Sequence record: OQ031495
From: Escherichia phage MRostami-2023e
Reading direction: 5' to 3' (one strand)
DNA length: 64,000 bases
Part shown: piece after piece, positions 1 to 64,000 of the stretch
Layout of the letters: each line of letters begins with the position of its first letter
Position numbering within the stretch: the first letter of the stretch is position 1
Notes under the pieces: model-generated
Database searches by the model: none
The model's input: the letters and a program-made list of their open reading frames with translations, nothing else
Told to the model about the DNA's origin: nothing
Made by a program: the position numbers and the translations under genes

Positions 1-281
1 CAAGATGGTCTAGGAATTTAGAAGCTTGTTCAGCCAATTTTTTATCAGCTTTCTCTTCAGCATCTTCTTTAGCCTTTTCAACTTCTTCTTCGGCCTTTTC
101 GGCGATGGCTTTGATATGAGATTCAGCCAGTTTGACTGCTTCCTGCTTAACGGTGGCTTCGAATACAGTGCTGAAATTAGCTTTAACGTCCGGAGACAGT
201 TCTACTGATTCGAAAACACTATTAAGAGCAACTGAAGTCTCGATGTTCTGAGCTTCTTTCAAAAGTTGTTCTTTGATCATT
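1..281 (-). CDS. 22: Prohead scaffold core protein gp22, N-terminal part (gene runs off window start)
   Basis: Minus-strand ATG at 281; translation MIKEQLLKEAQNIETSVALNSVFESVELSPDVKANF... resembles T4 gp22 N-terminus; lies downstream of gene 21 in T4 order. Confidence 0.8.
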
Positions 282-310
282 TTAGTGTCCTGTGGTTTAG
301 ATTACATTAT

Positions 311-318
311 TATTTATA
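311..318 (-). promoter_or_regulatory. T4-type late promoter (TATAAATA) for gene 22
   Basis: tatttata on + strand = TATAAATA on - strand, ~30 nt upstream of gp22 ATG. Confidence 0.6.
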
Positions 319-955
319 ATGCTTTTAAACTCTCTGCGAGAGCTTTAAATGCTTCATCAGCACTGTTTTTGGTGATTTCCACCGAATTTTCTGATTCTGA
401 TATTTGTTTAGGAGTAACCCAAGCATCTGGAGCAGAAGGTCCCCATACGGCATCTACGCCGACGGTTAATTTAAATCCTTCGTTCACGATACGGTACCCT
501 TTATTGGTGTCGGTTAAAGAACCAAGACCACGAGAGGAAACACCTGGAATCCAACCAGCTCGTATATTAGCAGCCAATTTATCGCCGGGACCGTGGTCGC
601 CTTCAATAATTCTAGCACGTCCATATACATCGTTTCCTTTCCACCACATATCTTCAATAATGATAGCGGCTTGCATAGGGTCAACATTTGCACGAGGTGG
701 ATGGTTTAATTCTCCAAGGGCTTGTTTGGTTGCGACTTGTTCTTTAATATAGTCACTTACTGCTTTTTCCAAAACGCGTTTAGGATATAAACGTTTATTT
801 CGGTTAACAACCTCTGCCTGAAGAAAAATACCTTCTATATAAAGCCCTGGTTTTAAGCCAGAATCTTTTCCATCATGAGATTCCAACATTGGAACGCCAT
901 CAATAATCTCACCGGGTTGACCCCAAGTTTCAATAAGTAACTCGGGTTTATTCAT
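314..955 (-). CDS. 21: Prohead core protease gp21
   Basis: 213 aa; [31 protein letters not shown]... matches T4 gp21 (212 aa) as recalled. Confidence 0.92.
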   Translation of the reverse strand: MNKPELLIETWGQPGEIIDGVPMLESHDGKDSGLKPGLYIEGIFLQAEVVNRNKRLYPKRVLEKAVSDYIKEQVATKQALGELNHPPRANVDPMQAAIIIEDMWWKGNDVYGRARIIEGDHGPGDKLAANIRAGWIPGVSSRGLGSLTDTNKGYRIVNEGFKLTVGVDAVWGPSAPDAWVTPKQISESENSVEITKNSADEAFKALAESLKAL

Positions 956-1380
956 TAGCTTAATCCTAATGCTTTACGACGTTTAAGAGCCTTTTTACGC
1001 TTACGCAAGCCTTTAACTTGGCCTGAAGGGTTAGCTTTTTTAGCTTTAACGACCTTACGAGCGATTTGTCTACGTTTTGCTTTAGAAAGACCAGTTGTTT
1101 GGAACGCATTACGTTCGCGAGTTTTACGGTCTTTAGTGCGGGTGACTTCACCACGAGAAGAAACATGTTTAACAATAAACTCATTTAACTGTTCTTCATT
1201 AATAATGGAAGCCATTGCAACAGCTAAATCCGTTTCAGTTTCAAGCATGTTCTCGATAATAGTATTTATATCGTCAATATCGAGAGCAGAAGACAATGCA
1301 TCGATTCGGCCCTGTGCTTCAGGAATAAGTGCTTCGACATTTTCGAGTACTAATTCATAAGATTCAGGGATAAGATACAT
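955..1380 (-). CDS. 68: Prohead core protein gp68
   Basis: 141 aa ORF, same size and position (between 67 and 21) as T4 gp68; basic C-terminus. Confidence 0.75.
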
Positions 1381-1616
1381 TATTCATCGTCCTCATCATC
1401 TTCGTCTTCGTCGTCATCGCCTTCATCAGCGTCGTCTTCCGAAGCTTTAGCTTTCTTTTCTTCTTCAGGTTCTTCGCCTTCAATCAAAAATTGAGACGCG
1501 ATTTCTGCTTTGCGTGCTTCAATCAAACGAACCGTTTTTTCTGCCATTGCACTTTCAAAAAACTTTCGAGTAGCAACGAGGTCGTTTGATTTAATAGCTT
1601 GAATTAAATCGTCCAT
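1380..1616 (-). CDS. 67: Prohead core protein gp67 (acidic)
   Basis: 78 aa with extremely acidic C-terminus ([19 protein letters not shown]); position directly after portal gene as in T4. Confidence 0.75.
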
Positions 1617-3187
1617 TAAAAATCCTCTTGTTCTTGGTCGGGGTCTTGGAAACGAGCCTCTTTCGACTCTTCTTCAATTTGCTTAGCCTCTTGTTCAATT
1701 TCCTCGTCAGACATCTGAAGAATATCTTTCATAGCTGTTCTGTGAGAAATATATTTACCAATAAATGGTTCGGCCATCTGAAGCATATTAATGCGACGCT
1801 CCAGAATCTCAGCATCCTTTAATTCCGAGAAATAACTATCCCGATGAAATTTTATCTTAATATTATTTATTTCATCATTCCACTCATCTTCTGTAATAAT
1901 TCCTTTAAGAATTAAATTGGTTTTAAGCGGGTCTAGGAATATCTCTTCAAATTTATGTTGCAGCTCACGAATAAATTTACCAAATGACAATTCATCTCGT
2001 GTAATAGAAGTACCAGCATCAAACTGTATACCACCTTGGTCACTTGGAATACGGGTAATAGGAATACGTAAAGCCATATAAAGCGCATTACGGAACCAAC
2101 GTACATCTTCCATATTTCCGGTATTATCTGCGCCTGGTAATGTATCAACTTCTGTTACTGCTTTACCATCACGTCGTTGTAACCAATAATCTTCGGTCAT
2201 CGACATAATATGCTGCTGGTTTTTAATCTTGCCTGTAGTAGCATCATATGCAATACGGTTTTTCATCGTATTCATAACATGTTGCATATGTTCTGCTGCT
2301 TTTCTTGAAGGCATATTACCTGTATCAACGTACCATACACGACGATCGGGAGCACGAGTAATACGATAAATTACGACAGCATCTTCAAGAAGTTTTAATT
2401 GGTTCGCTGGCTTAATAGCCCGATGCAAATAACCGATGATATTTTTACCACAACAATCAACTAAACCAGAATGGGCGTAAACAATCGCGGCTTTAGGGAT
2501 TTTTATTTTTGTGCCAGCTTCATATATGCGACCATCACAAGCATAAGATTCGTGTGATGTATCATAAATGAAATATTCTTTATAACCCTTGACTATTTTA
2601 ACACCGGCTTCAGTGGTTGTAATAACTTCACGGACATATTGAACTTGACGTGGGTCTAAACGACGAAGCTCTTTAATACCTTCTTTAGGGCGTTTAGGGT
2701 CAATAATTTTATGGAAGAAAATTCGAGAATCTACATACCAACGCCTAAAATGGTCTGAACCTTTACGTTGGAAAGATAAATGATTCAACACTTCGTTAAA
2801 TTCATCCAACATCATTGATTTTATATTTGGACTAAATTTTGTGTTGTCTAAATTTATAGAAACGACTTCTGTATCATCTTCATACACGATAGCATCAGAA
2901 ACTATTTCAGAGACCGCGTTATCCACTTCATAGTTCGTCATCAAATTTCGATACGTATCGATTAATTCACGGGTTGATTTGAGCCCTGGTTCTTGACTAC
3001 CAAACATTCTCTGAAACATAGCATTATATGTTTGCTGTGCTTCATTTTCAGATACTTCGTATTCTTTAGCGCCGTCGTCTAATTTTGGTGTGGTGATAGA
3101 TTCTAAATTTTCTTTTTCTTGGTCTTTGTAATCACGTTCGTCCATTTTTGCCCATGGAGCAAACAAACTTAAGATATTAAATTTCAT
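1616..3187 (-). CDS. 20: Portal vertex protein gp20
   Basis: 523 aa ORF (T4 gp20 524 aa); conserved position upstream of 67/68/21. Confidence 0.92.
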
Positions 3188-3215
3188 TGTATTCTCCGAA
3201 TGGGAATTATAGTTA

Positions 3216-3223
3216 TATTTATA
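3216..3223 (-). promoter_or_regulatory. Late promoter (TATAAATA) for gene 20
   Basis: tatttata on + strand ~30 nt upstream of gp20 start at 3187. Confidence 0.6.
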
Positions 3224-3271
3224 TGGACTTCTCCGTCATCACGGGAAGCTGGGGATTTCTCCCCAACCAGA

Positions 3272-3763
3272 TTATTCCCACCAATCAAGAGCAAGAGTTA
3301 CTTCGAACGTTTCAATCTCGTTATTAGAATCCCAATCAAGAGATACTTCACCAACGTTAGTAGGCCACAAGCCGACAATTTCAACTTCTTTAGTGACCGT
3401 TTTAGCATCACGAGCAAATTGACGAACGATAGCAGACTTTTTATATTCAGCAGGTTTACCACCGGTAATTTCATTACCTTGTCCTGCTGCAATACCTTGC
3501 CAATCAACAAATTTCTGACGAATGCTATGAGCATCATCGTTCATTACTGTAATAGTCCAATCGTCGAATGTACGATCACCAGCCACGTTAATTTTACGGT
3601 TCATATAAGAAACAGGAACCTTTTCAACTATCGCAGCAGGAAGAGCCGTAGCACGACACTGGAAGCTAAAGTTTTGCCCAAGATAAGAGATTTCTACTTC
3701 GAACAGGTTAGGGCGAGCGAAATCACCAGATTCGAAGGCACGAGTTACGTCATCTACAAACAT
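3272..3763 (-). CDS. 19: Tail tube protein gp19
   Basis: 163 aa (T4 gp19 163 aa); between sheath and portal genes. Confidence 0.9.
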   Translation of the reverse strand: MFVDDVTRAFESGDFARPNLFEVEISYLGQNFSFQCRATALPAAIVEKVPVSYMNRKINVAGDRTFDDWTITVMNDDAHSIRQKFVDWQGIAAGQGNEITGGKPAEYKKSAIVRQFARDAKTVTKEVEIVGLWPTNVGEVSLDWDSNNEIETFEVTLALDWWE

Positions 3764-3835
3764 ATTAGCCTCTGTAGTAATATGGGCCTAGGATTAACCG
3801 GATGCCCATAGAATTAATTTTTAAACGATATAGTA

Positions 3836-3843
3836 TATTTATA
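3836..3843 (-). promoter_or_regulatory. Late promoter (TATAAATA) for gene 19
   Basis: tatttata on + strand in the 18-19 intergenic region. Confidence 0.6.
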
Positions 3844-3875
3844 TGGGCTACCGAAATAGCCCATCAGGCGTCTTA

Positions 3876-5858
3876 TTAACCACCTACAGCACCAATTAGT
3901 TCGTCGAAATCGGCACCAGTTGCTGTTGCTACAAAGTTCAATGTAATATAATTTATCGAGCGGGCAGGTTGTAAGTAGAAAGTAGCTACAAATTCATTAC
4001 GGTCGATAACTGCTGGGGTGTTATTGGTAGTATCACAAACAACTTTAAAGTTATATACACCACCGAGAGCTTTAATACCCTGTAGATATTGAGAAGTCTC
4101 TGTACGGAAAGAAGAACGGGTAAATGCGTTGTTCAATTCAAACAGGCGATATTTAGATGCTGAACCAATGTTCGTTTTAACCATATTGAACAAACGACGA
4201 ACGTTAATACGGTCAAATGGTGAAGGAACAGAAGTGGCAGTTTTATCACCGTACAGAACATACCCATCACCACCGGTACCAGTAACAGGGTTAATAGCTT
4301 CCTGATACAAACGATCACGTTGTGCTTGGCGAGTTTCAATTGCAAGCTTAATAACGTTAAGAATTTGTCCACGGTTATAACCGGCTGGAGACATCCAAGG
4401 CTGAGAAATATTGTCTGTACGAGCACAAAGTCCAGCGATATCAGCGGCTAATGGAACCCAACGATTCACATCATTATATTTGTCATATTGATATTTATAG
4501 TTACCGTCAATAGCGGCATAAGTAGAACTTACATTAAAGTTATTATCGGTGTAAGTTCCTGACGCAGTACGCCAATCAACCAGATTATCAACTGCACGAT
4601 TAACAGGAATACCGACTATAGTTGCACGTGGCGGTGAGCAAAGAACCAAGCAATCTTGACGAGAATCACCAATTGCTACAACATGTTTCTGAACTGTAGA
4701 AGCAACTTCTAAAGATTCACCTGCACAAGAACCGGCAATAAACAACTGCGCATTAACAGATTCACGGTCAGCAAACAAATCCCAAGCTTCCATTAAATCA
4801 CCAGCGTCAACCGTTTCATTAGATGATAAGCCACCACCCAGTTTGATTACGCCAGAGAAACCTTTTGGCCAACCTTGTGCAGTAGCGAAAATATAATTGC
4901 TTGCGCCTTTAGCAAAGAAATCATCAATAAAGATATTACTACCATAAATATCGCGTTCACCACGTTTAGTAGAAAGAACTACGCTCTGAACTACAGCATC
5001 GTTACGACGAACGATAATTGCATATTGGTCATCAGTTTGTGGGCCATACCCAAAGATTGCTTTAGCAGTAGATGCACGAGTACCACCATCAGGATAAATT
5101 TTTAACTGGGCTGAAGCACCTTTGTCATAGTCTGCTTTAGATACGATTTCAATTTCGAGCTGGTCGCCAAGTTCACCAGGATAAAGAGCAACTACGCCTG
5201 GGACACCATATTTTTTAATAGATTCTTGGAAAGTTAGAGAAGTAATAGCTTCTTCAGAAGTTTCAACTTCAGTTAACAGAATACCCGAATCGGTTACGAT
5301 AGAACCAATTGTAATAACGCCAGAGAGACCAGAAGAAGAACTGGCAACTTCGGCGGTCCAGTTAGAACCCAATGCCGGATATTCATTAATTTCTTTTGCA
5401 CGAGCAATAATTTTACCGGTTGGGATATAAATGTTAAGAATTTTACCATCGACATCAACTGAAGTGACATAACCATCTGCTTCAACAGTTTCGGTCAAAT
5501 ACTTAACGATAATTTTATCACCAACTGCATAGTTACTACCAGTAGCAGAGATTGTGAATTCAATATTGCCTGCTACAGGAGATGAGTTCTTAGCAGTATC
5601 ACGATCAACTGCGCGTACAACACGAAGGTCATTACCATATTGAAGGAAGTTCATAGCAGACATGAAATAATCTGCTGTATCCGTATTAGGAGTACCAAAC
5701 ATATCAACTAATGCAACTTCATCAGTGATTTGTTTAATCTGGAATGCAGGTCCCCATTGGAATTTTCCAGCCAGGGCAGCAGTACCAGTGGAGTTATTAA
5801 CTACAGTACTCTGTACGGTAGTTTCTTTGAGCTCAACGCCCGGAGAGAGAAGTGACAT
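3876..5858 (-). CDS. 18: Contractile tail sheath protein gp18
   Basis: 660 aa (T4 gp18 659 aa); MSLLSPGVELKETTVQSTVVNNSTGTAALAGKFQWGPAFQ... Confidence 0.93.
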   Translation of the reverse strand: MSLLSPGVELKETTVQSTVVNNSTGTAALAGKFQWGPAFQIKQITDEVALVDMFGTPNTDTADYFMSAMNFLQYGNDLRVVRAVDRDTAKNSSPVAGNIEFTISATGSNYAVGDKIIVKYLTETVEADGYVTSVDVDGKILNIYIPTGKIIARAKEINEYPALGSNWTAEVASSSSGLSGVITIGSIVTDSGILLTEVETSEEAITSLTFQESIKKYGVPGVVALYPGELGDQLEIEIVSKADYDKGASAQLKIYPDGGTRASTAKAIFGYGPQTDDQYAIIVRRNDAVVQSVVLSTKRGERDIYGSNIFIDDFFAKGASNYIFATAQGWPKGFSGVIKLGGGLSSNETVDAGDLMEAWDLFADRESVNAQLFIAGSCAGESLEVASTVQKHVVAIGDSRQDCLVLCSPPRATIVGIPVNRAVDNLVDWRTASGTYTDNNFNVSSTYAAIDGNYKYQYDKYNDVNRWVPLAADIAGLCARTDNISQPWMSPAGYNRGQILNVIKLAIETRQAQRDRLYQEAINPVTGTGGDGYVLYGDKTATSVPSPFDRINVRRLFNMVKTNIGSASKYRLFELNNAFTRSSFRTETSQYLQGIKALGGVYNFKVVCDTTNNTPAVIDRNEFVATFYLQPARSINYITLNFVATATGADFDELIGAVGG

Positions 5859-5885
5859 TTTAATTCCTCTTAATTTGCTTTATTT

Positions 5886-8202
<2,317 letters not shown>

Positions 8203-8211
8203 ATTTACCTC

Positions 8212-9033
8212 TTATTGTTTTCTAGGACCAGGAGGGGTTGGTGGAGTCGGGATTGGAATATCATGAGTATAAGTTTGTTCAACTTCACCATTCCAATCTT
8301 GTGCTTCAACGTCTCTCGGTTTAATTTCTGTATCAACTGATTCAAAAACGCTGGCGGCTGTTTGAAGGTCTCGTTCATTAGCATGAAAATCAAGATAAGT
8401 CGTTTTAATAAGGCCTTCAGCTGCGCCTACCGGAGGATACATCCATCCATTTACTTCAAATGTTAATGACCACTCTAAACGTCGACGAGATAAATTATCA
8501 CCGTCTATTTGTTCATCCATTGCTGCCGCCATCCATACGACTTTAATATCCCTTTCAAACGGAATATCCTGCCCATATTGCTCAATCATAGTCGTATTAA
8601 AATGCGGCTGAAAATATGGAATAATTTGCTCAACGATTTGGAACATATCATCTTCATAACGAGTAAAGATGCTCAGTTCAAAAATCATTTTAATTGGTGA
8701 TGGGTTGTATTGGTCTACAATATCCTTAGTCGATTTACTCAAAAGAGAGTTATTCAATATATTCGTTTTAAACGTTGGGTTATAAACGAAATCTACCATT
8801 TGGAGATTTATACGTGGTAGAATAGTTTCGACTTTAGCCACATCTTCTTGTGAGTTTATAGAGGTCCATTTATTAAGTTTCATCATAAAGTGCTCTTTAG
8901 ATGCATACGTAATAGGAACTCTAATTAATTTATTGCCTGTAGACAATTGACGGTTAACTTGGATATTTGAAAACAAATCGCCCATCATTGTGATATATCG
9001 CCTGAACGACGAGTTGTAAAAATAGCCAAACAT
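8212..9033 (-). CDS. 15: Tail sheath stabiliser / tail terminator gp15
   Basis: ORF 8212..9036; start taken at second Met to match T4 gp15 N-terminus MFGYFYNSSFRRY (272 aa). Confidence 0.85.
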   Translation of the reverse strand: MFGYFYNSSFRRYITMMGDLFSNIQVNRQLSTGNKLIRVPITYASKEHFMMKLNKWTSINSQEDVAKVETILPRINLQMVDFVYNPTFKTNILNNSLLSKSTKDIVDQYNPSPIKMIFELSIFTRYEDDMFQIVEQIIPYFQPHFNTTMIEQYGQDIPFERDIKVVWMAAAMDEQIDGDNLSRRRLEWSLTFEVNGWMYPPVGAAEGLIKTTYLDFHANERDLQTAASVFESVDTEIKPRDVEAQDWNGEVEQTYTHDIPIPTPPTPPGPRKQ

Positions 9034-9085
9034 CATTTCTCCTAACCGGCCTTTCGACCGGTGTTTGCTTTATCTTATCTATTTA

Positions 9086-9848
<763 letters not shown>

Positions 9849-9856
<8 letters not shown>

Positions 9857-10778
9857 NNNNNNNNNNNNNNNNNNNNNNNNNNNNNNNNNNNNNNNNNNNN
9901 NNNNNNNNNNNNNNNNNNNNNNNNNNNNNNNNNNNNNNNNNNNNNNNNNNNNNNGTAACACCGCCAGGAAGCATCATGCCTTGATGACGTGCTAAAATTT
10001 GGCCATTTAATTCTTTAGCTAAAGCTGTAGCATAGTCTTTAACCCAGCGGTTGTTATATGCGCCTTGTTTAGTTGCAGGATCTTCACCAACTCGACGTCC
10101 GACCAAATTATGGTCCGGATTATCATAACGTTCAGAAATAGACCATGAATCACGAGGACCTACTTGACCGTACCCTACTGTATTTCCTACCATCTTATGG
10201 GTCTCGATATAAGAGCGAACATACGATTCAACGATAATGACATCTTTCTGTCTAAAGTTACCCATTACTTTTAATTGCTCGTTTGCAGAGTTAAACCAAA
10301 AATCTGGAAGAGGAGCAATCATATCTTGAAGCATACCCATATAAGATACTAATTGAGAATAATACCCGAGGTCAGCGCCAAAAGCGTTCGGACCGTAGAA
10401 TTTACCACAATTACTACCCATACCACCTGAAACACCGGCCATTCCTAAAAGGAAATCAGTGAACCATGGATAAGTTGCATTACCATCCATTGAAGTAATA
10501 GAGCCAACGTTTGTTCTTATAATTCTTGTTACAGCAAATACGTTAGAACCACGCATATCAAATACGCCGTGACGGTATTTTTCTTCGTCATCAACAAAAA
10601 ATACATGGAAACCTTTATTCAACCCGTCAAAATGGTATTCGCCATAAAGTTCTAACGCTCGTGAAATACAATCATAAATTTGGTCTGTAGTTAATTCAAC
10701 ATTTACAATAGGAGCGCCTAAACGACGTAATATTACATCTTTTAATTCTTTAGGGTTTTGTGCATTATAACCTGACAT
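9849..10778 (-). CDS. 13: Neck protein gp13 (3' end inside N-masked run; end estimated)
   Basis: N-terminus [30 protein letters not shown]... matches T4 gp13 as recalled. Confidence 0.8.
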
Positions 10779-10810
10779 ATAAATCCTTTAGGGCCCGAAG
10801 GCCCTTTTCA

Positions 10811-12259
10811 TTAAGCTGTAGGAAGTTCAACCCATGCACCATCTTTGCGAACATAGAATTTACCGTCTGAAGGAGCATCTTCAATATATCCAGCGTCCTT
10901 AAGAGTTTGGATTTCAGCTTCTGCAGCGGCCAAATCAGTTTCAAGAGTAGCAATTCTAGAAGTTAAACCATTAATTGTCGTATCATGACTTTTAACTGTA
11001 GGCAATATACCGCGTTCTTCAACAGTCGAACCATTTGGGTTGGTGCCATTTATAAGAGTATTTAATGTGTTTACAGAACCCTTAATTCCTGTGGAATTAG
11101 TCCCAACATCAGTTTGAATGTTCTGAATGTCATTACTCAGCCCACCGATAGTTCCTTCAAGCTCTCGAGTACGATAAAGCAAAGAGCCGTCTGGTTCCGG
11201 TTTCCCACCTGAAGCGTCAACACCAACTACGTTATTTAACCATGACACATTAAAACGCAATCCTGACGAAGAATCAGAGCCGACAACAGTATTCAATGCT
11301 CCGATAGCATCAGTATTGAGTTTAATACGTCCTTGGATTGTAGTAGGCAAATCATCGGCGCCAATGGCAGTTTCTACTGTAGTCAAACGAGGTTTAATAC
11401 CACCAGATTGATTGAGCTCAAGATTAATGTCGTTTATTGCTGAACTATTCGCATTAGTTGTAGTAATAATAGAAGTCGTATTAGGATACCCAATAGACTG
11501 TTTAATGCCATCCAAGTCAGCATTTTGACGCGACAAAGTTAAATCAATACCGGAAAGACGACTAAACACTGGAGTAGTGAAAGAAGTGCGAGGCCCCATT
11601 TCTTCGCGCAAGTGTTCAACTTCAACAGTTAAAGAGCCGACGTCAGAATCAGCAAATTTAGTTTCCAAATCAGTTAATCGAACACCGTGGTCAACAATTA
11701 CGGAGCTATTAGTCATAATACGGCGTTTCATACCAGTGCTATCATTTCCTGGAGTAGGAACCCCATTAATATCTTGACCGGTATATTGTCCTAATTCATT
11801 TTTAATCCAAAGCAGGTCGTTACGAACCGTTCTATAAACTGAATCTGTTTCCTGATTATAAACACCAATATCGTCAGTATTCGCATCAATATGTTCATTC
11901 AAATCATTCAATTCACTGGCATGGGTTTGAACTGTGACTTTAATGACATCGATATCTTGGGTGTTCTGGCCTATCTGTGCAAGAGCATCAACATCCCCAG
12001 AAACATCTAAAATACCTTGAATAGCTTTGATATCTTCATTGGCCGTATTCAAAGAAGATGCTATAGTTTTAATATTAACATCTAACGCTTCTACGTTACG
12101 TTGAACTTCAACAATAGGACGGTTCATTACACCTTCAGAACCGTATTTTGTGTCAGCACCTGTTATTTCTTCATCGTTTTTAATCCATTCAATACGACTC
12201 TGACCCGCGTCTGGTGGGCCGTCAACATATGGTAAATCTACCAGAGTTATATCAGTCAT
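10811..12259 (-). CDS. wac: Fibritin (whisker antigen control)
   Basis: 482 aa; C-terminal foldon-like GYIEDAPSDGKFYVRKDGAWVELPTA. Confidence 0.9.
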   Translation of the reverse strand: MTDITLVDLPYVDGPPDAGQSRIEWIKNDEEITGADTKYGSEGVMNRPIVEVQRNVEALDVNIKTIASSLNTANEDIKAIQGILDVSGDVDALAQIGQNTQDIDVIKVTVQTHASELNDLNEHIDANTDDIGVYNQETDSVYRTVRNDLLWIKNELGQYTGQDINGVPTPGNDSTGMKRRIMTNSSVIVDHGVRLTDLETKFADSDVGSLTVEVEHLREEMGPRTSFTTPVFSRLSGIDLTLSRQNADLDGIKQSIGYPNTTSIITTTNANSSAINDINLELNQSGGIKPRLTTVETAIGADDLPTTIQGRIKLNTDAIGALNTVVGSDSSSGLRFNVSWLNNVVGVDASGGKPEPDGSLLYRTRELEGTIGGLSNDIQNIQTDVGTNSTGIKGSVNTLNTLINGTNPNGSTVEERGILPTVKSHDTTINGLTSRIATLETDLAAAEAEIQTLKDAGYIEDAPSDGKFYVRKDGAWVELPTA

Positions 12260-13929
12260 TATTTTACCTTAATGATATAGTTTAAAGAAATATTCCATGG
12301 GCGAGTTTCATTTCCAATTAATTCTGGACGATTCAGGGTATATTTAGAGTTACGCTGAGACGCTGGATCAATTTCATATCCATCGTTAGTAAAATACGAA
12401 CGGTTATCTTCTGGACGATTCAGGGTATATTTAGAGTTACGCTGAGACGCTGGATCAATTTCATATCCATCGTTAGTAAAATACGAACGGTTATCCCAGT
12501 CAAGTCCTTTACGAGTACCAACAAAGTTTGAACGACGAGTATTACCGAATGCTCCTGCATCGTCATGTTCACCAAAACCGCCAGCATGCTTATGATATGA
12601 CATCTGTTGTTTTTGCACCTCACCAACATATCCACCGGTACAACCTACCGCCAGACGAGGCTTACCGAATTGGTCATTACCATTAACATTAGGGTTAGTT
12701 AAATGGTTACCACGACCTGAGCCGCGAACAAATAATCCACGCATATCGGGCAAGCCTGGGTTAGAAGAACTACCACCATATCGTGTCCCAATTCTGGAAG
12801 CATATACCGGACATTCTGAAGCAGAAACGGTCCCACCGTGACAGAAACGCCAGTCCGAACTCGGCAAACTATCTGCAGCCCACATTGTAATAGCGCCAAC
12901 TGGAAGAATTCGGTCTAATTCATTTTGAGTCACAATACGATTGCCTTGAATATAACCACCGGTCATATTGACATTACCCGTTATATTAGCACCACCAGAA
13001 CCAACCGTCAACGTATTATTAATGCGAAGCGTGCCATTAATAGTTTGACCGCCTCGTTGGTGGATAACATCAGCATTCCAAGCAAGGGCAGAAGAACCAT
13101 CACCACCTGATTGGCTACCCGCTTGTGTAGTTAAACGAACAACTCCACGTAAAGAAGTTGTAGCCCCACGCCCGTTTAATGTTGCGCCGGTCACTACAAC
13201 TGAAGAGTTGTTACTATTTACTTCAGTCTGTGTCCCTAGTTTAACGACACCTTTATTAGTTTCTGATGCTACTGAATTCATAAAGGTATAAGGTGAAATT
13301 GCATAGCCTTCACGCAGGGTGCCTTGTTGTGCTTGTGCAACTGTAGCTAAACGAACAACACCTGTAATAGATTCGGTGGCGTCACTATTATTTGGAGCAA
13401 TTTGTGAAATAAGTTTAATTGCTAATTGTTGTGTTTTTAACGGGGTCATCGCCGTTGTATCGTCAGAACCAGCTAATGCCGCAGCAGAAGTTGAAATTTT
13501 AATTACACCATTTGTTGCTTCTGTTGATACTTTTGTCTGGAATACATTGTCTATTTTTTGATTCAATTTAAGCGGAGTAATTGATGCATCGTCAATAGCT
13601 CCGGCTACTGCTTCATCTTCAGTAGCATAACGAGTTAAACCATATTGAGTTTCGGTTGCATTAGGATATTGTAGACGAGCATTCAGTGATGCCGGAGTAA
13701 CAGCTTTACTATTATCTAATCCATCAATAACTTCTTGTGGAGTGGCTATTTGAATAATTCCAGGTGTAGTAGTTGTTGCTTCCGGGACGCCGTTAACACC
13801 TGAAGGAGAAATAGCAGCTAATGCGGCTTGGACATTAGTGACTGTATCTGGAAAATTCGACCCAGTAGGGTCGAATTCAACGTAAATAGATTCATTTGAA
13901 ACGTGTTGGTATGTATTGTTATTACTCAT
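12259..13929 (-). CDS. 12: Short tail fibre protein gp12 (carries an in-frame 29-aa tandem duplication)
   Basis: 556 aa vs T4 527 aa; C-terminus ...[19 protein letters not shown] as in T4 gp12. Confidence 0.9.
12322..12495 (-). repeat. Perfect 87-bp tandem direct duplication (2 copies) inside gene 12
   Basis: 12322-12408 identical to 12409-12495; encodes [29 protein letters not shown] twice. Confidence 0.9.
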
Positions 13930-14585
13930 GAGGCTCTCACAAAGTGGTAGAAAACGGTAGGAGTATCATGGTTATCAAGAGTAACCGTTTGGGCACCTAA
14001 TAAATTCCATGTTCCGTATCCGGATTTTGCTTCAGACAAAATTTCTTGCGAAATTGTTACACCAAACGAAGCATATGTTGGCAACACATGACGTTGGTTA
14101 TCTAAATATGTCACCTGAAGTTTATTACCTTCGGATGGATGGTCTTTATAAGAAGAAATAGCGATTTGATTAGCAATGGCTTCTTGTAAAGCTATACGAA
14201 CTTGTGCCGTTAATTCGTTATCAGTCATACCGATTGTTGCTTTAACAGCAAGTCCAAATACGTTAATAACGACTGGCGTTCCAGTGGTCAAAGTATCGTC
14301 TAGAACATCACCAGAAAAAGTCCAATAATCAACTTGTGCTGTACCTTCAGGCGATACGCCTGAAGTGTTTGTGACAACAGTACCAATATCAGCTCGTGCC
14401 ATATTATGGACATCATTTATTGCAGATTCTACGTTAGCATCATAAAAACCGCGAGCTAACTGAGAAATAGTCACGGAACCTACAGCTTGGTTGTTTAAAA
14501 CATCAATTTGAGCTGGATTTTTTCTGTAATTCAAAAAATCAGCATGACGGGAAATAACTCCCGCCTTTGTATTAAGTACAGTCAT
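13926..14585 (-). CDS. 11: Baseplate wedge / short tail fibre attachment protein gp11
   Basis: Start placed at internal Met to give 219 aa as in T4 gp11. Confidence 0.85.
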
Positions 14586-16390
14586 TATGCAATCCTTACC
14601 CAACGGTATACAGTTATAGATGGCTGAATATTAGTTATAGAACGCGCTGGAACATGAGATCCATTAGTCTTTGCATGGTCTTCACGATATTTAGTGTAAA
14701 TAGGACCTTCTTCATCCGGGTCATATTGGCAACCGCCTATAATTACTGTACCATTATCATCAGAAATAAGAACCTTTTCATCGGTTTGTGTAGCTGGTAA
14801 ATCAGCATTTTCTAATGTGATGGTTGTTACACCAACGGTACCACCTGCTGTATGAGTAGGGTTACCATTGACGTCAAGGTCATTATTATTTAATGCAAAA
14901 TTAGGATCGGATGCGTCGTCATTCCAACCTGCTAATACTTTGCCTTGTCCCCAAATTTTCCACAAACCAAAACCTAAATAAGTTGCCGGATTATTAGGGT
15001 TAACCGCATTTTCGTAAATAGTCCCGACAGGATAAATTGTATCAAATATTGCTGAGATAGTCGAGAATTCACGTTCATACTTAGGAACAGGTTCTACATT
15101 AGGCCATCCAATTTTATCGAAATCGGTTAATGCAACGTCACCAGTAATTTCAATGTTAGACCCTTGAGAAACATATTTCTCATCAGCGACATCAAGGATT
15201 TCTTCCATTTCAAGAAGAGTTCCTAAATCGTTATTAAACCATGTGATGGTAATAATGTCTTGGTCTTCAAATTGACGGTCAAACAGAATTGCGCTAGGGA
15301 TATTATCAGTATATTCAATCGCATAATCTGTATACGATTGAGTCCACGTCCCACCGAGATTAGCGCATGACTCTTCAGAATCAGCATCCACACCTTCACA
15401 ACGGAAAATAGGAGTTCCAACAGTACCAGCTAATTCTTGGAGAATACCATTGAAGCGAACTTCTAACGAATTAGGGTTAGGTGGTTCCGTAGGATTAATA
15501 CCAAATGCTGTAAATGGAATAGACCGGAACGTACTCAAATCAGTGACGTAAATACTTCCGTCAATAGACTTTTTAGCAGTCAATTTACTATCTAAAATGC
15601 GAACTTGGCGACGAGTATATGAACTACGCCACTGAGAAACACCATCTAGGAATGTCTCAATTTGTACAGTGTCCCCAACATTACACGGTTGGCGTAATCT
15701 AATATTAAATCCATCGAGTGCAACCAGTTCACCAGGATTAGCGCCTGGAGAACCAAAATCACTATTATCACTGAATACATCACCGTAGTACAATTCGTTG
15801 CCACGATGTTTTACGCGAATGTTGTTAACATTATAAGAGGTCCCGTTAAAAACATCCATGAAATCGGTCTGACCTTGGGTTTCAACCAGATATTCTCTAC
15901 GAGCAACGTTACTAATGTCAGAGCTAACTATTTTGTCAATTTGTTTGTTCTTGATGTATTCCCAACGTCCAGGAGCACAATAAACTAATTCTAAATCAGA
16001 GAACTGAACGTTAATTTCCACCGGAGATGAAGAACCTTTAATCGTGTCTCCGTTTGCCGGAATTAAAGTAACAGGGTTAATGTTCCAAGTTGCAAATACG
16101 TCACGGGCACGAATAACTTTATTATAGTCTGCAATTGTCCCTTTAGGAAGATTTACCGAAACTCGTCCAGAAGTAGTATTAATTGCATAAGATTTACCCC
16201 AAGCAGCCTTAAGATTAAGACCATCAGCCGCATCATAAGTCTTCCATGCACCAGCGGCATAAGGAACTTCACCATCACCTAATTCATAATAGATTTCGTC
16301 AAAGTTCTCATTTATTTTTTCACCACCTCGACGAAGGTAATCGCCTTGTCCGTCATCAACGACGTTACCAATTTTAATATTTTGTTTCAT
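14585..16390 (-). CDS. 10: Baseplate wedge protein gp10
   Basis: 601 aa (T4 gp10 602 aa); conserved order. Confidence 0.88.
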
Positions 16391-17262
16391 TATTGAGCGA
16401 CCCCAATTTTCTGAGTTGAGATAATTTTAACTGCCGAACGTAATCCAATAATATCGGATGTAATCGTCATAGTAGCAAAGTTGTTAATAATACTAAAGCT
16501 AATATTAGCAATCTCGTCGGTTTCATCTACATTACCAACTCGCATTACTGCAAATTCGGTAGAAAGAACTTCTGAGTTAATTGTATCTATTAGAATATTT
16601 ATTTCACATGTTTTTATTTTTCTGCCGTCAGCGGATTGACATGTAACAAGCAATTTAGCCATGTTATAATCTGTGCGATAAAACAGAGGAATAGAAACTG
16701 TGTTTCCTGTAAGACTCCAAGTCCCATCGACAGGAGATTCTTTCTGCCCAAACATGCTATCAGTAGAATAATTCCATACTGAAGTCGGCCCATTAATTTC
16801 AACACAACGAAGAACAACATGGGTATAAGGGGTGGAAATAACAAGATTATTAAGAACACCTTTAATTGAACCATCAGTTACTTGGATACTTAAAGGATTG
16901 TTAACAGAAATAGACCCATTAGAGTTTATGAATTCTACAGAGTCACCTAATTCAGGACGGTCAATAATAACAATCACACCACCATCAGAAGCATCAATAT
17001 CATGCATAGTGCCTGGTTTAATAGGAGTTTGATAATCGACCGCCTTTCCTTTTTGATAATAACCTGTGGCATGAATAGTTTGACCTGTAGGTCCGGTTCC
17101 ATCTGCTACGGCCATTTTACGTTGATCGCCAAATGCATTGTAAATAGCGTTGATATCGTCATTTATTTTATTACCACCGTCGAATAAGATATCACCTGTT
17201 GAGGCATTACCAATTTCGCCGGTATCGATTAATTGTTTAGGAGTTTGCTTAAAAAATGCCAT
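16390..17262 (-). CDS. 9: Baseplate wedge protein gp9 (long tail fibre socket)
   Basis: 290 aa (T4 gp9 288 aa); conserved order. Confidence 0.85.
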   Translation of the reverse strand: MAFFKQTPKQLIDTGEIGNASTGDILFDGGNKINDDINAIYNAFGDQRKMAVADGTGPTGQTIHATGYYQKGKAVDYQTPIKPGTMHDIDASDGGVIVIIDRPELGDSVEFINSNGSISVNNPLSIQVTDGSIKGVLNNLVISTPYTHVVLRCVEINGPTSVWNYSTDSMFGQKESPVDGTWSLTGNTVSIPLFYRTDYNMAKLLVTCQSADGRKIKTCEINILIDTINSEVLSTEFAVMRVGNVDETDEIANISFSIINNFATMTITSDIIGLRSAVKIISTQKIGVAQ

Positions 17263-17294
17263 AATTCTGCCTTTTGTTGTCCGATATTATATTC

Positions 17295-17302
17295 TATTTA
17301 TA
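17295..17302 (-). promoter_or_regulatory. Late promoter (TATAAATA) for gene 9
   Basis: tatttata on + strand in the 8-9 intergenic region. Confidence 0.6.
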
Positions 17303-17313
17303 GATACAAAAAT

Positions 17314-17331
17314 GGGAGCCCGAAGGCTCCC
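17314..17331 (-). terminator. Hairpin (gggagcc-cgaa-ggctccc) followed by U-run on minus strand, between genes 8 and 9
   Basis: 7-bp GC stem, tetraloop, attttt on minus strand. Confidence 0.45.
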
Positions 17332-17334
17332 TAA

Positions 17335-18339
17335 TTAAAACATAAACAAAATGTTAATTTCTTCTGTTTGGTCCATTGCCATAATAACAGGTGGTCGGTT
17401 TTCCATATAAATCATTTCACCAGAATGACGTTGCAGGTCTCTAGGGTCGTAATAATCCTTTTCTGCTTTAACATTAGGGTCATTTGGATTTTTCTTAGCT
17501 TCTAATGGGTTTGCGATAATTGATATCTGTCTAAAACCCTTGTTACCTGGCAAAGCTGCCTCAGGGAAATAAACAGAATCAAAATATGCTTTAAACCGCA
17601 TTGTATTAGCTTTAACACGATAAATCAAGCCGTAGTCGTCTTGTTGCCAAGTTAAGTTATTTTCATATCCCCAACGGGTGGGGTCTTCTTTAATTTCTTC
17701 CGGCCATGGAACTACAAGATATTCATTAGTGCAACGGTTAATTGACACATCGGCAGGAATCTCATAAAGATATTCCCAAATATATCCATCACCGGTTTCG
17801 ATAACCCCATTAGCATCGCCTCTGCCTTCAGGAGGAGACATAGAACGAACAGACGGAGTCCATTTACCACCTAATTTAAGACATTCGTCTTTATTATCTA
17901 AAGATTCTATTGAACAGAGCCCTACGTCAGGGACGTCTAAACAACGGTAAATTAACCAACCGGCTCCAACTTCTGTCGCGTTGTACGGAGCAGTATTACA
18001 TGCGACTATATCGTTAATTCTAAACGTGTAAGGGTCTGGATATCGCACATCTCCCCAATCACGTCTAGGAATAACAGAATCTAACATTGAAGGTAAAACT
18101 TTAACGGTACCCATCATGTGGGTCCACATATCAGTAACACCAAGAACAGAATCTGTAGGATAAGGTGGGGCGAAGCCCACCTCATTTTCATTTGACGCCC
18201 AAGGCTCTGAACGTCCAAACGTAATATAAATGGAGTTCTTATCATCTCCATCCCCAACTGAATTATAAAAATTCAGCATTTTCTCTGTTCTAAATTTTGA
18301 TGTAACTATTGCACGATAGATAACACTTGAATCATTCAT
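17335..18339 (-). CDS. 8: Baseplate wedge protein gp8
   Basis: 334 aa (T4 gp8 334 aa). Confidence 0.88.
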   Translation of the reverse strand: MNDSSVIYRAIVTSKFRTEKMLNFYNSVGDGDDKNSIYITFGRSEPWASNENEVGFAPPYPTDSVLGVTDMWTHMMGTVKVLPSMLDSVIPRRDWGDVRYPDPYTFRINDIVACNTAPYNATEVGAGWLIYRCLDVPDVGLCSIESLDNKDECLKLGGKWTPSVRSMSPPEGRGDANGVIETGDGYIWEYLYEIPADVSINRCTNEYLVVPWPEEIKEDPTRWGYENNLTWQQDDYGLIYRVKANTMRFKAYFDSVYFPEAALPGNKGFRQISIIANPLEAKKNPNDPNVKAEKDYYDPRDLQRHSGEMIYMENRPPVIMAMDQTEEINILFMF

Positions 18340-21300
18340 CTAATTTAACCTGTGGTGGATTCACGGGGTCTCTTGGATTTCCTACATTATCGATTAACCG
18401 CTGTTCAACCAAATCTCTAAATCTAGAGAATGTTGTTCCGGACGCATCAAATAATGGGCTCATCAGTTTACGTCGTTCCGATGGAAGTTGACCTTGAAAT
18501 ATGGAGTTATTGTTTTCAGCGTTATAATCTTCAGGTAATGGATAATCTTGACCAGCCATAGGGCCTATTTCATATATCGCTTTACCTGTAATAGGGTCAA
18601 ACTCAACATTTCCTTGTGGGTCTAATTTAGCCACTCGGTCTGCATATTTAGTCGGTAATCCAGAATCCCACTTATAGTTTTTGTATTTATTAATAATGGT
18701 TTCAACATGTTTAAGTGTTAATCCGGTGTTAATAAACATTGTGAGAAGGGTAATTGCGATAAATCCAAATCCAACCGGATGAACAAAACGTAATACGTCT
18801 GATTTCCAACGAGATGATGGAAGTTTAGATTTAATCTTCATTACGTAGTATGCTCTACCACGATTTATGTAATCGATGTTGTTCTGAGAAAGCTCTTTAC
18901 CTTTAATACCACGAACAATTTCACCTTCAAAACCAGGGAGTCTTTCAGCTTTAACTTCCTGTCCTTGGATTAAACGTCCTAAGAGGTTGTGAATTGTTAC
19001 GGTCCATTGTAATTTACCTTTAGAGTAACTTCTCTCGATATACGTCACATTACAACGTCCTGTCGCGGTGTATATGGTTTGTCCGACCAAATCTTCTGTC
19101 AACGAATCAGATTCAATGATGATATCATATTCGGTCCCAGAACTAGATTCAATTTCAATTTCAACATCTTCGTTATAAAGCACTTTAAACAAGAATTTAT
19201 ATGATGCTTCAGTTCCTTTAGTTGAATAGAAGTCATAACTTCTTGATTCAAAGAAACGAGCCACTAAATCGCGTTTTTCGGCGTTTAAGTAAATGTTTCG
19301 TTTATAAATCTCGGACCATAAATATTCCCACGCATGTTCTTCGCGCGGATATTGATTTTTAATAAGATTTAAAAGGTTGTTATAATGGGTCCCATAACCG
19401 TCAGAAAGATACTGAATATAAGCCTCGCAGAATGCTTCGAAGTTTGTATTATCTAAAAGATAAGACTCCGGCATCATTGTAGTGAGCAATGGTCGTAAAT
19501 CTGGGTCCGCAATACCATTCTCTTCCACAGGAGTCCATGTGGTATCTTTTTCTTGGTTTTGTAACGATGCTGTTAAGAATACATTAGTAGGCTTCCAAAT
19601 TATAGAAACATTATCTCTAACACGGTAACTAAAATCATAATAAGAAATAATCTCACCTGATGCTTTATAGAAAATCATGCCAGATGCATATTTTTTAAAT
19701 CCGGTGAAATCTACGTTAGGCATCACTATTGTACAGTCACCGTCCTTCCAATATTCATGAACTTCACGGTCTGAAGAACTAAGTGGATGATTCTCAATAA
19801 CCTTAGTGTAAAGTAAATCAGAATAAATTACAACGGCCTTGTCTGAGTTATTAATCCAACAACGAGTACCAGACTTTCTAGAATAACTAAAGAATGGCTC
19901 AGCATAGTATTCCATTGGTTGAGGAGTGAACGATTCCCATTGAGAGTCTTCAGTTGAAATAAATGCCATCATATGATAATGTTTATCAGCCAACCATTCG
20001 CGAGGATACTCATATTTAACAGCACCGATTAAACCGTACTTGATTTGTGTTTTTGGGTCATCAACAATATCTGATTCTAAAAATTTAAAATTACTAGATG
20101 AAATAGATAACTCAACACCATCAGTAGACATACTGGTGTACCCAGGTTCAATACGACGGCGTTCTTCTTCAGTATTACCAAACACACGTTTAAATGTGCC
20201 AGCATCATGGTCTAGAACGTAAACACCCTTATCAGCAGAATCAACAATAGGAGTGGTCCTCGGGTCGTCATTAAGATTAACAACTTCACCGATAATCAGT
20301 GCAAATATTTTACCACCGACAGAATCCATTTTATAGCAAACTGCCTTAGGGTTACCTGTGATGTTAAATGTTTCTTGTTCAAACAAACGTTCGGAATATG
20401 TCGGAGATAACGGGTCTGAATCAATAGGGGCATTACTAGTTTTAATAAAACGAACTTTATCTCGAGCAGCAACGTATACATAATCGTCATTGCAAACGAT
20501 AGCTTCTGCAATACGTGATACGTTAGCAGGTAATGATGCATAGTTACCAAATATTTCTACATCATATCCTAAATTTAACTGGTCACCAATTTTAGCAAAT
20601 GTTATATCTTGAGAACTAAATCTCACATCATCAGCAGACCAACGAACGTCAGTTGATTTACGGCCGTAAAATAATTTATCGTACCCAAGAACATACGTGG
20701 TGTAATCTGTCTGGTAATACACTGTTCTTGATACAGGGTACCCTACACGGTCATTAAACAATTTAACTGATTTCCAGGTTTGTCCCTTATCATTAGAGAC
20801 TTTAACCACAGGCTGATACCGTTCAAACAAATAAAGAATTCCTTCGGATTCCATCAAATAAACACGGTTTATATCATGACACACCTGTTGAATCGAACCT
20901 TGAATTTCATGATACTCATTTTCGCCAATAATGAAATTTTTAATAGATGAAATATCCGCATAAGCAGGGCTAAATTGGAACGATTCATTCATTAGAGCTG
21001 CCATTATAGTGTCGTTATTAAAATCAACATAAGCCATGTTGTTATTTGTAAATTTTTCTCTAATAAAAGTGTTAGCCAATTGCATTTCAATCATATGTTG
21101 AAATGTATACGCGTTAGTCTGAAATGATTCAAATATTTCGGTATATACCCAATCAGATCTCTCAAAGCCTTCGGCGGCAGTTGATACACGAATAATATAA
21201 GAAGTTAATGGGTCTAAGCTATTTTCGAACCAGTTGCTATTAGGAGTATATCCTAAATTTATCCATCTGTAGCTGGCAGGGGGAATTATTCCACCGTCTG

Positions 21301-21430
21301 CCGTTTTAGTCTCAGCGATTTCTACGAAATAGTAGAAATTAGCACCAACGTCATCCCAGCGTATTTGAACTTGGTTAGCGGACAACTTGGATATTCTGAG
21401 ACTTGTGACTGCTGGCGCTTTTACTGTCAT
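18332..21430 (-). CDS. 7: Baseplate wedge protein gp7
   Basis: 1032 aa (T4 gp7 1032 aa). Confidence 0.9.
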   Translation of the reverse strand: MTVKAPAVTSLRISKLSANQVQIRWDDVGANFYYFVEIAETKTADGGIIPPASYRWINLGYTPNSNWFENSLDPLTSYIIRVSTAAEGFERSDWVYTEIFESFQTNAYTFQHMIEMQLANTFIREKFTNNNMAYVDFNNDTIMAALMNESFQFSPAYADISSIKNFIIGENEYHEIQGSIQQVCHDINRVYLMESEGILYLFERYQPVVKVSNDKGQTWKSVKLFNDRVGYPVSRTVYYQTDYTTYVLGYDKLFYGRKSTDVRWSADDVRFSSQDITFAKIGDQLNLGYDVEIFGNYASLPANVSRIAEAIVCNDDYVYVAARDKVRFIKTSNAPIDSDPLSPTYSERLFEQETFNITGNPKAVCYKMDSVGGKIFALIIGEVVNLNDDPRTTPIVDSADKGVYVLDHDAGTFKRVFGNTEEERRRIEPGYTSMSTDGVELSISSSNFKFLESDIVDDPKTQIKYGLIGAVKYEYPREWLADKHYHMMAFISTEDSQWESFTPQPMEYYAEPFFSYSRKSGTRCWINNSDKAVVIYSDLLYTKVIENHPLSSSDREVHEYWKDGDCTIVMPNVDFTGFKKYASGMIFYKASGEIISYYDFSYRVRDNVSIIWKPTNVFLTASLQNQEKDTTWTPVEENGIADPDLRPLLTTMMPESYLLDNTNFEAFCEAYIQYLSDGYGTHYNNLLNLIKNQYPREEHAWEYLWSEIYKRNIYLNAEKRDLVARFFESRSYDFYSTKGTEASYKFLFKVLYNEDVEIEIESSSGTEYDIIIESDSLTEDLVGQTIYTATGRCNVTYIERSYSKGKLQWTVTIHNLLGRLIQGQEVKAERLPGFEGEIVRGIKGKELSQNNIDYINRGRAYYVMKIKSKLPSSRWKSDVLRFVHPVGFGFIAITLLTMFINTGLTLKHVETIINKYKNYKWDSGLPTKYADRVAKLDPQGNVEFDPITGKAIYEIGPMAGQDYPLPEDYNAENNNSIFQGQLPSERRKLMSPLFDASGTTFSRFRDLVEQRLIDNVGNPRDPVNPPQVKLDE

Positions 21431-23400
21431 TGTGAAATAGGCTCCAAATCTATAGTTAAGTACTGAGGACGTAAGTCATTTTCGAATACGATTAAAGAAC
21501 CGTCCTTTGTAAAAATAATATCATCTGCAGGGTCTGAATAAAGTTCAATTGTTTGAACTTCAAAACGGTCTGAAGTGAGGTCAATTTTAGCAATGTTCCA
21601 ATAAATCGAATCGGCGGGATAATTCACTTCACCAATTGAATAGTATTTGTTTCGTCCGTCAGTAACAGTAAGTTTATTAAAATCATTACCTGTATAAGGT
21701 TGTATATTTTCGTTTTCAACAACATCACCGTCTGCAAATGGACCAATAATAACTTGACCTATGCCACGGTCATTACGGTCAGAAGATACTATGCGAACAC
21801 CGTATTTAATAGTTTCGTTTGCATTTTCTGGATTAGGTCTGTGTGAATCAAACGAGAATATATTAGATTCCATCGATCTATCTTTAATCTGATTATTGTA
21901 TTTAATACCGGCCTCAGGCGTTTTATAGAAGTTTTGTACTTCGCGAACCATTTGAATAGTAGCTGAAGAACCAATAATAGAAATATCTGCATCATCGACA
22001 TAAGTTAGCATTTTAGATTTTGCAAACGATGAGTTAAAAATTTCTACATCTTCGATATAATATCGGTCTATTTTATTAATAATCTGCCCTTCAAGATATT
22101 GTTCTGATTCTTGGAGTTTATTCAACGCGTATGTAACCTTGATATTCATTTTGATAAACAAATAATCAGGCGAAATAACAACAGGTGTAATAGTCCCTAA
22201 GTTATAATCATTTAAATAGTTTTTGATATCATCGCGTTGGACAGAAGTTAAATACAGACCTGATTTAGGTTTAGCAGCAATAAATGCATAACCGGGTTTA
22301 GTAGAATCAGTGAACGTCTGAACCGCTTGAATAATAGAACCAAACCGCTCAGAGACGAATGTGTCATAGTCGGAAGCGGTTACACAACGTTGTTGAGTTT
22401 CGCGTTTAATTGTGCCTAATTCGCGGATACGTTCAATATCTTCAGGGTCACCACCACCATCAGCCCCGACAAAGTCTGGGTTATTGCTAGGGTTCTCGTT
22501 AATATCGATTACCGTGATATTAGCTAATGTATCAGCATAAGAAAATCCTACAGCACCGTTAGCATCTGCGCCATTAGTAGAAATATACTCAATTACGATT
22601 TTAGAACCCTGAACAGGTTTAAGGCCACCAATATAGTTAGATGTTAACGCACCTTCTGATGTGTTAATAGAGATTTCGCCTTCACCAAAATAAAATTCGG
22701 TGTTCCCATCAACTGTTTCACGCATATAATAGATTGTTGACGTAGAACCAGCGTGAACCATCGACTTACGAGTCCAGTTAATCCATTCTGCTCCGTCAAC
22801 ATACAACTTAACCAAATTACGGTCAATATTCTTATCACGAATAATGATAGGTTTTAATCTATCAAATGTTAATTCAGTGCGAACAATACGTCCTTGAGCT
22901 AATCGAAGACGTGGAAAATATTGGTTATTTTTGTCTTTAACTACAATGACATCTTCAGTAGAAACAAAGTTATACGGGTTAACAGAAGTATCTTTAGCGT
23001 ATGCTAAGAAACGAGTGCCACGTGGAATGGTGATATAGTTTCTATTTAATGCATCCGTACATGTGAGCATAATTTCTGTTTGTGCTGCTGATTTAGATGA
23101 AGGCAGATATCCGTTATCTTGAGCCGCTTGTACAACAGAACTACGCAAGTTTGCAGTACGCATAAAACTTTCATACACTGCACTATTACTGAACTGTTGG
23201 ATGTAAAGAGTGTTATATGCTAAAAGGTCGCACAATACGTTTAAGCGTGAACCTTCAAAATCATAATCAAGAAATTCATTCTGCCCATTAAGCCATTCGA
23301 TAATGTTCTGTTTGATTTCGGCAAATGTGCCCCCGATAAAAATCTCGGGAATAGCATTCGCTGTTCGGGTTAATTGATAATTTACAGGAGTGTTTGCCAT
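21427..23400 (-). CDS. 6: Baseplate wedge protein gp6
   Basis: Start at MANTPVNYQLTRTANAIPEIF... (T4 gp6 N-terminus as recalled); ~658 aa. Confidence 0.88.
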   Translation of the reverse strand: MANTPVNYQLTRTANAIPEIFIGGTFAEIKQNIIEWLNGQNEFLDYDFEGSRLNVLCDLLAYNTLYIQQFSNSAVYESFMRTANLRSSVVQAAQDNGYLPSSKSAAQTEIMLTCTDALNRNYITIPRGTRFLAYAKDTSVNPYNFVSTEDVIVVKDKNNQYFPRLRLAQGRIVRTELTFDRLKPIIIRDKNIDRNLVKLYVDGAEWINWTRKSMVHAGSTSTIYYMRETVDGNTEFYFGEGEISINTSEGALTSNYIGGLKPVQGSKIVIEYISTNGADANGAVGFSYADTLANITVIDINENPSNNPDFVGADGGGDPEDIERIRELGTIKRETQQRCVTASDYDTFVSERFGSIIQAVQTFTDSTKPGYAFIAAKPKSGLYLTSVQRDDIKNYLNDYNLGTITPVVISPDYLFIKMNIKVTYALNKLQESEQYLEGQIINKIDRYYIEDVEIFNSSFAKSKMLTYVDDADISIIGSSATIQMVREVQNFYKTPEAGIKYNNQIKDRSMESNIFSFDSHRPNPENANETIKYGVRIVSSDRNDRGIGQVIIGPFADGDVVENENIQPYTGNDFNKLTVTDGRNKYYSIGEVNYPADSIYWNIAKIDLTSDRFEVQTIELYSDPADDIIFTKDGSLIVFENDLRPQYLTIDLEPISQ

Positions 23401-23408
23401 TTTAATTC

Positions 23409-23702
23409 CTATTTTATAAAGACTTTTGACGAGGCCTGAGAAACAGTATCCCCGCATGAAATTGGGTCGGCCATTTGAACGGCCTTTTTACCGGTGACGT
23501 ATACTTTAGATGTACGAGGTTCAGTAACACCTCCATGAGTCTCGTATGGTTTTTTAATTTCTGTATGAGGTGTTATTTGGTCTCCTGCCACAAGAACAGG
23601 AATGCCGCCGGTGAACACTTTAGATTGGGAAGCATTTATTACAGTAGGAGGCCATGCTTCATGACCTGTTGTAACGCACTTGTCGTAACTTAAGCCAGAC
23701 AT
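23409..23702 (-). CDS. 5.4: PAAR-repeat spike tip protein gp5.4
   Basis: 97 aa from [21 protein letters not shown]...; same size as T4 gp5.4; Cys/His residues near N- and C-termini. Confidence 0.8.
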
Positions 23703-23704
23703 TT

Positions 23705-24220
23705 TCACGGCCTCACATAAACATAGTTTCGTAATTGATGAGCCCATTTGCTCCAATTTCCTACTATAGTTTTTGTATAAACCTTAGTAAGAGTTTTTTG
23801 TACTGGAGCCGGTGGAGGTTCTGTACCAGAGTCACTTCTAGAACCGCCTGATGAACTTTCTTCTTGGTAGTTATAAATCATTTCAACCGTATAACTAAAC
23901 ACTTTACGAAGATTCTGAGGAGCTCTCCACAAATATAACTGTGTGGACTCATCTTTTGGTAAATCATCCCATGAAGATGCGGTTTCAAAATCATCATTTA
24001 ATCGGTATTTCAATGCATCCGAAGAAAAGCTAAACACACTTTCATATGTTCCATATAAACGATTACCATCTACCGTAATGCCTTGTGTCGGTTCATAATC
24101 TATTATATTTATTGACACTAAAGTTTCGGTTGTTTCTAACTGTGGAGTAAAAAGGACGTCAATAGACGCCCCTTCCATGTCTTCTCCTAAGTCGGTATTT
24201 AAAGGAAGTATTTGTGCCAT
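23705..24220 (-). CDS. Hypothetical baseplate-region protein (gp5.1-like position)
   Basis: 171 aa ORF between gene 5 and the PAAR gene. Confidence 0.6.
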
Positions 24221-24223
24221 ATA

Positions 24224-25957
24224 TTACCCAATATCAATACGAGATCCATCAACAGTGTATTGTCCTGAAGCTACTGAGCTCATTGTAGACATTGTTTCTG
24301 CCCAATCCCCAGCAACAGTCATATCAACATTACCGTTAACGGTCCATTTAACGTTTCCGTTGACAGTGTAATCATGATTCCCTTCGACCTGAGTTTTGGC
24401 ATCACCTTTAACAAGAATATCTGCATTTCCGTCAACAACTATTTTTATATTACCCTTAACGTAAAGAGTTCCATCGCCTTCAACAGTTTTAGATTGGTTA
24501 CCGCGAATAAAGATTGTGTCATTGCCGTCTATTTGATGGAGGCGGTCTGCCATGTTATAATATATTTCATTAGCACCAACGTTAACAAGCTTATCGCCAG
24601 AAATCAAGAAGTTACCATCGCCATTAGTGATGTCAAAAAGGTCTTCTACAGTTTTACGAGTACGACGCCCAGACGGAGAAACTTCCTCATATGACCCTGT
24701 TGGATGAACTAAGCGATAACGTTCATTACCTGGAGTATCGTCAAATTCTTGGATATGACCGCTTTCTGTTTCCATAGCATGAACATATGGGTACTCACCA
24801 CGATAACTTGATTCCGGTTCTTTAAAAAGGATGCGTGAATCTAATGGAACAGGAGGACCAGCCGGGTCTTCTGAATCGGTATTTCTAGTAACTAAATCAG
24901 CACCAACTCCTGGTGAAGGCGGTGTTTTAACAGGAACACCGTATGATTCCATGTTACCGGTTAAAATAATTGTTGTTACACGTGAAGCGCGTCCTTTAGT
25001 CTGTTGGAACCATAATGAATCGCGCCCAGATTTGTATGCAGTTTTCCAATCACCTTCGGCCATTGCTTTAAGCATAGTATTGAATTTTGCTACACCACCA
25101 ACGCCCATCTGGAAGCACATGTTTTCTAATGCCATTTGGCGAGATCTGTTCATTTTAGCATAAACAGGACCCACTTTAGAATTAGAACGAATGTCTTTCT
25201 GCATCTTAGCAAGGTCCTTCTCAAATAACGCTGTTGCTTCTTCTAATGTAATAGTCCCGGGATTTCCTGTTACTTCACGCCCTACTTGATCGGATAACAA
25301 TTTATTAATTCGAGACATATCTCGGGTTTTTTCCATTACTATAAGGTGTCCAATACCTACTGTAGGATACCCGAGATGGTCCCAATACACTTTATCACGA
25401 AGACCTTCGTCACGACGTAACATTTCTGTTATTGTAAAATTAGGGTCGTCATCTTCTGGAATATTTGCTAAATCTGTATCGTCTGGGTTTATACCATAAT
25501 CTAAGTTGTTATCTTGAATTACGTTAGAGTTCGAATAATAACCAGCTTCACCACCTTGGTTTAATACGTTCGTATCATTACCTAAACGTCGCGGATACTG
25601 GCCCGTCGGGTCTGAAAAACCTTCAAGTCTATTAGGCTTTTCACGTACGATTCCGCCGTATGTACCAAGTACAATCCCGTTTGTTTTCCATTTGTCTAAG
25701 AAATGACCATATACTCGAGTTCCTTCAACAGGACCTGTAACAGAACCACCAATACCTGACATTGATGCAGACGTAATAGGTTGAATAACAGTCATCCATG
25801 GAAGTTTTTCTGTAGGAATACCCTGCACGTCGCCTTGTACTCTCTGTGCGGGATGAAGTCCAACTACTCGCACTCGAACTCGCCCTTGTTTTAATGGGTC
25901 CATTCTGTCCTCGACAACACCCACGAACCAATTAAGGCTACTGCTAATCATTTCCAT
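24224..25957 (-). CDS. 5: Baseplate hub + tail lysozyme gp5
   Basis: 577 aa (T4 gp5 575 aa); lysozyme segment GLRDKVYWDHLGYPTVGIGHL; C-terminal VxGxxxxx beta-helix repeats. Confidence 0.93.
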   Translation of the reverse strand: MEMISSSLNWFVGVVEDRMDPLKQGRVRVRVVGLHPAQRVQGDVQGIPTEKLPWMTVIQPITSASMSGIGGSVTGPVEGTRVYGHFLDKWKTNGIVLGTYGGIVREKPNRLEGFSDPTGQYPRRLGNDTNVLNQGGEAGYYSNSNVIQDNNLDYGINPDDTDLANIPEDDDPNFTITEMLRRDEGLRDKVYWDHLGYPTVGIGHLIVMEKTRDMSRINKLLSDQVGREVTGNPGTITLEEATALFEKDLAKMQKDIRSNSKVGPVYAKMNRSRQMALENMCFQMGVGGVAKFNTMLKAMAEGDWKTAYKSGRDSLWFQQTKGRASRVTTIILTGNMESYGVPVKTPPSPGVGADLVTRNTDSEDPAGPPVPLDSRILFKEPESSYRGEYPYVHAMETESGHIQEFDDTPGNERYRLVHPTGSYEEVSPSGRRTRKTVEDLFDITNGDGNFLISGDKLVNVGANEIYYNMADRLHQIDGNDTIFIRGNQSKTVEGDGTLYVKGNIKIVVDGNADILVKGDAKTQVEGNHDYTVNGNVKWTVNGNVDMTVAGDWAETMSTMSSVASGQYTVDGSRIDIG

Positions 25958-26532
25958 TATGCAATCTCCATCTCACGAATCAAATCTGTGATAAACGAGT
26001 TTATATCTTCTTTTGCAACAATTTTTATTTTACGAAGTTTTTCATTATCTAATACTGCCGCTTCATAAGTATCTACTGCAGCTAAAGGTCCTTTATATTG
26101 CGGATACTTACGAGCTTCATCACCTTTATCGTACCACACTAAAGGCTCGTCTGGATATGAAACCAAATTGTAAAATTTCTCACGGTTCTCGTTAATATGG
26201 TAAAGAATTTGGTCTCCACCAGCATTTGCATATTTCTGAATAGACGCTTGATACGCTGCTTCCTGAGATGTAATCCAACCATAATACGGGTCGTAGTTAT
26301 CGTTGCACATCAAAAGAACCCAGTATAATTGCGGGTTACCATAAATGATATTCGCTAGTTCTTCAGGACGCGGAGAGCCTTTAATATAATAAGAACGTAA
26401 TCTATAATTGGCAGCAACACGCTTAAAGTACTCTTTATAGTTACGAAATATGTCTGTCATAGGAATAGTAGGTGCGTTCTTATTAACTGTTTTAGCACTA
26501 TATCCTATTGGGTCGAAGAATGTAAATAACAA
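25957..26532 (-). CDS. 53: Baseplate wedge protein gp53
   Basis: 191 aa (T4 gp53 196 aa); first gene of the minus-strand late module. Confidence 0.85.
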   Translation of the reverse strand: MLFTFFDPIGYSAKTVNKNAPTIPMTDIFRNYKEYFKRVAANYRLRSYYIKGSPRPEELANIIYGNPQLYWVLLMCNDNYDPYYGWITSQEAAYQASIQKYANAGGDQILYHINENREKFYNLVSYPDEPLVWYDKGDEARKYPQYKGPLAAVDTYEAAVLDNEKLRKIKIVAKEDINSFITDLIREMEIA

Positions 26533-26559
26533 GATAGTCTCCTTCCAATATGAAATTGG

Positions 26560-26567
26560 TATAAATA
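26560..26567 (+). promoter_or_regulatory. Late promoter TATAAATA on + strand (gene 4 side)
   Basis: exact tataaata 27 nt upstream of gene 4 ATG. Confidence 0.55.
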
Positions 26568-26574
26568 ATAATAC

Positions 26575-26582
26575 TATTTATA
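26575..26582 (-). promoter_or_regulatory. Late promoter TATAAATA on - strand (gene 53 side)
   Basis: tatttata on + strand, ~40 nt upstream of gp53 start. Confidence 0.6.
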
Positions 26583-26593
26583 AGGAGGACAAC

Positions 26594-27043
26594 ATGGCCT
26601 ACTCTGGTAAATGGGTCCCGAAAAATTTAAAAAAATACCGTGGAGACCATACCAAAATAACGTATCGTTCAAACTGGGAAAAATTCTTTTTCGAATGGTT
26701 GGATAAAAATCCGGAAATTATTGCATGGGGTAGTGAAACAGCAGTAATTCCATATTTTTGTAATGCTGAAGGTAAGAAACGTCGATACTATATGGACATA
26801 TGGATGAAAGATGCATCAGGTCAAGAGTTCTTTGTAGAAATAAAACCAAAGAAAGAAACTCAACCACCTATTAAGCCTGCAAATCTTACTACCGCAGCAA
26901 AGAAACGTTATATGAATGAAATATACACCTGGTCTGTGAACTGCGACAAATGGAAAGCTGCTTCTGCTGTCGCAGAAAAGAGAAATATAAAATTTCGAGT
27001 TCTAACCGAAGATGGTCTTAGAAAACTCGGATACAAGGGGTAA
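26594..27043 (+). CDS. 4: Head completion protein gp4
   Basis: [40 protein letters not shown]... matches T4 gp4 as recalled; SD aaggagg upstream. Confidence 0.9.
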
Positions 27044-27045
27044 TT

Positions 27046-27867
27046 ATGAGCATATTCCAAATTATATCTGAAGGCGTACAAGCCCCTAAGATTGCTCAGT
27101 CTATGAATGAAAGAAAATGGATTGAGATAGGATTAGAATACAAGAAAGCTAAAGAGAAAGGAATCACTGCAAAAGCATTTGCAGAATCAAAAGGAATAAA
27201 ATACTCGTCGTTTACATCTGCAATGTCTAGATATGCATCATCTATTAAGACCGCACAGAAAATTGAAACGCTTGAATCTAAACCTAAAAATAAACTCAAT
27301 AAGCAAGAACGTCAACTTCTGATGATAAACTCGTTTCGCAGTTCAATACGAGAAAAGATTAGAAATGAAGGCGCAGCAGTAAACAACAAATCATCTAAGT
27401 GGTTTGTTGAAACAATTAAGAAAAGTGTAAAAGGTCATAAAGTAGTCAAGCCTACGCCAGGCAAAATTTATACTTACGTGTATGATGCTAAACATAAAGA
27501 TACTCTGCCATATTGGGACAGATATCCTTTGATTATTTATTTAGGATTAGGTAAACATAATTTGATGTATGGGTTAAACTTGCACTATATCCCACCTAAA
27601 GCACGTCAACAGTTTCTTGAAGAATTGCTGAAGCAATATGCTAGCACAACTACTATTACTAATAACACAAAGTTGAAGATAGACTGGAGCAAGGTGAAAG
27701 GATTTCAAGGTGCTGACAAAATGATTAAAGCATATCTGCCAGGCCACATTAGAGGAACAATAACAGAAATAGCTCCTAAAGACTGGGCTAACATAATCAT
27801 GTTACCTACTCAGCAGTTTATGTCAAAAGGAAAACGTTTCTCTGCGAATACTGTTTGGAAATCTTAA
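27046..27867 (+). CDS. 2: DNA end protector protein gp2
   Basis: 273 aa (T4 gp2 274 aa); conserved order 4-2-3. Confidence 0.85.
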
Positions 27868-27969
27868 TTCTATTCTCTTCCGTTCTTCTGATATTCTGTT
27901 GAACCAGATTAATGGAAGAGACCTAAAACCATTATACTGCATTTTTATTAAAGCGTTTTTGAGGTGCTT

Positions 27970-28554
27970 ATGACTCGTCCAGCGAGACAGATTTTTAACC
28001 AAACAAATATAACAAACTTTGTTGTGGATATCCCAGATAGTACACGAACTTCAGGTTTTGTGCTCAATGCCCAAACGGCTCCATTGCCAGGTGTGAGAAT
28101 TCCTGTTGTTGAAACTGTTACAGGCACAATGGGGTTAGGACGTGCAATGCGTGCAGGCACCACATTTGAATATGACCCTTTTGTTGTACGATTTATAGTT
28201 GATGAAGACATGACGTCCTGGATGAACATGTATAAATGGATGCTCAGCACTAATAACTATATAACCGGACATAATACGGCCCACTCCGATGGTCCTGAGT
28301 TTGTTACTTTGCACATTTTAAACAACAATAAGACTGAAGTCGTTTTGACGGCAAATTTCTATAAACCATGGATTTCTGATTTGAGCGAAATTGAATTTAG
28401 TTACACTGAAGATTCTGATCCTGCCGTTACGTGCGTAGCAACTATTCACTACGCGTATATGACGATAGAAAAAGACGGCGAAGTCATTGTATCTCAACAG
28501 CCTCGTCAAGCAGCCGAATCTAAATCCATTTCTAGACACCCTTCCTTGCGTTAA
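27970..28554 (+). CDS. 3: Tail completion / sheath stabiliser protein gp3
   Basis: Position between genes 2 and 1; start at ATG 27970. Confidence 0.75.
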   Translation: MTRPARQIFNQTNITNFVVDIPDSTRTSGFVLNAQTAPLPGVRIPVVETVTGTMGLGRAMRAGTTFEYDPFVVRFIVDEDMTSWMNMYKWMLSTNNYITGHNTAHSDGPEFVTLHILNNNKTEVVLTANFYKPWISDLSEIEFSYTEDSDPAVTCVATIHYAYMTIEKDGEVIVSQQPRQAAESKSISRHPSLR

Positions 28555-28607
28555 TCGCTTCTAGCTCCGTATGTTATAATCACTCATAAATTATATGAGG
28601 AAAACCT

Positions 28608-29342
28608 ATGGAGCTAATCTTTTTAAGCGGCATCAAACGTAGTGGTAAAGACACCACTGCTGATTACATCAATTCAAACTTTAAATCCGTAAAATACCAA
28701 TTGGCATATCCGATTAAAGACGCTCTAGCAATAGCCTGGGGACGTAAACATGCTGAAAACCCTGATGTATTCACTGAGTTGAAATATGAATACTTTGAAG
28801 GTGTTGGATACGACCGTGAAACGCCATTAAATATCAATAAGTTGGATGTTATTGAATTAATGGAAGAAGCGCTAATTTATTTACAAAGTCAATATTTACC
28901 AATTAATAATGTTAAAGTATTATCATCCTTAGAAGGTGGATATTCATATCTAGATATTAAACCATATGAAGCCCTGCGTGAAGCTATAAATAATATCAAC
29001 GACACATGGTCAATCCGCCGTCTTATGCAAGCCCTCGGTACGGATGTTGTCGTTAATTTATTTGACCGTATGTATTGGGTTAAACTTTTTGCATTAAACT
29101 ATATGGATTATATTGGAAGTGATTTCGATTACTATGTTGTAACTGATACACGCCAAGTCCATGAAATGGAAACCGCTAGAGCGATGGGTGCTACAGTTAT
29201 TCATGTGGTTCGCTCTGGTACGGAATCCACCGATAAACATATTACAGAAGCTGGGTTGCCTATTGAAGAAGGCGATTTAGTTATTACAAACGACGGCTCT
29301 TTAGAAGAGCTTTATTCTAAAATTGAAACAATCTTAAGGTAA
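28608..29342 (+). CDS. 1: Deoxynucleoside monophosphate kinase gp1
   Basis: 244 aa; P-loop LSGIKRSGKDTTADYI; matches T4 gp1 as recalled. Confidence 0.9.
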   Translation: MELIFLSGIKRSGKDTTADYINSNFKSVKYQLAYPIKDALAIAWGRKHAENPDVFTELKYEYFEGVGYDRETPLNINKLDVIELMEEALIYLQSQYLPINNVKVLSSLEGGYSYLDIKPYEALREAINNINDTWSIRRLMQALGTDVVVNLFDRMYWVKLFALNYMDYIGSDFDYYVVTDTRQVHEMETARAMGATVIHVVRSGTESTDKHITEAGLPIEEGDLVITNDGSLEELYSKIETILR

Positions 29343-29346
29343 TAAA

Positions 29347-30032
<686 letters not shown>

Positions 30033-30045
30033 TTTTCACAAAACA

Positions 30046-30075
30046 GTTTACATAAGGATGATGGTGTGATACTAT
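30046..30075 (+). promoter_or_regulatory. Early promoter (GTTTAC -35, TACTAT -10) upstream of ipI
   Basis: gtttac N18 tactat; -10 sits inside inverted repeat aggatgat/atcatcct. Confidence 0.6.
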
Positions 30076-30109
30076 CATCCTATCAAATAAACAACCTCAA
30101 GGAAATAAA

Positions 30110-30397
30110 ATGAAAACATATCAAGAATTTATNNNNNNNNNNNNNNNNNNNNNNNNNNNNNNNNNNNNNNNNNNNNNNNNNNNNNNNNNNNNNNNNNNNN
30201 NNNNNNNNNNNNNNNNNNNNNNNNNNNNNNNNNNNNNNNNNNNNNNNNNNAAAGGTACTGTTTACCTAGGTGATGGGTGGTCTGCTAAAAAGGATGGTGC
30301 TACAATCGTTATCTCTCCTGCCGAAGAAACTGCGTTGTTTAAAGCTAAACACATTTCTGCAGCACATCTCAAGATTATTGCTAAAAATCTTTTGTAA
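30110..30397 (+). CDS. ipI: Internal protein I (capsid-targeted, injected; interior masked by N)
   Basis: Starts MKTYQEF (capsid-targeting sequence); C-terminal part KGTVYLGDGWSAKKDGATIVISPAEETALFKA... as T4 IPI from memory. Confidence 0.75.
   Translation: MKTYQEFXXXXXXXXXXXXXXXXXXXXXXXXXXXXXXXXXXXXXXXXKGTVYLGDGWSAKKDGATIVISPAEETALFKAKHISAAHLKIIAKNLL
30133..30250. other. N-masked run (118 nt) inside ipI
   Basis: run of n. Confidence 1.
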
Positions 30398-30457
30398 NNN
30401 NNNNNNNNNNNNNNNNNNNNNNNNNNNNNNNNNNNNNNNNNNNNNNNNNNNNNNNNN
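30398..30457. other. N-masked run (60 nt)
   Basis: run of n. Confidence 1.
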
Positions 30458-30467
30458 GGAGAATAAA

Positions 30468-30653
30468 ATGAAACGCGCTGAACTGATTCGTAATGTTGCT
30501 GTAGTAATTGCTTCAATGGCTTTTAGTTTTTCGATGTTTGTAGGATTCATTTGTGGACTACTGACAACAACTGAAAACTCTATCTCATTGGTAGTAGCAT
30601 TTCTAATCGGCTTAATCGCTATCGTTATGGATAAAATTGCAAAAGGTGAGTAA
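30468..30653 (+). CDS. Small hydrophobic membrane protein (61 aa)
   Basis: SD ggag then ATG; MKRAELIRNVAVVIASMAFSFSMFVGFICGLL... Confidence 0.6.
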   Translation: MKRAELIRNVAVVIASMAFSFSMFVGFICGLLTTTENSISLVVAFLIGLIAIVMDKIAKGE

Positions 30654-31016
30654 ATGAAATATCATGTATATGCAGATTTTGAAGCAAATCCTTCTAAAGA
30701 CCATGATTGTCGTTTGATACGCAGACCATTTGATTCAGCAGCTCAAGCCTGGGCTTGGATTAAAACTTGTACTCCTTCTTACACTTTCTTTGAAGTGGTA
30801 GACGATAACGGTGTTCTGCATCCAGAACCTACAGAAACTATTAATTTCCTTCTGTTTGCTGGTTACGACTGTTATCCTCTTGGTGGTATTGACGACCTTG
30901 TTGCTACAGGAAAAACTGTTGAGGCTCTTCGCGAAATTTATAAAAACGCAGAAGAAAATTTTGACTGGTATCATATTGTTGATGCTCATACCTTTGAAAT
31001 GGTGGAACATTCATGA
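30654..31016 (+). CDS. Hypothetical protein (120 aa)
   Basis: ORF track, ATGA-coupled to neighbours. Confidence 0.6.
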   Translation: MKYHVYADFEANPSKDHDCRLIRRPFDSAAQAWAWIKTCTPSYTFFEVVDDNGVLHPEPTETINFLLFAGYDCYPLGGIDDLVATGKTVEALREIYKNAEENFDWYHIVDAHTFEMVEHS

Positions 31017-31303
31017 TTCTTTATGCTAAGGTAAAATCCGTTGAGAATGGATATGAAAGCGACCGAGCTGCAGCTAAAGCACTAGTCGATTACTATGGTA
31101 TTTTGACTAACTTTGAAGTTGAAAAGGTTTACGTCGACCGTTCATCTTCACAGGTTAAATTACTTTGGGAAGACCGCAAATTTAATAGTGTGAACTTTGA
31201 TTTCTTTATTGAAACAGAAAAAGGTCCTCTTGAATATGATATTTTCAAGAATCCTTTGAAATTACGTTGCATTGAATATAATTACATTAATATGGTACGG
31301 TGA
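31013..31303 (+). CDS. Hypothetical protein (96 aa)
   Basis: ORF track. Confidence 0.55.
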   Translation: MILYAKVKSVENGYESDRAAAKALVDYYGILTNFEVEKVYVDRSSSQVKLLWEDRKFNSVNFDFFIETEKGPLEYDIFKNPLKLRCIEYNYINMVR

Positions 31304-31307
31304 GTAA

Positions 31308-31823
31308 ATGAATATTTGTTTAGGCAGTACAATTCCTAAGGGTTACGTAATTGATGTCACTACTTGGGAAAATGACGGCGACAACTATAAAACTAAAACG
31401 TTGTTTGGTGTAGAAGAGCATGAGCTCCAACAGTTTAAATATCTTTTGAAGAAATTTAAGAGCCGTCATTCCAGCACTAAAGCTGAACGTTACTGTGGTA
31501 ATACACTATTCAGTGATTGTTCGCTTTTAATCTATGAATACTTGGTTGAAGGATTGTTCTCAGACCAGCTTTATCCAGAATTCATTAAAAAGGTCTTTGA
31601 TATTGAAGTCGACCTTGGTAATAAATCTGAAGAAGACGAATCACGTGTATTTGACCTGTTCCGTGAGAATGGATATTTGGTATCAGAAGGTCTCACTGAT
31701 ATTCTTGGCCATGCTTCTGAATATTATGATTATGATTTCTTGCGTGTAGTTGAATGTGTTGAATTTGCTTATATTGAAGAAGAAATCGTTTTGCCAACTG
31801 TTAAAATGATTGATTTGCTTTAA
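31308..31823 (+). CDS. Hypothetical protein (171 aa)
   Basis: ORF track. Confidence 0.6.
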   Translation: MNICLGSTIPKGYVIDVTTWENDGDNYKTKTLFGVEEHELQQFKYLLKKFKSRHSSTKAERYCGNTLFSDCSLLIYEYLVEGLFSDQLYPEFIKKVFDIEVDLGNKSEEDESRVFDLFRENGYLVSEGLTDILGHASEYYDYDFLRVVECVEFAYIEEEIVLPTVKMIDLL

Positions 31824-31902
31824 GAATTATGTGTTATTATTAATTCATACCCTCTATTACCAAAGGTGCTCTAAAGTGCCTTTCATAATAGAAAGTTATT
31901 TA

Positions 31903-31977
31903 GGCCCTGTAGCTCAATGGGAGAGCTGTCAGCTCATAACTGATAGGTAGCTGGATCGAAACCAGCCAGGGTCACCA
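31903..31977 (+). tRNA. tRNA with anticodon CAU (Ile2-type or Met)
   Basis: Hand-folded cloverleaf: acceptor ggccctg/cagggtc, D stem gctc/gagc, anticodon loop cuCAUaa, T stem gctgg/ccagc, encoded CCA. Confidence 0.75.
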
Positions 31978-31980
31978 ATC

Positions 31981-32057
<77 letters not shown>

Positions 32058-32075
32058 ACTTCAAGTGAGGAAAAT

Positions 32076-32420
32076 ATGAAAGGTAATGTTTACTTAGTAG
32101 TTCATGATTTAACGTTTTATTTTAACGAACATGATACAGTTATTTCAGACCGATTGATTAATTTGTTATACCAACACGCAGATTACATCTATGTTCAAAA
32201 TGAATTCGGCCATTGGAAGTTCATTAAAAATCGTTCTGGGTTAACTAGTTTTGAATACTTTGATCGTAAAGACCTTTTAAACGAAATCCCATTGCAACAT
32301 CGGTTCCAGAAACGCGAATCATTATATTATTGCCGTCATATACCAAACGCCGAATGTGTTAATGAAGCGATTAATCTATGGAGACGGCGTCGAGAGCAAA
32401 TTGATGATATGCCAAAATAA
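32076..32420 (+). CDS. Hypothetical protein (114 aa)
   Basis: ATG with SD gaggaaaat just after tRNA-Arg; longer ORF-track start would overlap the tRNA. Confidence 0.6.
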   Translation: MKGNVYLVVHDLTFYFNEHDTVISDRLINLLYQHADYIYVQNEFGHWKFIKNRSGLTSFEYFDRKDLLNEIPLQHRFQKRESLYYCRHIPNAECVNEAINLWRRRREQIDDMPK

Positions 32421-32700
32421 GAAGCCGGGTCGCTACCGGTAAGTCGTCGGACTGATGTTCCCTGAGTAAGGACTGGTCTTAATAAATCTTTACGATTTGT
32501 TAATATCCCCTTACACCACAGCAGAAACGGCGCACCGAATTATCGATTCGAGGAAATATCTTTGCCGTAAGCCGAGTAGCGTTTTTGACGGAACGTTCGG
32601 ATATGGTCGAGATATGGCCTTTTAAAAATATTGAGTAGCGTCAACTACTTAATAACCGGGTTCAAATCCCGGCGTTTCGTACAAACACTTGCCTTAGCAG
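32421..32700 (+). ncRNA. Non-coding, relatively GC-rich region with tRNA-like T-arm; candidate stable RNA(s) (compare T4 rnaC/rnaD)
   Basis: No ORF >=60 aa on either strand; ccggg-ttcaaat-cccgg at 32656-32672; could not fold a canonical cloverleaf by hand. Confidence 0.3.
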
Positions 32701-32722
32701 GTGGAACCCCGACAAGGTATAT

Positions 32723-32752
32723 AGCCCCTTCCGAAAGGTTGGGGCTTTTTTG
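32723..32752 (+). terminator. Rho-independent terminator
   Basis: agcccc...ggggct stem followed by tttttt. Confidence 0.7.
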
Positions 32753-32760
32753 TATAAATA
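32753..32760 (+). promoter_or_regulatory. Late promoter TATAAATA upstream of the 32796 gene
   Basis: exact tataaata 36 nt upstream of ATG. Confidence 0.55.
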
Positions 32761-32795
32761 TAGTAAACAATAAACCCACTTTCTAAGGACCATCA

Positions 32796-33428
32796 ATGTA
32801 TACTTTTAATGAATTTTTAGCCGAAACGGAAGTAATCACCGAAGCCGGCGTACGTATGACAAAAGAGAAATGGCAAGCTGCTTACGATGCTATTTCTGGT
32901 ACAAAAACTAGTACAGAGTTTTTCAAAAACGTTCAAGCCATGTACGGTATCGACACTTCCAGCCAAAAAGAATATTACAGAGCTTCTAAAGCATTCAAAG
33001 ATATTGTTAGTGGTGGTGTTTCTGCTAAATCGGGTTCGCCTAAAGTAAAACCTGCTCCTACCATTCCTAAACCTGCGACCCCTAAAGCAATAGCAAAACC
33101 TGAGCCTAAGCCTAAGCCTGAAGTAAAAGCAACTCCTAAAGCTCCTGCTCTTAAGTTTGATACTTCTAGCCTGGAAAAAAAATATAAACAACTATCTTCG
33201 CTTGTTCGCGATATTGAATCCGATACATCTTCACTCGTTCGTGAATTCAATAGTCTTCGTAATGGCCAACATATCAACAACCTTGATACCCCAGACCTTT
33301 ATCGTCTTTATTTGACTATCGAAGGTTTGAAGTATACTCAACCACTTCATGATGAGATTAAAGAAAAACTTCGTCAGGCAGGTCGTTTGGCTGCTGACGC
33401 TGCTCAGTATGCAAAAACTCGTAAGTAA
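32796..33428 (+). CDS. Lys/Pro-rich protein with CTS-like N-terminus (MYTFNEFLAE); candidate virion internal protein
   Basis: 210 aa; N-terminus resembles MKTYQEFIAE; PK-rich linker; own late promoter and terminator. Confidence 0.65.
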   Translation: MYTFNEFLAETEVITEAGVRMTKEKWQAAYDAISGTKTSTEFFKNVQAMYGIDTSSQKEYYRASKAFKDIVSGGVSAKSGSPKVKPAPTIPKPATPKAIAKPEPKPKPEVKATPKAPALKFDTSSLEKKYKQLSSLVRDIESDTSSLVREFNSLRNGQHINNLDTPDLYRLYLTIEGLKYTQPLHDEIKEKLRQAGRLAADAAQYAKTRK

Positions 33429-33433
33429 AGAAT

Positions 33434-33452
33434 GGGGACTTCGGTCCCCTTT
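33434..33452 (+). terminator. Terminator-like hairpin (ggggac-ttcg-gtcccc, short U-run)
   Basis: GC stem-tetraloop directly after stop codon. Confidence 0.5.
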
Positions 33453-33480
33453 AGGGGGTCTATAACTTACTGAAAAAGTT

Positions 33481-33509
33481 GTTTACTTCTTCCCTAGATG
33501 TGTTACTAT
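33481..33509 (+). promoter_or_regulatory. Early promoter (gtttac N17 tactat)
   Basis: -35/-10 match to T4 early consensus; RBS catgaggagaatattATG shared with 38765 copy. Confidence 0.55.
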
Positions 33510-33537
33510 AGACCCATCAAAACATGAGGAGAATATT

Positions 33538-33798
33538 ATGAGTCTTTACACTGAACTGAATAAAAAATCTGAAGAATCTGCTGAAACTATTTTTAAAAAC
33601 GTGCAAAAGCGTATTTTAGAAAAGATGTATAACACTGCAGCTAAAGGTGAAAAATCTTGCCGGTTCCCGATGAGGTGTTCTTCTGATTTATGCGCAAATA
33701 CTATTGAATGGCTGGAAAGTGAAGGTCTTACGGTAGAGAAAAACCCGGCGATTTCTATTGACAGTGAATCATATATTAGTATTTCTTGGGATAAATCA
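33538..33798 (+). CDS. Hypothetical protein (3' end masked)
   Basis: ORF track; runs into N-masked run. Confidence 0.55.
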
Positions 33799-33827
33799 NN
33801 NNNNNNNNNNNNNNNNNNNNNNNNNNN
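33799..33827. other. N-masked run (29 nt)
   Basis: run of n. Confidence 1.
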
Positions 33828-33912
33828 AAATTTGAAAAATTAAAAATAAATGATGTACAAACGCCAAGGACGGTGATACTATAGACTTATCAACTACAGA
33901 GGAGTAAACAAA

Positions 33913-34077
33913 ATGACTACTTTAATTATTTGGTTCGATGAAAATGAAGAAACATACTGTGTGAATATTGGTGAAAGTCCAATGCCCGAATTTGAATCCT
34001 CAGATAAAAACTCTGTTGTATCTTGGGCTGAAGGTTATAAAGCAGCTAAAGGTGACGTTGAAATAATTTACATCTAA
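33913..34077 (+). CDS. Small hypothetical protein (54 aa)
   Basis: ATG with SD gaggag; promoter-like gtacaa...tactat upstream; below ORF-track size cut-off. Confidence 0.45.
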   Translation: MTTLIIWFDENEETYCVNIGESPMPEFESSDKNSVVSWAEGYKAAKGDVEIIYI

Positions 34078-34123
34078 GTAAGTTTATGTTATAGTAATCA
34101 CATCAAATCAAGAGGAAAACAAA

Positions 34124-34351
34124 ATGGCTAAAGTTAGTATTGATGTCGTTGATTATGAATACACAGAAGAAGTTATTCGCAACCGTCACCCTGAAGTTCG
34201 TATCGATTCAGTACAAGATTCCAAGTTCTGGACAACCGAGCTTAATCTGAGTGGTCCTTATGAAGCTGTTAAGAAGTTCATGGTTGAAGAATACTGCGAA
34301 GGCATGCACCCCGAAGACGCCAAGTTTTATGTCAATTTGATTAAAAAATAA
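34124..34351 (+). CDS. Hypothetical protein (75 aa)
   Basis: ORF track; SD gaggaaaacaaaATG. Confidence 0.55.
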   Translation: MAKVSIDVVDYEYTEEVIRNRHPEVRIDSVQDSKFWTTELNLSGPYEAVKKFMVEEYCEGMHPEDAKFYVNLIKK

Positions 34352-34380
34352 TTTACAAACTCTTGAGAGCAGAGTATAAT
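34352..34380 (+). promoter_or_regulatory. Early promoter (tttaca N17 tataat) with -10 in loop of gagagc/gctctc inverted repeat
   Basis: seen in sequence. Confidence 0.55.
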
Positions 34381-34421
34381 GCTCTCGTTGGATAATAAAC
34401 CACCAATTGAAAGGTAATAAT

Positions 34422-35015
34422 ATGAACACACTGAAGAAACTTGTTGAATTCATCCGCACTAAACTGGGTACTGCTATGGCTAAAAATCTGACTGTCGAAG
34501 AACAGTATAACGCAGCTGCAGATAAGTTGATTACCCAAATCAAAGAACTAAAAACGGCTTCTGTTAAATCTATTAATGAAGAAAAACGTATTCGCGAACT
34601 TGTTAATGAAAAGAACAAGCAAGCCGCTTCTAAGGAACGTGAAATTCGTAAGCTCCTGGCCGAAGGACAAGATGTTACCATGCATGCTAAGCTTGGTCTT
34701 CTGTATCGTCGAACTGCCGAACAACTTAATACAAAAGCTGACGGGTATGCCGCTATGCGAATTGAAATTGCTCGTAAGGTGGTTGAACTTGACGATGCTC
34801 GTCAGAACCTGGCAATCAAACTCGAATACATTCGCGAAACTCGAGCAGCTAATGCCCTTGGTATCTCTACGGCCGATGATGTAATTGAAATCGCTGCACT
34901 GACTAAGGTTGATATCGAAGACACTCTGACTCGTGTTGAAACGTTCAATGGCACTCCAGCTGGTGTCGAAACCACTTCTGCTGATGTACAAGAATATATT
35001 AACTCTTTGAAATAA
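34422..35015 (+). CDS. Coiled-coil protein (197 aa)
   Basis: ATG with SD aaagg; heptad-rich sequence. Confidence 0.6.
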
Positions 35016-35023
35016 AATAATAC

Positions 35024-35045
35024 GGAGGACTCCGGTCCTCCTTTT
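35024..35045 (+). terminator. Rho-independent terminator
   Basis: ggaggac-tccg-gtcctcc followed by tttt. Confidence 0.7.
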
Positions 35046-35064
35046 GGATAATAAAGGAGTTAAC

Positions 35065-35667
35065 ATGCGAAACCAAAATAATGATATTGACTCAATGTTC
35101 GAAGAGTTCCGAGATAAGGTAAATCCACCTACGTCTTTAGTTGATTCATTACGATATGTTGCAACTGGGCGTAAATGGTACTGGTCGTCTTCTTATGAGA
35201 CTACTGAGAAAACAGCTAGCCATAGCAGAAAATCTTTATTAGCCCCAGGTATTATGATTCATGATATCGGAGCTATTGCTAAACTAGTTGCAGACCATGA
35301 TATTAGATTCACCGATTTCGTTGCTCCTACATGGTCTGTTTGTTGTTTAAACACCGAATGGGAATATATCAGCGAACGCTCTAAAGATTATTATGGTTTT
35401 AGAGATAAGCTTTTAAGGTCTAACATGTTTTATATTGATACAGAAGTTCTGGTCAATAATAAAAAATACTACTTCACTTTAATCGTCGATTCTGAAACTA
35501 TGTATGAAGGCAAGCCTTTGCTTAAAAGAGTTGATGCTTTAAGTGCTATTGATGCGCTTTATGAAACTATGGTTGTTAGTCCTAATTTCACTAACAATTT
35601 AATCCTTGAGCAATTTATTATGGAATGTAGAGAATATGTCAAAGCCAACCCTATACATGCCAAGTAA
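35065..35667 (+). CDS. Hypothetical protein, C-terminal FIMECR motif (family member 1, soluble)
   Basis: ATG with SD aaaggag; ends ...EQFIMECREYVKANPIHAK. Confidence 0.6.
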   Translation: MRNQNNDIDSMFEEFRDKVNPPTSLVDSLRYVATGRKWYWSSSYETTEKTASHSRKSLLAPGIMIHDIGAIAKLVADHDIRFTDFVAPTWSVCCLNTEWEYISERSKDYYGFRDKLLRSNMFYIDTEVLVNNKKYYFTLIVDSETMYEGKPLLKRVDALSAIDALYETMVVSPNFTNNLILEQFIMECREYVKANPIHAK

Positions 35668-36031
35668 GCCCTGGGCATACGAATACAAACGTAAATTAAT
35701 CCCAAACGAAGTACTATTTGGCCCTATTTTAGCTTTAGCATTTTTAATCTTTATGATTATAGGAGCTGTTTTAGATTCCAATAAAGTTATATCGTCCGAT
35801 GCAGCGTTTTCATTAATGTTCGTCGCACCACTTATTGTACCGTTTTTATTAATGCCTATTAATTGGGTAGGATATTGGCACCAAGGCCGTCATCACAGAG
35901 CTCGAGTTCGTGAGTGGAAAGTTCAGTGCGCAAAAGCCCAAGCTCAGTATGATGAAGCTGTTAAAAAGTATGAATATGAAGAAGCTATGGAATTCGTTAA
36001 GGAGATAAGATGCAAAAGCCACAACTCTTAA
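35636..36031 (+). CDS. Two-TM membrane protein, C-terminal FVKEIR motif (family member 2)
   Basis: Two hydrophobic segments; ends ...AMEFVKEIRCKSHNS; overlaps upstream gene. Confidence 0.6.
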   Translation: MSKPTLYMPSKPWAYEYKRKLIPNEVLFGPILALAFLIFMIIGAVLDSNKVISSDAAFSLMFVAPLIVPFLLMPINWVGYWHQGRHHRARVREWKVQCAKAQAQYDEAVKKYEYEEAMEFVKEIRCKSHNS

Positions 36032-36369
36032 CCGTATGGCCTTCTCTTGGTGAGAACATTCTAATTTTTATTATGAGTATTGGCATGGGATTTGCCTTTG
36101 GATTAGTTGGATTTCTTATTGACGGCGTTGTGTTAGGATTTATAGGGAACACTGGTGGATTCACAGACCAATGGCAGGACTTACGGTATACCCAAGCCTT
36201 TGCATCCATCGCATCCTTTTGTACTGTAGTCTATTTTTACTACGATTTTATAAACCGTAACAAGAAAAATAAAAAGGTTTACGCTTCTCAAATGGTTAGT
36301 TATAATGAACTCCTAGCTAGACGTGAAAATGAAACAATCGAAAACTTTATTAAGGAATGTAGAAAATGA
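36010..36369 (+). CDS. Two-TM membrane protein, C-terminal FIKECR motif (family member 3)
   Basis: SD aaggag; ends ...IENFIKECRK. Confidence 0.65.
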   Translation: MQKPQLLTVWPSLGENILIFIMSIGMGFAFGLVGFLIDGVVLGFIGNTGGFTDQWQDLRYTQAFASIASFCTVVYFYYDFINRNKKNKKVYASQMVSYNELLARRENETIENFIKECRK

Positions 36370-36671
36370 GTAAGATTATTGAAATTAAAGTACCAGAGTT
36401 TAATGATGCCAAATCCGCTTCAGACGCAATTTATAAACTTCTGAATCAAGCTGAACGTATCGAAGAAGAAGCAACAAAGATCGCAGACCAATATGCCGTA
36501 TCATTTTCTGTAGGTGATTATGGTAGCGGTCGTACTTATTATCCTAAGGGTGAAATCGTATCCCAGTGGATGAAAGATGAAATTGAAAATAATGGTGGCG
36601 ATGTTAAGCGTGAAGGTAATGGTTACGTTATTACTGAAGGTGCTTGGGTTTCGTCTTCTGCGTTGTGCTAA
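36366..36671 (+). CDS. Hypothetical protein, paralog A (C-terminus GAWVSSSALC)
   Basis: ORF track; ATGA-coupled. Confidence 0.6.
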   Translation: MSKIIEIKVPEFNDAKSASDAIYKLLNQAERIEEEATKIADQYAVSFSVGDYGSGRTYYPKGEIVSQWMKDEIENNGGDVKREGNGYVITEGAWVSSSALC

Positions 36672-36680
36672 GGAATCATT

Positions 36681-36953
36681 ATGTCTAAAGAACAAACCGA
36701 ACTGGCTGAAGCTGTAGCAAAAATCTATGCAGCTATTGAGGCTGCCAAAGAAATTGCTGATAAACAAAACACAACATTCAACTTGTACCCAGCTTATGGT
36801 ATGGGTGGAACCTATCATTCACCCGGACAGCTTAAAGCCGATCTTGAACGTTGTACAAAAAACGGCTATGCTGAATGGGCCGACGTTTACCAATACGACT
36901 ACAACCTGAGCCTCGAAACTGGTGGTTGGGTTGCATCTTCTCACACTTGCTAA
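36681..36953 (+). CDS. Hypothetical protein, paralog B (C-terminus GGWVASSHTC)
   Basis: ORF track. Confidence 0.6.
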   Translation: MSKEQTELAEAVAKIYAAIEAAKEIADKQNTTFNLYPAYGMGGTYHSPGQLKADLERCTKNGYAEWADVYQYDYNLSLETGGWVASSHTC

Positions 36954-36962
36954 GGAAACCAT

Positions 36963-37160
36963 ATGTCTCGTGAATTGGATTGTGCTGTACGTACGGCAGT
37001 AGCTGCTCTGGAAAACCTGTTCCAAATTGCAACAGAAGAACGCGAAGAAGTTACATTATGGATTGAAGATAACGCAGGTCTGAATCTCCAGGACGCGATC
37101 TCATTATCCCACAATAGTATCACTGTTCAAGGCTGGGTATCATCTAGTTATTCTTGCTAA
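36963..37160 (+). CDS. Hypothetical protein, paralog C (C-terminus QGWVSSSYSC)
   Basis: ORF track. Confidence 0.55.
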   Translation: MSRELDCAVRTAVAALENLFQIATEEREEVTLWIEDNAGLNLQDAISLSHNSITVQGWVSSSYSC

Positions 37161-37164
37161 AACA

Positions 37165-37202
37165 GTTTACAACAAGATAGGGCTATGTTATAGTAGTCCT
37201 AT
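37165..37202 (+). promoter_or_regulatory. Early promoter cassette (gtttac ... tatagt) with near-perfect inverted repeat atagggcta/tagtcctat bracketing the -10
   Basis: seen in sequence. Confidence 0.6.
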
Positions 37203-37222
37203 CAAATTAAATGGAGTTCACA

Positions 37223-37462
37223 ATGATTTATTACGAAAGTATCGGAACCGAAGTAGTTGCTAAAACTATTACTCGTGAAAAGTTTGCAAAGATATTCGAT
37301 ATGCGTTATAAAAAATCTGAACACAAAGGCATCCGATTCGAAGATGCGCACTGTACAATTTGCCCTTATAATGAAGACATAAACGGTACAATCGTTCCAT
37401 TGGTAGAGGCTTCACATGTCGACCTCTGGGATGAATATGATATCGCATGTCGTGAAATTTAA
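37223..37462 (+). CDS. Hypothetical protein (79 aa)
   Basis: ATG with SD ggag. Confidence 0.55.
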   Translation: MIYYESIGTEVVAKTITREKFAKIFDMRYKKSEHKGIRFEDAHCTICPYNEDINGTIVPLVEASHVDLWDEYDIACREI

Positions 37463-37490
37463 GTTAATGAATTAATCCGAGGAAAATATT

Positions 37491-38447
37491 ATGATGTTAG
37501 TTATTGGTTCTCGTGCACTTCACTATCACGGTCTTATTGATTCTAGCGCTATCAAAAATAGTGATTGGGACTTTATTGCGGACCAATGTTCTTGGAATGC
37601 ATTCAAAAATCAAATGATGGGTGTATATGTCCACCAAGATAACCCTGATGTCCAAGTTTTCAAATGCTTCCATAATGGACGCGAAACTCATTTTGAAGCA
37701 TATATTGTTCCGGCAATCACTAACGTTCGCGAACTAGTCGGTGAACTCACTCCTGAAGATTTCACGTCTTCTTATGACCTTTTAAAATACGCCAAGAAAA
37801 ATTTGACTAAAGACCGTTTGAACGGGTTTTACTGGGCAACTCCCGAGATATGTCTTGCAATTAAGATGTCTCATCGTTTCAAGAAAAATAATCCATTCTT
37901 TTTAAAGACTATGAACCATATTCAGTATCTTCGTGGTAAAGGTGTTACACTGAACGATGAACTTACTGAAATTATGCTGAAACGCCAGAAAGAAACCTTG
38001 AACTATGCTCACCCAGTTCTTGACACTTCTAAAAGTGCGTTCTTTAAAGATGACATCTATACATATGACCATGATACTATTCACGAAGCCATTGCGTTAA
38101 CAGGCCGCCCAGCGTATACATTTTATATGAAAGACGGTTCTGAAGTCATGACCTCACGTGAGAAGTTCGAATCGTTACCAGAAATGGTCAAATTGGCCGG
38201 TGTATATGAAGAATCATGTGTACTAGCATTAGAACGTTCTCAGATTCCTAATGACTTTAAAATTAACCCTGAAGCCAGTTTCATGATGGCATTAGAAAAA
38301 GTCTGCACAAGCATCACCTCCGGTTGGTTCCGTGAATACGCATACGAGAACTACAGCAAAGTTGTAAGTATGTATCATAAGCTCGGCAAAAATGATTACA
38401 TTAAACGGTTTAAAGAAAATTTTCATATGGTGAAACCTTTCAAATAA
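37491..38447 (+). CDS. Hypothetical protein (318 aa) with N-terminal G-S...D-x-D signature suggestive of a pol-beta-type nucleotidyltransferase fold
   Basis: VIGSRALHYHGLIDSSAIKNSDWDF; tentative motif-level call only. Confidence 0.5.
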   Translation: MMLVIGSRALHYHGLIDSSAIKNSDWDFIADQCSWNAFKNQMMGVYVHQDNPDVQVFKCFHNGRETHFEAYIVPAITNVRELVGELTPEDFTSSYDLLKYAKKNLTKDRLNGFYWATPEICLAIKMSHRFKKNNPFFLKTMNHIQYLRGKGVTLNDELTEIMLKRQKETLNYAHPVLDTSKSAFFKDDIYTYDHDTIHEAIALTGRPAYTFYMKDGSEVMTSREKFESLPEMVKLAGVYEESCVLALERSQIPNDFKINPEASFMMALEKVCTSITSGWFREYAYENYSKVVSMYHKLGKNDYIKRFKENFHMVKPFK

Positions 38448-38466
38448 CTTCACAAAACTGTTTACA

Positions 38467-38728
38467 NNNNNNNNNNNNNNNNNNNNNNNNNNNNNNNNNN
38501 NNNNNNNNNNNNNNNNNNNNNNNNNNNNNNNNNNNNNNNNNNNNNNNNNNNNNNNNNNNNNNNNNNNNNNNNNNNNNNNNNNNNNNNNNNNNNNNNNNNN
38601 NNNNNNNNNNNNNNNNNNNNNNNNNNNNNNNNNNNNNNNNNNNNNNNNNNNNNNNNNNNNNNNNNNNNNNNNNNNNNNNNNNNNNNNNNNNNNNNNNNNN
38701 NNNNNNNNNNNNNNNNNNNNNNNNNNNN
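38467..38728. other. N-masked run (262 nt), flanked on both sides by gtttaca promoter elements
   Basis: run of n. Confidence 1.
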
Positions 38729-38766
38729 GTTTACACAATTATAGGACTATGTTATAGTAGTCCTAT
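38729..38766 (+). promoter_or_regulatory. Early promoter cassette with perfect 9-bp inverted repeat ataggacta/tagtcctat around the -10
   Basis: gtttac ... gttatagt; RBS catgaggagaatattATG. Confidence 0.6.
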
Positions 38767-38786
38767 TAAAACATGAGGAGAATATT

Positions 38787-39092
38787 ATGAAATTAACAGA
38801 AACCAATCGAATTGGTCTTTTAACAATACTTGCATCACCTTTTTACGCAACTCTTTCTGTTGCGGTATTACAAAAGGCTTACAGTATGGATGGTGTTCCT
38901 GGTTGTATATTTTTATCACCATTTTTGCTATTCGTTGGAGCTTTGTTATTATATGCCACGTCTGGTTTCGACAATAATGTCTGGGTCAATTATAAACGTA
39001 AATTGTCTGAAGAAGAACACGCAGAAGCTCGTAAAAAAGCTATTGAATCTACCAATCTAGAAAATTTCATTAAAGAATGTCGAGGAAAATAA
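38787..39092 (+). CDS. Two-TM membrane protein, C-terminal FIKECR motif (family member 4)
   Basis: ends ...NLENFIKECRGK. Confidence 0.65.
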   Translation: MKLTETNRIGLLTILASPFYATLSVAVLQKAYSMDGVPGCIFLSPFLLFVGALLLYATSGFDNNVWVNYKRKLSEEEHAEARKKAIESTNLENFIKECRGK

Positions 39093-39093
39093 T

Positions 39094-39780
39094 ATGAATA
39101 GTTCTAAAGTGTTTAATAGTCAAGCTCGTGCAGTAGGTGGTTTTGCTCATGCGATTAAAAACGACCAGATTAAAAACGAGCCTATGTTCTTCAACTGTAG
39201 TTTAGAATTTGCTTATAATAACGGCGGTCCTATTACTCGCAGCTTCATCATGAACTTGCCAGATGATTGGAACACCGACCAGGTTGTATTTGATTCACGA
39301 GTCCACATGCTGATGCCTGGTTGGTACCCTGCTATCCCAGGTTATCACCATGACGATGTACCACGCCCGGATATTCCGGTTGGTCAACACTTTATTACTG
39401 CAGGACAACCTGACTATGACAATCCTCGCTATTTGTCTGAACATATTCTTGGTCTTGTTAACGCTGATGTGTGTCCTACTCATTTTGCAACAGGAACTGC
39501 AGAGTTCAGTCAGATTCCTGATGGCGAACTTATCTATCGTCAGTGGCACAAAGAAGTCCTCGAAAAAATTGAAAAAGGCGAACTAGAGAAATGGGAAGCT
39601 CCAGATCGTACTCTTCTTCAGTTTGATTGGCAAACATGGCACACTGGTTCTCGTGCAATTAGTAACGGATGGCGTTGGTTCGGACGTGTATCTCGTAATA
39701 CAGACCGAGTTAAAAAGATTACCAATGAAATTCGTGTCAATGCCCAAGTTTATCTGGAATTCCCTATGGAAGGCTGGTAA
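39094..39780 (+). CDS. Hypothetical protein (228 aa)
   Basis: ORF track. Confidence 0.6.
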   Translation: MNSSKVFNSQARAVGGFAHAIKNDQIKNEPMFFNCSLEFAYNNGGPITRSFIMNLPDDWNTDQVVFDSRVHMLMPGWYPAIPGYHHDDVPRPDIPVGQHFITAGQPDYDNPRYLSEHILGLVNADVCPTHFATGTAEFSQIPDGELIYRQWHKEVLEKIEKGELEKWEAPDRTLLQFDWQTWHTGSRAISNGWRWFGRVSRNTDRVKKITNEIRVNAQVYLEFPMEGW

Positions 39781-40271
39781 TGATTAACAAAACATATTGG
39801 TCTAATATAGACGATGGCAACGAAGGTATTTCATACTATTCAGTAGATTGGTCAGGATGTCCATCCTACTTAGTGAAGCATATTTGCCAAGAATTTAAAA
39901 TCGACCAGCCAGCAGGTATTATCGTGAACAGATACATTAATGGATATCAACCTATCGATGAAGTAATACGAACAACTCAAGCTGAGCTTGAAAAGTTTTT
40001 CAATAAGTGCCAATGGATAACAGGATGGATTATATTTGTACCGTCGGTATGGTTTTTTAGTACTAAGGTGAGTTCTTTCGGTTTTGTTGATATTATTGCT
40101 ATCTTATTAGCATCTACTATCGTAAGTATTATTGGTGGCATCATTGGCGGCGGTACCGCCGCCATCATTATTAATCTTGTTAAAAGTAGTTTACAGGAAC
40201 GTAAAGACAGGATAAAGGCCAAGAATAATGAAGTTGAACGTTTTATTACCGAATGCAGGAATTTGAGATGA
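39780..40271 (+). CDS. Two-TM membrane protein, C-terminal FITECR motif (family member 5)
   Basis: ends ...VERFITECRNLR. Confidence 0.65.
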   Translation: MINKTYWSNIDDGNEGISYYSVDWSGCPSYLVKHICQEFKIDQPAGIIVNRYINGYQPIDEVIRTTQAELEKFFNKCQWITGWIIFVPSVWFFSTKVSSFGFVDIIAILLASTIVSIIGGIIGGGTAAIIINLVKSSLQERKDRIKAKNNEVERFITECRNLR

Positions 40272-40504
40272 GTATAGCAATTTACATTAAATCAGAATCA
40301 TGTGATAGTTATCTATACACATACGATAAAGATGTGTCAGAAGAAAAAATCAAAGACGACCTTAATATGGACCTTGATATGTTCTGTCCTATTGCAGATT
40401 ACAAACTTGCGGTCTCTAATAGTGAAAGTCCATCTAAAGAAACGCGCATTGAAGAATTTATGTCCGAATTAATGGCCAAATCATGGGACCGAGATGATGA
40501 GTAA
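40268..40504 (+). CDS. Hypothetical acidic protein (78 aa)
   Basis: ATG overlapping previous stop region. Confidence 0.5.
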   Translation: MSIAIYIKSESCDSYLYTYDKDVSEEKIKDDLNMDLDMFCPIADYKLAVSNSESPSKETRIEEFMSELMAKSWDRDDE

Positions 40505-40952
40505 GAAAAATAAAGTGAAAGAACTATCAGCCGGTATTATTTTCCTTACCGAAGATAAAGAATTATTCATGGGGCGTGTAACTGGTTCTCGTCCTAAAGG
40601 TTCTTTAGCTCATCGGTGGGATATTCCTAAAGGACGTGTCGAGCCCGGTGAATCTCCTATCGAAGCCGCTATTCGCGAATGCGAAGAAGAAACTGGGTTT
40701 ACACAATATGACCCTGCCTTCCTGAAAGACCTAGGTGAACATCATTACTCAGACAATAAGAATATTCATCTGTTCCTATATACCATCCCTGTAGAGCACG
40801 AGCAATTCAGAAACAGTGTTTGTAATTCCTATCATACGTTCCCAGACGGACGTCAGATTCCTGAATTTGATGCATTCGCTTTAATTAAACCTTCTCAATG
40901 GGAATATGTAATGGGCAAATCATTATATAAGGTGCTCACTACCCTCCTATAA
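40494..40952 (+). CDS. nudE: Nudix hydrolase NudE (T4 e.1)
   Basis: Nudix box GRVEPGESPIEAAIRECEEETGF; directly upstream of lysozyme gene. Confidence 0.85.
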   Translation: MMSKKNKVKELSAGIIFLTEDKELFMGRVTGSRPKGSLAHRWDIPKGRVEPGESPIEAAIRECEEETGFTQYDPAFLKDLGEHHYSDNKNIHLFLYTIPVEHEQFRNSVCNSYHTFPDGRQIPEFDAFALIKPSQWEYVMGKSLYKVLTTLL

Positions 40953-40959
40953 GTAATAA

Positions 40960-40985
40960 ATACCTCCTATAAACGTGGGAGGTAT
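40960..40985 (+). promoter_or_regulatory. Hairpin sequestering the lysozyme SD (atacctcc / ggaggtat), late-promoter-like tataaacg in loop
   Basis: 8-bp inverted repeat; ggagg SD in right arm, ATG at 40987. Confidence 0.55.
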
Positions 40986-40986
40986 T

Positions 40987-41475
40987 ATGAATATATTTGA
41001 AATGCTTCGTAATGACGAAGGTCTTAGACTGACTTTATACAAAGACACTGAAGGCTTTTGGACGATTGGCATAGGCCATTTAGTAACAAAGAACCCGTCT
41101 TTAGCCGTAGCTAAAGCTGAACTTGACAGAATGATCGGACGTAAATGCAACGGTACAATTACCCTTGATGAGGCCGAAAAGCTATTTAATGAAGACGTTG
41201 ATAAAGCCGTTCGCGGAATCTTGGGTAATGCTAAACTTAAACCGGTATATGATTCTTTAGATGCGGTTCGTCGTTGTGCATTGGTCAATATGGTCTTCCA
41301 AATGGGTGTAGCAGGCGTCGCCGGTTTTACTAATTCTCTTCGTATGCTTCAACAGAAACGTTGGGATGAAGCGGCAGTAAATCTAGCCCAATCTAAATGG
41401 TATCGTCAGACACCTAATCGCGCGAAACGCGTAATCTCAACATTTAAAACAGGAACTTGGAAAGCGTATATATGA
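40987..41475 (+). CDS. e: Endolysin (T4 lysozyme, gene e)
   Basis: [32 protein letters not shown]... matches T4 lysozyme as recalled; 162 aa. Confidence 0.95.
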
Positions 41476-41753
41476 AAACATATAGTGAATTTTTATCAGA
41501 ATCTATTCTTAACGAAGCTACTGACACATTTGCAACTAAGCTAGGTGCAGCTTTGGTTGAAGCCGAAAGTCTACTAGCACGTATTTCTGAACTTGCTAGT
41601 AAGATAGATACTCGCAAATTTGAACGTACTAGCGATATCGCTAAGCTTGAAGCCTTGTTACGTATGTGCAATAAACCGGAAGAAATCGCTAAGAACGGCT
41701 CGCTGATGAAACAACGTCTTGAAAAATATATTTCAGGCGCTTCAGAAAAATAG
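41472..41753 (+). CDS. Internal-protein-like gene with capsid-targeting sequence ([10 protein letters not shown])
   Basis: ATGA overlap with e stop; CTS N-terminus; position of T4 ipIII. Confidence 0.65.
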
Positions 41754-41811
41754 TGTTTACTTCCTCCAAGGGTTTTGATACTATACATTCATCAACTACT
41801 TGGAGGAAATT

Positions 41812-42348
41812 ATGACTCGTATCAATTTAACACTTGTTTCTGAACTGACCGACCAACATCTTATGGCTGAGTATCGTGAATTACCACGCGTATTTGGTGC
41901 AGTCCGTAAACATGTTCAAAACGGTAAACGTGTAAAGGATTTTAAAATCTCTCCAACATTTATCTTAGGCACAGGTCACGTAACATTCTTTTACGACAAA
42001 CTTGAATTTTTACGTTTAAGACAAATCGAGCTAATCGCTGAATGTTTGAAACGTGGTTTCAAAATCAAGGACACGACAGTCCAGGATATTTCCGACATCC
42101 CTGCCGAATTTCGTAATAATTATGTCCCGTCCGAAGCGTCCATTGCGATAAGTCAAGCACGCTTAGATGAAAAAATTGCTCAACGTCCGACTTGGTACAA
42201 ATACTATGGTAAATCAATTTACCAAGGAAAAATGAAAATGTATCAAGAATTTATCATTGAAGCAGATGCCAAAGGTCCTAAAGTAGATGTTGACGATATT
42301 GGATACGATTTTAACAACTTCGGAATTATTTCTGGCGGTAAAGCTTAA
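41812..42348 (+). CDS. denV: Endonuclease V (pyrimidine-dimer DNA glycosylase) with C-terminal in-frame extension into a CTS-bearing mini-ORF
   Basis: First ~136 aa match T4 DenV as recalled; ORF lacks a stop at the expected position and continues ...[17 protein letters not shown]... to 42348. Confidence 0.85.
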
Positions 42349-42351
42349 ATT

Positions 42352-42381
42352 GTTTACGCTTAAGTATTAATATGGTATAAT
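42352..42381 (+). promoter_or_regulatory. Early promoter (gtttac N18 tataat)
   Basis: seen in sequence. Confidence 0.6.
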
Positions 42382-42411
42382 TACTCTATCAAAACAAACA
42401 AGGAAACAAAA

Positions 42412-42729
42412 ATGAAAACATATAAAGAATTTATCGCCGAATCTGCTGCAGGACAACGTGTAGAAGGTGGTTATATCTGGATTGAACAAGTTGAGCCGCC
42501 AAGTCGCACTTCTACAGGTAAATGGAAAATCACTGTTGATGGTCCTGGTGGTAAACGTAGGACTCTTAAAGAAATTAATGGGTACTATGAAGAAGCTCTT
42601 TCTGACGCGGGTACTTATATGATGCAAATCATGATTAAAAACCCAGAAAATCGTTTTGCGGCTAGAGTTTTCCGCCGTATTGGAAATAAGCTTTATGATG
42701 CATATTCTAAAAACTTCCCTAAAGAATAA
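42412..42729 (+). CDS. Internal-protein-like gene with capsid-targeting sequence (MKTYKEFIAE)
   Basis: 105 aa; CTS N-terminus; own promoter. Confidence 0.65.
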   Translation: MKTYKEFIAESAAGQRVEGGYIWIEQVEPPSRTSTGKWKITVDGPGGKRRTLKEINGYYEEALSDAGTYMMQIMIKNPENRFAARVFRRIGNKLYDAYSKNFPKE

Positions 42730-42745
42730 AAATTAAAGGAAACAT

Positions 42746-42777
42746 ATGAAAACATATCAAGAATTTATTACTGAAGC
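42746..42777 (+). CDS. Start of another CTS gene (MKTYQEFITE), remainder N-masked
   Basis: 10 readable codons then N-masked run. Confidence 0.5.
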
Positions 42778-43217
42778 NNNNNNNNNNNNNNNNNNNNNNN
42801 NNNNNNNNNNNNNNNNNNNNNNNNNNNNNNNNNNNNNNNNNNNNNNNNNNNNNNNNNNNNNNNNNNNNNNNNNNNNNNNNNNNNNNNNNNNNNNNNNNNN
42901 NNNNNNNNNNNNNNNNNNNNNNNNNNNNNNNNNNNNNNNNNNNNNNNNNNNNNNNNNNNNNNNNNNNNNNNNNNNNNNNNNNNNNNNNNNNNNNNNNNNN
43001 NNNNNNNNNNNNNNNNNNNNNNNNNNNNNNNNNNNNNNNNNNNNNNNNNNNNNNNNNNNNNNNNNNNNNNNNNNNNNNNNNNNNNNNNNNNNNNNNNNNN
43101 NNNNNNNNNNNNNNNNNNNNNNNNNNNNNNNNNNNNNNNNNNNNNNNNNNNNNNNNNNNNNNNNNNNNNNNNNNNNNNNNNNNNNNNNNNNNNNNNNNNN
43201 NNNNNNNNNNNNNNNNN
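42778..43217. other. N-masked run (440 nt)
   Basis: run of n. Confidence 1.
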
Positions 43218-43381
43218 TATTTACATTCAAATAACATGGGAACAACCTGGACCTCATGATTCTATGAGGGATTCCCGCCAACCTGTAATAAGGTCGAGCC
43301 CAAGTGCGGTAATGGGTTTACATAGCGAGTCGAAGGACCTAACATGTGCCACGGAATGGCCCAAACCTTAAGAGAAATAAT
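43218..43381 (+). ncRNA. Non-coding, noticeably GC-richer segment with several short hairpins; candidate structured RNA (5' part masked)
   Basis: No credible ORF; cctcatg-attct-atgagg hairpin; composition unlike flanking AT-rich intergenic DNA. Confidence 0.3.
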
Positions 43382-43921
43382 ATGAGAACATTTTTAACTG
43401 GACCTTATCTATCCCTGATGAATGCTTTTACACACCATTCTGATGCTAGAGTAGAAGAAATTTGTAAGAACGGATATGTCCCACCATTTGAAGACGTACT
43501 CAAGCAGTACTGTACACTTCGTTTAGACGGCGGCCGACAATCAGGTAAATCAATTGCTGTGACTAACTTTGCTGCTAATTGGCTGTATGATGGTGGAACG
43601 GTTATTGTTCTTTCTAATACTTCAGCTTATGCTAAAATTTCTGCTGGCAACATTGAAAAAGAATTTTCTCGTTATTCTAGCGACGATATTCGATTCCGTT
43701 TATTTACTGATTCTGTTCGTAGTTTTATTGGCAATGAAGGTTCTAAATTCCGTGGATTAACGCTTTCTCGTATTCTGTATATAATTGACGAGCCTATTAA
43801 AGCTCCTGATATGGATAAGATTTACAATGTCCATATTAAAACAGTACAGTACTGCTGTAAAAGCAAATATTGCATCGGCGGTAATGCTCGTCCTCAATTT
43901 TTTGTGATTGGAATGCAATGA
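43382..43921 (+). CDS. Small P-loop NTPase-like protein (180 aa)
   Basis: Walker A GGRQSGKS, Walker-B-like LYIIDEP. Confidence 0.55.
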   Translation: MRTFLTGPYLSLMNAFTHHSDARVEEICKNGYVPPFEDVLKQYCTLRLDGGRQSGKSIAVTNFAANWLYDGGTVIVLSNTSAYAKISAGNIEKEFSRYSSDDIRFRLFTDSVRSFIGNEGSKFRGLTLSRILYIIDEPIKAPDMDKIYNVHIKTVQYCCKSKYCIGGNARPQFFVIGMQ

Positions 43922-44226
43922 TGACCACTATTGAAGTTTTTGAATATTGTTATAACAGTCCAGTATGCAATAAAAGGGCCCTTGTAGAAAATTACGAGAT
44001 TTACCATTTTAAACCTAAACGATATCGTTTGACTAAAGGTCCGTTCGCAGGGCAGCAGGTTCTTTGTACTGCTCCTAATGCACGACTGATGACTAGTATT
44101 CCACATTTCAAAATGGAATTTATTGATGGGCCATTTAAGGGATTAATCACTCAAAGTTTAATGGCGTTTAATTCCGTCCCATTTTTGATTAAAGAAAAAA
44201 CTTGGATAAATTTATTTTCTAATTGA
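43918..44226 (+). CDS. Hypothetical protein (102 aa)
   Basis: ORF track; ATGA-coupled. Confidence 0.55.
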   Translation: MMTTIEVFEYCYNSPVCNKRALVENYEIYHFKPKRYRLTKGPFAGQQVLCTAPNARLMTSIPHFKMEFIDGPFKGLITQSLMAFNSVPFLIKEKTWINLFSN

Positions 44227-44232
44227 GGTTAT

Positions 44233-44595
44233 ATGAAAGCATATCAAATTCTTGAAGGCACACACAAAGGCACTATTTATTTTGAAGACGGTACTCAAGC
44301 CCGGATTATTGTCTCTAAGACTTTTAAAGAAGACGCTATTGTAGACCCGGAAATTTTCTACGGTTTGCATGCCCGTGAAATTGAAATTGAACATCAACCT
44401 AAAGTTAAAATTGAAGGTGGTCAACATCTGAACGTTAACGTTCTGCGTCGTGAAACTCTGGAAGATGCAGTTAAGCATCCAGAAAAATATCCGCAGTTGA
44501 CCATCCGTGTATCCGGTTATGCAGTTCGCTTTAACTCTCTGACTCCGGAACAGCAGCGCGACGTTATCGCTCGTACCTTTACTGAGAGTCTATAA
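44233..44595 (+). CDS. Autonomous glycyl-radical cofactor (GrcA/YfiD-like; T4 Y06I-type)
   Basis: C-terminal half ...[60 protein letters not shown] matches E. coli GrcA as recalled, including RVSGY glycyl-radical motif. Confidence 0.9.
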
Positions 44596-44819
44596 TGGCT
44601 AAATTGATTATAGAAGGGTCTGAAGATGTTTTAAAATGTTTTGCCGCCTGGTTTAGTTGCTCAGGCGAGCAATCATTCATTGAAGCATTTAGAATGGGTG
44701 ATATTACTGGAAACTATCCGGCAACTGATATCACTGTACGTGGATATGGTATTAATGAGCCTATCCAATTGGTCGAATATGACCTTGCCACCGATGAGGA
44801 AATTCCTTATGTCGATTGA
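44595..44819 (+). CDS. Hypothetical protein (74 aa)
   Basis: ORF track. Confidence 0.5.
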   Translation: MAKLIIEGSEDVLKCFAAWFSCSGEQSFIEAFRMGDITGNYPATDITVRGYGINEPIQLVEYDLATDEEIPYVD

Positions 44820-45075
44820 AGATATTAAAGGCTACAAGCCACATACCGACGATAAAATCGGTAAAGTGAACGCTATTAAAGATGCAGAAGTCCGTCTTGG
44901 ATTGTTGTTTGATGCTCTGATTGAAGAAGCATATATCTTGAAAGAAAATGAAACAGAGCAACAAACCAAAGAAGATATGGATGCAGTACAGGCTCTTAAG
45001 TATGCTAAGCAACATCTAAAAGAAGCCAGCATGTGGGCCTGTCGTGCAGTATTTCGACCTGAGGAAAAATACTAA
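44809..45075 (+). CDS. Hypothetical protein (88 aa)
   Basis: Internal ATG of ORF 44641..45075 chosen to avoid overlap with upstream gene. Confidence 0.45.
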   Translation: MSIEDIKGYKPHTDDKIGKVNAIKDAEVRLGLLFDALIEEAYILKENETEQQTKEDMDAVQALKYAKQHLKEASMWACRAVFRPEEKY

Positions 45076-45080
45076 TGGCT

Positions 45081-45282
45081 NNNNNNNNNNNNNNNNNNNN
45101 NNNNNNNNNNNNNNNNNNNNNNNNNNNNNNNNNNNNNNNNNNNNNNNNNNNNNNNNNNNNNNNNNNNNNNNNNNNNNNNNNNNNNNNNNNNNNNNNNNNN
45201 NNNNNNNNNNNNNNNNNNNNNNNNNNNNNNNNNNNNNNNNNNNNNNNNNNNNNNNNNNNNNNNNNNNNNNNNNNNNNNNNNN
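45081..45282. other. N-masked run (202 nt); an ATG at 45075 opens a masked gene
   Basis: run of n. Confidence 1.
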
Positions 45283-45293
45283 ATCAAAGAGTA

Positions 45294-45344
45294 GTTTACT
45301 TCTCCTCTAGTTGTGTTACTATAGACCTGTCAACTAGAGGAGAA
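45294..45344 (+). promoter_or_regulatory. Early promoter cassette with perfect 14-bp inverted repeat (ttctcctctagttg / caactagaggagaa) spanning the -10 and the SD
   Basis: gtttac N17 tactat; right arm contains gaggag SD of downstream gene. Confidence 0.6.
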
Positions 45345-45350
45345 ATCAAA

Positions 45351-45809
45351 ATGACTATCAATTCAGACGTTTTTATCCGCCGTAATAAACTCCGTCGAAT
45401 CTTTGAAACGGAGTTCCGCAAAATAAATGCCAGTATAAAAGATGCTGCAAAGTCTCTTGGACTACCAGGCTTTCATATCAAGTATTCTCAACATCTCTTA
45501 GATCGTGCCATCCAGAGAGAAATAGATGAGAATTACGTTTTTGAATTATTTCGTAAAGTAAAAAATCATGTTAAAGAAGTTGCAGAATTTTTATCAATGC
45601 CGGCACGTCCAGATGTTGATGAAGATTTTGTCGAAGGCGTCGAATATCGCCCAGGCCGTTTAGAAATAACTGATGGAAATCTTTGGTTAGGACTTACAGT
45701 CTGTCGCGAAAATCCAGCATTCAAAATGAAGACTCTTCAATGCAGAATGGCTATTATTAACAGTAAACGACTACCAGGAAAAGCTTCTAAAGCCGTGATT
45801 AAAATCTAG
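45351..45809 (+). CDS. regB: RegB-like endoribonuclease (tentative)
   Basis: 152 aa (T4 RegB 153 aa); E19, H48, R52 at positions I recall as catalytic in T4 RegB; unverified. Confidence 0.5.
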   Translation: MTINSDVFIRRNKLRRIFETEFRKINASIKDAAKSLGLPGFHIKYSQHLLDRAIQREIDENYVFELFRKVKNHVKEVAEFLSMPARPDVDEDFVEGVEYRPGRLEITDGNLWLGLTVCRENPAFKMKTLQCRMAIINSKRLPGKASKAVIKI

Positions 45810-45817
45810 AGGTAAAC

Positions 45818-46360
45818 ATGAGAAAAGCACTACTCGCTGGTCTATTTGCTCTTTCATTATCAGCACATAGCTCCGAGCATACTTTTAGTAATGTCCAACT
45901 CGATAACTTGAATTATGCTTATCAGTTTGGGGAACAGTTTTCTAAGGATGGAAAATTTAAAACGCATGAAAATATGCATAAGAAAGGACTTGGATACATA
46001 ATGGCCGCAATACTATGGCAAGAATCATCTGCCGGTATTAATCTTAAAGATAAGAAAGGTCACCATGCGTATGGAATGTTCCAAAATTATCTACCAACAA
46101 TGAGGGCAAGAATTAACCAGCTTGGTTACAATATGACTGATGCCCAAATTAAGAAAATGCTATCTAAGCGGTCTAATTCAGCCAGATGGGCTTATATAGA
46201 ATTTTCTTATTGGTTAAATATACATAACGGGGATATAAGAAAAGCTATATCCTCATATAATGCGGGATGGAAGACAAGTGCTGGAAGTAAATATGCTTCT
46301 GAAGTCCTAGAAAAGGCTAATTACCTTAAATCAAATAAACTACTGGAAATAAAAGAATGA
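45818..46360 (+). CDS. Secreted protein with lytic-transglycosylase-like motif (ES...YGMFQ)
   Basis: Signal peptide MRKALLAGLFALSLSAHS; WQESSAG...AYGMFQ. Confidence 0.5.
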   Translation: MRKALLAGLFALSLSAHSSEHTFSNVQLDNLNYAYQFGEQFSKDGKFKTHENMHKKGLGYIMAAILWQESSAGINLKDKKGHHAYGMFQNYLPTMRARINQLGYNMTDAQIKKMLSKRSNSARWAYIEFSYWLNIHNGDIRKAISSYNAGWKTSAGSKYASEVLEKANYLKSNKLLEIKE

Positions 46361-46704
46361 CCAAAATGTTGGCTTTAATAGTTGGCTTGGTTTCATTTAA
46401 CGCTCTTGCTAATACTACATATACTGATGTAACGGAGTATACAAACAGAACGGCGTCTGATTATTGTGGTAAAAGTCAAGAGTGTAAAGTAGATTTTTCA
46501 CAAAAATTGTTATATGCGTATAAAGACGGAGAAAAAGATGGGGCGTCTAGTAGGTTCAAGGCGTCTACCTTAATTAAAAGATACTATAAAAAATGGCAAA
46601 TATTAGAATGCTCGGTGGCGGAACCTAAAGATAAGGCAGCATGCAATTCTATGGTGGACCGTCTAGTTGACTCTTATAATAGAGGACTTGCAGCAAGTGA
46701 TTAA
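46357..46704 (+). CDS. Secreted Cys-containing protein (115 aa)
   Basis: Signal peptide MTKMLALIVGLVSFNALA. Confidence 0.55.
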   Translation: MTKMLALIVGLVSFNALANTTYTDVTEYTNRTASDYCGKSQECKVDFSQKLLYAYKDGEKDGASSRFKASTLIKRYYKKWQILECSVAEPKDKAACNSMVDRLVDSYNRGLAASD

Positions 46705-47154
46705 AAACTATATCAAGGGCGATATTGTCGCCCTGTTTTCTAAAGGTAATAATATTGCTCATGGGTGTAATTGTTTTCATACAATGGGCGCCGGTGTAGC
46801 AGGCCAATTAGCAAAGGCTTATCCAAAAATTTTAGAAGCCGATAAACTTCAAACTGCATATGGAGACGAGTCTAAACTCGGGTCTTATTCGGTTTATGAA
46901 AAATATTTTAAGACCCATAAAGCTTATTGCTTTAATCTTTATACGCAGTTTGAGCCTGGACCTAATTTTGAGTACTCTGCTTTAATGAATTGTATAATAG
47001 AATTAAATGAATTCGGAAAGAATAAGATAACAAAGCCTGTAATTTATATGCCAAGAATTGGTGCCGGTATTGGTGGTGGAAACTGGGATGTCATCGAAGA
47101 GATTTTAGATACGTATTCCACTAAACTAGAAATTGTGATTGTTGATTGGGAACC
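46667..47154 (+). CDS. Macro-domain protein (3' end masked; start codon uncertain, possibly TTG/GTG)
   Basis: NNIAHGCNCFHTMGAGVAGQL and RIGAGIGGGNW resemble macro-domain ADP-ribose-binding loops. Confidence 0.6.
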
Positions 47155-47416
47155 NNNNNNNNNNNNNNNNNNNNNNNNNNNNNNNNNNNNNNNNNNNNNN
47201 NNNNNNNNNNNNNNNNNNNNNNNNNNNNNNNNNNNNNNNNNNNNNNNNNNNNNNNNNNNNNNNNNNNNNNNNNNNNNNNNNNNNNNNNNNNNNNNNNNNN
47301 NNNNNNNNNNNNNNNNNNNNNNNNNNNNNNNNNNNNNNNNNNNNNNNNNNNNNNNNNNNNNNNNNNNNNNNNNNNNNNNNNNNNNNNNNNNNNNNNNNNN
47401 NNNNNNNNNNNNNNNN
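47155..47416. other. N-masked run (262 nt)
   Basis: run of n. Confidence 1.
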
Positions 47417-47560
47417 ATGGACTGTTTTTTTTACTTTATGTAACGATGAAATGATATGTGATTTTGATTATTGGTGTTATTGCTATTGATACAATAAAGG
47501 ATGTACAAATCATACAGGTGAAGGTTTCTATTCCGGGTTTCAACCGTATCCAGACTTTGT

Positions 47561-47568
47561 NNNNNNNN
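47561..47568. other. N-masked run (8 nt)
   Basis: run of n. Confidence 1.
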
Positions 47569-47578
47569 GTGAACCTAA

Positions 47579-47761
47579 ATGAAATTAACTAAAGAAGAGA
47601 AAGCTAAACTGTTCGAACTTATCCATGACCTATTGGACGAGCAAGCAGCCACCAATGCGTACGATGAATATGCTCCTTTAACAGATGAAGAATATCAAGC
47701 ATTGATGGAATCATTTGACAGGAAAGAACAAGAACTCATTGACTACGTGAATTCACTATAA
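47579..47761 (+). CDS. Hypothetical acidic protein (60 aa)
   Basis: ORF track. Confidence 0.5.
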   Translation: MKLTKEEKAKLFELIHDLLDEQAATNAYDEYAPLTDEEYQALMESFDRKEQELIDYVNSL

Positions 47762-47770
47762 GGGACTCTT

Positions 47771-48352
47771 ATGGCTAGTTTAATTTTTACATATGCCGCT
47801 ATGAATGCTGGTAAGTCTGCTTCATTACTTACTGCCGCACATAACTATAAAGAACGTGGCATGGGTGTATTAGTTCTTAAACCGGCTATTGATACTCGCG
47901 ATTCAAAAGGTGAAATAGTCTCTCGTATTGGTATTCGTCAGGATGCCAATATAATTACAAAAGACATGGATATCTTTGAATTCTATAAATGGGCTGCAGC
48001 ACAAAAGGATATTCACTGTGTATTTGTTGACGAAGCTCAGTTCTTAACTACTGAAAAGGTGTATCAACTTAGTCGTATTGTTGACGTATACAATGTGCCG
48101 GTAATGGCATATGGACTACGAACAGATTTTAAAGGTAATCTATTTGAAGGTTCTCAAGCATTAATGGCTATTGCCGATAAGCTTGTTGAACTTAAAGGTG
48201 TCTGTCATTGTGGTAAAAAGGCCACAATGGTAGCTAGAGTCACGGAAGACGGACTTCCAATTACAGATGGCAGTCAAATTGAAATTGGTGATACCGATAG
48301 ATATGTGTCATTATGCCGGAAGCATTGGAATGATTTGACAGGGTTGTTATAA
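47771..48352 (+). CDS. tk: Thymidine kinase
   Basis: 193 aa (T4 Tk 193 aa); P-loop AMNAGKSASLL. Confidence 0.9.
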   Translation: MASLIFTYAAMNAGKSASLLTAAHNYKERGMGVLVLKPAIDTRDSKGEIVSRIGIRQDANIITKDMDIFEFYKWAAAQKDIHCVFVDEAQFLTTEKVYQLSRIVDVYNVPVMAYGLRTDFKGNLFEGSQALMAIADKLVELKGVCHCGKKATMVARVTEDGLPITDGSQIEIGDTDRYVSLCRKHWNDLTGLL

Positions 48353-48379
48353 ATACTAATATCTAACCAAGAGGTATAT

Positions 48380-48592
48380 ATGCAGCAATTAAACGAAAGA
48401 CAACTTCGTAATCTTACTGTAACCCAATTGGATGAAATCCGAAGAGAATTAGGACATTCTATTTCTCATTTAAACGAGGATATCCGTCAAACTGGTTCTA
48501 AAGCTGATTATACACGCAAGCGCAAGCTGGAAAAATACCTCACAGATGTTAAGGCCGTCCAAAGGCGAAAAATAAATACTGGCCAAAATTAA
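48380..48592 (+). CDS. Hypothetical protein (70 aa), between tk and rI
   Basis: SD gagg; ORF track. Confidence 0.55.
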
Positions 48593-48604
48593 CAGGAGGC
48601 CTAT

Positions 48605-48907
48605 ATGGCCTTAAGAGCGATAGCTGTCATGGCGATGCTGGGGTTTTTTGCAGCAACAACTCCTAACGTTGGTACTGCATATGTTGACCCATATTTTGAT
48701 AACTTTATGGAATCAGGGATTAAAAACGTATATACTTTGTTTGAAATTCAAAATGTCGAGAATTCTGAAAAATTCTATAAGTATATGGCAAAGCATTACA
48801 AAAATAGCCCCTGTGATGATGCATTTGAATGTCATGAACAAGGCATAAAAACTGCCAGACAATTTGCCGAGTTCATGAAAATAAAATTAGAGCCTACATC
48901 TATCTAA
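48605..48907 (+). CDS. rI: Lysis-inhibition antiholin RI
   Basis: MALRAIAVMAMLGFF...VDPYFDNFMESGIKNVYTLFE... matches T4 RI as recalled; signal-anchor N-terminus, 100 aa. Confidence 0.8.
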   Translation: MALRAIAVMAMLGFFAATTPNVGTAYVDPYFDNFMESGIKNVYTLFEIQNVENSEKFYKYMAKHYKNSPCDDAFECHEQGIKTARQFAEFMKIKLEPTSI

Positions 48908-48913
48908 TTTACT

Positions 48914-48941
48914 AGCCCCTTCCTTATGGTTGGGGCTTTTT
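48914..48941 (+). terminator. Rho-independent terminator after rI
   Basis: agcccc...ggggct stem then ttttt. Confidence 0.7.
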
Positions 48942-48952
48942 GGCATCTATCA

Positions 48953-48981
48953 GTTTACTTCTCCTCAGGTTGTGTTATAGT
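48953..48981 (+). promoter_or_regulatory. Early promoter cassette (gtttac ... tatagt) with SD-complementary left arm
   Basis: ttctcctc in spacer complementary to gaggagaa SD downstream. Confidence 0.55.
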
Positions 48982-49008
48982 AAACCTTACTTACTAGAGG
49001 AGAACGTT

Positions 49009-49188
49009 ATGACACGTAAAGAAAAAATTTCTAAGTTAATGTTTTTGATTGAAGAGTACGCTAATGCGGTATCTGATTGGGAAAATGCTCATGGTTGCGA
49101 AGATGGAGACATCGACATTAACAGAGCTATGAAAAAGATGGCTGACGCCCACACCGAATTGCAAATGTATGTTAACGAGATTATGTGA
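49009..49188 (+). CDS. Hypothetical protein (59 aa)
   Basis: ATG with SD gaggag. Confidence 0.5.
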   Translation: MTRKEKISKLMFLIEEYANAVSDWENAHGCEDGDIDINRAMKKMADAHTELQMYVNEIM

Positions 49189-49195
49189 GGATATT

Positions 49196-49288
49196 ATGCT
49201 TTACGATTATACTGGAAAATCTGAAGACGGTGTACTTGAACTTTTACCTGAAAGCGCTGAAGATGATGATATGGTGGTGATGTTTTGT
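49196..49288 (+). CDS. Hypothetical protein, 5' part only (rest N-masked)
   Basis: ATG with SD gagga; runs into N-masked run. Confidence 0.4.
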
Positions 49289-49628
49289 NNNNNNNNNNNN
49301 NNNNNNNNNNNNNNNNNNNNNNNNNNNNNNNNNNNNNNNNNNNNNNNNNNNNNNNNNNNNNNNNNNNNNNNNNNNNNNNNNNNNNNNNNNNNNNNNNNNN
49401 NNNNNNNNNNNNNNNNNNNNNNNNNNNNNNNNNNNNNNNNNNNNNNNNNNNNNNNNNNNNNNNNNNNNNNNNNNNNNNNNNNNNNNNNNNNNNNNNNNNN
49501 NNNNNNNNNNNNNNNNNNNNNNNNNNNNNNNNNNNNNNNNNNNNNNNNNNNNNNNNNNNNNNNNNNNNNNNNNNNNNNNNNNNNNNNNNNNNNNNNNNNN
49601 NNNNNNNNNNNNNNNNNNNNNNNNNNNN
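49289..49628. other. N-masked run (340 nt)
   Basis: run of n. Confidence 1.
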
Positions 49629-49669
49629 CAAGTTGAAGAACTTTATCGACATTTAAAACACAATCGGTA

Positions 49670-49699
49670 GTTTACATCTTGGTAGGATTATGTTATAGT
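49670..49699 (+). promoter_or_regulatory. Early promoter cassette (gtttac ... tatagt, partial inverted repeat)
   Basis: seen in sequence. Confidence 0.55.
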
Positions 49700-49727
49700 A
49701 GTCCTATCAAAACGAACGGAGACCAAA

Positions 49728-49838
49728 ATGAAACTTTTGCTTATCGCTTATGTTGTAGTACAATATAATTATCCGATGTTTACTTATAACATGGTAAACG
49801 GCATAGTGAATCTTATTGAAACGAGTATGGTAAAATGA
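49728..49838 (+). CDS. Small hydrophobic peptide (36 aa)
   Basis: ATG 7 nt after ggagac; below ORF-track cut-off. Confidence 0.35.
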   Translation: MKLLLIAYVVVQYNYPMFTYNMVNGIVNLIETSMVK

Positions 49839-50014
49839 CCCGTGAACAAGCTAATAAATTGATGGACCTTATCCGTGACTTACGTGAAGCCGATTCAGAT
49901 TTGAATGATGTAGCTTATCATGCGGTAAATGATAACGGAGATTTTTATGAAAATCAGGTTGACGCTTGCCAGAATGCTTTGGTGAATTTTGTTGAAACTT
50001 TAATTGGTGAATAA
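49835..50014 (+). CDS. Hypothetical protein (59 aa)
   Basis: ATGA-coupled; below ORF-track cut-off. Confidence 0.4.
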   Translation: MTREQANKLMDLIRDLREADSDLNDVAYHAVNDNGDFYENQVDACQNALVNFVETLIGE

Positions 50015-50015
50015 T

Positions 50016-50546
50016 ATGAAAACTGTAATTGAAACAACCGAGTTGTTTGGCGATTTATGTATCGAAAAACGTGGTTATGCTTACGTTCTGACACAAGAAG
50101 ATGATGCTGTTACTATTCTTCCTATGGAACTGGACAAGATTTTGAAACTCAATCCGCCCGGCCATGCATCTGTAATTAACATTGATGAAGACCTTCAAGT
50201 TCGTTTTTATCACGGTCTTTATAGTGGGGTTAATATCGAAACAGAAGATGAATGCCTTTCTATCAATAATTGGAAAACATTCGTCACTAAGGTGAAAGAA
50301 TTCATAGAATCTGAAACTGCCAAAAAGGCCAAACTTCAATGGGCTAAATGCCGTAATGCTTTTATTACAAATCAGGACCGCCCTGACTATACAACAGTCC
50401 TAGGCGTTAATCCTTCTTATGAAGACGGTGATGTCGTAGTTATTCGCCAAATTGATGACCTTCGTCAACATATCATTACATTAGACAAAGATGAGGCAGT
50501 TGCTCTTAAAGCTTATCTCGATTCTATTATCCCAACTTTGAAATAA
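50016..50546 (+). CDS. Hypothetical protein (176 aa)
   Basis: ORF track, start at ATG 50016. Confidence 0.6.
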   Translation: MKTVIETTELFGDLCIEKRGYAYVLTQEDDAVTILPMELDKILKLNPPGHASVINIDEDLQVRFYHGLYSGVNIETEDECLSINNWKTFVTKVKEFIESETAKKAKLQWAKCRNAFITNQDRPDYTTVLGVNPSYEDGDVVVIRQIDDLRQHIITLDKDEAVALKAYLDSIIPTLK

Positions 50547-50555
50547 GGAATTATT

Positions 50556-51029
50556 ATGATTATCAATGAAAACTCTTGGCACTTTAAACTTTATGCAGCG
50601 TTCAATAGTACATGGAATCGCCCGAAAACATTATGTGCTTATTTTTGGAAAACGTTAATCCCAGTATTGGCTGTTTCAATTATTGGATTTGCGATTTTAG
50701 CAGCAGTCACAATTATTGGCCAGGAAATTTTAACTAGATTCTTTGTTTTTAGCAGTCTATGGACATTAGTTCCGGCCTCAATTGGCGTAGGCATTTTAAT
50801 GGTAGCAGTCATGGCTTTTATTTCTGTAGGGTTGGTAATTGGCCCGTCTTGGTTGTTAGACAAATATAACGACAGAAAATATTATAAAGAAATTGAGTTC
50901 ATTGCACAAAACCAAGAACGAATTAAAAATGGACTTGAACCTATTGAACGTAAGAAATCATTAATAGGTGAATACCTTAAAGCTCGTAAAGAAAAAGTCT
51001 GTCCTACTCTTGAATATAAGGCTAAATGA
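50556..51029 (+). CDS. Multi-TM membrane protein (157 aa)
   Basis: hydrophobic segments; ORF track. Confidence 0.6.
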   Translation: MIINENSWHFKLYAAFNSTWNRPKTLCAYFWKTLIPVLAVSIIGFAILAAVTIIGQEILTRFFVFSSLWTLVPASIGVGILMVAVMAFISVGLVIGPSWLLDKYNDRKYYKEIEFIAQNQERIKNGLEPIERKKSLIGEYLKARKEKVCPTLEYKAK

Positions 51030-52015
51030 TGAAAACAATTATGAAAGGCTACTTTGGTAGTCACCTTTATGGAACGTCCACTCCTGAATCTGACGTCGAT
51101 TTTAAAGAAATTTATGTCCCTCATGCTCGTGATATCTTGACCGGTAACGTTAAAGAACACATGAGCAAGAACACGAATAACACATCTTCTAAGAACACAA
51201 AAGACGACGTGGACCATGAGTTGTATAGTCTCAAATATTTCTTTAAACTAGCTGCGGATGGTGAAACTGTCGCATTAGATATGCTTCACACTCCACCAAG
51301 CCTAGTAGTTAAATCTGATTTGCCTGATGTATGGAAGTATATTCAAGATAACAGGTCTCGTTTCTATACCACTAACATGAAATCTTATTTAGGGTATGTC
51401 CGTAAGCAAGCTTCTAAATACGGTGTCAAGGGTTCTCGACTGGCTATTCTTCGACAAGCCCTTAAACGTTCTAATGAATGGGGACAATACTTTGATAATG
51501 GTGCAGTAATTCGTTTATCACATATGAAGAATGTTCTGCCTGTAGGTGAATTTGCTTCGTGGGTTGAAACCGAAAACGAGAAAACAGGTAAGCAAACATT
51601 CTATAATCTGTTGGACCGTAAATTCCAAGACACGTTAACCAATAAAGAGTTCAATGCCATCCTGGTTAAACTGGAAGAGAACTACGGTGAACGTGCTCGT
51701 AAGGCAGAAGCTAACGAAGGTATTGACTGGAAAGCATTGAGTCATGCGTGTCGTGGTGGACTTCAATTATTGGAAATTTACAAAACCGGCGACCTGGTTT
51801 ACCCACTTCAGGATGCTCCATTTATTCTCGATGTTAAGCTTGGTAAACATACGTTTAAAACTGTACAAGAATTCCTAGAAGATATCGTTGACCAAGTTGA
51901 ACATGCATCGGAACAAGCCGCTAAGAACGGTATGCAACAAAAAGTAGATATGAGTTTCTGGGATGATTTCCTTGAGCAAGTCTATCTCGAAAATCATAAT
52001 TCTTACTATAAATAA
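51026..52015 (+). CDS. Nucleotidyltransferase-fold protein (pol-beta superfamily signature)
   Basis: GSHLYGTSTPESDVDF = G-S-x(n)-D-x-D motif near N-terminus; 329 aa. Confidence 0.6.
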   Translation: MMKTIMKGYFGSHLYGTSTPESDVDFKEIYVPHARDILTGNVKEHMSKNTNNTSSKNTKDDVDHELYSLKYFFKLAADGETVALDMLHTPPSLVVKSDLPDVWKYIQDNRSRFYTTNMKSYLGYVRKQASKYGVKGSRLAILRQALKRSNEWGQYFDNGAVIRLSHMKNVLPVGEFASWVETENEKTGKQTFYNLLDRKFQDTLTNKEFNAILVKLEENYGERARKAEANEGIDWKALSHACRGGLQLLEIYKTGDLVYPLQDAPFILDVKLGKHTFKTVQEFLEDIVDQVEHASEQAAKNGMQQKVDMSFWDDFLEQVYLENHNSYYK

Positions 52016-52046
52016 ATAGATAAATAACCATTAACTTGAGGTAAAT

Positions 52047-52325
52047 ATGAAAAAATTAGTAATTGGTTTATTCGCAGTAATGATGGCATTCTCTGTTGGT
52101 GCTACCACGGGTGCAGCCAGCGGTGCAGGAGCTGGTGGTAACCAGTCTTCTGGGCCTTCCAATGGTTCGGTAAATGCATCACATTCTCAAGGTATTGAGA
52201 ACATTAAATCAAGCTATATTAATAGCACGGCCGGACAAGCAACTGAAGCATGGTCAAAGGGTCGAGTAGTTACTCACTCCGTATTCTGTGATATGCCTAA
52301 TTATGTTGCTAAGTGCGATAAGTAA
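52047..52325 (+). CDS. Secreted Gly/Ser-rich small protein with two C-terminal Cys
   Basis: Signal peptide MKKLVIGLFAVMMAFSVGA; tataaata at 52007-52014; terminator-like hairpin downstream. Confidence 0.6.
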   Translation: MKKLVIGLFAVMMAFSVGATTGAASGAGAGGNQSSGPSNGSVNASHSQGIENIKSSYINSTAGQATEAWSKGRVVTHSVFCDMPNYVAKCDK

Positions 52326-52329
52326 ATGT

Positions 52330-52349
52330 GGGGACCTTCGGGTCCCTTT
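52330..52349 (+). terminator. Terminator-like hairpin (gggacc-ttcg-ggtccc, short U-run)
   Basis: seen in sequence. Confidence 0.5.
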
Positions 52350-52443
52350 AGGGGGTTAAAATATTTTTAAAAAGTAGTGTACATGCTTTTAGGATATGTT
52401 ATTATAGACCTATCGAAACGAAATGAGTAAATTGGAGAATAAA

Positions 52444-53424
52444 ATGTTCAACGTTCAAATCAAAAAAGGTATCTATCGTAATAACGAAATCTCTGGTTCT
52501 TATGTTGCCACAAAGACCTGGTTCCCAGCAAAGCTTAATCCTGAATGTTCCCACTTAGGTGACGGTAAAATTTTCGTTATGATTGATGGTTCTGAACGTG
52601 GAGTATGGGTCTTCAAATCAGACATCGTAATGGAAGGAGTTGAGACATCACCAGTTGCAGTTGTTGAAAGCACTGAAGATATGAAAACTCGTATCAACAA
52701 ACGCTTTAAAGTAATGAACATGATGACGAATGGCATTATCGATGGCAAAATTCGTTCACTCATTATTTCAGGTGCAGCCGGTATTGGTAAGACGTATTCT
52801 CTGGATAAAGCACTTAATAATGCTAATGATAATGGTTTCATCAAATACAAAAGCATTAATGGTAAAATCTCTGGTATTGGCCTTTACGAACAACTTTGGC
52901 TCAACCGTGATGCAGACAGCGTTCTCTTAATCGATGACGTTGACGTATTCTCAGATATGGACATCTTGAATCTTCTTAAAGCAGCATTAGATACTGGAGA
53001 TAAACGCAAAGTTTGTTGGAGCACTGCGTCATCTTATCTCGATGATAAGGGTATTGATAAAGAATTTGAGTTTGAAGGTACTATCGTTTTCATTACAAAC
53101 GTTGATATCGATAAAGAGTTAGAACGCGGTTCGAAACTTGCTCCACACCTTCAAGCTTTAGTATCTCGCTCAGTGTATCTCGACCTTGGAGTACACTCTA
53201 ATGAAGAGATTATGGTTCGAGTTGAAGATGTAATATTATCTACTGACATGATGCAGAAACGTGGTCTGACTGATGCAGAAACGTATAAAGCATTGTCCTG
53301 GATGAAGGCTAATGTATCTCGTCTTCGCAATGTATCATTACGTACCGCTCTTTATGTAGCAGATTTTATTTCAACTGATAAAGATGGTTGGGAGGAAATC
53401 TCTGAAGTAACTTTACTGAAATAA
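52444..53424 (+). CDS. AAA+/P-loop ATPase (326 aa)
   Basis: Walker A GAAGIGKTYS, Walker B VLLIDDVD; start at ATG with SD ggag. Confidence 0.65.
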   Translation: MFNVQIKKGIYRNNEISGSYVATKTWFPAKLNPECSHLGDGKIFVMIDGSERGVWVFKSDIVMEGVETSPVAVVESTEDMKTRINKRFKVMNMMTNGIIDGKIRSLIISGAAGIGKTYSLDKALNNANDNGFIKYKSINGKISGIGLYEQLWLNRDADSVLLIDDVDVFSDMDILNLLKAALDTGDKRKVCWSTASSYLDDKGIDKEFEFEGTIVFITNVDIDKELERGSKLAPHLQALVSRSVYLDLGVHSNEEIMVRVEDVILSTDMMQKRGLTDAETYKALSWMKANVSRLRNVSLRTALYVADFISTDKDGWEEISEVTLLK

Positions 53425-53562
53425 GCTTATAGGAAGTTCTGAGGTAACAAAAGCCATAAAGATGAATAATCATATGGCTTACCTCAAAGAAGGACACCAG
53501 GAACCTACTGAGGGCATAGAAATATTTAAAAATAATGATGTACAAATCAAAGAGGATATGTT

Positions 53563-53850
53563 ATGGATTTTATGCAAAAAATTAAAGCCGCAGTCGAACT
53601 CTATGCTCATCGTATGGTTAGTTCTACAATGCAATATAGCGAGGAGGTTCGCCAGGACTCTTCCTTGAAAGGAAAAACTAAAGCCTTAATTACCTTAGAC
53701 CGTTTGCAAAAGAATGCCATAGAGATGCTCCAGTACGACAAGGGTGTATATAAGAAAGAACTGGAAGAGAAACTTAAATCTGAAAAATTACAAAAAATCC
53801 CGAAGTCTGTTTGGTTCAGTGGAAAAAATACCGAAAAAAGTTTCTTTTAG
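53563..53850 (+). CDS. Hypothetical protein (95 aa)
   Basis: ORF track. Confidence 0.5.
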   Translation: MDFMQKIKAAVELYAHRMVSSTMQYSEEVRQDSSLKGKTKALITLDRLQKNAIEMLQYDKGVYKKELEEKLKSEKLQKIPKSVWFSGKNTEKSFF

Positions 53851-53853
53851 TTG

Positions 53854-53888
53854 TTTACAAGGTCTATAGTTATGTTATTATAGACCTA
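53854..53888 (+). promoter_or_regulatory. Early promoter cassette with perfect 9-bp inverted repeat aggtctata/tatagacct around the -10
   Basis: gtttac ... tattat. Confidence 0.6.
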
Positions 53889-53908
53889 TCAACTACTGGA
53901 GGTAAAAC

Positions 53909-54436
53909 ATGAACGCTAAAGATATTTTCAACCTGGTAAATTATAACGACGGTAAATTTAAATCTGAAGCACAAAGCAAGTTCTTTAATGACGTTGCTTA
54001 TGGTAACGAGATTACCGTGGACGGAGGTCAGATTTTCAAATCTCGCTGGAATTGGATTGTTATCATCGATTCAGTTGGAATTGTGGAAGTCTACAAAAAC
54101 ACTAACAAAAAACGTACATTATTCTGGTCTCGTGAAACTAACGAGCAGTACAAAAAGGATAAAGCATCTCGTTTATCCAAAGTAACCCAGGAAGATATCG
54201 AGTTTATCAAGAAAGATATCGAGATGTACGAAAATTTAATCGCTGAAGACCAGGCCGTACTCGATAAGTTTGATGAAATTAAAGCTTCTCGTGAAATCCC
54301 TGACTTCATGAAAGAAACAGTAAACGAACGATACGCTCTCACTTCAGAACGTATTGCAAACTATACAAAACAGAAAGCAGAACGTATTAGTACTCTTCGG
54401 AAATTTGAAGAACGTTTAAAGACGGTTCACGCATAA
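53909..54436 (+). CDS. Hypothetical protein (175 aa)
   Basis: ORF track; SD ggagg. Confidence 0.6.
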   Translation: MNAKDIFNLVNYNDGKFKSEAQSKFFNDVAYGNEITVDGGQIFKSRWNWIVIIDSVGIVEVYKNTNKKRTLFWSRETNEQYKKDKASRLSKVTQEDIEFIKKDIEMYENLIAEDQAVLDKFDEIKASREIPDFMKETVNERYALTSERIANYTKQKAERISTLRKFEERLKTVHA

Positions 54437-54463
54437 ACGCTTTACCCAAGGACGGGTTATAAT
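54437..54463 (+). promoter_or_regulatory. Candidate MotA-dependent middle promoter (GCTTTA box ~12-13 bp upstream of TATAAT)
   Basis: aaacgcttta ... tataat. Confidence 0.45.
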
Positions 54464-54498
54464 GGTTCTGAGTTCCAATTCAATCTGAGGAAATAGTT

Positions 54499-55494
54499 AT
54501 GAGCATTACATCTGATGCGGTAAAACATGAAATTAACGGTTTATGTGCTTCACAGATTAAAGTGTGGTTTAAAGACCATAACGATCGCAGAGCACTTAAT
54601 TATGAACAAATTGCTATCCAAGTTCATCAATTACTGGTTAGTAAATTTGATTTTCATATGCCGTCTGAAATCTATACTAATCTGCCGCGAGCACTTATTA
54701 AAGCGTGTAAAGGTTATGGAAAATCAATGGCTGATGGAATCTTCAGCGCGCTGAATAAACTTAACGTTCTGTCGATGATTAACTCTAACAACATCCTGCG
54801 TAATCTAGGACGTACTGATTTGTTCGGTCGTGAACAGTGTAAAATGCCTTTGAAATGGATTGTTGCTCATCTTAACGAGAACCAAACACGTTTTATGGCC
54901 GTAACAGCACGCTTACAAATGGGCCTAGATCGTCAGATGAACTTTAAAACTCATCCACGTTATTCAGGTTCAACTGACTTTTATAAATGTGAGCTTCAAA
55001 AGGTTGCAGGTAAAACTGTCTTAGTAGTTCGTGTAACGTTTGAAGGACGACGTCAAGGATATTTTGACATAATCGGCTCCGGGCTTAAACATTGCGGATT
55101 TATCGACGAAGTTGATATCAAGCGAGACGGCACCGGATATCGTATTGGGTATGTTTGTACTCTTAAAGAAGAGATTTCAGGACCAGCACCAGGACTAAAA
55201 GACGTTAGATATAAAGACGAGCTCGTTGAAGAAATAAAAGAAGTTGAATATGATATCAACCAAGAAGATGCTCTTAAAGACCTTATTGATGAACTGAACC
55301 AAGACGTTATTCCTGTTCAGAAATTTGAATCAAAACATGCTGAGCAAATCAAATACTTTGAAGCTTTGATTAACGAACTTAATGTAACTATTCAACAGAC
55401 TGACGATGAAATCTCACGATTAGCAGGCTTAAATGGTAAAAATAAAACAGAACGAGCTAATCTTATTCAGGTAGTAAAACTTCTTAAGGAATGA
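54499..55494 (+). CDS. Hypothetical protein with C-terminal coiled coil (331 aa)
   Basis: ORF track. Confidence 0.6.
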   Translation: MSITSDAVKHEINGLCASQIKVWFKDHNDRRALNYEQIAIQVHQLLVSKFDFHMPSEIYTNLPRALIKACKGYGKSMADGIFSALNKLNVLSMINSNNILRNLGRTDLFGREQCKMPLKWIVAHLNENQTRFMAVTARLQMGLDRQMNFKTHPRYSGSTDFYKCELQKVAGKTVLVVRVTFEGRRQGYFDIIGSGLKHCGFIDEVDIKRDGTGYRIGYVCTLKEEISGPAPGLKDVRYKDELVEEIKEVEYDINQEDALKDLIDELNQDVIPVQKFESKHAEQIKYFEALINELNVTIQQTDDEISRLAGLNGKNKTERANLIQVVKLLKE

Positions 55495-55495
55495 T

Positions 55496-55523
55496 GTACA
55501 ACCAAGGATGGTTGGAGTATAAT
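55496..55523 (+). promoter_or_regulatory. Early promoter cassette (gtacaaccaaggatggttggagtataat), copy 1
   Basis: near-identical to cassette at 56490. Confidence 0.6.
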
Positions 55524-55549
55524 AAATTTTTCAACATGAGGAATATAAA

Positions 55550-56485
55550 ATGGCTTTTATTACACGTAAAGAACTTATCAAAGAATTTACCTCGAACGCA
55601 TATACTCCAGGACCTAATCCTATCCGTATGCCTGTAAAGACTCCTGAAGAGATTGAGGAAGTCTGTTCATATTATGGGATTACTTCTCGTAAGTTTACTC
55701 AATTTGAATGCGTTACTAACACACCCGTTAAAGAGTTCATTAAAAATGGTGAGTTCAGCCGTTTATTAGCCAAACAGAAACTTCGTAATTTTTGTATTGG
55801 CGGTGAAGGACAATATTTCGCTAAGCAGTTCCGGAATAACCTTAACAATCTGATGGCCATTGCTTCTCGTATTCGTCCTCAAGCAATTAACATGAAACAT
55901 TTGAAATATACTTACGATAAGTTGGAAATCATGGTTATCAGTGAGAATGAGTTCACTCTTACGTATAAACCTAAGAATGATAACGTTGCTCGTGTATTTC
56001 ACCAAGCGTTGGAAGTTTTAGGTGATAATATCCACCAGATTAAAGCAATTTATTCACGTGAGCTTAATATTATCAACCCCATCAAGAATAAGGGTCATAT
56101 TGCTATCCAGGCTCGTGTATCTATTGGTAAAAAGGTTCCTGCGCCATGGTGGCACAAAGACTCTGAATACTATCAAAATCTTAAAAAGGAAAATGCATTG
56201 TTTGAAGCATCGCTTACTGGAACCCCAATTGAACAGGCCGAAGTCCTAAGTGCTTATTCTACTTCTNNNNNNNNNNNNNNNNNNNNNNNNNNNAAACTAA
56301 AAGTTTCTAATGACCTTCTTCCGGCCGAAGATTACCATTACAATCAAATCAAGGCCACTATGGACCAACTGTCTGTTGAACTTGACAAAGCACAAGCTAA
56401 GCTTCGTGATGCTCAAAGTGTTGTAACGAATCTCCAGTTGCAGTATTCTAAACTTTTTAACGCAATGAATGCATTAAAATCATAA
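55550..56485 (+). CDS. Hypothetical protein with C-terminal coiled coil (311 aa; 27 nt masked)
   Basis: ORF track. Confidence 0.6.
   Translation: MAFITRKELIKEFTSNAYTPGPNPIRMPVKTPEEIEEVCSYYGITSRKFTQFECVTNTPVKEFIKNGEFSRLLAKQKLRNFCIGGEGQYFAKQFRNNLNNLMAIASRIRPQAINMKHLKYTYDKLEIMVISENEFTLTYKPKNDNVARVFHQALEVLGDNIHQIKAIYSRELNIINPIKNKGHIAIQARVSIGKKVPAPWWHKDSEYYQNLKKENALFEASLTGTPIEQAEVLSAYSTSXXXXXXXXXKLKVSNDLLPAEDYHYNQIKATMDQLSVELDKAQAKLRDAQSVVTNLQLQYSKLFNAMNALKS
56267..56293. other. N-masked run (27 nt)
   Basis: run of n. Confidence 1.
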
Positions 56486-56489
56486 AATA

Positions 56490-56519
56490 GTTTACAACCA
56501 AGGATGGTTGGAGTATAAT
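56490..56519 (+). promoter_or_regulatory. Early promoter cassette (gtttacaaccaaggatggttggagtataat), copy 2
   Basis: 26-nt identity with cassette at 55496. Confidence 0.6.
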
Positions 56520-56547
56520 GAATCTATCTTAACGAGAGGAAAATATT

Positions 56548-57498
56548 ATGACACGTTCACATTACATTGAATACTTTGCAGGTCTTATCGCTAACGTTCA
56601 CGCCCAACGTGCTTCTGGTGCACTAGGATTTGATGTTCCACACCGAGATGTAGTAAGTGGTATTCTTCGCGATTTTGGTACATACATAGGCCAAGAAAAT
56701 CATATCTGTAAAGATACTCAAAATGCGTATTCTCATTCGTTAGGGACGTTGCTTCAATGGTTCAAACGTTCTCGTTTATTATCTTCTACTGTAGCTCGCG
56801 ATAACATTAAAAACTTTATGAAACCGAGCTTTATTAAATCTGTGACATCTAAAACTGATTTGGTTGAATTCACTATTGTTAATGATGTTAAAAAGACTCA
56901 TTTGGCTGATTGGTTATCTACCATTCCTGAAACTAAATTTGCTGATAAATTTGCTTGTGAATTCAATAACCAAGTGAATATGCTTTTTAAACATTCTCGT
57001 AAATTATTCACAGGCGGCGATGATCGTACAAATAAAGTTCATGTTAAAGATTGGGTTACTGCAGTATTCAAACCAACCGGTAATGGTAACGCATCATTAT
57101 CAATTGATATCCAGGTTCCTTATTACTACTCACGTAATCTCGGTACCATGAAAGCCGAAGAAATTAATAAGCGCAACAAAACCATTCGTTCGCTGTCTTA
57201 TAAACTTCGCATGATGTTAAGAATCATGGACGTGGTAGAAATGTATGATGAAACCGAAGATAATGGTTCAATGTTATACAGTTCTCGCATTCAAATTAAG
57301 TTGAAGAACCCTAACGAGTATAAGCCTAAGCCTATTAAAGAACCTAAAGTAGAAAAAGTTGATAACTTAAGAGAAGAACGCGAATATCTCAAATCTCGTC
57401 TGAAAGAAGTCGAAGCCCAGATTGCAGAACAAACTAAATCGTTAAAAGCTCTGAATGCGAAAGCGGATGGTTTACGAAATGCCATTGAGGTGTTATAA
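56548..57498 (+). CDS. Hypothetical protein with C-terminal coiled coil (316 aa)
   Basis: ORF track. Confidence 0.6.
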   Translation: MTRSHYIEYFAGLIANVHAQRASGALGFDVPHRDVVSGILRDFGTYIGQENHICKDTQNAYSHSLGTLLQWFKRSRLLSSTVARDNIKNFMKPSFIKSVTSKTDLVEFTIVNDVKKTHLADWLSTIPETKFADKFACEFNNQVNMLFKHSRKLFTGGDDRTNKVHVKDWVTAVFKPTGNGNASLSIDIQVPYYYSRNLGTMKAEEINKRNKTIRSLSYKLRMMLRIMDVVEMYDETEDNGSMLYSSRIQIKLKNPNEYKPKPIKEPKVEKVDNLREEREYLKSRLKEVEAQIAEQTKSLKALNAKADGLRNAIEVL

Positions 57499-57803
57499 TG
57501 AAACTACGTCTTTTAGAGGATATTGATATGAGCACTAATCATGGCTTGGTTAAGTTTATTGACGATAGTTCAAAGATCGAATTTGTTCAGCGAGATAAAA
57601 TCCACGGTGAAGAAGAGTTCGTTCCTCCGGCATGGAACGAAATAATGAAAATGGTTGAACGACGTGAAAATGCTGCCAAATCGGCAGCAAAACATCCATG
57701 TCCGGAATGTGGAACTATCCAAGTCCAACTGGTTAACTGGACCAGTGATAACTTGAAATTGAAATGCCGTAAATGCTTCCACAAATTTGAGAGAACATTA
57801 TAA
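57498..57803 (+). CDS. Small Cys4 zinc-ribbon-like protein (101 aa)
   Basis: CPEC ... CRKC. Confidence 0.55.
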   Translation: MKLRLLEDIDMSTNHGLVKFIDDSSKIEFVQRDKIHGEEEFVPPAWNEIMKMVERRENAAKSAAKHPCPECGTIQVQLVNWTSDNLKLKCRKCFHKFERTL

Positions 57804-58216
57804 TGAGATATAGCCTTCGTTGTTTTATCGCAGCTTTAGTTTTTGCTATTATTCCATTCATTTGGAACAGCCAGAATACTTACATGGAAACTAAAGTAAT
57901 TCCTGTGGAGGTAGTGGAATTAATTTCAGGTCAATCTACAGGAAAATATTCTAAATTAGAATTTATTGCAGTTTATAAAGATGAGCAAGGACGAGTTTTT
58001 GACAGGCGTGTATCTCCATCATTTTATACGCTTCTGAATAAAGGTGATACGATAGCTATAGAAATTCGTGAGATGGATATCAAACAAACTACTAAAGATA
58101 ACTTGATTTGGTTCTTTGGTACAGTGTTGTTGGTTTCTATCTGTATCACAGGTTTTATTACATGTATTGTATTTGGCATTGCATATTTAATCGATGAAAG
58201 GAAAAATAATGTTTAA
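57803..58216 (+). CDS. Membrane protein (137 aa)
   Basis: N- and C-terminal hydrophobic segments. Confidence 0.55.
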   Translation: MRYSLRCFIAALVFAIIPFIWNSQNTYMETKVIPVEVVELISGQSTGKYSKLEFIAVYKDEQGRVFDRRVSPSFYTLLNKGDTIAIEIREMDIKQTTKDNLIWFFGTVLLVSICITGFITCIVFGIAYLIDERKNNV

Positions 58217-58472
58217 AGTGTACGGGTATGACTCTACTATTCATAAATGCATTTATTGTGATAATGCGAAACGATTGCTGGCTGTTAAGAAACAGCCGTT
58301 CGAATTCATTAATGTTATGCCAGAAAAAGGTGTTTTTGATGATGAGAAAATTGCTGAGCTTCTGGTTAAGCTTGGACGTGAATCACAAGTCGGATTGACT
58401 ATGCCTCAAGTGTTTGCTCCTGATGGAACTTCGATCGGTGGCTTTGACCAACTACGAGAATATTTTAAATGA
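58209..58472 (+). CDS. nrdC: Thioredoxin/glutaredoxin NrdC
   Basis: MFKVYGYDSTIHKCIYCDNAKRLL... matches T4 NrdC (87 aa) as recalled. Confidence 0.9.
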   Translation: MFKVYGYDSTIHKCIYCDNAKRLLAVKKQPFEFINVMPEKGVFDDEKIAELLVKLGRESQVGLTMPQVFAPDGTSIGGFDQLREYFK

Positions 58473-58825
58473 CATATTCATTAAATCTTAAAGATTTCCA
58501 AGATGTATACGAAGTTTGTGCCAATGAACTTGGTCCTGATGCTCCAACTATTATTGAAGTTTTAAATGTGCTCCCTTCATCATTAGCTTACGAAGCCAAA
58601 TCATGGGGTTGGAACGACACTGTCGTTCGTGATGACCTTTACGTCCTGATGAACGATATGATGGTTAAAAAGGCAGAACCGGTTGCACCAATGGTTACCA
58701 TTACCGTTGAAGAATATAATCGCCTGCAAGCCATTGAAGAGCTTCTGTGGAATATTGAATGTGACCTGCCGTCAGGGCTAGAATCCTGGATTGATTATGA
58801 AGAGCTCAATAAACTCCGGGGTTAA
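58469..58825 (+). CDS. Hypothetical protein (118 aa)
   Basis: ORF track. Confidence 0.55.
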   Translation: MTYSLNLKDFQDVYEVCANELGPDAPTIIEVLNVLPSSLAYEAKSWGWNDTVVRDDLYVLMNDMMVKKAEPVAPMVTITVEEYNRLQAIEELLWNIECDLPSGLESWIDYEELNKLRG

Positions 58826-58874
58826 ACCGTGGTATTCTGCTCGTTGGGAGACTGTCGAGCCAGACGTTGAAACA

Positions 58875-58904
58875 GTTTACAACGACGAAGAAACGTGTTA
58901 TGAT
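58875..58904 (+). promoter_or_regulatory. Early promoter (gtttac N18 tatgat)
   Basis: seen in sequence. Confidence 0.5.
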
Positions 58905-58953
58905 GAACCTTCAATAAATGAATTAATTGATATGGAAATGGGAAGAGATTATT

Positions 58954-59124
58954 ATGCAAGTTAAATTATTGTACCGTTTATTAAAAAATGGCAAACATGA
59001 TTGGTATTTGCTTATTAAAACCGATCCGAATTTTTTCTCTGGACAACCATTTACAGTTCGTCCTACTAAACGTCAGCTTCGCAAAGCTAAACGTTCTCAT
59101 CGTAACTTTTATAGAGAATATTGA
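58954..59124 (+). CDS. Small basic protein (56 aa)
   Basis: internal ATG of ORF 58927..59124. Confidence 0.4.
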   Translation: MQVKLLYRLLKNGKHDWYLLIKTDPNFFSGQPFTVRPTKRQLRKAKRSHRNFYREY

Positions 59125-59125
59125 T

Positions 59126-59539
59126 ATGAATATTTCTGAAACTCGCGGTAAATGGTTCAAGATTGTTAAAGAAGATGAAGAACTACAAGTCAAGTTTCCT
59201 GAATTAAAGAAAGATACGATCATCAAGGTAATTGGTACTACTACCGAAGATGGTTATGGCGACCATGGCATTATCGAAGTGATGTTGAACACAGGTGAGA
59301 AACTTTGCATCTATGACCGTGATACTTCTCTTTGGTGCTTCTGGGAATCCCATTCAATAGATGAACTCGAAGAAATTGACCAAGTAGTTTGTGATGGTGG
59401 ACTTGGCGAATTCGAAGGTGAACGTATTTCTTATGCTTTAGCTAAATTAGCCGGACAAGAAAATAACGACGGCTATGAAGGTAACCTGATGCAAGCAGCC
59501 GCAGAATACATTGAATATTTAGAAAGACGTTTAAGTTAA
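59126..59539 (+). CDS. Hypothetical protein (138 aa)
   Basis: ATG after previous stop; in-frame part of ORF 58988..59539. Confidence 0.55.
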   Translation: MNISETRGKWFKIVKEDEELQVKFPELKKDTIIKVIGTTTEDGYGDHGIIEVMLNTGEKLCIYDRDTSLWCFWESHSIDELEEIDQVVCDGGLGEFEGERISYALAKLAGQENNDGYEGNLMQAAAEYIEYLERRLS

Positions 59540-59724
59540 NNNNNNNNNNNNNNNNNNNNNNNNNNNNNNNNNNNNNNNNNNNNNNNNNNNNNNNNNNNNN
59601 NNNNNNNNNNNNNNNNNNNNNNNNNNNNNNNNNNNNNNNNNNNNNNNNNNNNNNNNNNNNNNNNNNNNNNNNNNNNNNNNNNNNNNNNNNNNNNNNNNNN
59701 NNNNNNNNNNNNNNNNNNNNNNNN
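59540..59724. other. N-masked run (185 nt) flanked by identical 9-mers ttaagttaa
   Basis: run of n. Confidence 1.
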
Positions 59725-59730
59725 TTAAGT

Positions 59731-59763
59731 TAATAAATACCCTTATCTATTTAAGGTAAGGGT
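59731..59763 (+). promoter_or_regulatory. Late-promoter-like taataaata plus hairpin (accctta / taagggt) over the gene 49 initiation region
   Basis: 7-bp inverted repeat with SD-like aagg in loop, ATG at 59769. Confidence 0.45.
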
Positions 59764-59768
59764 TTATC

Positions 59769-60242
59769 ATGTTATTATCAGGCGCAAAATATAAAGAAGA
59801 AAAACAAAAATTTTATGATGCACAGAACGGTAAGTGTCCTATTTGCCACCGTGAATTAGACCCTGATGTTCAAGGTAACCATCTTGACCACGACCATGAA
59901 TTAAACGGGCCAAAAGCCGGTAGAGTTCGTGGATTACTCTGTAATCTGTGCAACGCAGCAGAAGGTCAAATGAAGCATAAGTTCAACCGTTCTGGTCTTA
60001 AAGGCCGTGATGTCGACTACCTAGAATGGCTTGAAGCTCTTCTCGCTTATTTGAAACAAGATTATTCTGATAATAATATCCATCCTAATTTTGTTCCAGA
60101 CAAAACTAAAGAGTTCTCAAGACTAGGTAAAGAGGAAATGATGACCGAGATGCTTCAAAGAGGATTTGAATATAATGAATCAGATACTAAAACACAATTA
60201 ATAGCTTCATTCAAAAAGCAGCTTAGAAAGAGTTTAAAATGA
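59769..60242 (+). CDS. 49: Endonuclease VII (Holliday junction resolvase) gp49
   Basis: 157 aa; MLLSGAKYKEEKQKFYDAQNGKCPICHRELDPDVQGNHLDHDHELNGPKAG... matches T4 EndoVII as recalled. Confidence 0.92.
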   Translation: MLLSGAKYKEEKQKFYDAQNGKCPICHRELDPDVQGNHLDHDHELNGPKAGRVRGLLCNLCNAAEGQMKHKFNRSGLKGRDVDYLEWLEALLAYLKQDYSDNNIHPNFVPDKTKEFSRLGKEEMMTEMLQRGFEYNESDTKTQLIASFKKQLRKSLK

Positions 60243-62056
60243 AAATTGAAAAAGAAATTGAAGGATTAATTCATAAAACTAATAAAGACCTTTTAAACGA
60301 GAATGCTAATAAAGATTCTCGTGTTTTTCCAACTCAACGGGACCTTATGGCTGGTATTGTGTCTAAGCACATTGCCAAAAATATGGTCCCGTCTTTTATT
60401 ATGAATGCGCATGAAAGCGGAATCATTCACATGCATGATATTGATTATTCTCCTGCTCTTCCATTTACTAATTGCTGTTTAGTCGATTTAAAGGGGATGC
60501 TTGAGAATGGATTTAAATTAGGCAATGCTCAAATTGAAACGCCTAAATCTATTGGCGTTGCTACTGCAATTATGGCACAAATTACCGCACAAGTTGCTTC
60601 ACACCAATATGGCGGAACTACATTTGCGAATGTCGATAAAGTTCTTTCTCCTTATGTTAAACGCACATACGCTAAACATATTGAGGACGCAGAAAAATGG
60701 CAAATCGCTGATGCGTTGAATTATGCCCAATCTAAAACAGAAAAAGACGTATACGATGCATTCCAAGCTTATGAATATGAAGTAAATACTCTCTTTAGTT
60801 CAAACGGACAGACTCCTTTTGTAACAATTACATTTGGTACAGGAACCGACTGGACTGAACGAATGATTCAGAAAGCAATTCTTAAAAACCGCATTAAAGG
60901 CCTTGGTCGTGATGGAATAACTCCTATTTTCCCTAAGCTTGTTATGTTCGTTGAAGAAGGTGTTAATCTTTATAAAGACGATCCGAACTATGATATTAAG
61001 CAGCTTGCTTTAGAATGTGCAAGCAAAAGAATGTATCCTGACATCATTTCGGCTAAGAACAATAAAGCTATCACCGGCTCATCTATTCCTGTTTCTCCAA
61101 TGGGTTGCCGTAGTTTCTTGAGCGTATGGAAAGATTCAACTGGCAATGAAATTCTTGATGGACGCAATAATCTTGGCGTTGTAACACTGAATCTTCCTCG
61201 TATTGCGTTAGATTCTTATATTGGAACACAATTCAATGAACAGAAATTTGCCGAATTGTTCAATGAACGAATGGACCTGTGTTTTGAAGCTTTGATGTGT
61301 AGAATTAGTTCCTTAAAAGGAGTTAAAGCGACTGTTGCTCCTATTCTTTACCAAGAAGGTGCATTTGGGGTTCGTCTTAAACCTGACGACGATATAATTG
61401 AGTTATTTAAAAACGGTAGAAGTTCAGTGTCTTTAGGATACATCGGTATTCATGAATTGAATATTCTTGTCGGCCGTGATATTGGACAAGAAATTTTAAC
61501 TAAAATGAATGCTCATCTTAAACAGTGGACTGAAAGAACCGGTTTTGCTTTTAGCTTGTATTCTACTCCTGCTGAAAACCTGTGCTATCGCTTCTGTAAA
61601 CTTGATACTGAAAAATATGGAAGTGTAAAAGATGTTACTGATAAAGGCTGGTACACTAACAGTTTCCATGTTTCAGTAGAAGAAAATATTACTCCGTTTG
61701 AAAAGATTTATCGCGAAGCCCCATATCATTTCATTTCGNNNNNNNNNNNNNNNNNNNNNNNNNNNNNNNNNNNNNNNNNNNNNNNNNNNNNNNNNNNNNN
61801 NNNNNNNNNNNNNNNNNNNNNNNNNNNNNNNNNNNNNNNNNNNNNNNNNNNNNNNNNNNNNNNNNNNNNNNNNNNNNNNNNNNNNNNNNNNNNNNNNNNN
61901 NNNNNNNNNNNATTTGTTTGTTCTATGTGTGGAGAAACTGATCCTAAAAAGATGAACACAATAAGAAGAACGTGTGGTTATCTTGGAAACCCGAACGAAC
62001 GCGGATTTAATCTAGGCAAAAATAAAGAAATCATGCATAGGGTTAAACACCAATGA
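60239..62056 (+). CDS. nrdD: Anaerobic ribonucleotide reductase NrdD (uninterrupted; 173 nt masked)
   Basis: 605 aa; C-terminal glycyl-radical motif RRTCGYLGNP. Confidence 0.9.
   Translation: MKIEKEIEGLIHKTNKDLLNENANKDSRVFPTQRDLMAGIVSKHIAKNMVPSFIMNAHESGIIHMHDIDYSPALPFTNCCLVDLKGMLENGFKLGNAQIETPKSIGVATAIMAQITAQVASHQYGGTTFANVDKVLSPYVKRTYAKHIEDAEKWQIADALNYAQSKTEKDVYDAFQAYEYEVNTLFSSNGQTPFVTITFGTGTDWTERMIQKAILKNRIKGLGRDGITPIFPKLVMFVEEGVNLYKDDPNYDIKQLALECASKRMYPDIISAKNNKAITGSSIPVSPMGCRSFLSVWKDSTGNEILDGRNNLGVVTLNLPRIALDSYIGTQFNEQKFAELFNERMDLCFEALMCRISSLKGVKATVAPILYQEGAFGVRLKPDDDIIELFKNGRSSVSLGYIGIHELNILVGRDIGQEILTKMNAHLKQWTERTGFAFSLYSTPAENLCYRFCKLDTEKYGSVKDVTDKGWYTNSFHVSVEENITPFEKIYREAPYHFISXXXXXXXXXXXXXXXXXXXXXXXXXXXXXXXXXXXXXXXXXXXXXXXXXXXXXXXXXXFVCSMCGETDPKKMNTIRRTCGYLGNPNERGFNLGKNKEIMHRVKHQ
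61739..61911. other. N-masked run (173 nt) inside nrdD
   Basis: run of n. Confidence 1.
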
Positions 62057-62520
62057 ATTATGATAGAATTTATCCTTGTGATTTTGTGAATGGCCCTGGT
62101 TGCAGGGTCGTTCTTTTCGTTACAGGTTGTTTGCATAAATGTGAAGGGTGTTATAATAAATCAACATGGAATGCTAGAAATGGTATTCCATTCACTGGTG
62201 AAACACTAAAACAATTAATTGAAATTTTGAATAATGATTAAATAGAAGGATTAACTATAACTGGAGGAGACCCTCTCTATCCTGATAACCGAGATGTTAT
62301 TCATTGCATTGTTCAAACTATTAAAAATCTTTATCCCAATAAAAGCATTTGGTTGTGGACAGGATATAAGTTTGAAGATATTAAACAACTAGAAATGCTT
62401 AAATATGTTGATGTTATTATTGATGGGAAGTATGAGAAAAATCTTCCGACCAAAAAGATATGGCGAGGATCAGATAATCAGCGACTTTGGTCAAATACCG
62501 ATGGGGTGTGGAAACATGAT
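62053..62520 (+). pseudogene. nrdG: Anaerobic RNR activase NrdG interrupted by in-frame TAA at 62239-62241
   Basis: N-terminal 62 aa with CxxxCxxC-type cluster motif (CLHKCEGC) then TAA; downstream same-frame sequence IEGLTITGGDPLYP...RGSDNQRLWSNTDGVWKHD continues the NrdG homology. Confidence 0.75.
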
Positions 62521-62633
62521 TAAATTGAATTATATTATGGATACTATAAATGATATGATTTTTCGTTTTGGTCCAGAATTTTATTCCCAATATAGTTTAG
62601 TGCTTATCAATGCTTAGTTAATTAAGGGTAAAT

Positions 62634-62849
62634 ATGTATAAATTTCGTAAAGGTTTAGCTGATTTTCTTACAACTGTAACGTTCTTTTTGTTTATGGCAG
62701 TTGGAGCTATTTTTCTTATTCCTTTTACTGGAGTATTTTTCGTGATTAGTTTAATTTCTCCAGAAAAGGGTTTATCCTCCAGCGAATTCAATGAACGTTT
62801 GGACAAAATTACTAATAAACTGAATTCTGTTCTTGATAAAAAGGCTTAA
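62634..62849 (+). CDS. Small membrane protein (71 aa)
   Basis: ORF track. Confidence 0.5.
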   Translation: MYKFRKGLADFLTTVTFFLFMAVGAIFLIPFTGVFFVISLISPEKGLSSSEFNERLDKITNKLNSVLDKKA

Positions 62850-62851
62850 TT

Positions 62852-63169
62852 ATGATTAGTTTTGAGCGGTATGTGGTAGAGAGTTGGAAAGGTTTTGATA
62901 TGTTCGGTAATGACTATTATTTCTATGAATGTAGTCTAAATCCTAGTTTTTGGGCTGGACGTGAACGAGATCTCGAAGAAATTAATGCTCGTGCCGAATT
63001 GTTAGGTGAATTGCCTACGGTTTATTTTACCTTTGATGAGTCTGGATTTGTTATCCAGGTTTATTTTCCTGAAGAAAACTCTGGTGAGGATTCTGTTAAT
63101 CCTCCTTATTGGGCTTACCAAGGAATTATTTCTCGTGGAACAAAACTCGAACTTAAAGAACAAGATTGA
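62852..63169 (+). CDS. Hypothetical protein (105 aa)
   Basis: ORF track. Confidence 0.55.
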   Translation: MISFERYVVESWKGFDMFGNDYYFYECSLNPSFWAGRERDLEEINARAELLGELPTVYFTFDESGFVIQVYFPEENSGEDSVNPPYWAYQGIISRGTKLELKEQD

Positions 63170-63458
63170 AATCTATGGCATCCCTGAAGAAGTAGGACGT
63201 TGTCCAGGATGTTATGCTGTTACAAAACTTTTAAAGGAGCTCAATGCTCCTTATACATTTTATAAAGTCCTCACTAATAATGGTAAGATTGAATATGACC
63301 GTCCTTTAATCGTATCTCTGGCTAAACGTGCAGGATTCACTTCACTTAATATTCGTTATCCTGTCATATTTTTAAATGATAAGAAACAAAAGAATATTGC
63401 AGAGTTTAAAAAGTCCTTGATTTCATTAGGATATGACTCTGATATCATAGAAGATTGA
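63165..63458 (+). CDS. nrdH: Glutaredoxin/NrdH-like redoxin; no canonical start codon in frame (possible ATT start or local sequence error)
   Basis: ...IEIYGIPEEVGRCPGCYAVTKLL... redox CxxC motif; reading frame has no ATG/GTG/TTG near the 5' end. Confidence 0.45.
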   Translation: MEIYGIPEEVGRCPGCYAVTKLLKELNAPYTFYKVLTNNGKIEYDRPLIVSLAKRAGFTSLNIRYPVIFLNDKKQKNIAEFKKSLISLGYDSDIIED

Positions 63459-63566
63459 CCAGGTGCCGCCTGGTCTTCTTTATCTCATTTCTAATATAAT
63501 CCATTGGAATCTTCACTTCATTATCTCCTTGTGCCCCTCTCAAATCAAAAATATTTTCATAAAACA

Positions 63567-63595
63567 GTTTACATCCTCGATAGATATGTTAAGAT
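63567..63595 (+). promoter_or_regulatory. Early promoter (gtttac N17 taagat)
   Basis: seen in sequence. Confidence 0.5.
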
Positions 63596-63624
63596 TAGCA
63601 CCATCTACCACAGAGGAAAACAAA

Positions 63625-63807
63625 ATGACAATTGAAGATAAAGAAATTAAGGTTGACCAGTACTATTCTGTCAATGGTAATGCCATACAGATAACCAGAG
63701 TTTCAAGCCTGGATGTTTGGTACCGTTCAATCAAATATCCAGAAATTGGTGAAATGCTTTGTGACCGTGGTATCTTCTGTTCAATTGCGAAGGAAATTAA
63801 GCCATGA
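63625..63807 (+). CDS. Hypothetical protein (60 aa)
   Basis: ATG with SD gagg. Confidence 0.5.
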   Translation: MTIEDKEIKVDQYYSVNGNAIQITRVSSLDVWYRSIKYPEIGEMLCDRGIFCSIAKEIKP

Positions 63808-64000
63808 TTAGTTTAGATTCAAAGAAAGTTGTTCTAACCCTTAAAGTTGATGACGAGCGTCTGGTATTCGTTACCATTTCCGATTTGCATGTTGAAATTG
63901 CTAATGGCGTTCGTACTTATCAAGCAAATAAAACTCAATGGGATTATATCCCGATGTTGACGCTTACTCAGCGTTTAGAATCAATCGGTCTTAAAGACCT
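63804..64000 (+). CDS. Hypothetical protein, 5' part (runs off window end)
   Basis: ATGA-coupled start; open to window end. Confidence 0.45.
   Translation, partial: MISLDSKKVVLTLKVDDERLVFVTISDLHVEIANGVRTYQANKTQWDYIPMLTLTQRLESIGLKD

Follow-up and report, generated by a model that had tools for sequence, protein, structure and literature searches.

For phage T4, several structures of the short tail fibre protein gp12 are available (PDB 1H6W, 1OCY, 1PDI and 5IV5). The head of gp12 is a 'knitted' trimeric zinc-binding domain whose folding needs gp57A, and the motif SYHKHAGG of the T4 protein holds the zinc-site residues His445 and His447 (PMC3004832). T4 gp12, like every solved structure, contains the stretch from residue 478 to residue 506 in one copy. 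In phage vB_EQ1 (PQ516281.1, genome of 167,790 nt) the corresponding 87-nt unit is also present once and gp12 has 527 aa (XPQ48300.1). In phage vB_EcoM_JS09 (KF582788.2 and its RefSeq twin NC_024124.2, 169,148 nt) gp12 has 557 aa (AIA79960.2, YP_009037335.2) and the unit is doubled. A doubled unit is also found in vB_EcoM_TU01 (MZ560701.1, 169,046 nt), which was deposited as a 'partial genome'. Here we analysed a stretch of 64,000 nt of Escherichia phage MRostami-2023e (OQ031495), referred to below as the window, in which gp12 as written has 556 aa, against 527 aa in its relatives, an excess of 29 aa. At NCBI, the 556-aa gp12 of the window is present in one record of 169,098 nt, a length near that of JS09 and unlike that of EQ1.

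The gp12 ORF of the window runs from 12259 to 13929 on the minus strand. Its product contains the three Pfam domains that are also found in T4 gp12, all with scores that exceed the curated cut-offs (PF09089 gp12-short_mid, 133.8 bits; PF07484 Collar, 52.6 bits; PF14928 S_tail_recep_bd, 252.6 bits). A phmmer comparison with the T4 gp12 chains gave a full-length match (E = 2.3e-293 for 5iv5_O). The ORF is flanked by baseplate wedge gene 11 and the fibritin gene (wac), as judged from the order of the window ORFs and from the annotations of JS09, TU01 and EQ1. Domains, homology to T4 gp12 and neighbouring genes together bear out an earlier note on this DNA, made from the letters alone, in which the gene had been named short tail fibre gene 12.

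Direct comparison of positions 12322-12408 and 12409-12495 showed two identical, adjacent blocks of 87 nt. Tandem Repeats Finder reported the repeat with a period of 87, 2.0 copies, 100% matches and a score of 348, and it was the only tandem repeat with a score of at least 80 within the 64-kb window. Block identity and Tandem Repeats Finder thus confirmed the perfect 87-bp in-frame tandem duplication that the earlier note had described at 12322-12495; its figures of 29 aa for the unit and of 556 versus 527 aa for gp12 were also correct, as seen from the ORF and from EQ1 gp12. A chance origin of an exact adjacent repeat of 87 nt in DNA of 36.5% G + C is excluded. The copy that comes first in the protein is the one at 12409-12495 on the minus strand (gp12 residues 479-507), which corresponds to T4 residues 478-506 with one substitution. 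An identical copy follows it in the protein and is encoded at 12322-12408 on the minus strand (residues 508-536). The copies meet at 12408/12409, where the plus strand reads ...CGGTTATC followed by TTCTGGAC... and the coding strand ...AACCGTCCAGAA followed by GATAACCGTTCG...; the 30-mer across this junction is ACGAACGGTTATCTTCTGGACGATTCAGGG. A single Trp codon abuts the repeat at 12496-12498 on the minus strand (CCA on the plus strand), where JS09 has CCACCA (WW). No microhomology was found at the repeat ends, with 0 nt of identity beyond either boundary. Short homology at the end points is common for genuine tandem duplications, though not obligatory.

The sequence SYHKHAGG of the window protein aligned with the identical sequence of T4 gp12, so that the His-x-His zinc site is conserved. 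The repeat unit lies downstream of this site, within the receptor-binding domain. PF14928 matched one stretch (residues 434-526) of the single-copy EQ1 protein and two stretches of the 556-aa protein, which therefore does not show the one uninterrupted receptor-binding domain of a gp12 of about 527 aa. The C-terminal receptor-binding region is indeed where the repeat is located, as the earlier note had it; the split of PF14928, however, places it inside the receptor-binding domain and not upstream of it. An insertion of 29 residues per chain inside the knitted head has no structural precedent: the unit occurs once in T4 gp12 and in all solved structures, and twice in the window gp12 as written. 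We attribute the split PF14928 match and the length of 556 aa to the artefact described below rather than to the protein.

The best match of window positions 1-25000 was EQ1, the nearest relative with a de novo assembly, at 100.0% identity over a span of 25,000 minus 87 bases. Outside runs of Ns, positions 1-30132 are 100% identical to EQ1 apart from the added 87 nt; over about 60 kb in all, 22 substitutions separate the window from EQ1. Within gp12 every aligned base is identical between the two, and the difference lies in the single copy of the unit in EQ1.

The bases of the window are EQ1-like and its coordinate frame is that of JS09. The frame could be read from 13 runs of Ns, at 9804-9954 (151 nt), 30133-30250 (118 nt), 30398-30457 (60 nt), 33799-33827 (29 nt; 217 nt in EQ1), 38467-38728 (262 nt; -7 nt in EQ1), 42778-43217 (440 nt), 45081-45282 (202 nt; 282 nt in EQ1), 47155-47416 (262 nt), 47561-47568 (8 nt), 49289-49628 (340 nt; 72 nt in EQ1), 56267-56293 (27 nt; 51 nt in EQ1), 59540-59724 (185 nt; -9 nt in EQ1) and 61739-61911 (173 nt). 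Measured from the flanks, all 13 runs have the length of the JS09 segment. The EQ1 length fits in one of the eight cases that could be measured and is different in the other seven. The JS09 segment that corresponds to 38467-38728 carries gene JS09_048, which is absent from EQ1. The offset between window and JS09 is constant across every run, and the 62 indels that separate the two sequences are small, the largest being 10 nt. Every one of the larger length differences between EQ1 and JS09 appears as Ns in the window.

Between the runs there are islands of 144-147 nt whose aligned parts reach no more than 77-92% identity to JS09; these are therefore derived from reads and are not reference fill. 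The 144-nt island that precedes the run at 47561-47568 is too short for a de novo contig. The 3-nt difference at the Trp codon next to the repeat is small enough to be called by read mapping, so that the bases near the repeat come from reads as well. EQ1-like bases in JS09 coordinates are the signature of a consensus made by mapping reads onto JS09. Structural features of the window larger than about 10 nt, such as gene presence or absence, lengths and repeats, reflect JS09 and not the sampled phage.

The 151 Ns of the first run fall within the ORF of the neck protein gp13 (9786-10778, minus strand) and are translated as 51 X. EQ1 and JS09 are of equal length at this position and the flanks are about 90% identical. 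The run represents a mapping dropout caused by local divergence within an essential gene.

Mapping was simulated with reads of 100, 150 and 250 nt (150 nt in the main run), which were tiled from single-copy EQ1, placed on JS09 by best local alignment and converted to a pileup consensus. With reads of 150 and 250 nt, the simulated gp12 consensus was 1671 nt long and base-for-base identical to window positions 12259-13929, with both repeat copies present and the extra TGG of JS09 gone. The two copies were kept at all three read lengths; the 100-nt reads gave two copies but not the exact gp12 string. Coverage at 12408/12409 dropped from 50 to about 9 and never reached zero. Under the lenient setting, coverage fell to zero in 11 intervals, each of which overlapped N-runs of the window, and all 13 N-runs were accounted for. 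Six boundaries of simulated dropouts and N-runs were identical to the base, among them the start of the run at 30133-30250 and the end of the run at 42778-43217. The whole simulated consensus measured 63,973-63,994 nt, against 64,000 nt for the window, and had 20 mismatches over about 60 kb with the 150- and 250-nt reads. Mapping reads of the EQ1 type onto JS09 suffices to yield the gp12 of the window exactly.

We consider it very probable that the gp12 duplication in the window is an artefact of reference bias, inherited from JS09. Short reads of a phage close to EQ1, with a single-copy gp12, would have been mapped onto JS09, and a consensus would have been called position by position in JS09 coordinates. 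Reads from the single copy would align locally to either copy of the reference with their far end clipped, which would give coverage on both copies. No read would force the call of an 87-nt deletion, and the covered positions would stay, leaving two perfect copies in the consensus. Small differences, including the extra TGG of JS09 beside the repeat, would be corrected from the reads, and JS09 segments too divergent in the sample or missing from it would attract no reads and end up as Ns of JS09 length. The literature on reference bias in consensus genomes yielded general accounts only. The known effect is the same in kind, in that features of the reference beyond the indel reach of the aligner persist and unmapped segments become Ns of reference length; the present instance is a standard example of it, situated in a gene where the effect looks biologically meaningful.

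Because a consensus in the JS09 frame carries both copies whatever the sample held, it is uninformative on copy number either way, and the window cannot serve as evidence that the sampled phage has a duplication. From the near-identity to EQ1 and the rarity of the duplication, both read from sequence comparison, we infer that the sampled phage probably has a single copy. The earlier note had left the choice between a recent event and an assembly artefact. An artefact it appears to be, in the form of a consensus on the duplication-bearing JS09 and not of a mis-join in an assembly of the sample's own reads. The change in receptor binding or host range that had been suggested for the window phage is left unsupported by the single-copy EQ1 and the JS09-frame consensus.

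The distribution of the duplication was examined in a collection of 50,697 phage records. A search with the gp12 gene matched 288 records, 105 of them at an identity of at least 90%, and nearly all of these 105 gave a two-piece match spanning 1584 nt, which equals a single copy and a protein of 527 aa. A query of 80 nt across the copy/copy boundary was matched over its full length only in JS09 (both the GenBank record and its RefSeq twin) and TU01 among the phage records. In the other phage records this query split into two halves of 40 nt that fell on one 87-nt unit. The comparison with gp12 of related phages, which the earlier note had proposed as a check, thus found the relatives to be single-copy and the junction limited to JS09 and TU01 among 105 close records. 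The junction 30-mer was not found in IMG/VR, JGI metagenomes, GTDB genomes or complete E. coli assemblies, but such scans have low power, since those collections contain few sequences of this gp12 allele; in a control for the scans, the allele was present on 1 IMG/VR contig. A 73-aa query covering the double unit, which is too short for the word index, matched no protein in a collection of 5.8 billion, so that even single-copy gp12 was missed.

Like the window, TU01 is a consensus written in the JS09 frame, duplication included. It comes from another sample, with a gp12 of about 97% identity to that of the window, and differs from the window in having kept the extra TGG of JS09, in showing single-base Ns instead of N-runs and in lacking indels relative to JS09. 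The gene coordinates of TU01 equal those of JS09 over at least 112 kb, and 0 indels were found in 49,001 nt at a divergence of 1.7%. The ambiguous bases of TU01 are at third codon positions, and one of them is at the same position of the unit in both repeat copies, as expected if both copies are fed by one pool of reads. Although a CLC assembly was described for TU01 (PMC9117343), the record is a JS09-frame consensus and a second case of the same artefact. The TU01 record, whose reads are deposited under BioProject PRJNA383466, contains 92 short N-runs at polymorphic sites; Ns scattered over third codon positions suggest that the sample was a mixture of phages. Of the three genomes with the duplication, only JS09 counts as an independent observation.

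It is improbable that the sampled phage truly has the duplication seen in JS09, inherited from a common ancestor or acquired by recombination with a JS09-like phage, and that the consensus happens to be right. The deposited JS09 genome does show the identical unit with identical boundaries, and T-even phages are well known to swap tail-fibre segments. However, EQ1, which is essentially the same phage and 100% identical over the 30 kb around the gene, has one copy, and in a set of about 100 close relatives two copies are limited to a single independent genome (one independent record in 105). That the region was covered by reads, since the TGG difference was called, fits a true duplication; the same missing TGG means that a recombination tract would have to start exactly at the repeat boundary, and the window gp12 is EQ1-like at all sites that distinguish JS09 from EQ1 by substitution. 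A true duplication in the sample is unlikely on these grounds. For a recent event in the window phage, the single copy in EQ1 and a frame that gives two copies regardless leave no support.

Even less likely is that the Ns are masks, applied later to a complete genome collinear with JS09, in which case the duplication would be real in that genome. While some sequence collections are said to hold masked stretches, the N-runs here sit where EQ1-type reads fail on JS09, with six boundaries exact. Their flanks are 100% EQ1-like up to the Ns and their lengths are JS09-like, incompatible with EQ1 in seven of eight cases. Arbitrary masking would not track the structural differences between EQ1 and JS09.

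We regard it as highly improbable that the same 87-nt duplication arose a second time by replication slippage or illegitimate recombination, as at a mutational hotspot. Tandem duplications do arise in T4-like phages and the unit is in frame, but without microhomology nothing directs a second event to the same boundaries. A third occurrence was absent from the phage, IMG/VR, JGI metagenome, GTDB and E. coli collections, and the JS09 frame accounts for the identity of the boundaries without a second event. Equally improbable is a mis-join in a de novo assembly of the window itself, from untrimmed overlapping contig ends and unrelated to JS09: perfect tandem repeats without microhomology are typical of untrimmed contig overlaps, but such an error would not reproduce the JS09 boundaries, and N-runs of JS09 length, together with indels that are all at most 10 nt, show that the window was not assembled de novo. 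A pipeline that aligns de novo contigs to JS09, which would keep a real duplication and remove a false one, is made less likely by the islands of 144-147 nt between the N-runs and by the 10-nt ceiling on indels.

With reference bias as the preferred reading for the window, JS09 is left as the sole record in which a JS09 frame does not account for the duplication. Its gp12 has the 87-nt unit doubled with the same boundaries, identical copies and the same neighbour genes as the window. It differs by an extra Trp codon before the first copy (LDWWDNRS) and by about 10 substitutions elsewhere, the identity to the window being 99.3%. In the head domain there is one Asp-to-Gly change (EHGD in JS09 in place of EHDD). 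Whether the duplication is real in JS09 is a judgement rather than a measurement, and we lean slightly towards doubting it. Bearing on this question are the perfect copy, the lack of homology at the junction, the in-frame WW alongside, its uniqueness among the relatives and its place in a tightly intertwined domain. In the 68 kb of JS09 that were examined there was no other strong tandem repeat, which speaks neither for nor against an artefact in JS09. The gp12 and fibritin protein accessions of JS09 are at version 2, and the region was revised after its first release. A later paper of the JS09 group mentions only a 'conserved receptor-binding domain' and no duplication (mSphere, PMC8546717). 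The CF01/SW01 paper, in which JS09 and TU01 are cited, has no connection with the window. A real duplication in JS09 would be of moderate interest as an example of how much structural change gp12 can tolerate.

Taken at face value, the duplication in the window would look like an alteration of an essential adhesin with relevance for host range, and it could spread through protein databases. NCBI already has the 556-aa protein, which should not serve as evidence of gp12 variation. Tracing the duplication to the reference removes a false lead, and the window and TU01 are not independent evidence. Other findings on the window, beyond gp12, should be re-read with the JS09 frame in mind. If the sampled phage did have the duplication after all, a viable T4-like phage would tolerate a large insertion in a fold regarded as topologically tight, the insertion might be exploited for LPS recognition, and the allele would have moved between Mosigvirus lineages.

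Some further differences from EQ1 were seen outside gp12. The window differs from EQ1 by 22 substitutions, 20 of which are clustered at 60680-61105 (about 430 nt, in nrdD); in 17 of the 22 the window has the JS09 base. The cluster is either a patch of different ancestry, acquired by recombination, or a spot where the consensus was swayed by the reference. Positions 61345-62464 (about 1.1 kb), which hold the 3' part of nrdD and the start of nrdG according to the JS09 annotation, are without a counterpart in the 'complete genome' of EQ1, the ends of whose record fall inside nrdD. Either this sequence was lost at contig ends during assembly or EQ1 has a real deletion. One window ORF encodes a protein of 178 aa of which no exact record was present in the collection. 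Another ORF, at 42412-42729 (plus strand, 105 aa), adjoins the lysozyme and denV genes, is missing from EQ1 and differs from JS09. Identical copies of the 105-aa protein are common among other T4-like phages, with listings in 98 blocks of the collection. The position is a mosaic locus, which shows that the sample is distinct from EQ1 itself.

Follow-up and report, generated by a model that had tools for sequence, protein, structure and literature searches.

Early promoters of an RB69-like phage as promoter/stem-loop cassettes with hairpins predicted in read-through transcripts

Composite elements that join an early promoter to a stem-loop (PeSL) have been described for RB49/phi1 (Arbiol et al. 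2010, PMC2839356) and for PST/T4 and nt-1/KVP40 (Comeau et al. 2014, PMC4122927). [quoted passage not shown] The main text of PMC2839356 never mentions RB69; the early promoters of that phage were predicted by Nolan et al. 2006 (PMC1524935). Hairpins that sequester the ribosome-binding site and contain an internal promoter are known from the T4 genes e, soc, 49 and I-TevI (Uzan and Miller 2010, PMC3014915), and the nuclease RegB needs a single-stranded GGAG (PMC1702504). Moreover, conserved elements flank the internal-protein loci of T-even phages, according to the summary of Repoila et al. 1994 in PMC2839356.

Early-promoter cassettes of the window

We analysed a window of 64,000 nucleotides from Escherichia phage MRostami-2023e (OQ031495). 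Sequence comparison gave 96-100% identity to RB69-group phages, which identifies the window as that of an RB69-like Mosigvirus of the T4 type. The motif GTTTAC-N16-19-TANNNT had 18 matches, against 3.74 ± 2.04 expected and with none of 100 shuffles reaching 18; 17 of them were on the + strand, all within 30046-63595, the very span for which an earlier note on this DNA had claimed recurrent early promoters. Fifteen of the 18 look genuine: an A-rich element precedes them, and a Shine-Dalgarno sequence (SD) and ATG follow 40-60 nt downstream. The matches at 32088 (TAACGT, inside an ORF) and 43316 (TAACAT, without A-rich upstream sequence) appear to have arisen by chance, and the one at 57470, whose -10 overlaps the nrdC.2 ATG, is doubtful; all three are absent from the published RB69 promoter list. 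Further cassettes carry variant -35 boxes (ATTTAC at 34066 and 34351, ATGTAC at 33853 and 55494, GTGTAC at 52377), and these had escaped the earlier note. The total comes to about 19 cassettes, all on the + strand, in which GTTTAC, ATTTAC or (A/G)TGTAC is followed after 17-18 nt by TAnnnT (Table 1).

The credible cassettes correspond one-to-one to the Pe sites predicted for RB69 (PMC1524935) and match the T4 early consensus, namely an A-rich upstream element, GTTTAC and TGn-TAnnnT. By this correspondence the repeated motifs are early promoters, as had been proposed; they are of the sigma-70 type and belong to an RB69-like T4-type phage. The 25 nt upstream are 72% A+T (43% A), compared with 63% (33% A) region-wide; the upstream element has the consensus AAAAnAnTTTTCACAAAACA in one cassette family, the -10/start region has the consensus TATAGTAGTCCTATCAA, and the downstream gene's SD and start codon stand at the 3' end of the cassette. 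Cassettes are 63-86% identical to one another over 36-63 nt and their longest exact common runs are 27 (between 55494 and 56490), 23, 22 and 20 nt, so that calling them near-identical, as the earlier note did, was an overstatement. They occupy the early region from ipI to 55.x, and two of them (30046 and 42352) precede genes for internal-protein-like products beginning MKTYQEFI.

Table 1 Cassettes of the window, with their promoter boxes, hairpin arms and corresponding RB69 early promoters.
Cassette	Strand	Gene or context	-35 and -10	Hairpin arms	Fold	RB69 site
30046-30112	+	upstream of internal-head-protein gene, ATG 30110	GTTTAC 30046; TACTAT 30070-30075	class A: AGGATGATGGTG 30055-30066 / TACTATCATCCT 30070-30081	z -3.3 and -3.63	Pe:77187
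33481-33540	+	ATG 33538		no significant hairpin over -10	z +0.7	
33853-33915	+	ATG 33913	ATGTAC; TACTAT 33877-33882	none over -10		Pe:72567
34066-34126	+	upstream of frd.3, ATG 34124	ATTTAC	none over -10		Pe:72354
34351-34424	+	upstream of e.6, ATG 34422	ATTTAC; TATAAT 34375-34380, within hairpin loop and 3' arm	class A: GAGAGCA 34365-34371 / TGCTCTC 34380-34386	dG -14.4, z -1.97	Pe:72069
36277-36368	+	weak cassette within e.3 coding sequence	TATAAT 36301-36306	none over -10	z +0.3	Pe:70143
37165-37225	+	upstream of RB69ORF135c homologue, ATG 37223	TATAGT 37189-37194	class A: GATAGGGCTAT 37176-37186 / GTAGTCCTATC 37193-37203, sense-strand G·U pair	z -3.6	Pe:69254
38440-38466		extra copy of upstream element of 38729, preceding a 262-N run	GTTTACA			
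38729-38789	+	upstream of RB69ORF133c homologue, ATG 38787	TATAGT 38753-38758	class A: ATAGGACTAT 38741-38750 / GTAGTCCTAT 38757-38766	z -3.32	Pe:67959
41755-41814	+	denV, ATG 41812	TACTAT 41779-41784, in loop	class B: spacer TTCCTCCAAG 41761-41770 / SD region CTTGGAGGAA 41799-41808	z -4.2 and -4.48	Pe:64934
42352-42414	+	upstream of internal-head-protein gene, ATG 42412		none over -10	z +0.1	Pe:64193
45294-45353	+	regB, ATG 45351	TACTAT 45317-45322, in loop	class B: spacer TTCTCCTCTAGTTG 45300-45313 / CAACTAGAGGAGAA 45331-45344 including SD	z -4.0 and -4.45	Pe:61376
48953-49011	+	mobD.2a, ATG 49009		class B: TTCTCCTC 48959-48966 / GAGGAGAA 48997-49004	z -1.6 and -1.75, borderline	Pe:58138
49670-49730	+	upstream of 36-aa hydrophobic ORF, ATG 49728		class A: TTGGTAGGATTAT 49679-49691 / GTAGTCCTATCAA 49698-49710	z -2.9	Pe:57689
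52377-52446	+	nrdC.10	GTGTAC	none over -10; spacer holds TGCTTT		Pe:55018
53853-53911	+	nrdC.8, ATG 53909	TATTAT 53876-53881	class A: AGGTCTATAGT 53860-53870 / ATTATAGACCT 53877-53887	z -2.0 and -2.12	Pe:53683
55494-55552	+	nrdC.5	ATGTAC	weak class B; none over -10		Pe:52042
56490-56550	+	nrdC.3	TTTACA-17-TATAAT, 11/12 sigma-70 consensus matches	none over -10	z +0.5	Pe:51019
58875-58929	+	promoter-like site within coding sequence upstream of pin		none over -10	z +0.9	Pe:48639
63567-63627	+	55.6, ATG 63625		weak class B: TCCTC 63574-63578 / GAGGA 63613-63617, plus inner helix	z -2.8	Pe:43945

Cassettes are also found where mosaic segments of related phages meet: 6 of 17 homology breakpoints between RB69 and vB_EQ1 fall in cassettes, which make up 6.8% of the sequence (P = 6e-4). 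Mosaic junctions were found at the -35 or in the spacer of regB, ORF133 and nrdC.10, and a duplicated -35 stands on both sides of a masked segment (38460/38729). These data are consistent with the suggestion that the cassettes are recombination substrates.

Hairpins over the -10 element

All three inverted repeats that had been quoted for this region are present, one of them with its second arm a single base off. The repeat 38741-38749 ATAGGACTA / 38758-38766 TAGTCCTAT has 9 bp (10 bp counting a G·U pair), 53860-53868 AGGTCTATA / 53879-53887 TATAGACCT, whose second arm had been placed at 53880, has 9 bp (11 bp counting G·U pairs), and the regB repeat is a perfect 14 bp with GAGGAG in its right arm. 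The statement that the -10 lies inside an inverted repeat in many cassettes holds for about half of the roughly 19, in which the promoter spacer forms the 5' arm of a hairpin with its 3' arm at or past the -10. Against dinucleotide shuffles, fold z-scores were about -2 to -4.5 at 30046, 37165, 38729, 41755, 45294, 49670, 53853 and 63567, and borderline at 48953 and 34351.

Fold screening gave no hairpin over the -10 in the other nine cassettes (33481, 33853, 34066, 36277, 42352, 52377, 55494, 56490 and 58875). Among them, the spacer of 33481 (TTCTTCC) has weak complementarity to the SD, with a UUCG-tetraloop hairpin 32 nt upstream of the cassette (33434-33449); a UUCG-type hairpin also lies upstream of the nrdC.10 cassette, around 52329-52346. 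The only hairpin of 55494 is a small one within the spacer, and that of 56490 (AACCAAGGATGGTT) likewise stays within the spacer, short of the -10. The 36277 site has an HMM score of only 4.9, and the 58875 site is also present in T4 (record position 47452). Since about half of the cassettes have no such hairpin, the hairpin is dispensable for promoter function.

The pairing within each cassette depended on its own spacer. The summed MFE of 15 cassettes was -182 kcal/mol and rose to -135 ± 11 kcal/mol when their spacers were exchanged; none of 2000 permutations matched the native value. The wider set comprised 143 non-redundant cassettes from 42 other T4-like phage loci, where the MFE was -13.1 for native cassettes and -9.5 for swapped pairs (Wilcoxon P = 8e-10), folds of -14 kcal/mol or below occurred in 47% of native cassettes compared with 15% of swapped pairs, and 62 of 67 strong folds spanned the -10; the compared cassettes are partly orthologous, and the P values overstate their independence. 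T4 has the same hairpin pattern at ipI, trna.4, ipII, denV, regB and nrdC.8. Transition mismatches inside the helices were G·T on the sense strand in 15 cases and A·C in 3 (P = 0.004), a bias that points to the sense-strand RNA as the folding species. Consistently, the sense strand folded better than the antisense by a difference twice that of the swapped controls, which show one as well, so that this gap is partly an effect of composition. A scan for intrinsic terminators reported no cassette hairpin, the 3' arms being followed by CAAAAC-type sequence, and at gathering score Rfam matched two tRNAs and nothing else in 29500-64000.

Across 14 lineages, 13 of the 16 pairs of the regB helix had changed on both sides, and because of these compensatory changes we regard the helix as being under selection. 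Its covariation score was 0.370, compared with 0.148 ± 0.026 in shuffled alignments (0 of 500 reaching 0.370) and 0.06-0.11 in slid ones; because the CTCC/GGAG core served as anchor of the structural alignment, core pairs are favoured, though distal pairs are not. Helix length averaged 9.6 bp in native regB cassettes and 6.7 bp in cross-lineage pairings.

Predicted effects on read-through transcripts

The hairpins fall into two classes (Table 1). In class A the hairpin crosses the -10 and the SD lies outside it, with equal SD accessibility predicted for read-through and locally started transcripts. The arms of 37165, 38729 and 49670 are nearly identical, and one U·G pair of the 49670 hairpin is C-G in RB69. 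In class B an anti-SD (TTCTCCTC or TTCCTCC) lies directly 3' of the -35, with the SD of the gene itself serving as 3' arm; the 5' arm occupies -30 to -17 and the -10 lies in the loop, with the start assumed about 7 nt past the -10. The 3' arm is the SD in four or five cassettes, those of denV, regB, mobD.2a and, weakly, 55.6 and nrdC.5, and a stable helix in the long transcript includes the SD at 41755, 45294, 48953 and weakly 63567. The predicted probability that the SD is unpaired rises from 0.10-0.28 in class B read-through RNA to 0.47-0.81 in local RNA (denV 0.10 to 0.59, regB 0.21 to 0.47, mobD.2a 0.16 to 0.58, 55.6 0.28 to 0.81). Of the 143 spacers of the wider set, 29 held an anti-SD 4-mer (8.9 ± 2.6 expected), nearly always 1-3 nt after the -35. 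The denV orthologues keep the SD pairing with different arms. The spacer of nrdC.8, class A here, pairs with the SD instead in T4 and in another lineage; this switch suggests either that one hairpin may do as well as another or that recombination merely exchanges spacers.

We consider it reasonably probable that the sigma-70 early promoters are packaged as PeSL cassettes, about half of them with hairpins that can form only in read-through RNA and with those of class B hiding the SD. Such a cassette would comprise some 80 nt, running from the A-rich upstream element through GTTTAC, a 17-18 bp gap, TGn-TAnnnT and a leader of about 22 nt to the SD and ATG. A local transcript would start about 7 nt past the -10 and lack the 5' arm, and the hairpin would thus be possible only in RNA started upstream. 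For class B, read-through RNA would be closed to ribosomes and to RegB and locally started RNA open to both, tying the gene's expression to the brief period of activity of its own early promoter; the untranslated stretch might also invite Rho-dependent polarity. From the features above we infer the start positions, the existence of read-through, the formation of the hairpins in vivo and their effects on translation. The mechanism would be that of T4 e, soc, 49 and I-TevI, except that the promoter inside the hairpin is early instead of late. The earlier note had offered gene e as one possible model for this arrangement, with the SD sequestered in read-through transcripts and free in local ones. 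Our computations support this gene-e-like reading for the class B minority, whereas the quoted repeats at 38741 and 53860, like most other hairpins, exclude the SD and leave its predicted accessibility unchanged, and in these models the analogy does not account for them. In class A the 3' arm would run over the last part of the -10 and the region where transcription starts, the SD staying free. The most likely role of such a hairpin would be to attenuate or pause transcription of the upstream message, to shield the 3' end of that message from decay, or else to separate the leader from upstream sequence; the terminator scan returned no class A hairpin as an intrinsic terminator, and none has a U tract.

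If the stem-loops were attenuators or terminators for the upstream polymerase, as in the original PeSL proposal (PMC2839356), every cassette would close one transcription unit and open another, with the SD pairing incidental. This explanation, which we think unlikely, draws on the position of the cassette hairpins 10-25 nt past the upstream stop codon, on terminator-like hairpins preceding some cassettes (that at 33434-33449, and AGCCCC..GGGGCTTTTT directly upstream of 48953) and on the RB49/phi1 PeSL stem-loop that, placed between a promoter and lacZ, cut expression about as much as rrnB T1 (PMC2839356). However, no U tract follows any cassette hairpin, the stems are A/T-rich with -14 to -21 kcal/mol, unlike the tested GGGG..CCCC stems of RB49, and the class B helices, whose loops have 17-30 nt, show compensatory changes that keep them matched to the SD, something a terminator would have no use for. 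Improbable, in our judgement, is a role of the inverted repeats in the DNA itself, as cruciforms or single-strand hairpins that create recombination hot spots and are retained for this reason, with the cassettes serving primarily as shuffling linkers. The breakpoints, junctions and duplicated -35 described above would fit, as would the crossover of an RB49 mini-circle, mapped to the loop of a stem-loop (PMC2839356), but recombination requires homology between cassettes rather than self-complementarity inside one, and hairpin-less cassettes occur at breakpoints too. Nor would a double-stranded cruciform be expected to yield the sense-strand G·T bias of 15 to 3, and the SD is specifically involved in a third of the helices.

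That the palindromes are operators at which a dimeric DNA-binding protein of the phage shuts off early promoters, a version of the protein operator raised by the earlier note, is nearly refuted and has very little probability left. They do overlap the -10, and the shut-off of T4 early promoters is described as incompletely understood (PMC3014915), but no conserved palindrome is common to the promoters: the window alone contains eight or more unrelated arm sequences (for example ATAGGACTA, AGGTCTATA, AGGATGAT, GAGAGCA, TTCCTCCAAG and TTCTCCTCTAGTTG), the palindromes differ in arm length (7-14 bp), in loop length (3-30 nt) and in where they lie with respect to the -10, and no palindrome is present at half of the early promoters. 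It is the complementarity that is conserved and not the sequence. It is just as implausible that this complementarity arose, unselected, as a by-product of promoter consensus or base composition. The consensus of the -10/start region and the shared arms of 37165, 38729 and 49670 would favour such an origin, but it is contradicted by the spacer swaps in the window and in the 143-cassette set, which abolish the folds, and by the covariation in regB orthologues; moreover, complementary arm pairs differ between cassettes, and z-scores reach -4.5 against dinucleotide shuffles.

Comparison with described elements

The cassettes are composite promoter/stem-loop elements of the published PeSL kind. 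They share with PeSLs their place as intergenic repeats in hyperplastic early regions, an A/T-rich upstream part, sigma-70-type -35 and -10 boxes at about N17, a stem-loop with G-T pairs between these boxes or over the -10, a 3' SD with ATG and a link to indels and replacements. A stable stem-loop within or next to the promoter is predicted for about half of those described here, and the rest have none or a separate upstream hairpin. The PeSLs of RB49 have G/C-rich stems (GGGG..CCCC) and a TTGACA -35, whereas here A/T-rich stems lie over the -10 and the -35 is GTTTAC; those of PST/T4 are drawn with stem-loops directly upstream of the promoter, whereas here the stems span the -10. Measured promoter and terminator or attenuator activity and the formation of mini-circles are experimental features of PeSLs (PMC2839356). 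The spacer-SD pairing seen in a subset of them is a relation that the accessible text of the PeSL papers does not discuss.

With the early promoters predicted for RB69 (PMC1524935) the cassettes have in common the sites themselves, the GTTTAC -35, the upstream element and the extended -10; that paper makes no mention of hairpins, stem-loops or palindromes at these promoters, and hairpins were found here. T-even internal-protein loci, as summarized in PMC2839356, resemble them in that T4-type early promoters and A/T-rich stem-loops flank variable internal-protein genes. The hairpins of T4 e, soc, 49 and I-TevI, of which that of gene e is itself in the window (40958-40990), match the geometry predicted for class B: the SD and/or AUG is paired in long transcripts, the promoter lies inside the hairpin, and transcripts from that promoter lack the 5' arm and hence are translated. 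In the T4 genes, however, the internal promoter is a late (gp55) one and the arrangement delays expression, whereas here the promoter is a sigma-70 early one whose spacer is the anti-SD, and class B is predicted to limit expression to the earliest minutes.

Early-promoter cassettes of an RB69-like phage

A 10-kb sample of the window (36000-46000) showed 100% identity to Escherichia phage vB_EQ1 and 96% to RB69, with a coverage of 88-91%, which places the window in an RB69-like phage of the T4 type (Mosigvirus). The strand given is the direction of early transcription, and by RB69 annotation positions 30046-63595 carry 57B/ipI, tRNAs, e.x, e, denV, vs.x, regB, tk, rI, nrdC.x, 49, nrdD/G and 55.x, forming one of the 'hyperplastic' early regions. 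Collinearity with vB_EQ1, the closest relative, is interrupted: each discontinuity coincides with one of the window's 13 N runs, whose lengths differ from the corresponding vB_EQ1 sequence. The masked content therefore cannot be taken from vB_EQ1 at a constant offset. The N runs occupy variable segments; our guess is that these were left uncovered in a reference-guided assembly.

The motif GTTTAC-N16-19-TANNNT had 18 matches (3.7 ± 2.0 expected; 18 reached in 0 of 100 shuffles), 17 of them on the + strand within 30046-63595. Enrichment was confined to this T4-type form, whereas a generic sigma-70 scan gave none over shuffles (54 vs 51; 53 vs 56). Fifteen GTTTAC matches showed the full T4 early-promoter anatomy and a leader with Shine-Dalgarno sequence (SD) and ATG, variant -35 boxes (ATTTAC, ATGTAC, GTGTAC) yielded additional cassettes, and the 25 nt upstream of the cassettes were A-rich. 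All credible cassettes corresponded one-to-one with the RB69 early promoters predicted in Nolan et al. 2006, Additional file 3 (PMC1524935), where hairpins are not mentioned. Three matches were missing from that list: 32088 and 43316, which are chance-like, and 57470, a doubtful early promoter. The latter site (GTTTAC-18-TATAAT) is kept in RB69 yet lies outside its published early promoters; its -10 overlaps the nrdC.2 ATG (57498), a second ATG in the same frame that has an SD stands at 57528, and the site could be a chance occurrence or the promoter of a shorter product. A literature search for mapped transcription starts or 5'-end RNA-seq in T4 or RB69 yielded nothing usable. As such the cassettes are ordinary: they are early promoters already predicted for this type of phage, and they fall within the published concept of the promoter-early stem-loop (PeSL).

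Some neighbouring features were also recorded. The nrdC.10 cassette has a MotA-box-like TGCTTT in its spacer and, judged by these motifs, may be a mixed early/middle promoter. A 55-nt repeat in two copies (71% identical), each with a UUCG-type tetraloop hairpin (GGGGACTTCGGTCCCC / GGGGACCTTCGGGTCCC) and then TTTAGGGGG, sits just 5' of cassettes devoid of a -10 hairpin. Directly 3' of cassette 49670 lies a 36-aa hydrophobic ORF (MKLLLIAYVVVQ...), annotated in vB_EQ1 and unannotated in RB69. Five small genes start with MKTY(Q/K/S)EF(I/L), one of them with MKMYQEFI; these starts, which make up repeat families D4 and D7, resemble the N-terminus that targets T-even internal proteins to the capsid, and for two of the five genes relatives carry the annotation 'internal head protein'.

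Cassettes (named by the start of the -35) and other features of the window. Class A stems are 7-13 bp with loops of 3-8 nt; class B has a spacer-SD helix; the fold z given as a range is that of the whole group.
Position	Feature	Detail	Fold z
30046	class A cassette		-2 to -4.5
34351	class A cassette	variant -35	borderline
37165	class A cassette		-2 to -4.5
38729	class A cassette		-2 to -4.5
49670	class A cassette		-2 to -4.5
53853	class A cassette		-2 to -4.5
41755	class B cassette	denV	-2 to -4.5
45294	class B cassette	regB	-2 to -4.5
48953	class B cassette	mobD.2a	borderline
63567	class B cassette	weakly class B	-2 to -4.5
33853	cassette	variant -35	
34066	cassette	variant -35	
52377-52405	cassette	nrdC.10; variant -35 (GTGTAC)	
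55494-55523	cassette	variant -35	
56490-56519	cassette		
57470-57530	doubtful promoter site	nrdC.2 region	
33422-33476, 52319-52373	55-nt repeat	UUCG-type hairpin	
40958-40990	gene e hairpin	lysozyme, ATG 40988	
30110, 41472, 42232, 42412, 42746	ATGs of small genes	MKTY-type starts	
49728-49838	36-aa ORF	hydrophobic	
9804-9954, 30133-30250, 30398-30457, 33799-33827, 38467-38728, 42778-43217, 45081-45282, 47155-47416, 47561-47568, 49289-49628, 56267-56293, 59540-59724, 61739-61911	N runs		

Hairpins over the -10 element and their two layouts

The inverted repeats to which the earlier note had drawn attention are present at 38741/38758, 45300/45331 (a perfect 14-bp repeat that includes GAGGAG) and 53860/53879, the last right arm beginning one base away from the position first assigned to it. 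We folded each cassette from the -35 to 45 nt beyond the -10 and scored it against dinucleotide shuffles; besides the strong and borderline folds listed in the table, the remaining cassettes were no different from the shuffles. When the spacer of one cassette was joined to the downstream part of another, with composition and consensus held constant, the summed minimum free energy (MFE) rose from -182 to -135 ± 11 kcal/mol and the native value was matched in 0 of 2000 permutations. Since swapping the spacers loses the fold, the arms co-vary within a cassette, and their sequences differ from cassette to cassette (AGGATGAT/ATCATCCT, GAGAGCA/TGCTCTC, ATAGGACTA/TAGTCCTAT, AGGTCTATA/TATAGACCT, TTCCTCCAAG/CTTGGAGGAA, TTCTCCTCTAGTTG/CAACTAGAGGAGAA). 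A protein operator, also considered at the outset, was not supported.

In all strong hairpins the spacer held the 5' arm (at about -30 to -17), the 3' arm stood at or after the -10, and the -10 itself was in the loop or where the 3' arm begins. Sigma-70 transcription generally begins ~7 nt past the -10, and with this start assumed for the cassettes the 5' arm would always lie upstream of it; locally started RNA would lack that arm, so that the hairpins would distinguish read-through RNA from RNA started locally. Two classes were recognized. The class A hairpin covers the -10/start region, its 3' arm ending at about +1 to +4, and leaves the SD unpaired 15-25 nt beyond; the unpaired probability of this SD, from the partition function, was the same in read-through and local forms. 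In class B, the spacer carries TTCTCCTC or TTCCTCC right after the -35, which pairs with the SD of the gene and encloses the -10 in a 17-30 nt loop, and the SD had a predicted unpaired probability of 0.10-0.28 in read-through RNA vs 0.47-0.81 in the local transcript.

Whether such repeats belong to DNA or RNA was read from their mismatches. With helices scored by Watson-Crick pairs only, internal transition mismatches on the sense strand were G·T in 15 instances vs A·C in 3 (binomial P = 0.004), which argues for a structure formed by the sense RNA; the two kinds should be equally frequent if a DNA palindrome decayed neutrally or a cruciform were selected. This count replaced the total of G·U pairs in the MFE folds, which is partly an effect of composition, since a slight excess on the sense strand is seen in swapped controls too; the sense fold was better than the antisense fold by 1.2 kcal/mol, and by 0.6 in swapped controls. 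The analysis adds in this way to the evidence that the stem-loops act in sense RNA. Among the cassette hairpins there were no U tracts after the stem, no terminator-like calls and no Rfam family. An RNase III processing site was set aside, as the stems measure 7-15 bp and typical RNase III substrates are longer, and so was an antisense terminator: the T-rich run on the - strand starts ~12 nt after the hairpin and is the complement of the cassette upstream element. For class A, layout and sense-strand bias suggest that it is read-through RNA on which the hairpin acts, for instance by attenuation, as a barrier to 3' decay or by insulation of the leader.

Conservation and possible gating of translation by the promoter

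RB69 has the same cassettes, and its few differences keep pairing: a U·G at 49670 is C-G in RB69, and at 53853 an A-U becomes G-U between the two phages. In T4, hairpins span the -10 at ipI, trna.4, ipII and mobD.x, and the spacer forms a helix with the SD at denV, regB and nrdC.8; thus, experiments on the same structures are possible in the model phage. At nrdC.8, a class A hairpin is found in the RB69 group and spacer-SD pairing in T4 and another lineage. A wider sample of 42 IMG/VR loci around tk provided 218 cassettes (143 non-redundant), with an MFE of -13.1 kcal/mol for native vs -9.5 for swapped spacers (Wilcoxon P = 8e-10). A value of -14 kcal/mol was reached by 47% of these 143 native cassettes vs 15% of swapped ones, 62 of 67 strong folds spanned the -10, and pair counts assigned 63 cassettes to class A and 36 to class B. 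Anti-SD 4-mers occurred in 29 of the 143 spacers vs 8.9 ± 2.6 in shuffles, 26 of them 1-3 nt past the -35. These data add evidence that the stem-loops are under selection across many T4-like lineages.

Upstream of regB, the spacer-SD helix was kept in at least 10 lineages with varied distal arms (CTAGTTG, CTTGACTG, TGTAG, ATTTG, CTTTATG, TTTTAGT), and its native mean length was 9.6 bp vs 6.7 bp for cross-lineage combinations. Whole-leader MAFFT alignment put the arms out of register and was excluded from the pair counts, for which we used a gap-free alignment with the CTCC/GGAG core as its sole anchor. In that alignment 13 of 16 pairs had changes on both sides, 76% of cells were paired vs 63% in shuffles, and the covariation score was 0.370 vs 0.148 ± 0.026 in shuffles (reached by 0 of 500), falling to 0.06-0.11 when the partner was slid by 1-3 columns. 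The denV orthologues behaved like regB, with the helix kept and the arms different; a third arrangement, in several lineages (phage loci L061, L032, L049, L038 and L059), pairs the -10/discriminator (GATGTCTTCC; TATGATGTCTTCC) with GGAGGACATC-ATG and covers both SD and start codon.

The SD sequestration of the gene e kind put forward in the earlier note is supported computationally for a minority of cassettes, those of class B, by predicted SD accessibility and regB covariation, and is not applicable to most cassettes. We consider it possible, if rather unlikely, that the spacers of many sigma-70 early promoters in T4-type phages double as anti-SD in a conserved and selected device of 'promoter-gated translation' for regB, denV, nrdC.8, mobD.2a and others. 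In such a device, only RNA begun at the gene's own early promoter would be translatable, and the proteins would be confined to the first minutes of infection despite continued read-through transcription of their genes. For regB and denV, this would offer a testable explanation for expression limited to a short early burst; if true, it would give PeSL stem-loops a concrete function, a hypothesis beyond 'terminator' and 'recombination site'. Neither the PeSL papers nor the T4 reviews consulted describe pairing between an early-promoter spacer and the SD, although earlier primary work on regB and denV may contain such a description.

Recombination and known systems

The description of the cassettes as near-identical was too strong, their identity being 63-86% over 36-63 nt with a longest exact run between cassettes of at most 27 nt, but they do share short homology patches like those of the PeSL papers. 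Their proposed role as recombination substrates is consistent with the data and already published, and breakpoints were enriched at cassettes: 6 of 17 RB69/vB_EQ1 homology breakpoints fell in published promoter intervals (6.8% of the sequence, P = 6e-4) and 10 of 17 within 90 nt of a -35. The junction lay at the -35 for regB, within the spacer for nrdC.10 and in the spacer/hairpin for ORF133 of the phage locus L021. At 38440-38466, a second upstream element with GTTTACA precedes 262 N, after which comes cassette 38729 (GTTTACACAATT); thus the -35 is duplicated around a masked segment. At the equivalent of 38440-38740, vB_EQ1 and RB69 have one cassette each and no insert, and the topology in the window would be that expected for a cassette-flanked insertion, with the putative insert masked as N. 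Separately, cassettes 55494 and 56490, 996 nt apart, flank nrdC.5 and share a 27-nt exact run (TACAACCAAGGATGGTTGGAGTATAAT), which could permit deletion or circularisation of the intervening gene.

The observed pattern is real and statistically robust, and its kind is known, that of the PeSL-type early promoter cassette. Arbiol et al. 2010 (PMC2839356) described the PeSL of RB49/phi1 as an early promoter with a stem-loop, mostly between -35 and -10 or over the -10 and with G-T pairs, measured its promoter and attenuator activity, reported recombination into mini-circles and noted analogous T4-type elements at IP loci; Comeau et al. 2014 (PMC4122927) extended the concept to PST/T4 and nt-1/KVP40. 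Single-stranded GGAG is required by RegB (PMC1702504). In T4, the genes e, soc, 49 and I-TevI are established cases of a hairpin that sequesters the ribosome-binding site and has a late promoter inside it (PMC3014915). The gene e structure is found in the window, where the SD is sequestered by AATACCTCC..GGGAGGTATT and the loop contains a late-promoter-like TATAAAC (dG -18.3 kcal/mol, z -2.2).

Follow-up and report, generated by a model that had tools for sequence, protein, structure and literature searches.

The window analysed here is a stretch of 64,000 nucleotides from Escherichia phage MRostami-2023e (sequence record OQ031495), a Mosigvirus-like phage of the T4 type. A small cluster of two tRNA genes, tRNA-Met(CAT) and tRNA-Arg(TCT), is followed on the same strand by a 114-aa open reading frame (ORF) and then by a non-coding interval, which extends from the stop codon of this ORF up to the next gene at 32796. 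We conclude that positions 32417-32751 almost certainly make up the 3' part of a tRNA unit and hold orthologs of the T4 RNAs rnaD and rnaC, followed by a hairpin and an intrinsic terminator (Table 1). The original prediction had placed a tRNA-like stretch at 32421-32700, after tRNA-Arg. Both its surroundings and its extent had to be revised: tRNA-Arg ends at 32057, with a real ORF in between, and the feature is larger, running from 32417, where the TAA stop codon of the ORF (32418-32420) overlaps the 5' end of rnaD, to the terminator at about 32751.

Table 1. Features of the tRNA and stable-RNA unit, in coordinates of the 64,000-nt window.
Feature	Position	Strand	Basis or remark
tRNA-Met(CAT)	31903..31977	+	Opens the small tRNA cluster; ARAGORN; Rfam tRNA 59.4 bits
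tRNA-Arg(TCT)	31981..32057	+	ARAGORN; Rfam tRNA 71.1 bits
114-aa ORF, between tRNA-Arg and rnaD	32076..32420	+	ORF list; phrog_3355, E = 1.7e-50
rnaD ortholog (T4 species 2 RNA), 120 nt	32417..32536	+	Alignment to T4 misc_RNA rnaD
rnaD hairpin H1, GCCGG / GUCGCUA / CCGGU	32424..32440	+	RNAalifold; minimum free energy (MFE) fold
rnaD long-range stem, 5' strand GUCGUCG	32443..32449	+	Predicted to pair with CGGCG(C)AC at 32528-32535
rnaD variable hairpin, apical part of the rod	32466..32514	+	RNAalifold/MFE
rnaD long-range stem, 3' strand CGGCGCAC	32528..32535	+	Followed by one unpaired C, the end of the RNA
rnaC ortholog (T4 species 1 RNA), 139 nt	32543..32681	+	Alignment to T4 misc_RNA rnaC
rnaC acceptor-like stem, 5' strand CGAUUCG	32544..32550	+	Pairs with 32673-32679
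rnaC central domain, helices 3-6, in D-loop position	32554..32615	+	Four helices, about 65 nt, apical loop UGAC
rnaC GG, directly 5' of the 3' strand of the AGG/CCU stem	32616..32617	+	Candidate mimic of tRNA G18 G19
rnaC long arm, in anticodon-arm position	32629..32654	+	10 bp in the window, 9-10 bp overall
rnaC T-arm, CCGGG / UUCAAAU / CCCGG, 5 bp	32656..32672	+	Agrees with the T-loop consensus; stem covaries
rnaC acceptor-like stem, 3' strand CGUUUCG	32673..32679	+	Directly 3' of the T-arm
rnaC 3' tail UACAA, in place of NCCA	32680..32684	+	TACAA in 22/23 sequences, TCCAA in Marfavirus
Hairpin CACUUGC-CUUA-GCAGGUG, 3' of rnaC	32686..32703	+	MFE; kept in T4
Intrinsic terminator AGCCCC-UUCCGAAAGGUU-GGGGCU, then U-run	32723..32751	+	MFE; annotation of relatives

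The terminator marks the end of the tRNA and stable-RNA transcription unit and is annotated as such in the relatives G2469 and G2133. A simple terminator scan gave no match here, having overlooked the element because of its internal U.U mismatches, and the terminator is instead evident from folding and from the annotation of relatives. A MotA-box-like middle promoter motif is located upstream of tRNA-Met at 31814-31840, and a late-promoter TATAAATA for the next gene directly 3' of the terminator, both of these being pattern matches only.

Two small stable RNAs of T4, rnaD and rnaC, have been known since the 1970s. The T4 record (NC_000866) lists them as the misc_RNA features T4s001, which is rnaC ("species 1 RNA", 139 nt), and T4s002, which is rnaD ("small, stable RNA; species 2 RNA", 119 nt), with rnaD directly after tRNA-Arg and rnaC after rnaD, all on one strand. 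The alignment of the window to this T4 segment covers rnaD from its first base, rnaC, the downstream hairpin, and the terminator, with 105 identical positions of 119/120 in rnaD (nhmmer E = 2.2e-36) and 137/139 in rnaC (nhmmer E = 1.7e-42 over the full model). The ends given for both RNAs in Table 1 are carried over from the T4 annotation. As in T4, rnaC lies in a tRNA unit, on the same strand, 3' of rnaD and 5' of the hairpin and terminator; the overall order and strand of tRNA-Arg, rnaD, rnaC, hairpin, and terminator are shared, and the predicted folds are alike. The two phages differ in that the tRNA cluster of the window is reduced to Met and Arg, in that the 114-aa ORF stands between tRNA-Arg and rnaD, in the fourth position of the rnaC T-loop (A in the window, G in T4), and in the sequence of the apical hairpin of rnaD. 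Thus rnaD, which in T4 lies immediately downstream of tRNA-Arg, is preceded in the window by an ORF and not by a tRNA. Since an ORF is found between tRNA-Arg and rnaD in other Mosigvirus relatives as well, we regard this as a lineage variant and not as an argument against orthology.

Going by sequence, predicted fold, and synteny, the RNAs of the window belong to the T4 rnaC and rnaD families, and their identity was already known. The stretch is present in about 800 T4-like phage records, with vB_EQ1 as the best match (100%), and the records of RB6, T4, T4T, RB5, and Aplg8 label it as rnaC or rnaD. This distribution, together with the covarying helices described below, puts the stretch far beyond chance. 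RNAC and RNAD of T4 are late RNAs validated by Northern blot (PMC9697503, a transcriptome and proteome paper of 2022), and their function is called unknown in a 2010 review (PMC3014915), in the same 2022 paper (PMC9697503), and in a paper of 2025 (PMC12685909).

The sequence features on which the original prediction had been built are present. The T-arm hairpin consists of ccggg at 32656-32660, ttcaaat at 32661-32667, and cccgg at 32668-32672, with cgtttcg following at 32673-32679. With 0.08 copies expected by chance in 64 kb, the pattern GGTTCRAWTCC is present twice in the window; the other GGTTCAAATCC, located at 6796 within a 611-aa ORF, lacks a flanking stem and is a chance occurrence. The inability to build a complete cloverleaf was likewise borne out. 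ARAGORN at default settings found no tRNA or tmRNA beyond tRNA-Met and tRNA-Arg, and these two were also the only features to pass the gathering scores of Rfam 15 in the whole window. When the region 32300-32900 was searched permissively, the Rfam tRNA model (RF00005) reached 13.9 bits (E = 7.9) at 32608-32680, against a threshold of 29, and the other Rfam matches reached 12-16 bits against thresholds of 39-70, most of them being the terminator hairpin. The check by covariance model which had been proposed thus turned out negative, with no Rfam family matching. Of the two options that had been offered, an unusual tRNA or a stable RNA, the second is upheld by the orthology to T4 rnaD and rnaC, and the first fails with ARAGORN and Rfam; the description as tRNA-like is apt for the rnaC half.

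The consensus structure of rnaC was derived with RNAalifold from 23 distinct sequences plus one helix added by hand, giving 39 pairs in 8 helices. These sequences come from at least eight genera (members of Tequatrovirus, Mosigvirus, Gaprivervirus, Kagamiyamavirus, Winklervirus, Karamvirus, Moonvirus, Gelderlandvirus, Kanagawavirus, and Marfavirus), with uncultivated contigs among the collected homologs. In this consensus, 97.9% of the cells are paired, compared to 41-51% when the 3' partners are shifted by 1-3 columns, and 17 pairs carry compensatory changes; the observed values were matched in 0/500 shuffles. The MFE structure of the window sequence taken alone is the consensus fold (-50.2 kcal/mol, z = -4.43).

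Of the seven positions in the acceptor-like stem, five are Watson-Crick pairs and the remaining two are conserved U.U mismatches. The third pair of this stem is A-U in 11 sequences and G-C in 12, and the other four are invariant. Within it, the D-stem position is taken by a 3-bp stem, AGG/CCU, which encloses the domain formed by helices 3-6; these are 94-100% paired, with compensatory changes in 9/17 pairs. An A-rich single-stranded linker leads from the D-stem-like helix to the long arm, in which six of the nine counted pairs show compensatory changes and the 6-nt loop CGUCAA (32639-32644) is invariant except for CGCCAA in Marfavirus. A single unpaired A separates the long arm from the T-arm, whose third pair is G-C in 12 sequences and U-A in nine. 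The T-loop reads UUCRARU in most phages and UGCAUCC or UGCAUGC in LC53, L008, L016, and L017; because the T-loop of this one lineage is not T-loop-like, a strict need for the geometry of the tRNA elbow is weakened. In T4, the T-loop of species 1 RNA contains T and pseudouridine. The mature T4 RNA ends after the UA of the tail, the annotation closing at ...CGUUUCGUA.

We hypothesize that the GG at 32616-32617 mimics G18 G19 of tRNA. Its first G and the second base of the T-loop (alignment columns 76 and 125) are G.U in 19 sequences and C-G in three, the latter being the three sequences with the altered T-loop, and the neighboring columns 77 and 126 are G-C in 23/23. We put this mimicry forward as a hypothesis only, because the switch from G.U to C-G was probably one evolutionary event.

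The fold of rnaC is therefore that of a tRNA with two expansions, supported by covariation. Its likeness to a canonical tRNA (RF00005) lies in the terminal stem of seven positions with an adjoining 5-bp T-arm and UUCRAAU loop, in the GG ahead of the 3' strand of the D-stem-like helix, and in its location in tRNA arrays with tRNA-like spacing. In contrast to a tRNA, it has two U.U mismatches in the acceptor stem, a D-loop domain of about 65 nt on a stem of 3 bp, an "anticodon" stem of 9-10 bp with a 6-nt loop, and a variable region of 1 nt, and it encodes UACAA instead of CCA. A D-arm combined with a 5-bp anticodon stem and a 7-nt loop, as expected of a tRNA, is thus not found in rnaC.

For rnaD, a consensus was computed with RNAalifold from 12 sequences. 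The RNA is predicted to form a rod, with a 5' hairpin, an extended, irregular helix sealing the 3' end, and a replaceable cap, a model which is less well supported than the fold of rnaC. The 5' hairpin, H1, has the consensus (A/G)CCGG-GUCGCUA-CCGG(U/C), in which the closing pair is A-U in eight, G-U in three, and G-C in one of the 12 sequences and the 7-nt loop GUCGCUA is invariant. Both strands of the long-range stem are invariant, and the stem is for this reason beyond covariation testing. The pair adjoining it (U-A in seven sequences, A-U in four, U-U in one) is the only flanking pair to covary. Past this stem lies an asymmetric internal loop that tandem G.A pairs may flank. Sequence variation in rnaD is concentrated in the middle hairpin, with almost none in the 5' 47 nt and the 3' 22 nt: the apical hairpin occurs across phages in at least three unrelated sequence versions, each predicted to fold at one place. 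A weak rnaD-like core was also found in Klebsiella phage F48 (nhmmer E = 3.5e-5). A resemblance of rnaD to a hammerhead core (CUGAUG...GAAAC) was rejected, as the base after CUGAUG varies (U, C, G) and no Rfam family matches.

Outside the arrangement seen in T4 and in the window, the two RNAs are found apart. In EcS1, LC53, RZH, Pet-CM3-4, Moon, NM4.3, and Melville, the tRNA arrays include rnaC, at a distance of 5-8 nt from the upstream tRNA's CCA and of 0-8 nt from the tRNA that comes next. No rnaD was detectable beside rnaC in EcS1, in Karamvirus and Moonvirus phages, in Melville, or in Kanagawavirus phages, nor in the rnaC-carrying tRNA arrays of LC53, RZH, Pet-CM3-4, and NM4.3. Conversely, rnaC is cleanly absent from the Dhakavirus phages UP19, IME341, and CUA3, in which rnaD is directly followed by the hairpin and terminator that T4 and the window have past rnaC. 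Given the Dhakavirus and EcS1-type arrangements, rnaC and rnaD are separable and are therefore independent cassettes that travel with tRNA genes. We also considered a kissing interaction of the H1 loop of rnaD, GUCGCUA, with the complementary UAGCG in rnaC, and discarded the idea that it is required, since either RNA is also conserved where the other is missing.

An exact 20-base rnaC pattern had 0 matches in 185,579 bacterial and archaeal genomes, and a 24-base rnaC pattern retrieved only three metagenome contigs, all of them Marfavirus-like or L008-like; on these grounds, no homolog in a host or prophage and no deeper diversity was found. Loose scans of viral contigs (TTCGAGGA..GCGTCAAC and GCGTCAAC..CCGTACAA) were also performed; among the matches listed, L019 alone is real by nhmmer, and the others are chance.

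Several other readings of the stretch were weighed against that of two stable RNAs. The most specific of these takes positions of about 32588-32682 for a real class-II-like tRNA-Lys(UUU) whose variable arm is long and whose gene encodes no CCA, and we consider it very improbable. It arises from the relative G2133, where ARAGORN reports a 94-nt tRNA-Lys(ttt) at the orthologous site, a call which is annotated in that record. The window gives the same fold, with an 8-nt anticodon loop, at a relaxed ARAGORN threshold, and in T4 and the Mosigvirus group an internal CGGAACG can indeed make seven pairs with CGUUUCG. However, with default settings ARAGORN makes no such call in either the window or T4, the Rfam tRNA score falls short as stated above, and the CGGAACG pairing has no compensatory change, its third pair turning from G-U into an A.C mismatch in 12/23 sequences; moreover, all 500 shuffles gave an acceptor pairing at least as good. 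We take the call in G2133 to be an artefact because of this missing compensation, these mismatches, and the shuffles being no worse. In contrast, the true 5'-terminal strand does covary, from A-U to G-C. Both the D stem and the anticodon stem of the tRNA-Lys fold are weak, and it is a competing helix, AUAUCU/AGAUAU, that finds support across genera. Likewise, the flanks of the "UUU anticodon" lie in the AGG/CCU stem and the triplet itself varies freely between genera (UAC, UUG, CUU, UAU); CUUUUAA was accordingly rejected as a tRNA-Lys anticodon loop, having no flanking stem of its own.

That the stretch codes for small proteins instead is more improbable still. No ORF of 60 aa or more is present, in agreement with the roughly 280 nt without ORFs that had been described, and the only candidates are TTG-initiated frames of 42 aa (32497-32625, + strand) and 34 aa (- strand), which are not conserved in relatives. 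This reading owes what plausibility it has to those frames and to annotation, as CDS features have been placed here in relatives, among them vB_EQ1 with its 100% identity, and many GenBank records have a "hypothetical protein". Nevertheless, neither frame has an ATG start, the ORFs are missing in EcS1, RZH, PEi26, and F48 though the RNA is conserved, the substitutions are compensatory for base pairs, and the T4 record has RNAs and no CDSs at this place.

A tmRNA-like RNA, or a tmRNA in two pieces, made up of rnaD and rnaC together is the least credible of the three. The tRNA-like domain of tmRNA, and likewise the bacterial and phage Y-RNA-like YrlA RNAs, carry a module of acceptor-like stem and T-arm on other helices, with maturation presumed to be by RNase P, and the acceptor-like stem and T-arm of rnaC resemble the tRNA-like domain of tmRNA. 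At a relaxed threshold, ARAGORN even reports a "tmRNA" over 32426-32680. This report comes with "Tag not identified" and is not made at default settings, and Rfam yields no tmRNA match even up to E 10; rnaC and rnaD match neither tmRNA nor any Y-RNA-like family in Rfam. Both differ from tmRNA and YrlA-type RNAs in having no tag reading frame and no encoded CCA, a conserved UACAA tail of rnaC standing in the place of the latter, and each occurs alone in other phages.

Returning to the two stable RNAs, a possible path to their mature forms can be proposed. They would be co-transcribed with the tRNAs, and the acceptor and T-arm module of rnaC would direct host RNase P to the 5' end of rnaC. The same cut may also set the 3' end of rnaD, 6 nt upstream, after exonucleolytic trimming down to its terminal helix. 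In T4, the dimeric precursor of species 2 and species 1 is cleaved by RNase P. Both RNAs would then accumulate with their ends buried in helices, and we expect them to be stable because these ends are base-paired.

In its predicted form, rnaC cannot decode, as its loop has 6 nt on a stem of 9-10 bp, and it is unlikely to be charged, as no CCA is encoded and the acceptor stem has U.U mismatches. We therefore tentatively consider rnaC a tRNA mimic, neither chargeable nor decoding, which may occupy or titrate a host or phage factor that recognizes tRNA, with CGUCAA as the putative recognition surface; we hold this to be possible, though far from established. Such a factor might be, at a guess, an enzyme that modifies or processes tRNA, or a nuclease that targets it. 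For rnaD we can likewise only guess at a role, which may be independent of rnaC and possibly related to host range. Speaking against such roles, T4 mutants that have lost the tRNA region still grow on laboratory hosts.

The main alternative to a function in trans is that the stretch acts in cis only, as a structured 3' end, spacer, or processing platform of the tRNA operon, with the stable RNAs as by-products, which we judge to be unlikely. In T4 and in the window the elements do close the tRNA unit on its 3' side, right before the terminator, and in tRNA arrays rnaC acts as a tRNA-shaped slot; nor has a phenotype been assigned to rnaC or rnaD in 50 years (PMC9697503, PMC3014915). On the other hand, rnaC is internal and not terminal in the tRNA arrays of other genera, and its conserved inner domain of about 65 nt exceeds the needs of a processing signal. 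The loops CGUCAA and UGAC of rnaC and GUCGCUA of rnaD are invariant or nearly so while the stems covary across genera, a pattern that speaks for recognition of the loop sequences in trans, over and above folding. When a T4-like phage was evolved on E. coli ECOR34, every line came to share one SNP in rnaD (PMC12685909); this SNP, which arose during host adaptation, also counts against a role in cis only and hints at a host-specific role of rnaD.

We would like to note that the identification itself is ordinary, the species 1 and 2 RNAs of T4 being already in the T4 reference annotation. What is added here is a comparative secondary structure for rnaC and rnaD, their behavior as cassettes, and the exposure of widespread mis-annotation, such as the "hypothetical proteins" of vB_EQ1 and the false tRNA-Lys of G2133. 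In most T4-like records the locus is either unannotated or occupied by spurious "hypothetical proteins"; automatic pipelines cannot find rnaC or rnaD because Rfam has no family for either. The folds, tRNA-shaped for rnaC and rod-shaped with a replaceable tip for rnaD, offer concrete mutational targets, as does the separability of the two RNAs.

A more far-reaching version of the trans reading, which we regard as speculative and rather doubtful, is that rnaC may be a three-dimensional mimic of tRNA, with an expanded D-loop and anticodon stem and an elbow contact between GG and T-loop, serving as a portable decoy or inhibitor of a host tRNA-recognizing enzyme or of a tRNA-targeting defence nuclease. 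Its loop would be Asp-like, with GUC but without U33, and rnaD would be an independent determinant of host range. If true, such a decoy would explain the movement of the rnaC cassette among the tRNA arrays of the Tevenvirinae, and would at last give a function to an RNA that has been an orphan for 50 years.

The tRNA-Lys(ttt) of 94 nt annotated within rnaC in the GenBank record of Escherichia phage G2133 (L007 969-1062) was reproduced by ARAGORN; nevertheless, the tRNA-Lys(ttt) fold is rejected on covariation. A 1-nt deletion together with a single A-to-G change suffices to tip the tRNA caller in G2133 rnaC. The rnaC T-loop itself reads UGCAUCC or UGCAUGC, not UUCGAAU, in LC53 (L004) and in the uncultivated contigs L008, L016 and L017, and the altered loop is accompanied by replacement of a G by C in the GG that precedes the 3' strand of AGG/CCU, the 3-bp stem at the D-stem position. 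It is possible that these two changes represent tertiary covariation.

Within the window's rnaC, the 9-nt direct repeat GAGTAGCGT is present twice, once as the 5' strand of the inner hairpin and once as that of the long arm (at the anticodon-arm position), a hint of internal duplication. A second exact GGTTCAAATCC falls within a 611-aa ORF on the minus strand, lacks a flanking stem and is a chance match. N runs of 8-440 bases mask the window in 13 stretches (e.g., 30133-30250, 30398-30457 and 33799-33827); the rnaD/rnaC stretch is untouched by them, and two lie less than 2.5 kb away.

Features of the window in and around the rnaD/rnaC stretch, with motif copies
Feature	Window position	Placement	Assignment or basis
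Candidate MotA-box-like middle promoter motif, TTTGCTTTA-N12-TATTAT	31814-31840	upstream of tRNA-Met	regex match only
114-aa ORF	32076-32420	between tRNA-Arg and rnaD	phrog_3355, unknown function
GAGTAGCGT copies	32574-32582; 32633-32641	within rnaC	
Hairpin CACUUGC-CUUA-GCAGGUG	32686-32703		
Candidate T4 late-promoter TATAAATA	32753-32760	directly after terminator	regex match only
210-aa ORF	32796-33428	downstream of candidate late-promoter motif	phrog_2280
Second GGTTCAAATCC	6796-6806	within 611-aa minus-strand ORF	

In the T4 record (L001), the order in the direction of transcription is tRNA-Arg, rnaD, rnaC, the opposite of that in a 2025 paper (PMC12685909), which places rnaC upstream of rnaD; the position within rnaD stated there for a shared SNP may therefore have been counted from the wrong end. 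Whereas T4 has no gene between tRNA-Arg and rnaD, the window carries the phrog_3355 ORF inserted there, with a stop codon that overlaps the 5' end of rnaD.

In Klebsiella phage F48 (L257), a weak rnaD-like core was observed downstream of tRNA-Asn (205-281; nhmmer 3.5e-5). A further ~270 nt of non-coding sequence (290-556), which could hold further structured RNAs, separates this core from tRNA-Met and rnaC. At the other end of the window's stretch, the hairpin and terminator form a conserved module, which in the Dhakavirus phages (L258-L260, about 825-900) lies directly 3' of rnaD and marks a clean presence/absence boundary of the rnaC cassette.

Follow-up and report, generated by a model that had tools for sequence, protein, structure and literature searches.

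A candidate family of T4-type internal head proteins at a third genomic site in T4-like phages

Internal proteins (Ips) of T-even phages, reportedly described by Repoila et al. in 1994, are a well-known class. T4 Ip1, Ip2 and Ip3 each inhibit a different GmrSD type IV nuclease (PMC12373910), and the characterized proteins that bear a capsid-targeting sequence (CTS), including Bas37_0260, an inhibitor of McrBC, are all injected and inhibit type IV restriction (PMC12373910; bioRxiv 10.1101/2025.11.20.689424). Type IV enzymes attack the ara-hmC DNA of RB69-type phages (PMC6024577). The CTS of T4 IPIII reads MKTYQEFIAE, with positions 4 and 7 serving targeting and positions 8 and 10 serving processing, and the ten CTS residues of T4 are by themselves able to package foreign proteins (PMC9026906). 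Also described in T4-type phages are the PeSL units, which are mobile regulatory cassettes (PMC2839356, PMC4122927).

In this study, we analyzed an open reading frame (ORF) at 32796..33428 (+) of the window, that is, of the whole 64 kb stretch of DNA examined, which belongs to an RB69-like Mosigvirus and shows 100% identity with phage vB_EQ1. The ORF, a putative internal head protein gene, encodes 210 amino acids (its coordinates include the stop codon) and begins at ATG, the earliest start codon available after a stop. It is a real gene under purifying selection, with dN/dS values of 0.11-0.27 against four homologs (pairwise Nei-Gojobori). An earlier note on this DNA had given its position, length and a quoted stretch of sequence, all of which were confirmed. 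The protein is labeled "hypothetical" in every database record, and its sole PHROGs assignment is PHROG 2280 (unknown function). Searches of Pfam, NCBIfam and PHROGs returned no functional family, with a sub-threshold match to SIX1_SD and low-complexity matches to TonB, ClfB and SucB.

Judged from sequence comparison, the best reading is that the protein belongs to a new family of T4-type internal proteins, never named before, at a third genomic site. We put at roughly 0.7 the probability that the gene encodes a member of the Ip class that is made late, loaded into the head by its tag and injected, and that databases have left unlabeled. The result is incremental and introduces no new principle.

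Genomic setting and transcription signals

The gene order of the window, 2-3-1-57A-57B-ipI-tRNA, is that of T4 and RB69. The tRNA/rnaD/rnaC stable-RNA cluster lies immediately 5' of the gene and marks its insertion point; the phrase "in the early region", used of the gene in the earlier note, is thus only loosely right. The following elements surround the coding sequence.

about 32421-32536, + strand: rnaD (species 2) homolog, by similarity to the T4 stable RNA
about 32543-32681, + strand: rnaC (species 1) homolog, by similarity to the T4 stable RNA
32723..32751, + strand: intrinsic terminator, an AGCCCC..GAAA..GGGGCU hairpin (32723-32746) followed by U6
32753..32760, + strand: T4-type late promoter box TATAAATA, an exact match
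32784..32789, + strand: Shine-Dalgarno sequence TAAGGA, 6 nt 5' of the ATG, assigned from sequence
33434..33449, + strand: stem-loop GGGGAC-UUCG-GUCCCC (GGGGACTTCGGTCCCC), a UUCG-loop hairpin followed by three T only
33481..33509, + strand: early-type promoter of the next gene (33538), read as GTTTAC, 17 nt and TACTAT with an upstream TG

The rnaD/rnaC segment (32421..32681, +) is 94% identical to T4 across 328 aligned nt, and its names were taken from the T4 annotation; an Rfam search of 31700-33600 identified two tRNAs only, with no family matching rnaC or rnaD. The insertion site has the rnaC terminator on one side and the e.8-side genes on the other, and in JS98 e.8 follows the gene directly. 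Like the Ip genes, the gene is accessory and variable and is transcribed in the same direction as the rest of the 57B-tRNA-e-denV segment; it is presumably nonessential, because it is absent from T4 and truncated in RB69. Unlike them, it occupies a third site rather than lying beside 57B or e/denV, the two described ip loci, although location is typical of the class and does not strictly define it. The same stretch in T4 holds other late-promoter genes in the same transcription direction.

The same hairpin trails rnaC in T4, occurs also in JS98 and is annotated as a terminator in phage G2469. With a dG of -16 kcal/mol and a z-score of -4.6 (0 of 200 shuffles equally stable), it closes the tRNA/rnaC unit and shields the gene from upstream early and middle transcription. 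Its end at 32751 abuts the late promoter box, which is separated from the ATG by 35 nt, so that the distance of 36 nt reported earlier was correct to within 1 nt. The late transcript is predicted to start at about 32766-32768. A hairpin sought in the late 5' untranslated region was not found, the fold of 32766-32830 being no stabler than shuffles.

The window contains 13 exact copies of TATAAATA, five of them on the + strand, and most of the others stand 24-78 nt 5' of structural-gene ORFs. Among homologous loci, a NATAAATA box lies 30-48 nt 5' of the ATG in 11 of the 11 loci of the first set, with a degenerate form, AATAAATA, in RB69. It is also present in four of five further loci whose gene has an upstream region of its own, the exception (L023) being the second gene of a tandem pair, and the loci that keep it span at least five unrelated classes of intergenic sequence. 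For an Ip gene of this phage, a late promoter of its own is atypical, because the other Ip genes of the window lack a nearby late box. Two of these (30110 and 42412) stand behind early-type promoters, unlike the present gene, whose own late promoter comes right after a terminator.

Downstream of the gene, the stem-loop at 33434-33449 was not called on the + strand by a terminator scan and is no better than shuffles (z = -0.6), and it is kept in homologs with compensatory changes (GGAGAC/GTCTCC in JS98). It corresponds to the stem-loop portion of a PeSL-like cassette, and as a terminator it is weak or partial. The earlier description of the gene as "bracketed by terminators" thus holds only by half, the upstream terminator being real and strong. 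Sequences equivalent to the promoter at 33481-33509 (GTTTAC..TAnnAT) occur 3' of most homologs; a sigma-70 scan placed the promoter itself below threshold, and we take it to be a T4-type early promoter.

The arrangement resembles the PeSL cassettes (Arbiol et al. 2010; Comeau et al. 2014) in that a gene is followed by a unit of stem-loop and early promoter kept across genera, and in that the gene content between units varies among close relatives (IME523 versus Kosakonia phage 305). It differs at the upstream edge, where a terminator is fused to a late promoter instead of an early one. JS98 has two copies of the terminator and TATAAATA unit.

The tagged precursor, its domains and its relatives

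The precursor has a mass of 23.4 kDa, a pI of 9.5, a net charge of +10 and 26 Lys residues. It can be divided into five parts.

32796..32825, + strand: candidate capsid-targeting sequence MYTFNEFLAE, residues 1-10, with a predicted prohead-protease site at LAE10|T
32826..32843, + strand: TEVITE, residues 11-16, with a second predicted protease site at ITE16|A17
32844..33029, + strand: N-terminal helical domain, type A (ERMTKxKWQ..YGIDTSSQKEYYK), residues 17-78, defined by the AF2 model and dN/dS
33030..33155, + strand: Pro/Lys/Ala-rich disordered linker, residues 79-120, defined by composition, pLDDT and dN/dS
33156..33425, + strand: C-terminal helical domain, type C (FDTSSL..YKQL..LVREF..LRNGQHINNLDTPDLY..YTQP), residues 121-210, defined by the AF2 model

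All four mapped positions of the IPIII tag are kept (F4, F7, L8 and E10, against Y, F, I and E in IPIII). Among 37 N-termini compared, F or Y stands at position 4 in 35, F at 7 in 32, L or I at 8 in 35 and E at 10 in 35. Residue 2 is Tyr or Leu instead of Lys, and residue 3 is variable in many members; at the same locus, JS98 orf135 and RB69 ORF149c begin with the canonical MKTYNEFLNE and MKTYAEFLTE. A relaxed pattern, M..[FY].[ED][FIL][LIV].E, occurs five times in the six frames of the window against 0.025 expected from 200 shuffles, an excess of about 200-fold, and all five matches are on the + strand: four long-ORF starts and one at 42232, in the in-frame tail of the denV ORF. The likeness to a CTS, pointed out in the earlier note, is thus far beyond chance. 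At the DNA level, the tag codons are unlike those of the other ip genes of the window, and the similarity is therefore maintained at the peptide level.

Both LAE10 and ITE16 agree at the sequence level with a predicted gp21 site ([L/I]-x-E| at the end of a propeptide). In an alignment of ten sequences, E16 is invariant and A17 nearly so, and A17 is the likely mature N-terminus. T4 IPI is presumably cleaved at a comparable ITE|A (..STITE|ATL). The resulting propeptide is of the same longer kind as that proposed here, both ending in ITE|A and both having Phe4 (MKTFKEF...STITE|ATL in IPI, MYTFNEFLAETEVITE|AGV here); IPI has one site, at residue 19, unlike the two candidates E10 and E16 of the 210-aa protein, and past the cleavage site the two show no similarity. 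T4 Alt is cleaved at ITE-6, a similar motif (PMC5694885).

The 210-aa protein thus resembles T4 IPIII in its ten-residue tag, which shares the functional residues and closes with a predicted protease site ending in Glu, and also in size and charge (210 versus 193 residues, 26 Lys each, pI about 9.5). Unlike IPIII and the other Ips, it has a mature part without sequence or fold similarity to them: BLASTP comparison with T4 IPI, IPII, IPIII and the window's other CTS ORFs aligned only the first 11-26 residues. It also differs from IPI*, a single compact domain, in having two swappable domains joined by a long Pro/Lys/Ala spacer.

In the AF2 model, the N-domain comprises helices 23-31, 39-50 and 57-72 (pLDDT 80-87) and the C-domain helices 124-155, 166-179 and 182-208 (pLDDT 75-86); most of the columns that never vary within the family lie in the latter. 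An unrelated type B domain substitutes for the N-domain in P0025, P0027 and fHe-Yen9-01 gp153, whereas unrelated domains substitute for the C-domain in IME523/P0023 and in P0026; comparison of the sequences indicates that the two are exchanged independently among phages. The only matches to the model in Foldseek searches of PDB and BFVD were family members and helical hairpins of a generic kind (WXG100/EsxB-like, E > 1), and a sequence-profile search of PDB gave nothing below E = 0.6.

The PK-rich stretch pointed out in the earlier note was located at residues ~79-120, with 12 Pro, 10 Lys and a net charge of +8. Against JS98 and CHI14, its dN/dS is 0.47-0.92, compared with 0.08-0.17 for the two domains (0.08 for the N-domain), and its pLDDT is 33-44, predicting disorder. 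Its length differs even among near-identical phages, with an indel of a KP unit relative to G2469, and ranges from ~25 to 50 residues across the family; in several homologs, such as CHI14, it is Ala/Pro-rich with few Lys. Because it is the least conserved part, variable in length, predicted to be disordered and similar only to spacers, we regard it as an interdomain linker. The low-complexity X-Pro repeats (KP, EP, AP) recall the spacers between folded domains of TonB and of 2-oxo-acid dehydrogenase E2; the resemblance is compositional, since the TonB C-terminal, lipoyl and catalytic domains are absent here. Identity with TonB was rejected, the NF008084 match scoring 20.9 bits against a cutoff of 315 and covering only residues 80-124, the proline-rich spacer, with no C-terminal domain. 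Pairwise Nei-Gojobori comparisons gave no sign of positive selection, with both domains under purifying selection and the linker relaxed, an observation that speaks against an arms-race role.

Tag and NATAAATA box recur in about 35 homologs from at least seven genera of T4-like phages, whose hosts are Escherichia, Shigella, Serratia, Yersinia, Enterobacter, Klebsiella, Kosakonia, Cronobacter and Erwinia. The tag persists in ~35 homologs in which identity in the mature part drops to ~33% or homology there is absent. Homologs that keep box and tag have otherwise drifted in their intergenic and mature sequences. Homolog search and locus comparison showed the gene to be missing in T4. Tandem paralogs occur in fHe-Yen9-01, and a Serratia phage contig carries a tandem CTS ORF. 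The RB69 copy is a truncated or divergent variant, since a tblastn search found no frameshifted continuation of it. When 1.84 billion representative proteins were searched with a profile, only 14 clusters emerged, all but one phage-derived in appearance. The remaining one, a weak match to P0028, an acyl-carrier-type repeat protein with AP-rich linkers (E = 2.6e-4), was judged compositional and set aside. A literature search retrieved no virion proteomics, cleavage or injection data on family members, the primary papers on fHe-Yen9-01 and JS98 lying outside its scope, and nothing usable on virion proteomics or transcript maps for Mosigvirus, JS98, fHe-Yen9-01 or the Kosakonia phages.

Proposed route and competing readings

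The product is small, basic and variable, as Ips are: 23.4 kDa, pI 9.5, with no counterpart in T4, a divergent or truncated form in RB69 and swapped domains. We propose that late RNA polymerase, modified by gp55 and gp33, would initiate at TATAAATA, past the tRNA/rnaD/rnaC terminator, so that the protein would be made mainly during prohead assembly. MYTFNEFLAE would bind the scaffolding core and bring the protein into the prohead, where the gp21 prohead protease would cut after Glu10 and/or Glu16 (LAE|T, ITE|A). The basic mature protein, ~21.5-22 kDa with a pI of ~9.7, would remain in the head beside the DNA and be ejected with it into the next host. There it would act in the first seconds of infection, most likely by inhibiting a host defense that attacks arabinosyl-hmC phage DNA. 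The whole gene forms a cassette between the terminator and late-promoter elements on one side and the stem-loop and early-promoter elements on the other.

By analogy with Ip1-3 and Bas37_0260, the 210-aa protein is thus probably an injected anti-defense effector. It shows no likeness in sequence to IPI*, IPII or IPIII beyond the tag and no fold match outside the family in PDB or BFVD, where no known anti-defense protein came up either; this is no argument against such a function, because the known Ips are mutually non-homologous. Of the interpretation in the earlier note, the part that called the protein late-transcribed, CTS-bearing and packaged is well supported by comparison, box and tag being kept in divergent homologs, and the part that called it DNA-associated is not.

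Several other readings would account for some of these features. We consider it improbable that the Lys/Pro-rich segment serves mainly to bind and neutralize the DNA in the head, as a histone H1 tail would. Charge would suit such a role, with net values of +10 to +14 and pI values of 9.5-9.8, the linker alone contributing +8, and a P/A/K-rich segment is retained in every family member despite sequence drift; T4 Ips, moreover, have classically been seen as basic proteins that are packed together with the DNA (PMC9026906, PMC7697877). That segment, however, is the fastest-evolving part of the protein, length-variable, disordered by prediction, Lys-poor in several homologs and akin only to TonB and E2 spacers, whereas selection acts on the two helical domains, neither of which has a DNA-binding fold match, and the T4 Ips once thought to pack DNA are specific nuclease inhibitors (PMC12373910). 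The PK stretch is a disordered linker under relaxed selection and not a conserved DNA-binding motif. It is quite improbable, too, that the protein stays in the cytoplasm as a late, unpackaged product whose tag is a recombination relic of ip 5' ends or cassette boundaries. Residues 2-3 do deviate from the T4 consensus, neither of the classical ip loci contains the gene, and the gene's promoter arrangement is unlike that of the other Ip genes of the window. A non-functional relic would decay, yet the tag is the most persistent feature of the family, present even before non-homologous N-domains (P0025, P0027, gp153), encoded by differing codons and so maintained at the peptide level, and followed by a conserved Glu-Ala candidate cleavage site, and in T4 ten such residues suffice for packaging foreign proteins (PMC9026906).

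The targeting and cleavage logic would be identical for a transient prohead-core or scaffold accessory with a role in head assembly, degraded by gp21 and expelled like T4 gp67 or gp68. Late-only expression would suit that role, and the C-domain contains two more [LIV]xE motifs (VRE150 and IKE190). We nevertheless hold it to be very improbable: those internal motifs sit in predicted stable helices, and the gene is accessory, missing in T4, cut short in RB69 and subject to domain swaps, whereas core assembly proteins are conserved across T4-like phages (PMC9026906). Most far-fetched would be a helper of ejection or penetration, in which a TonB-like rod, spanning the periplasm after ejection from a domain at the inner membrane to one anchored on the outer side or at the tail tip, would aid DNA entry. 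The alternating KP/EP/AP sequence does recall the rigid TonB spacer, and the two-domain-plus-rod architecture is family-wide; against this, the TonB similarity is of low complexity only, the linker length is far from constant (~25 to 50 residues), no transmembrane segment, signal peptide or peptidoglycan-binding domain was found, and T4-type phages already possess a dedicated penetration apparatus in gp5/gp27/gp29.

Taken as a probable injected internal protein, the product is a concrete new anti-defense candidate, and the natural domain-swap variants could serve to map specificity. The T4-type internal proteins that have been tested, Ip1-3 against three GmrSD variants and Bas37_0260 against McrBC, all shape host range, and many of the phages that carry the family have been used or proposed for therapy. 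With its recognition, more than 130 phage genomes would receive a corrected annotation.

A more speculative extension, which we think rather unlikely, is that the whole family is a modular system of injected effectors built from the tag, at least two alternative N-domains, a Pro-rich spacer and at least three alternative C-terminal "warheads". The spacer may then double as a recombination joint, and the cassette running from terminator and late promoter to stem-loop and early promoter may move between T4-like genera. If this were so, different combinations of domains would neutralize different defenses, GmrSD-type nucleases being only some of them, much as in polymorphic toxins, and one protein might be enough to disarm two systems, or might serve to tether an inhibitor to another target.

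Gene context and insertion site

Over the 1.4 kb around the gene at 32796-33428, the sequence matches Escherichia phage vB_EQ1 at 100% identity and many Mosigvirus (RB69/JS09-like) genomes at 97-99%. The neighbours of the gene run 2, 3, 1, 57A, 57B, ipI-type gene, tRNA.4/.3/.2, tRNA-Met, tRNA-Arg, RB69ORF150c-like gene, the gene itself, frd.3, e.6, e.5 onward, which is the T4/RB69 order on the counter-clockwise-gene strand. Thirteen N runs (e.g., 30133-30250, 33799-33827 and 42778-43217) mask 2257 bases in the window and break several genes, among them the ipI-type gene, the gene just 3' of 32796-33428 and a 162-aa ORF with a capsid-targeting sequence (CTS); such masked ORFs are assessable only in part from the window sequence.

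Features at and around the gene
32028-32420: ORF in the RB69ORF150c-like gene, a mechanical call with a TTG start inside tRNA-Arg (31981-32057)
32421-32681, with a trailer reaching 32751: stable RNAs rnaD (species 2) and rnaC (species 1), assigned by homology with T4 in an alignment
32723-32751: upstream terminator, strong (dG -16 kcal/mol, z = -4.6)
32753-32760: TATAAATA, the exact T4 late-promoter box
32784-32789, + strand: ribosome-binding site TAAGGA
32796-33428, + strand: ORF of 210 aa
33434-33449: downstream hairpin GGGGAC-UUCG-GUCCCC, followed by only three U

The ORF is as the earlier note described it, beginning at the first possible start codon, and the late-promoter box reported upstream was found 35 nt 5' of the ATG; the late 5' UTR is unstructured. 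The claim that terminators bracket the gene held for the upstream side, while the downstream hairpin was not called as a terminator on the + strand in the scan and is no more stable than shuffles. This hairpin is kept in homologs with compensatory changes (e.g., GGAGAC/GTCTCC in JS98), and 3' of it lies a GTTTAC-17-TACTAT element serving the next gene. For the RB69ORF150c homolog, the true start is probably ATG 32076 (MKGNVYLV...).

Positions 32421-32750 share 94% identity with T4 rnaD, rnaC and trailer, terminator hairpin included, despite the differing protein genes around them; no Rfam family matched these RNA homologs. In T4, the early promoter of e.8 comes next after the rnaC-side terminator, whereas in the window and in JS98 TATAAATA and the gene come immediately after it; JS98 then continues from the homolog, orf135, directly to e.8. 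The T4 locus has no counterpart of the gene, and among the 138 phage records that tblastn matched, no Tequatrovirus (T4-type) entry was noted. The gene is thus an insertion relative to T4, outside both classical ip loci.

N-terminal tag, predicted processing and protein build

Amber-suppressor mapping of T4 IPIII (MKTYQEFIAE) linked capsid targeting to positions 4 and 7, and processing to positions 8 and 10 (PMC9026906). The window protein (MYTFNEFLAE) carries F4, F7, L8 and E10 there, in agreement with the CTS-like N-terminus proposed earlier. A relaxed pattern built on the IPIII-mapped positions and run against all six reading frames of the window matched five times against 0.025 expected: in this gene, in three other Ip-type (T4-type internal protein) ORFs (41472, 42412 and 42746) and in a 38-codon denV tail (42232). 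The ORF at 41472 belongs to phrog_3499, 'internal head protein'; that at 42746 is masked, as is the ipI-type gene at 30110 beyond MKTYQEF. The 105-aa ORF at 42412-42729 (MKTYKEFIAE), with an early-type promoter upstream and assigned to phrog_3966, 'unknown function', is a probable second internal protein without a database label. The denV (endonuclease V) ORF, 41800-42348, is not closed by a stop where one normally stands and reads on in frame into the 38-codon segment, which opens with a tag of the capsid-targeting type. Three readings fit this tail: DenV fused to an Ip (DenV::Ip), a mini-Ip with an internal start, or an ip gene in decay.

Of 37 N-termini compared, 35 have F/Y at position 4, 32 have F at position 7, 35 have L/I at position 8 and 35 have E at position 10. 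The tag is kept though mature parts drop to ~33% identity and some N-domains are non-homologous; at the same site, the copies in JS98 and RB69, the latter divergent, start canonically (MKTYNEFLNE and MKTYAEFLTE). At the DNA level, the tag codons are unlike those of other ip genes in the window, so the likeness is maintained at the peptide level rather than by recent DNA copying. Further along, E16 followed by Ala is invariant in a 10-sequence alignment (A17 nearly so). The motif at this predicted site, ITE|A, is the one cut in T4 Alt (ITE-6) (PMC5694885) and also stands at the close of the T4 IPI propeptide. Since the shorter homologs of CHI14, Marfa and RB69 have this ITE|A-type site alone, A17 is most likely the mature N-terminus.

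The protein contains 26 Lys and 14 Pro and has a pI of 9.5; 12 of these Pro and 10 of the Lys fall within residues 79-120. AlphaFold2, run on a shallow 12-sequence alignment, predicted helical domains at residues ~20-72 and ~121-208 (pLDDT 75-87) with a disordered stretch between them (residues 74-116, pLDDT 33-44). Pairwise dN/dS against JS98 and CHI14, with synonymous sites saturated in distant pairs, was 0.08-0.17 in the domains and 0.47-0.92 in the linker, which differs by one KP unit between near-identical phages. The PK-rich run thus behaves as a linker, leaving the earlier idea of a DNA-associated protein unsupported; the positive charge may contribute to packing with DNA. Pfam and NCBIfam gave no family match beyond low-complexity TonB and E2 spacer matches, PHROGs assigned phrog_2280 ('unknown function'), and structure searches of PDB and BFVD with Foldseek, like a profile search of PDB, returned generic helical hairpins or family members only. 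Source names of the cluster and its relatives are all 'hypothetical' or 'uncharacterized'.

Late-promoter box and proposed role

The 64 kb contain just 13 exact TATAAATA copies, not significantly more than shuffles; their placement is non-random, most lying 24-78 nt 5' of ORFs that include obvious late structural genes. A box of the form NATAAATA stands 30-48 nt before the ATG in 11/11 first-set loci, if the degenerate AATAAATA of RB69 is included, and in 4/5 further loci whose gene is preceded by an upstream region of its own. The TATAAATA form is found in Mosigvirus, JS98, fHe-Yen9-01 and Karamvirus-type loci, and GATAAATA or CATAAATA in CHI14, Kanagawavirus, Marfa and metagenomic loci. The exception is a Serratia-phage contig (L023); there, as for fHe-Yen9-01 gp153, the gene without a box is the second of a tandem CTS pair. 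The box occurs across at least five unrelated classes of upstream sequence, so its conservation reflects function rather than descent. The window's other four CTS genes all lack a box of this kind within 160 nt, and early-type promoters stand upstream of two of them.

The gene is real and functional. On the combined evidence, the best explanation is a head-packaged, protease-processed internal protein (probability roughly 0.7). A late protein that is not packaged, a core protein present only transiently and an ejection helper spanning the periplasm each appear improbable. We infer the packaging, cleavage, injection, transcription timing and target of the protein, and a putative anti-defence function is drawn by analogy: T4 Ip1, Ip2 and Ip3 are inhibitors of three distinct GmrSD type IV nucleases, one each (PMC12373910), phage Bas37 has a non-homologous CTS protein that inhibits McrBC (bioRxiv 10.1101/2025.11.20.689424), and RB69-type DNA contains arabinosyl-hmC, attacked by type IV enzymes (PMC6024577). 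The protein very probably represents a family of T4-type internal proteins that is new and lacks annotation; it has a late promoter of its own, occupies a third genomic site and shows a modular two-domain build. Such a family would hardly surprise a T4 specialist; its use lies in correcting annotation and in offering a candidate injected anti-defence factor.

Family spread and cassette boundaries

This is a small family: at 50% identity it forms 14 clusters among 1.84 billion representatives, and it occurs in 138 phage records. Its members come from Mosigvirus, Dhakavirus, Winklervirus, Kanagawavirus, Tegunavirus, Karamvirus and Marfavirus, and the literature searched yielded no experimental datum on any of them. 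Comparison of the domains shows that the N- and C-domains are exchanged independently. The IME523 N-domain is identical to that of myPSH1140 at 50/63 positions, and the C-domain of IME523 is unrelated to any other; homolog P0025 shares its N-domain with fHe-Yen9-01 gp153 (43/57), not with the window protein, and has a window-type C-domain. In fHe-Yen9-01 gp154, the C-domain is window-type (59/90) and the N-domain barely recognisable; homolog P0026 has another, different C-terminal half. The Kanagawaviruses Kosakonia phage 305 and IME523 have near-identical upstream DNA and different alleles.

The upstream gene boundary is a terminator and late-promoter unit; the downstream one is a stem-loop and early-promoter unit of the same kind as in PeSL recombination cassettes (PMC2839356, PMC4122927). 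In JS98 (L003, ~3300-4000), the rnaC-type terminator is fused to TATAAATA twice, before orf136 and before the homolog orf135, which points to the terminator and late-promoter unit as a cassette boundary that has itself been duplicated or is mobile.

In fHe-Yen9-01 (L006, 2080-2616), gp153 (MLEYSEFLKE) lies directly 3' of the homolog gp154 and is its paralog with a different N-domain (phrog_2280, 1.5e-57). On the Serratia-phage contig, a 70-aa ORF (1292-1504, MDFKQFVNES) overlaps the start of P0026. RB69 (L002, minus strand, RB69ORF149c/148c) has a divergent, apparently truncated 146-aa relative at the same locus, labelled there as a pair of overlapping hypothetical ORFs rather than an internal head protein.
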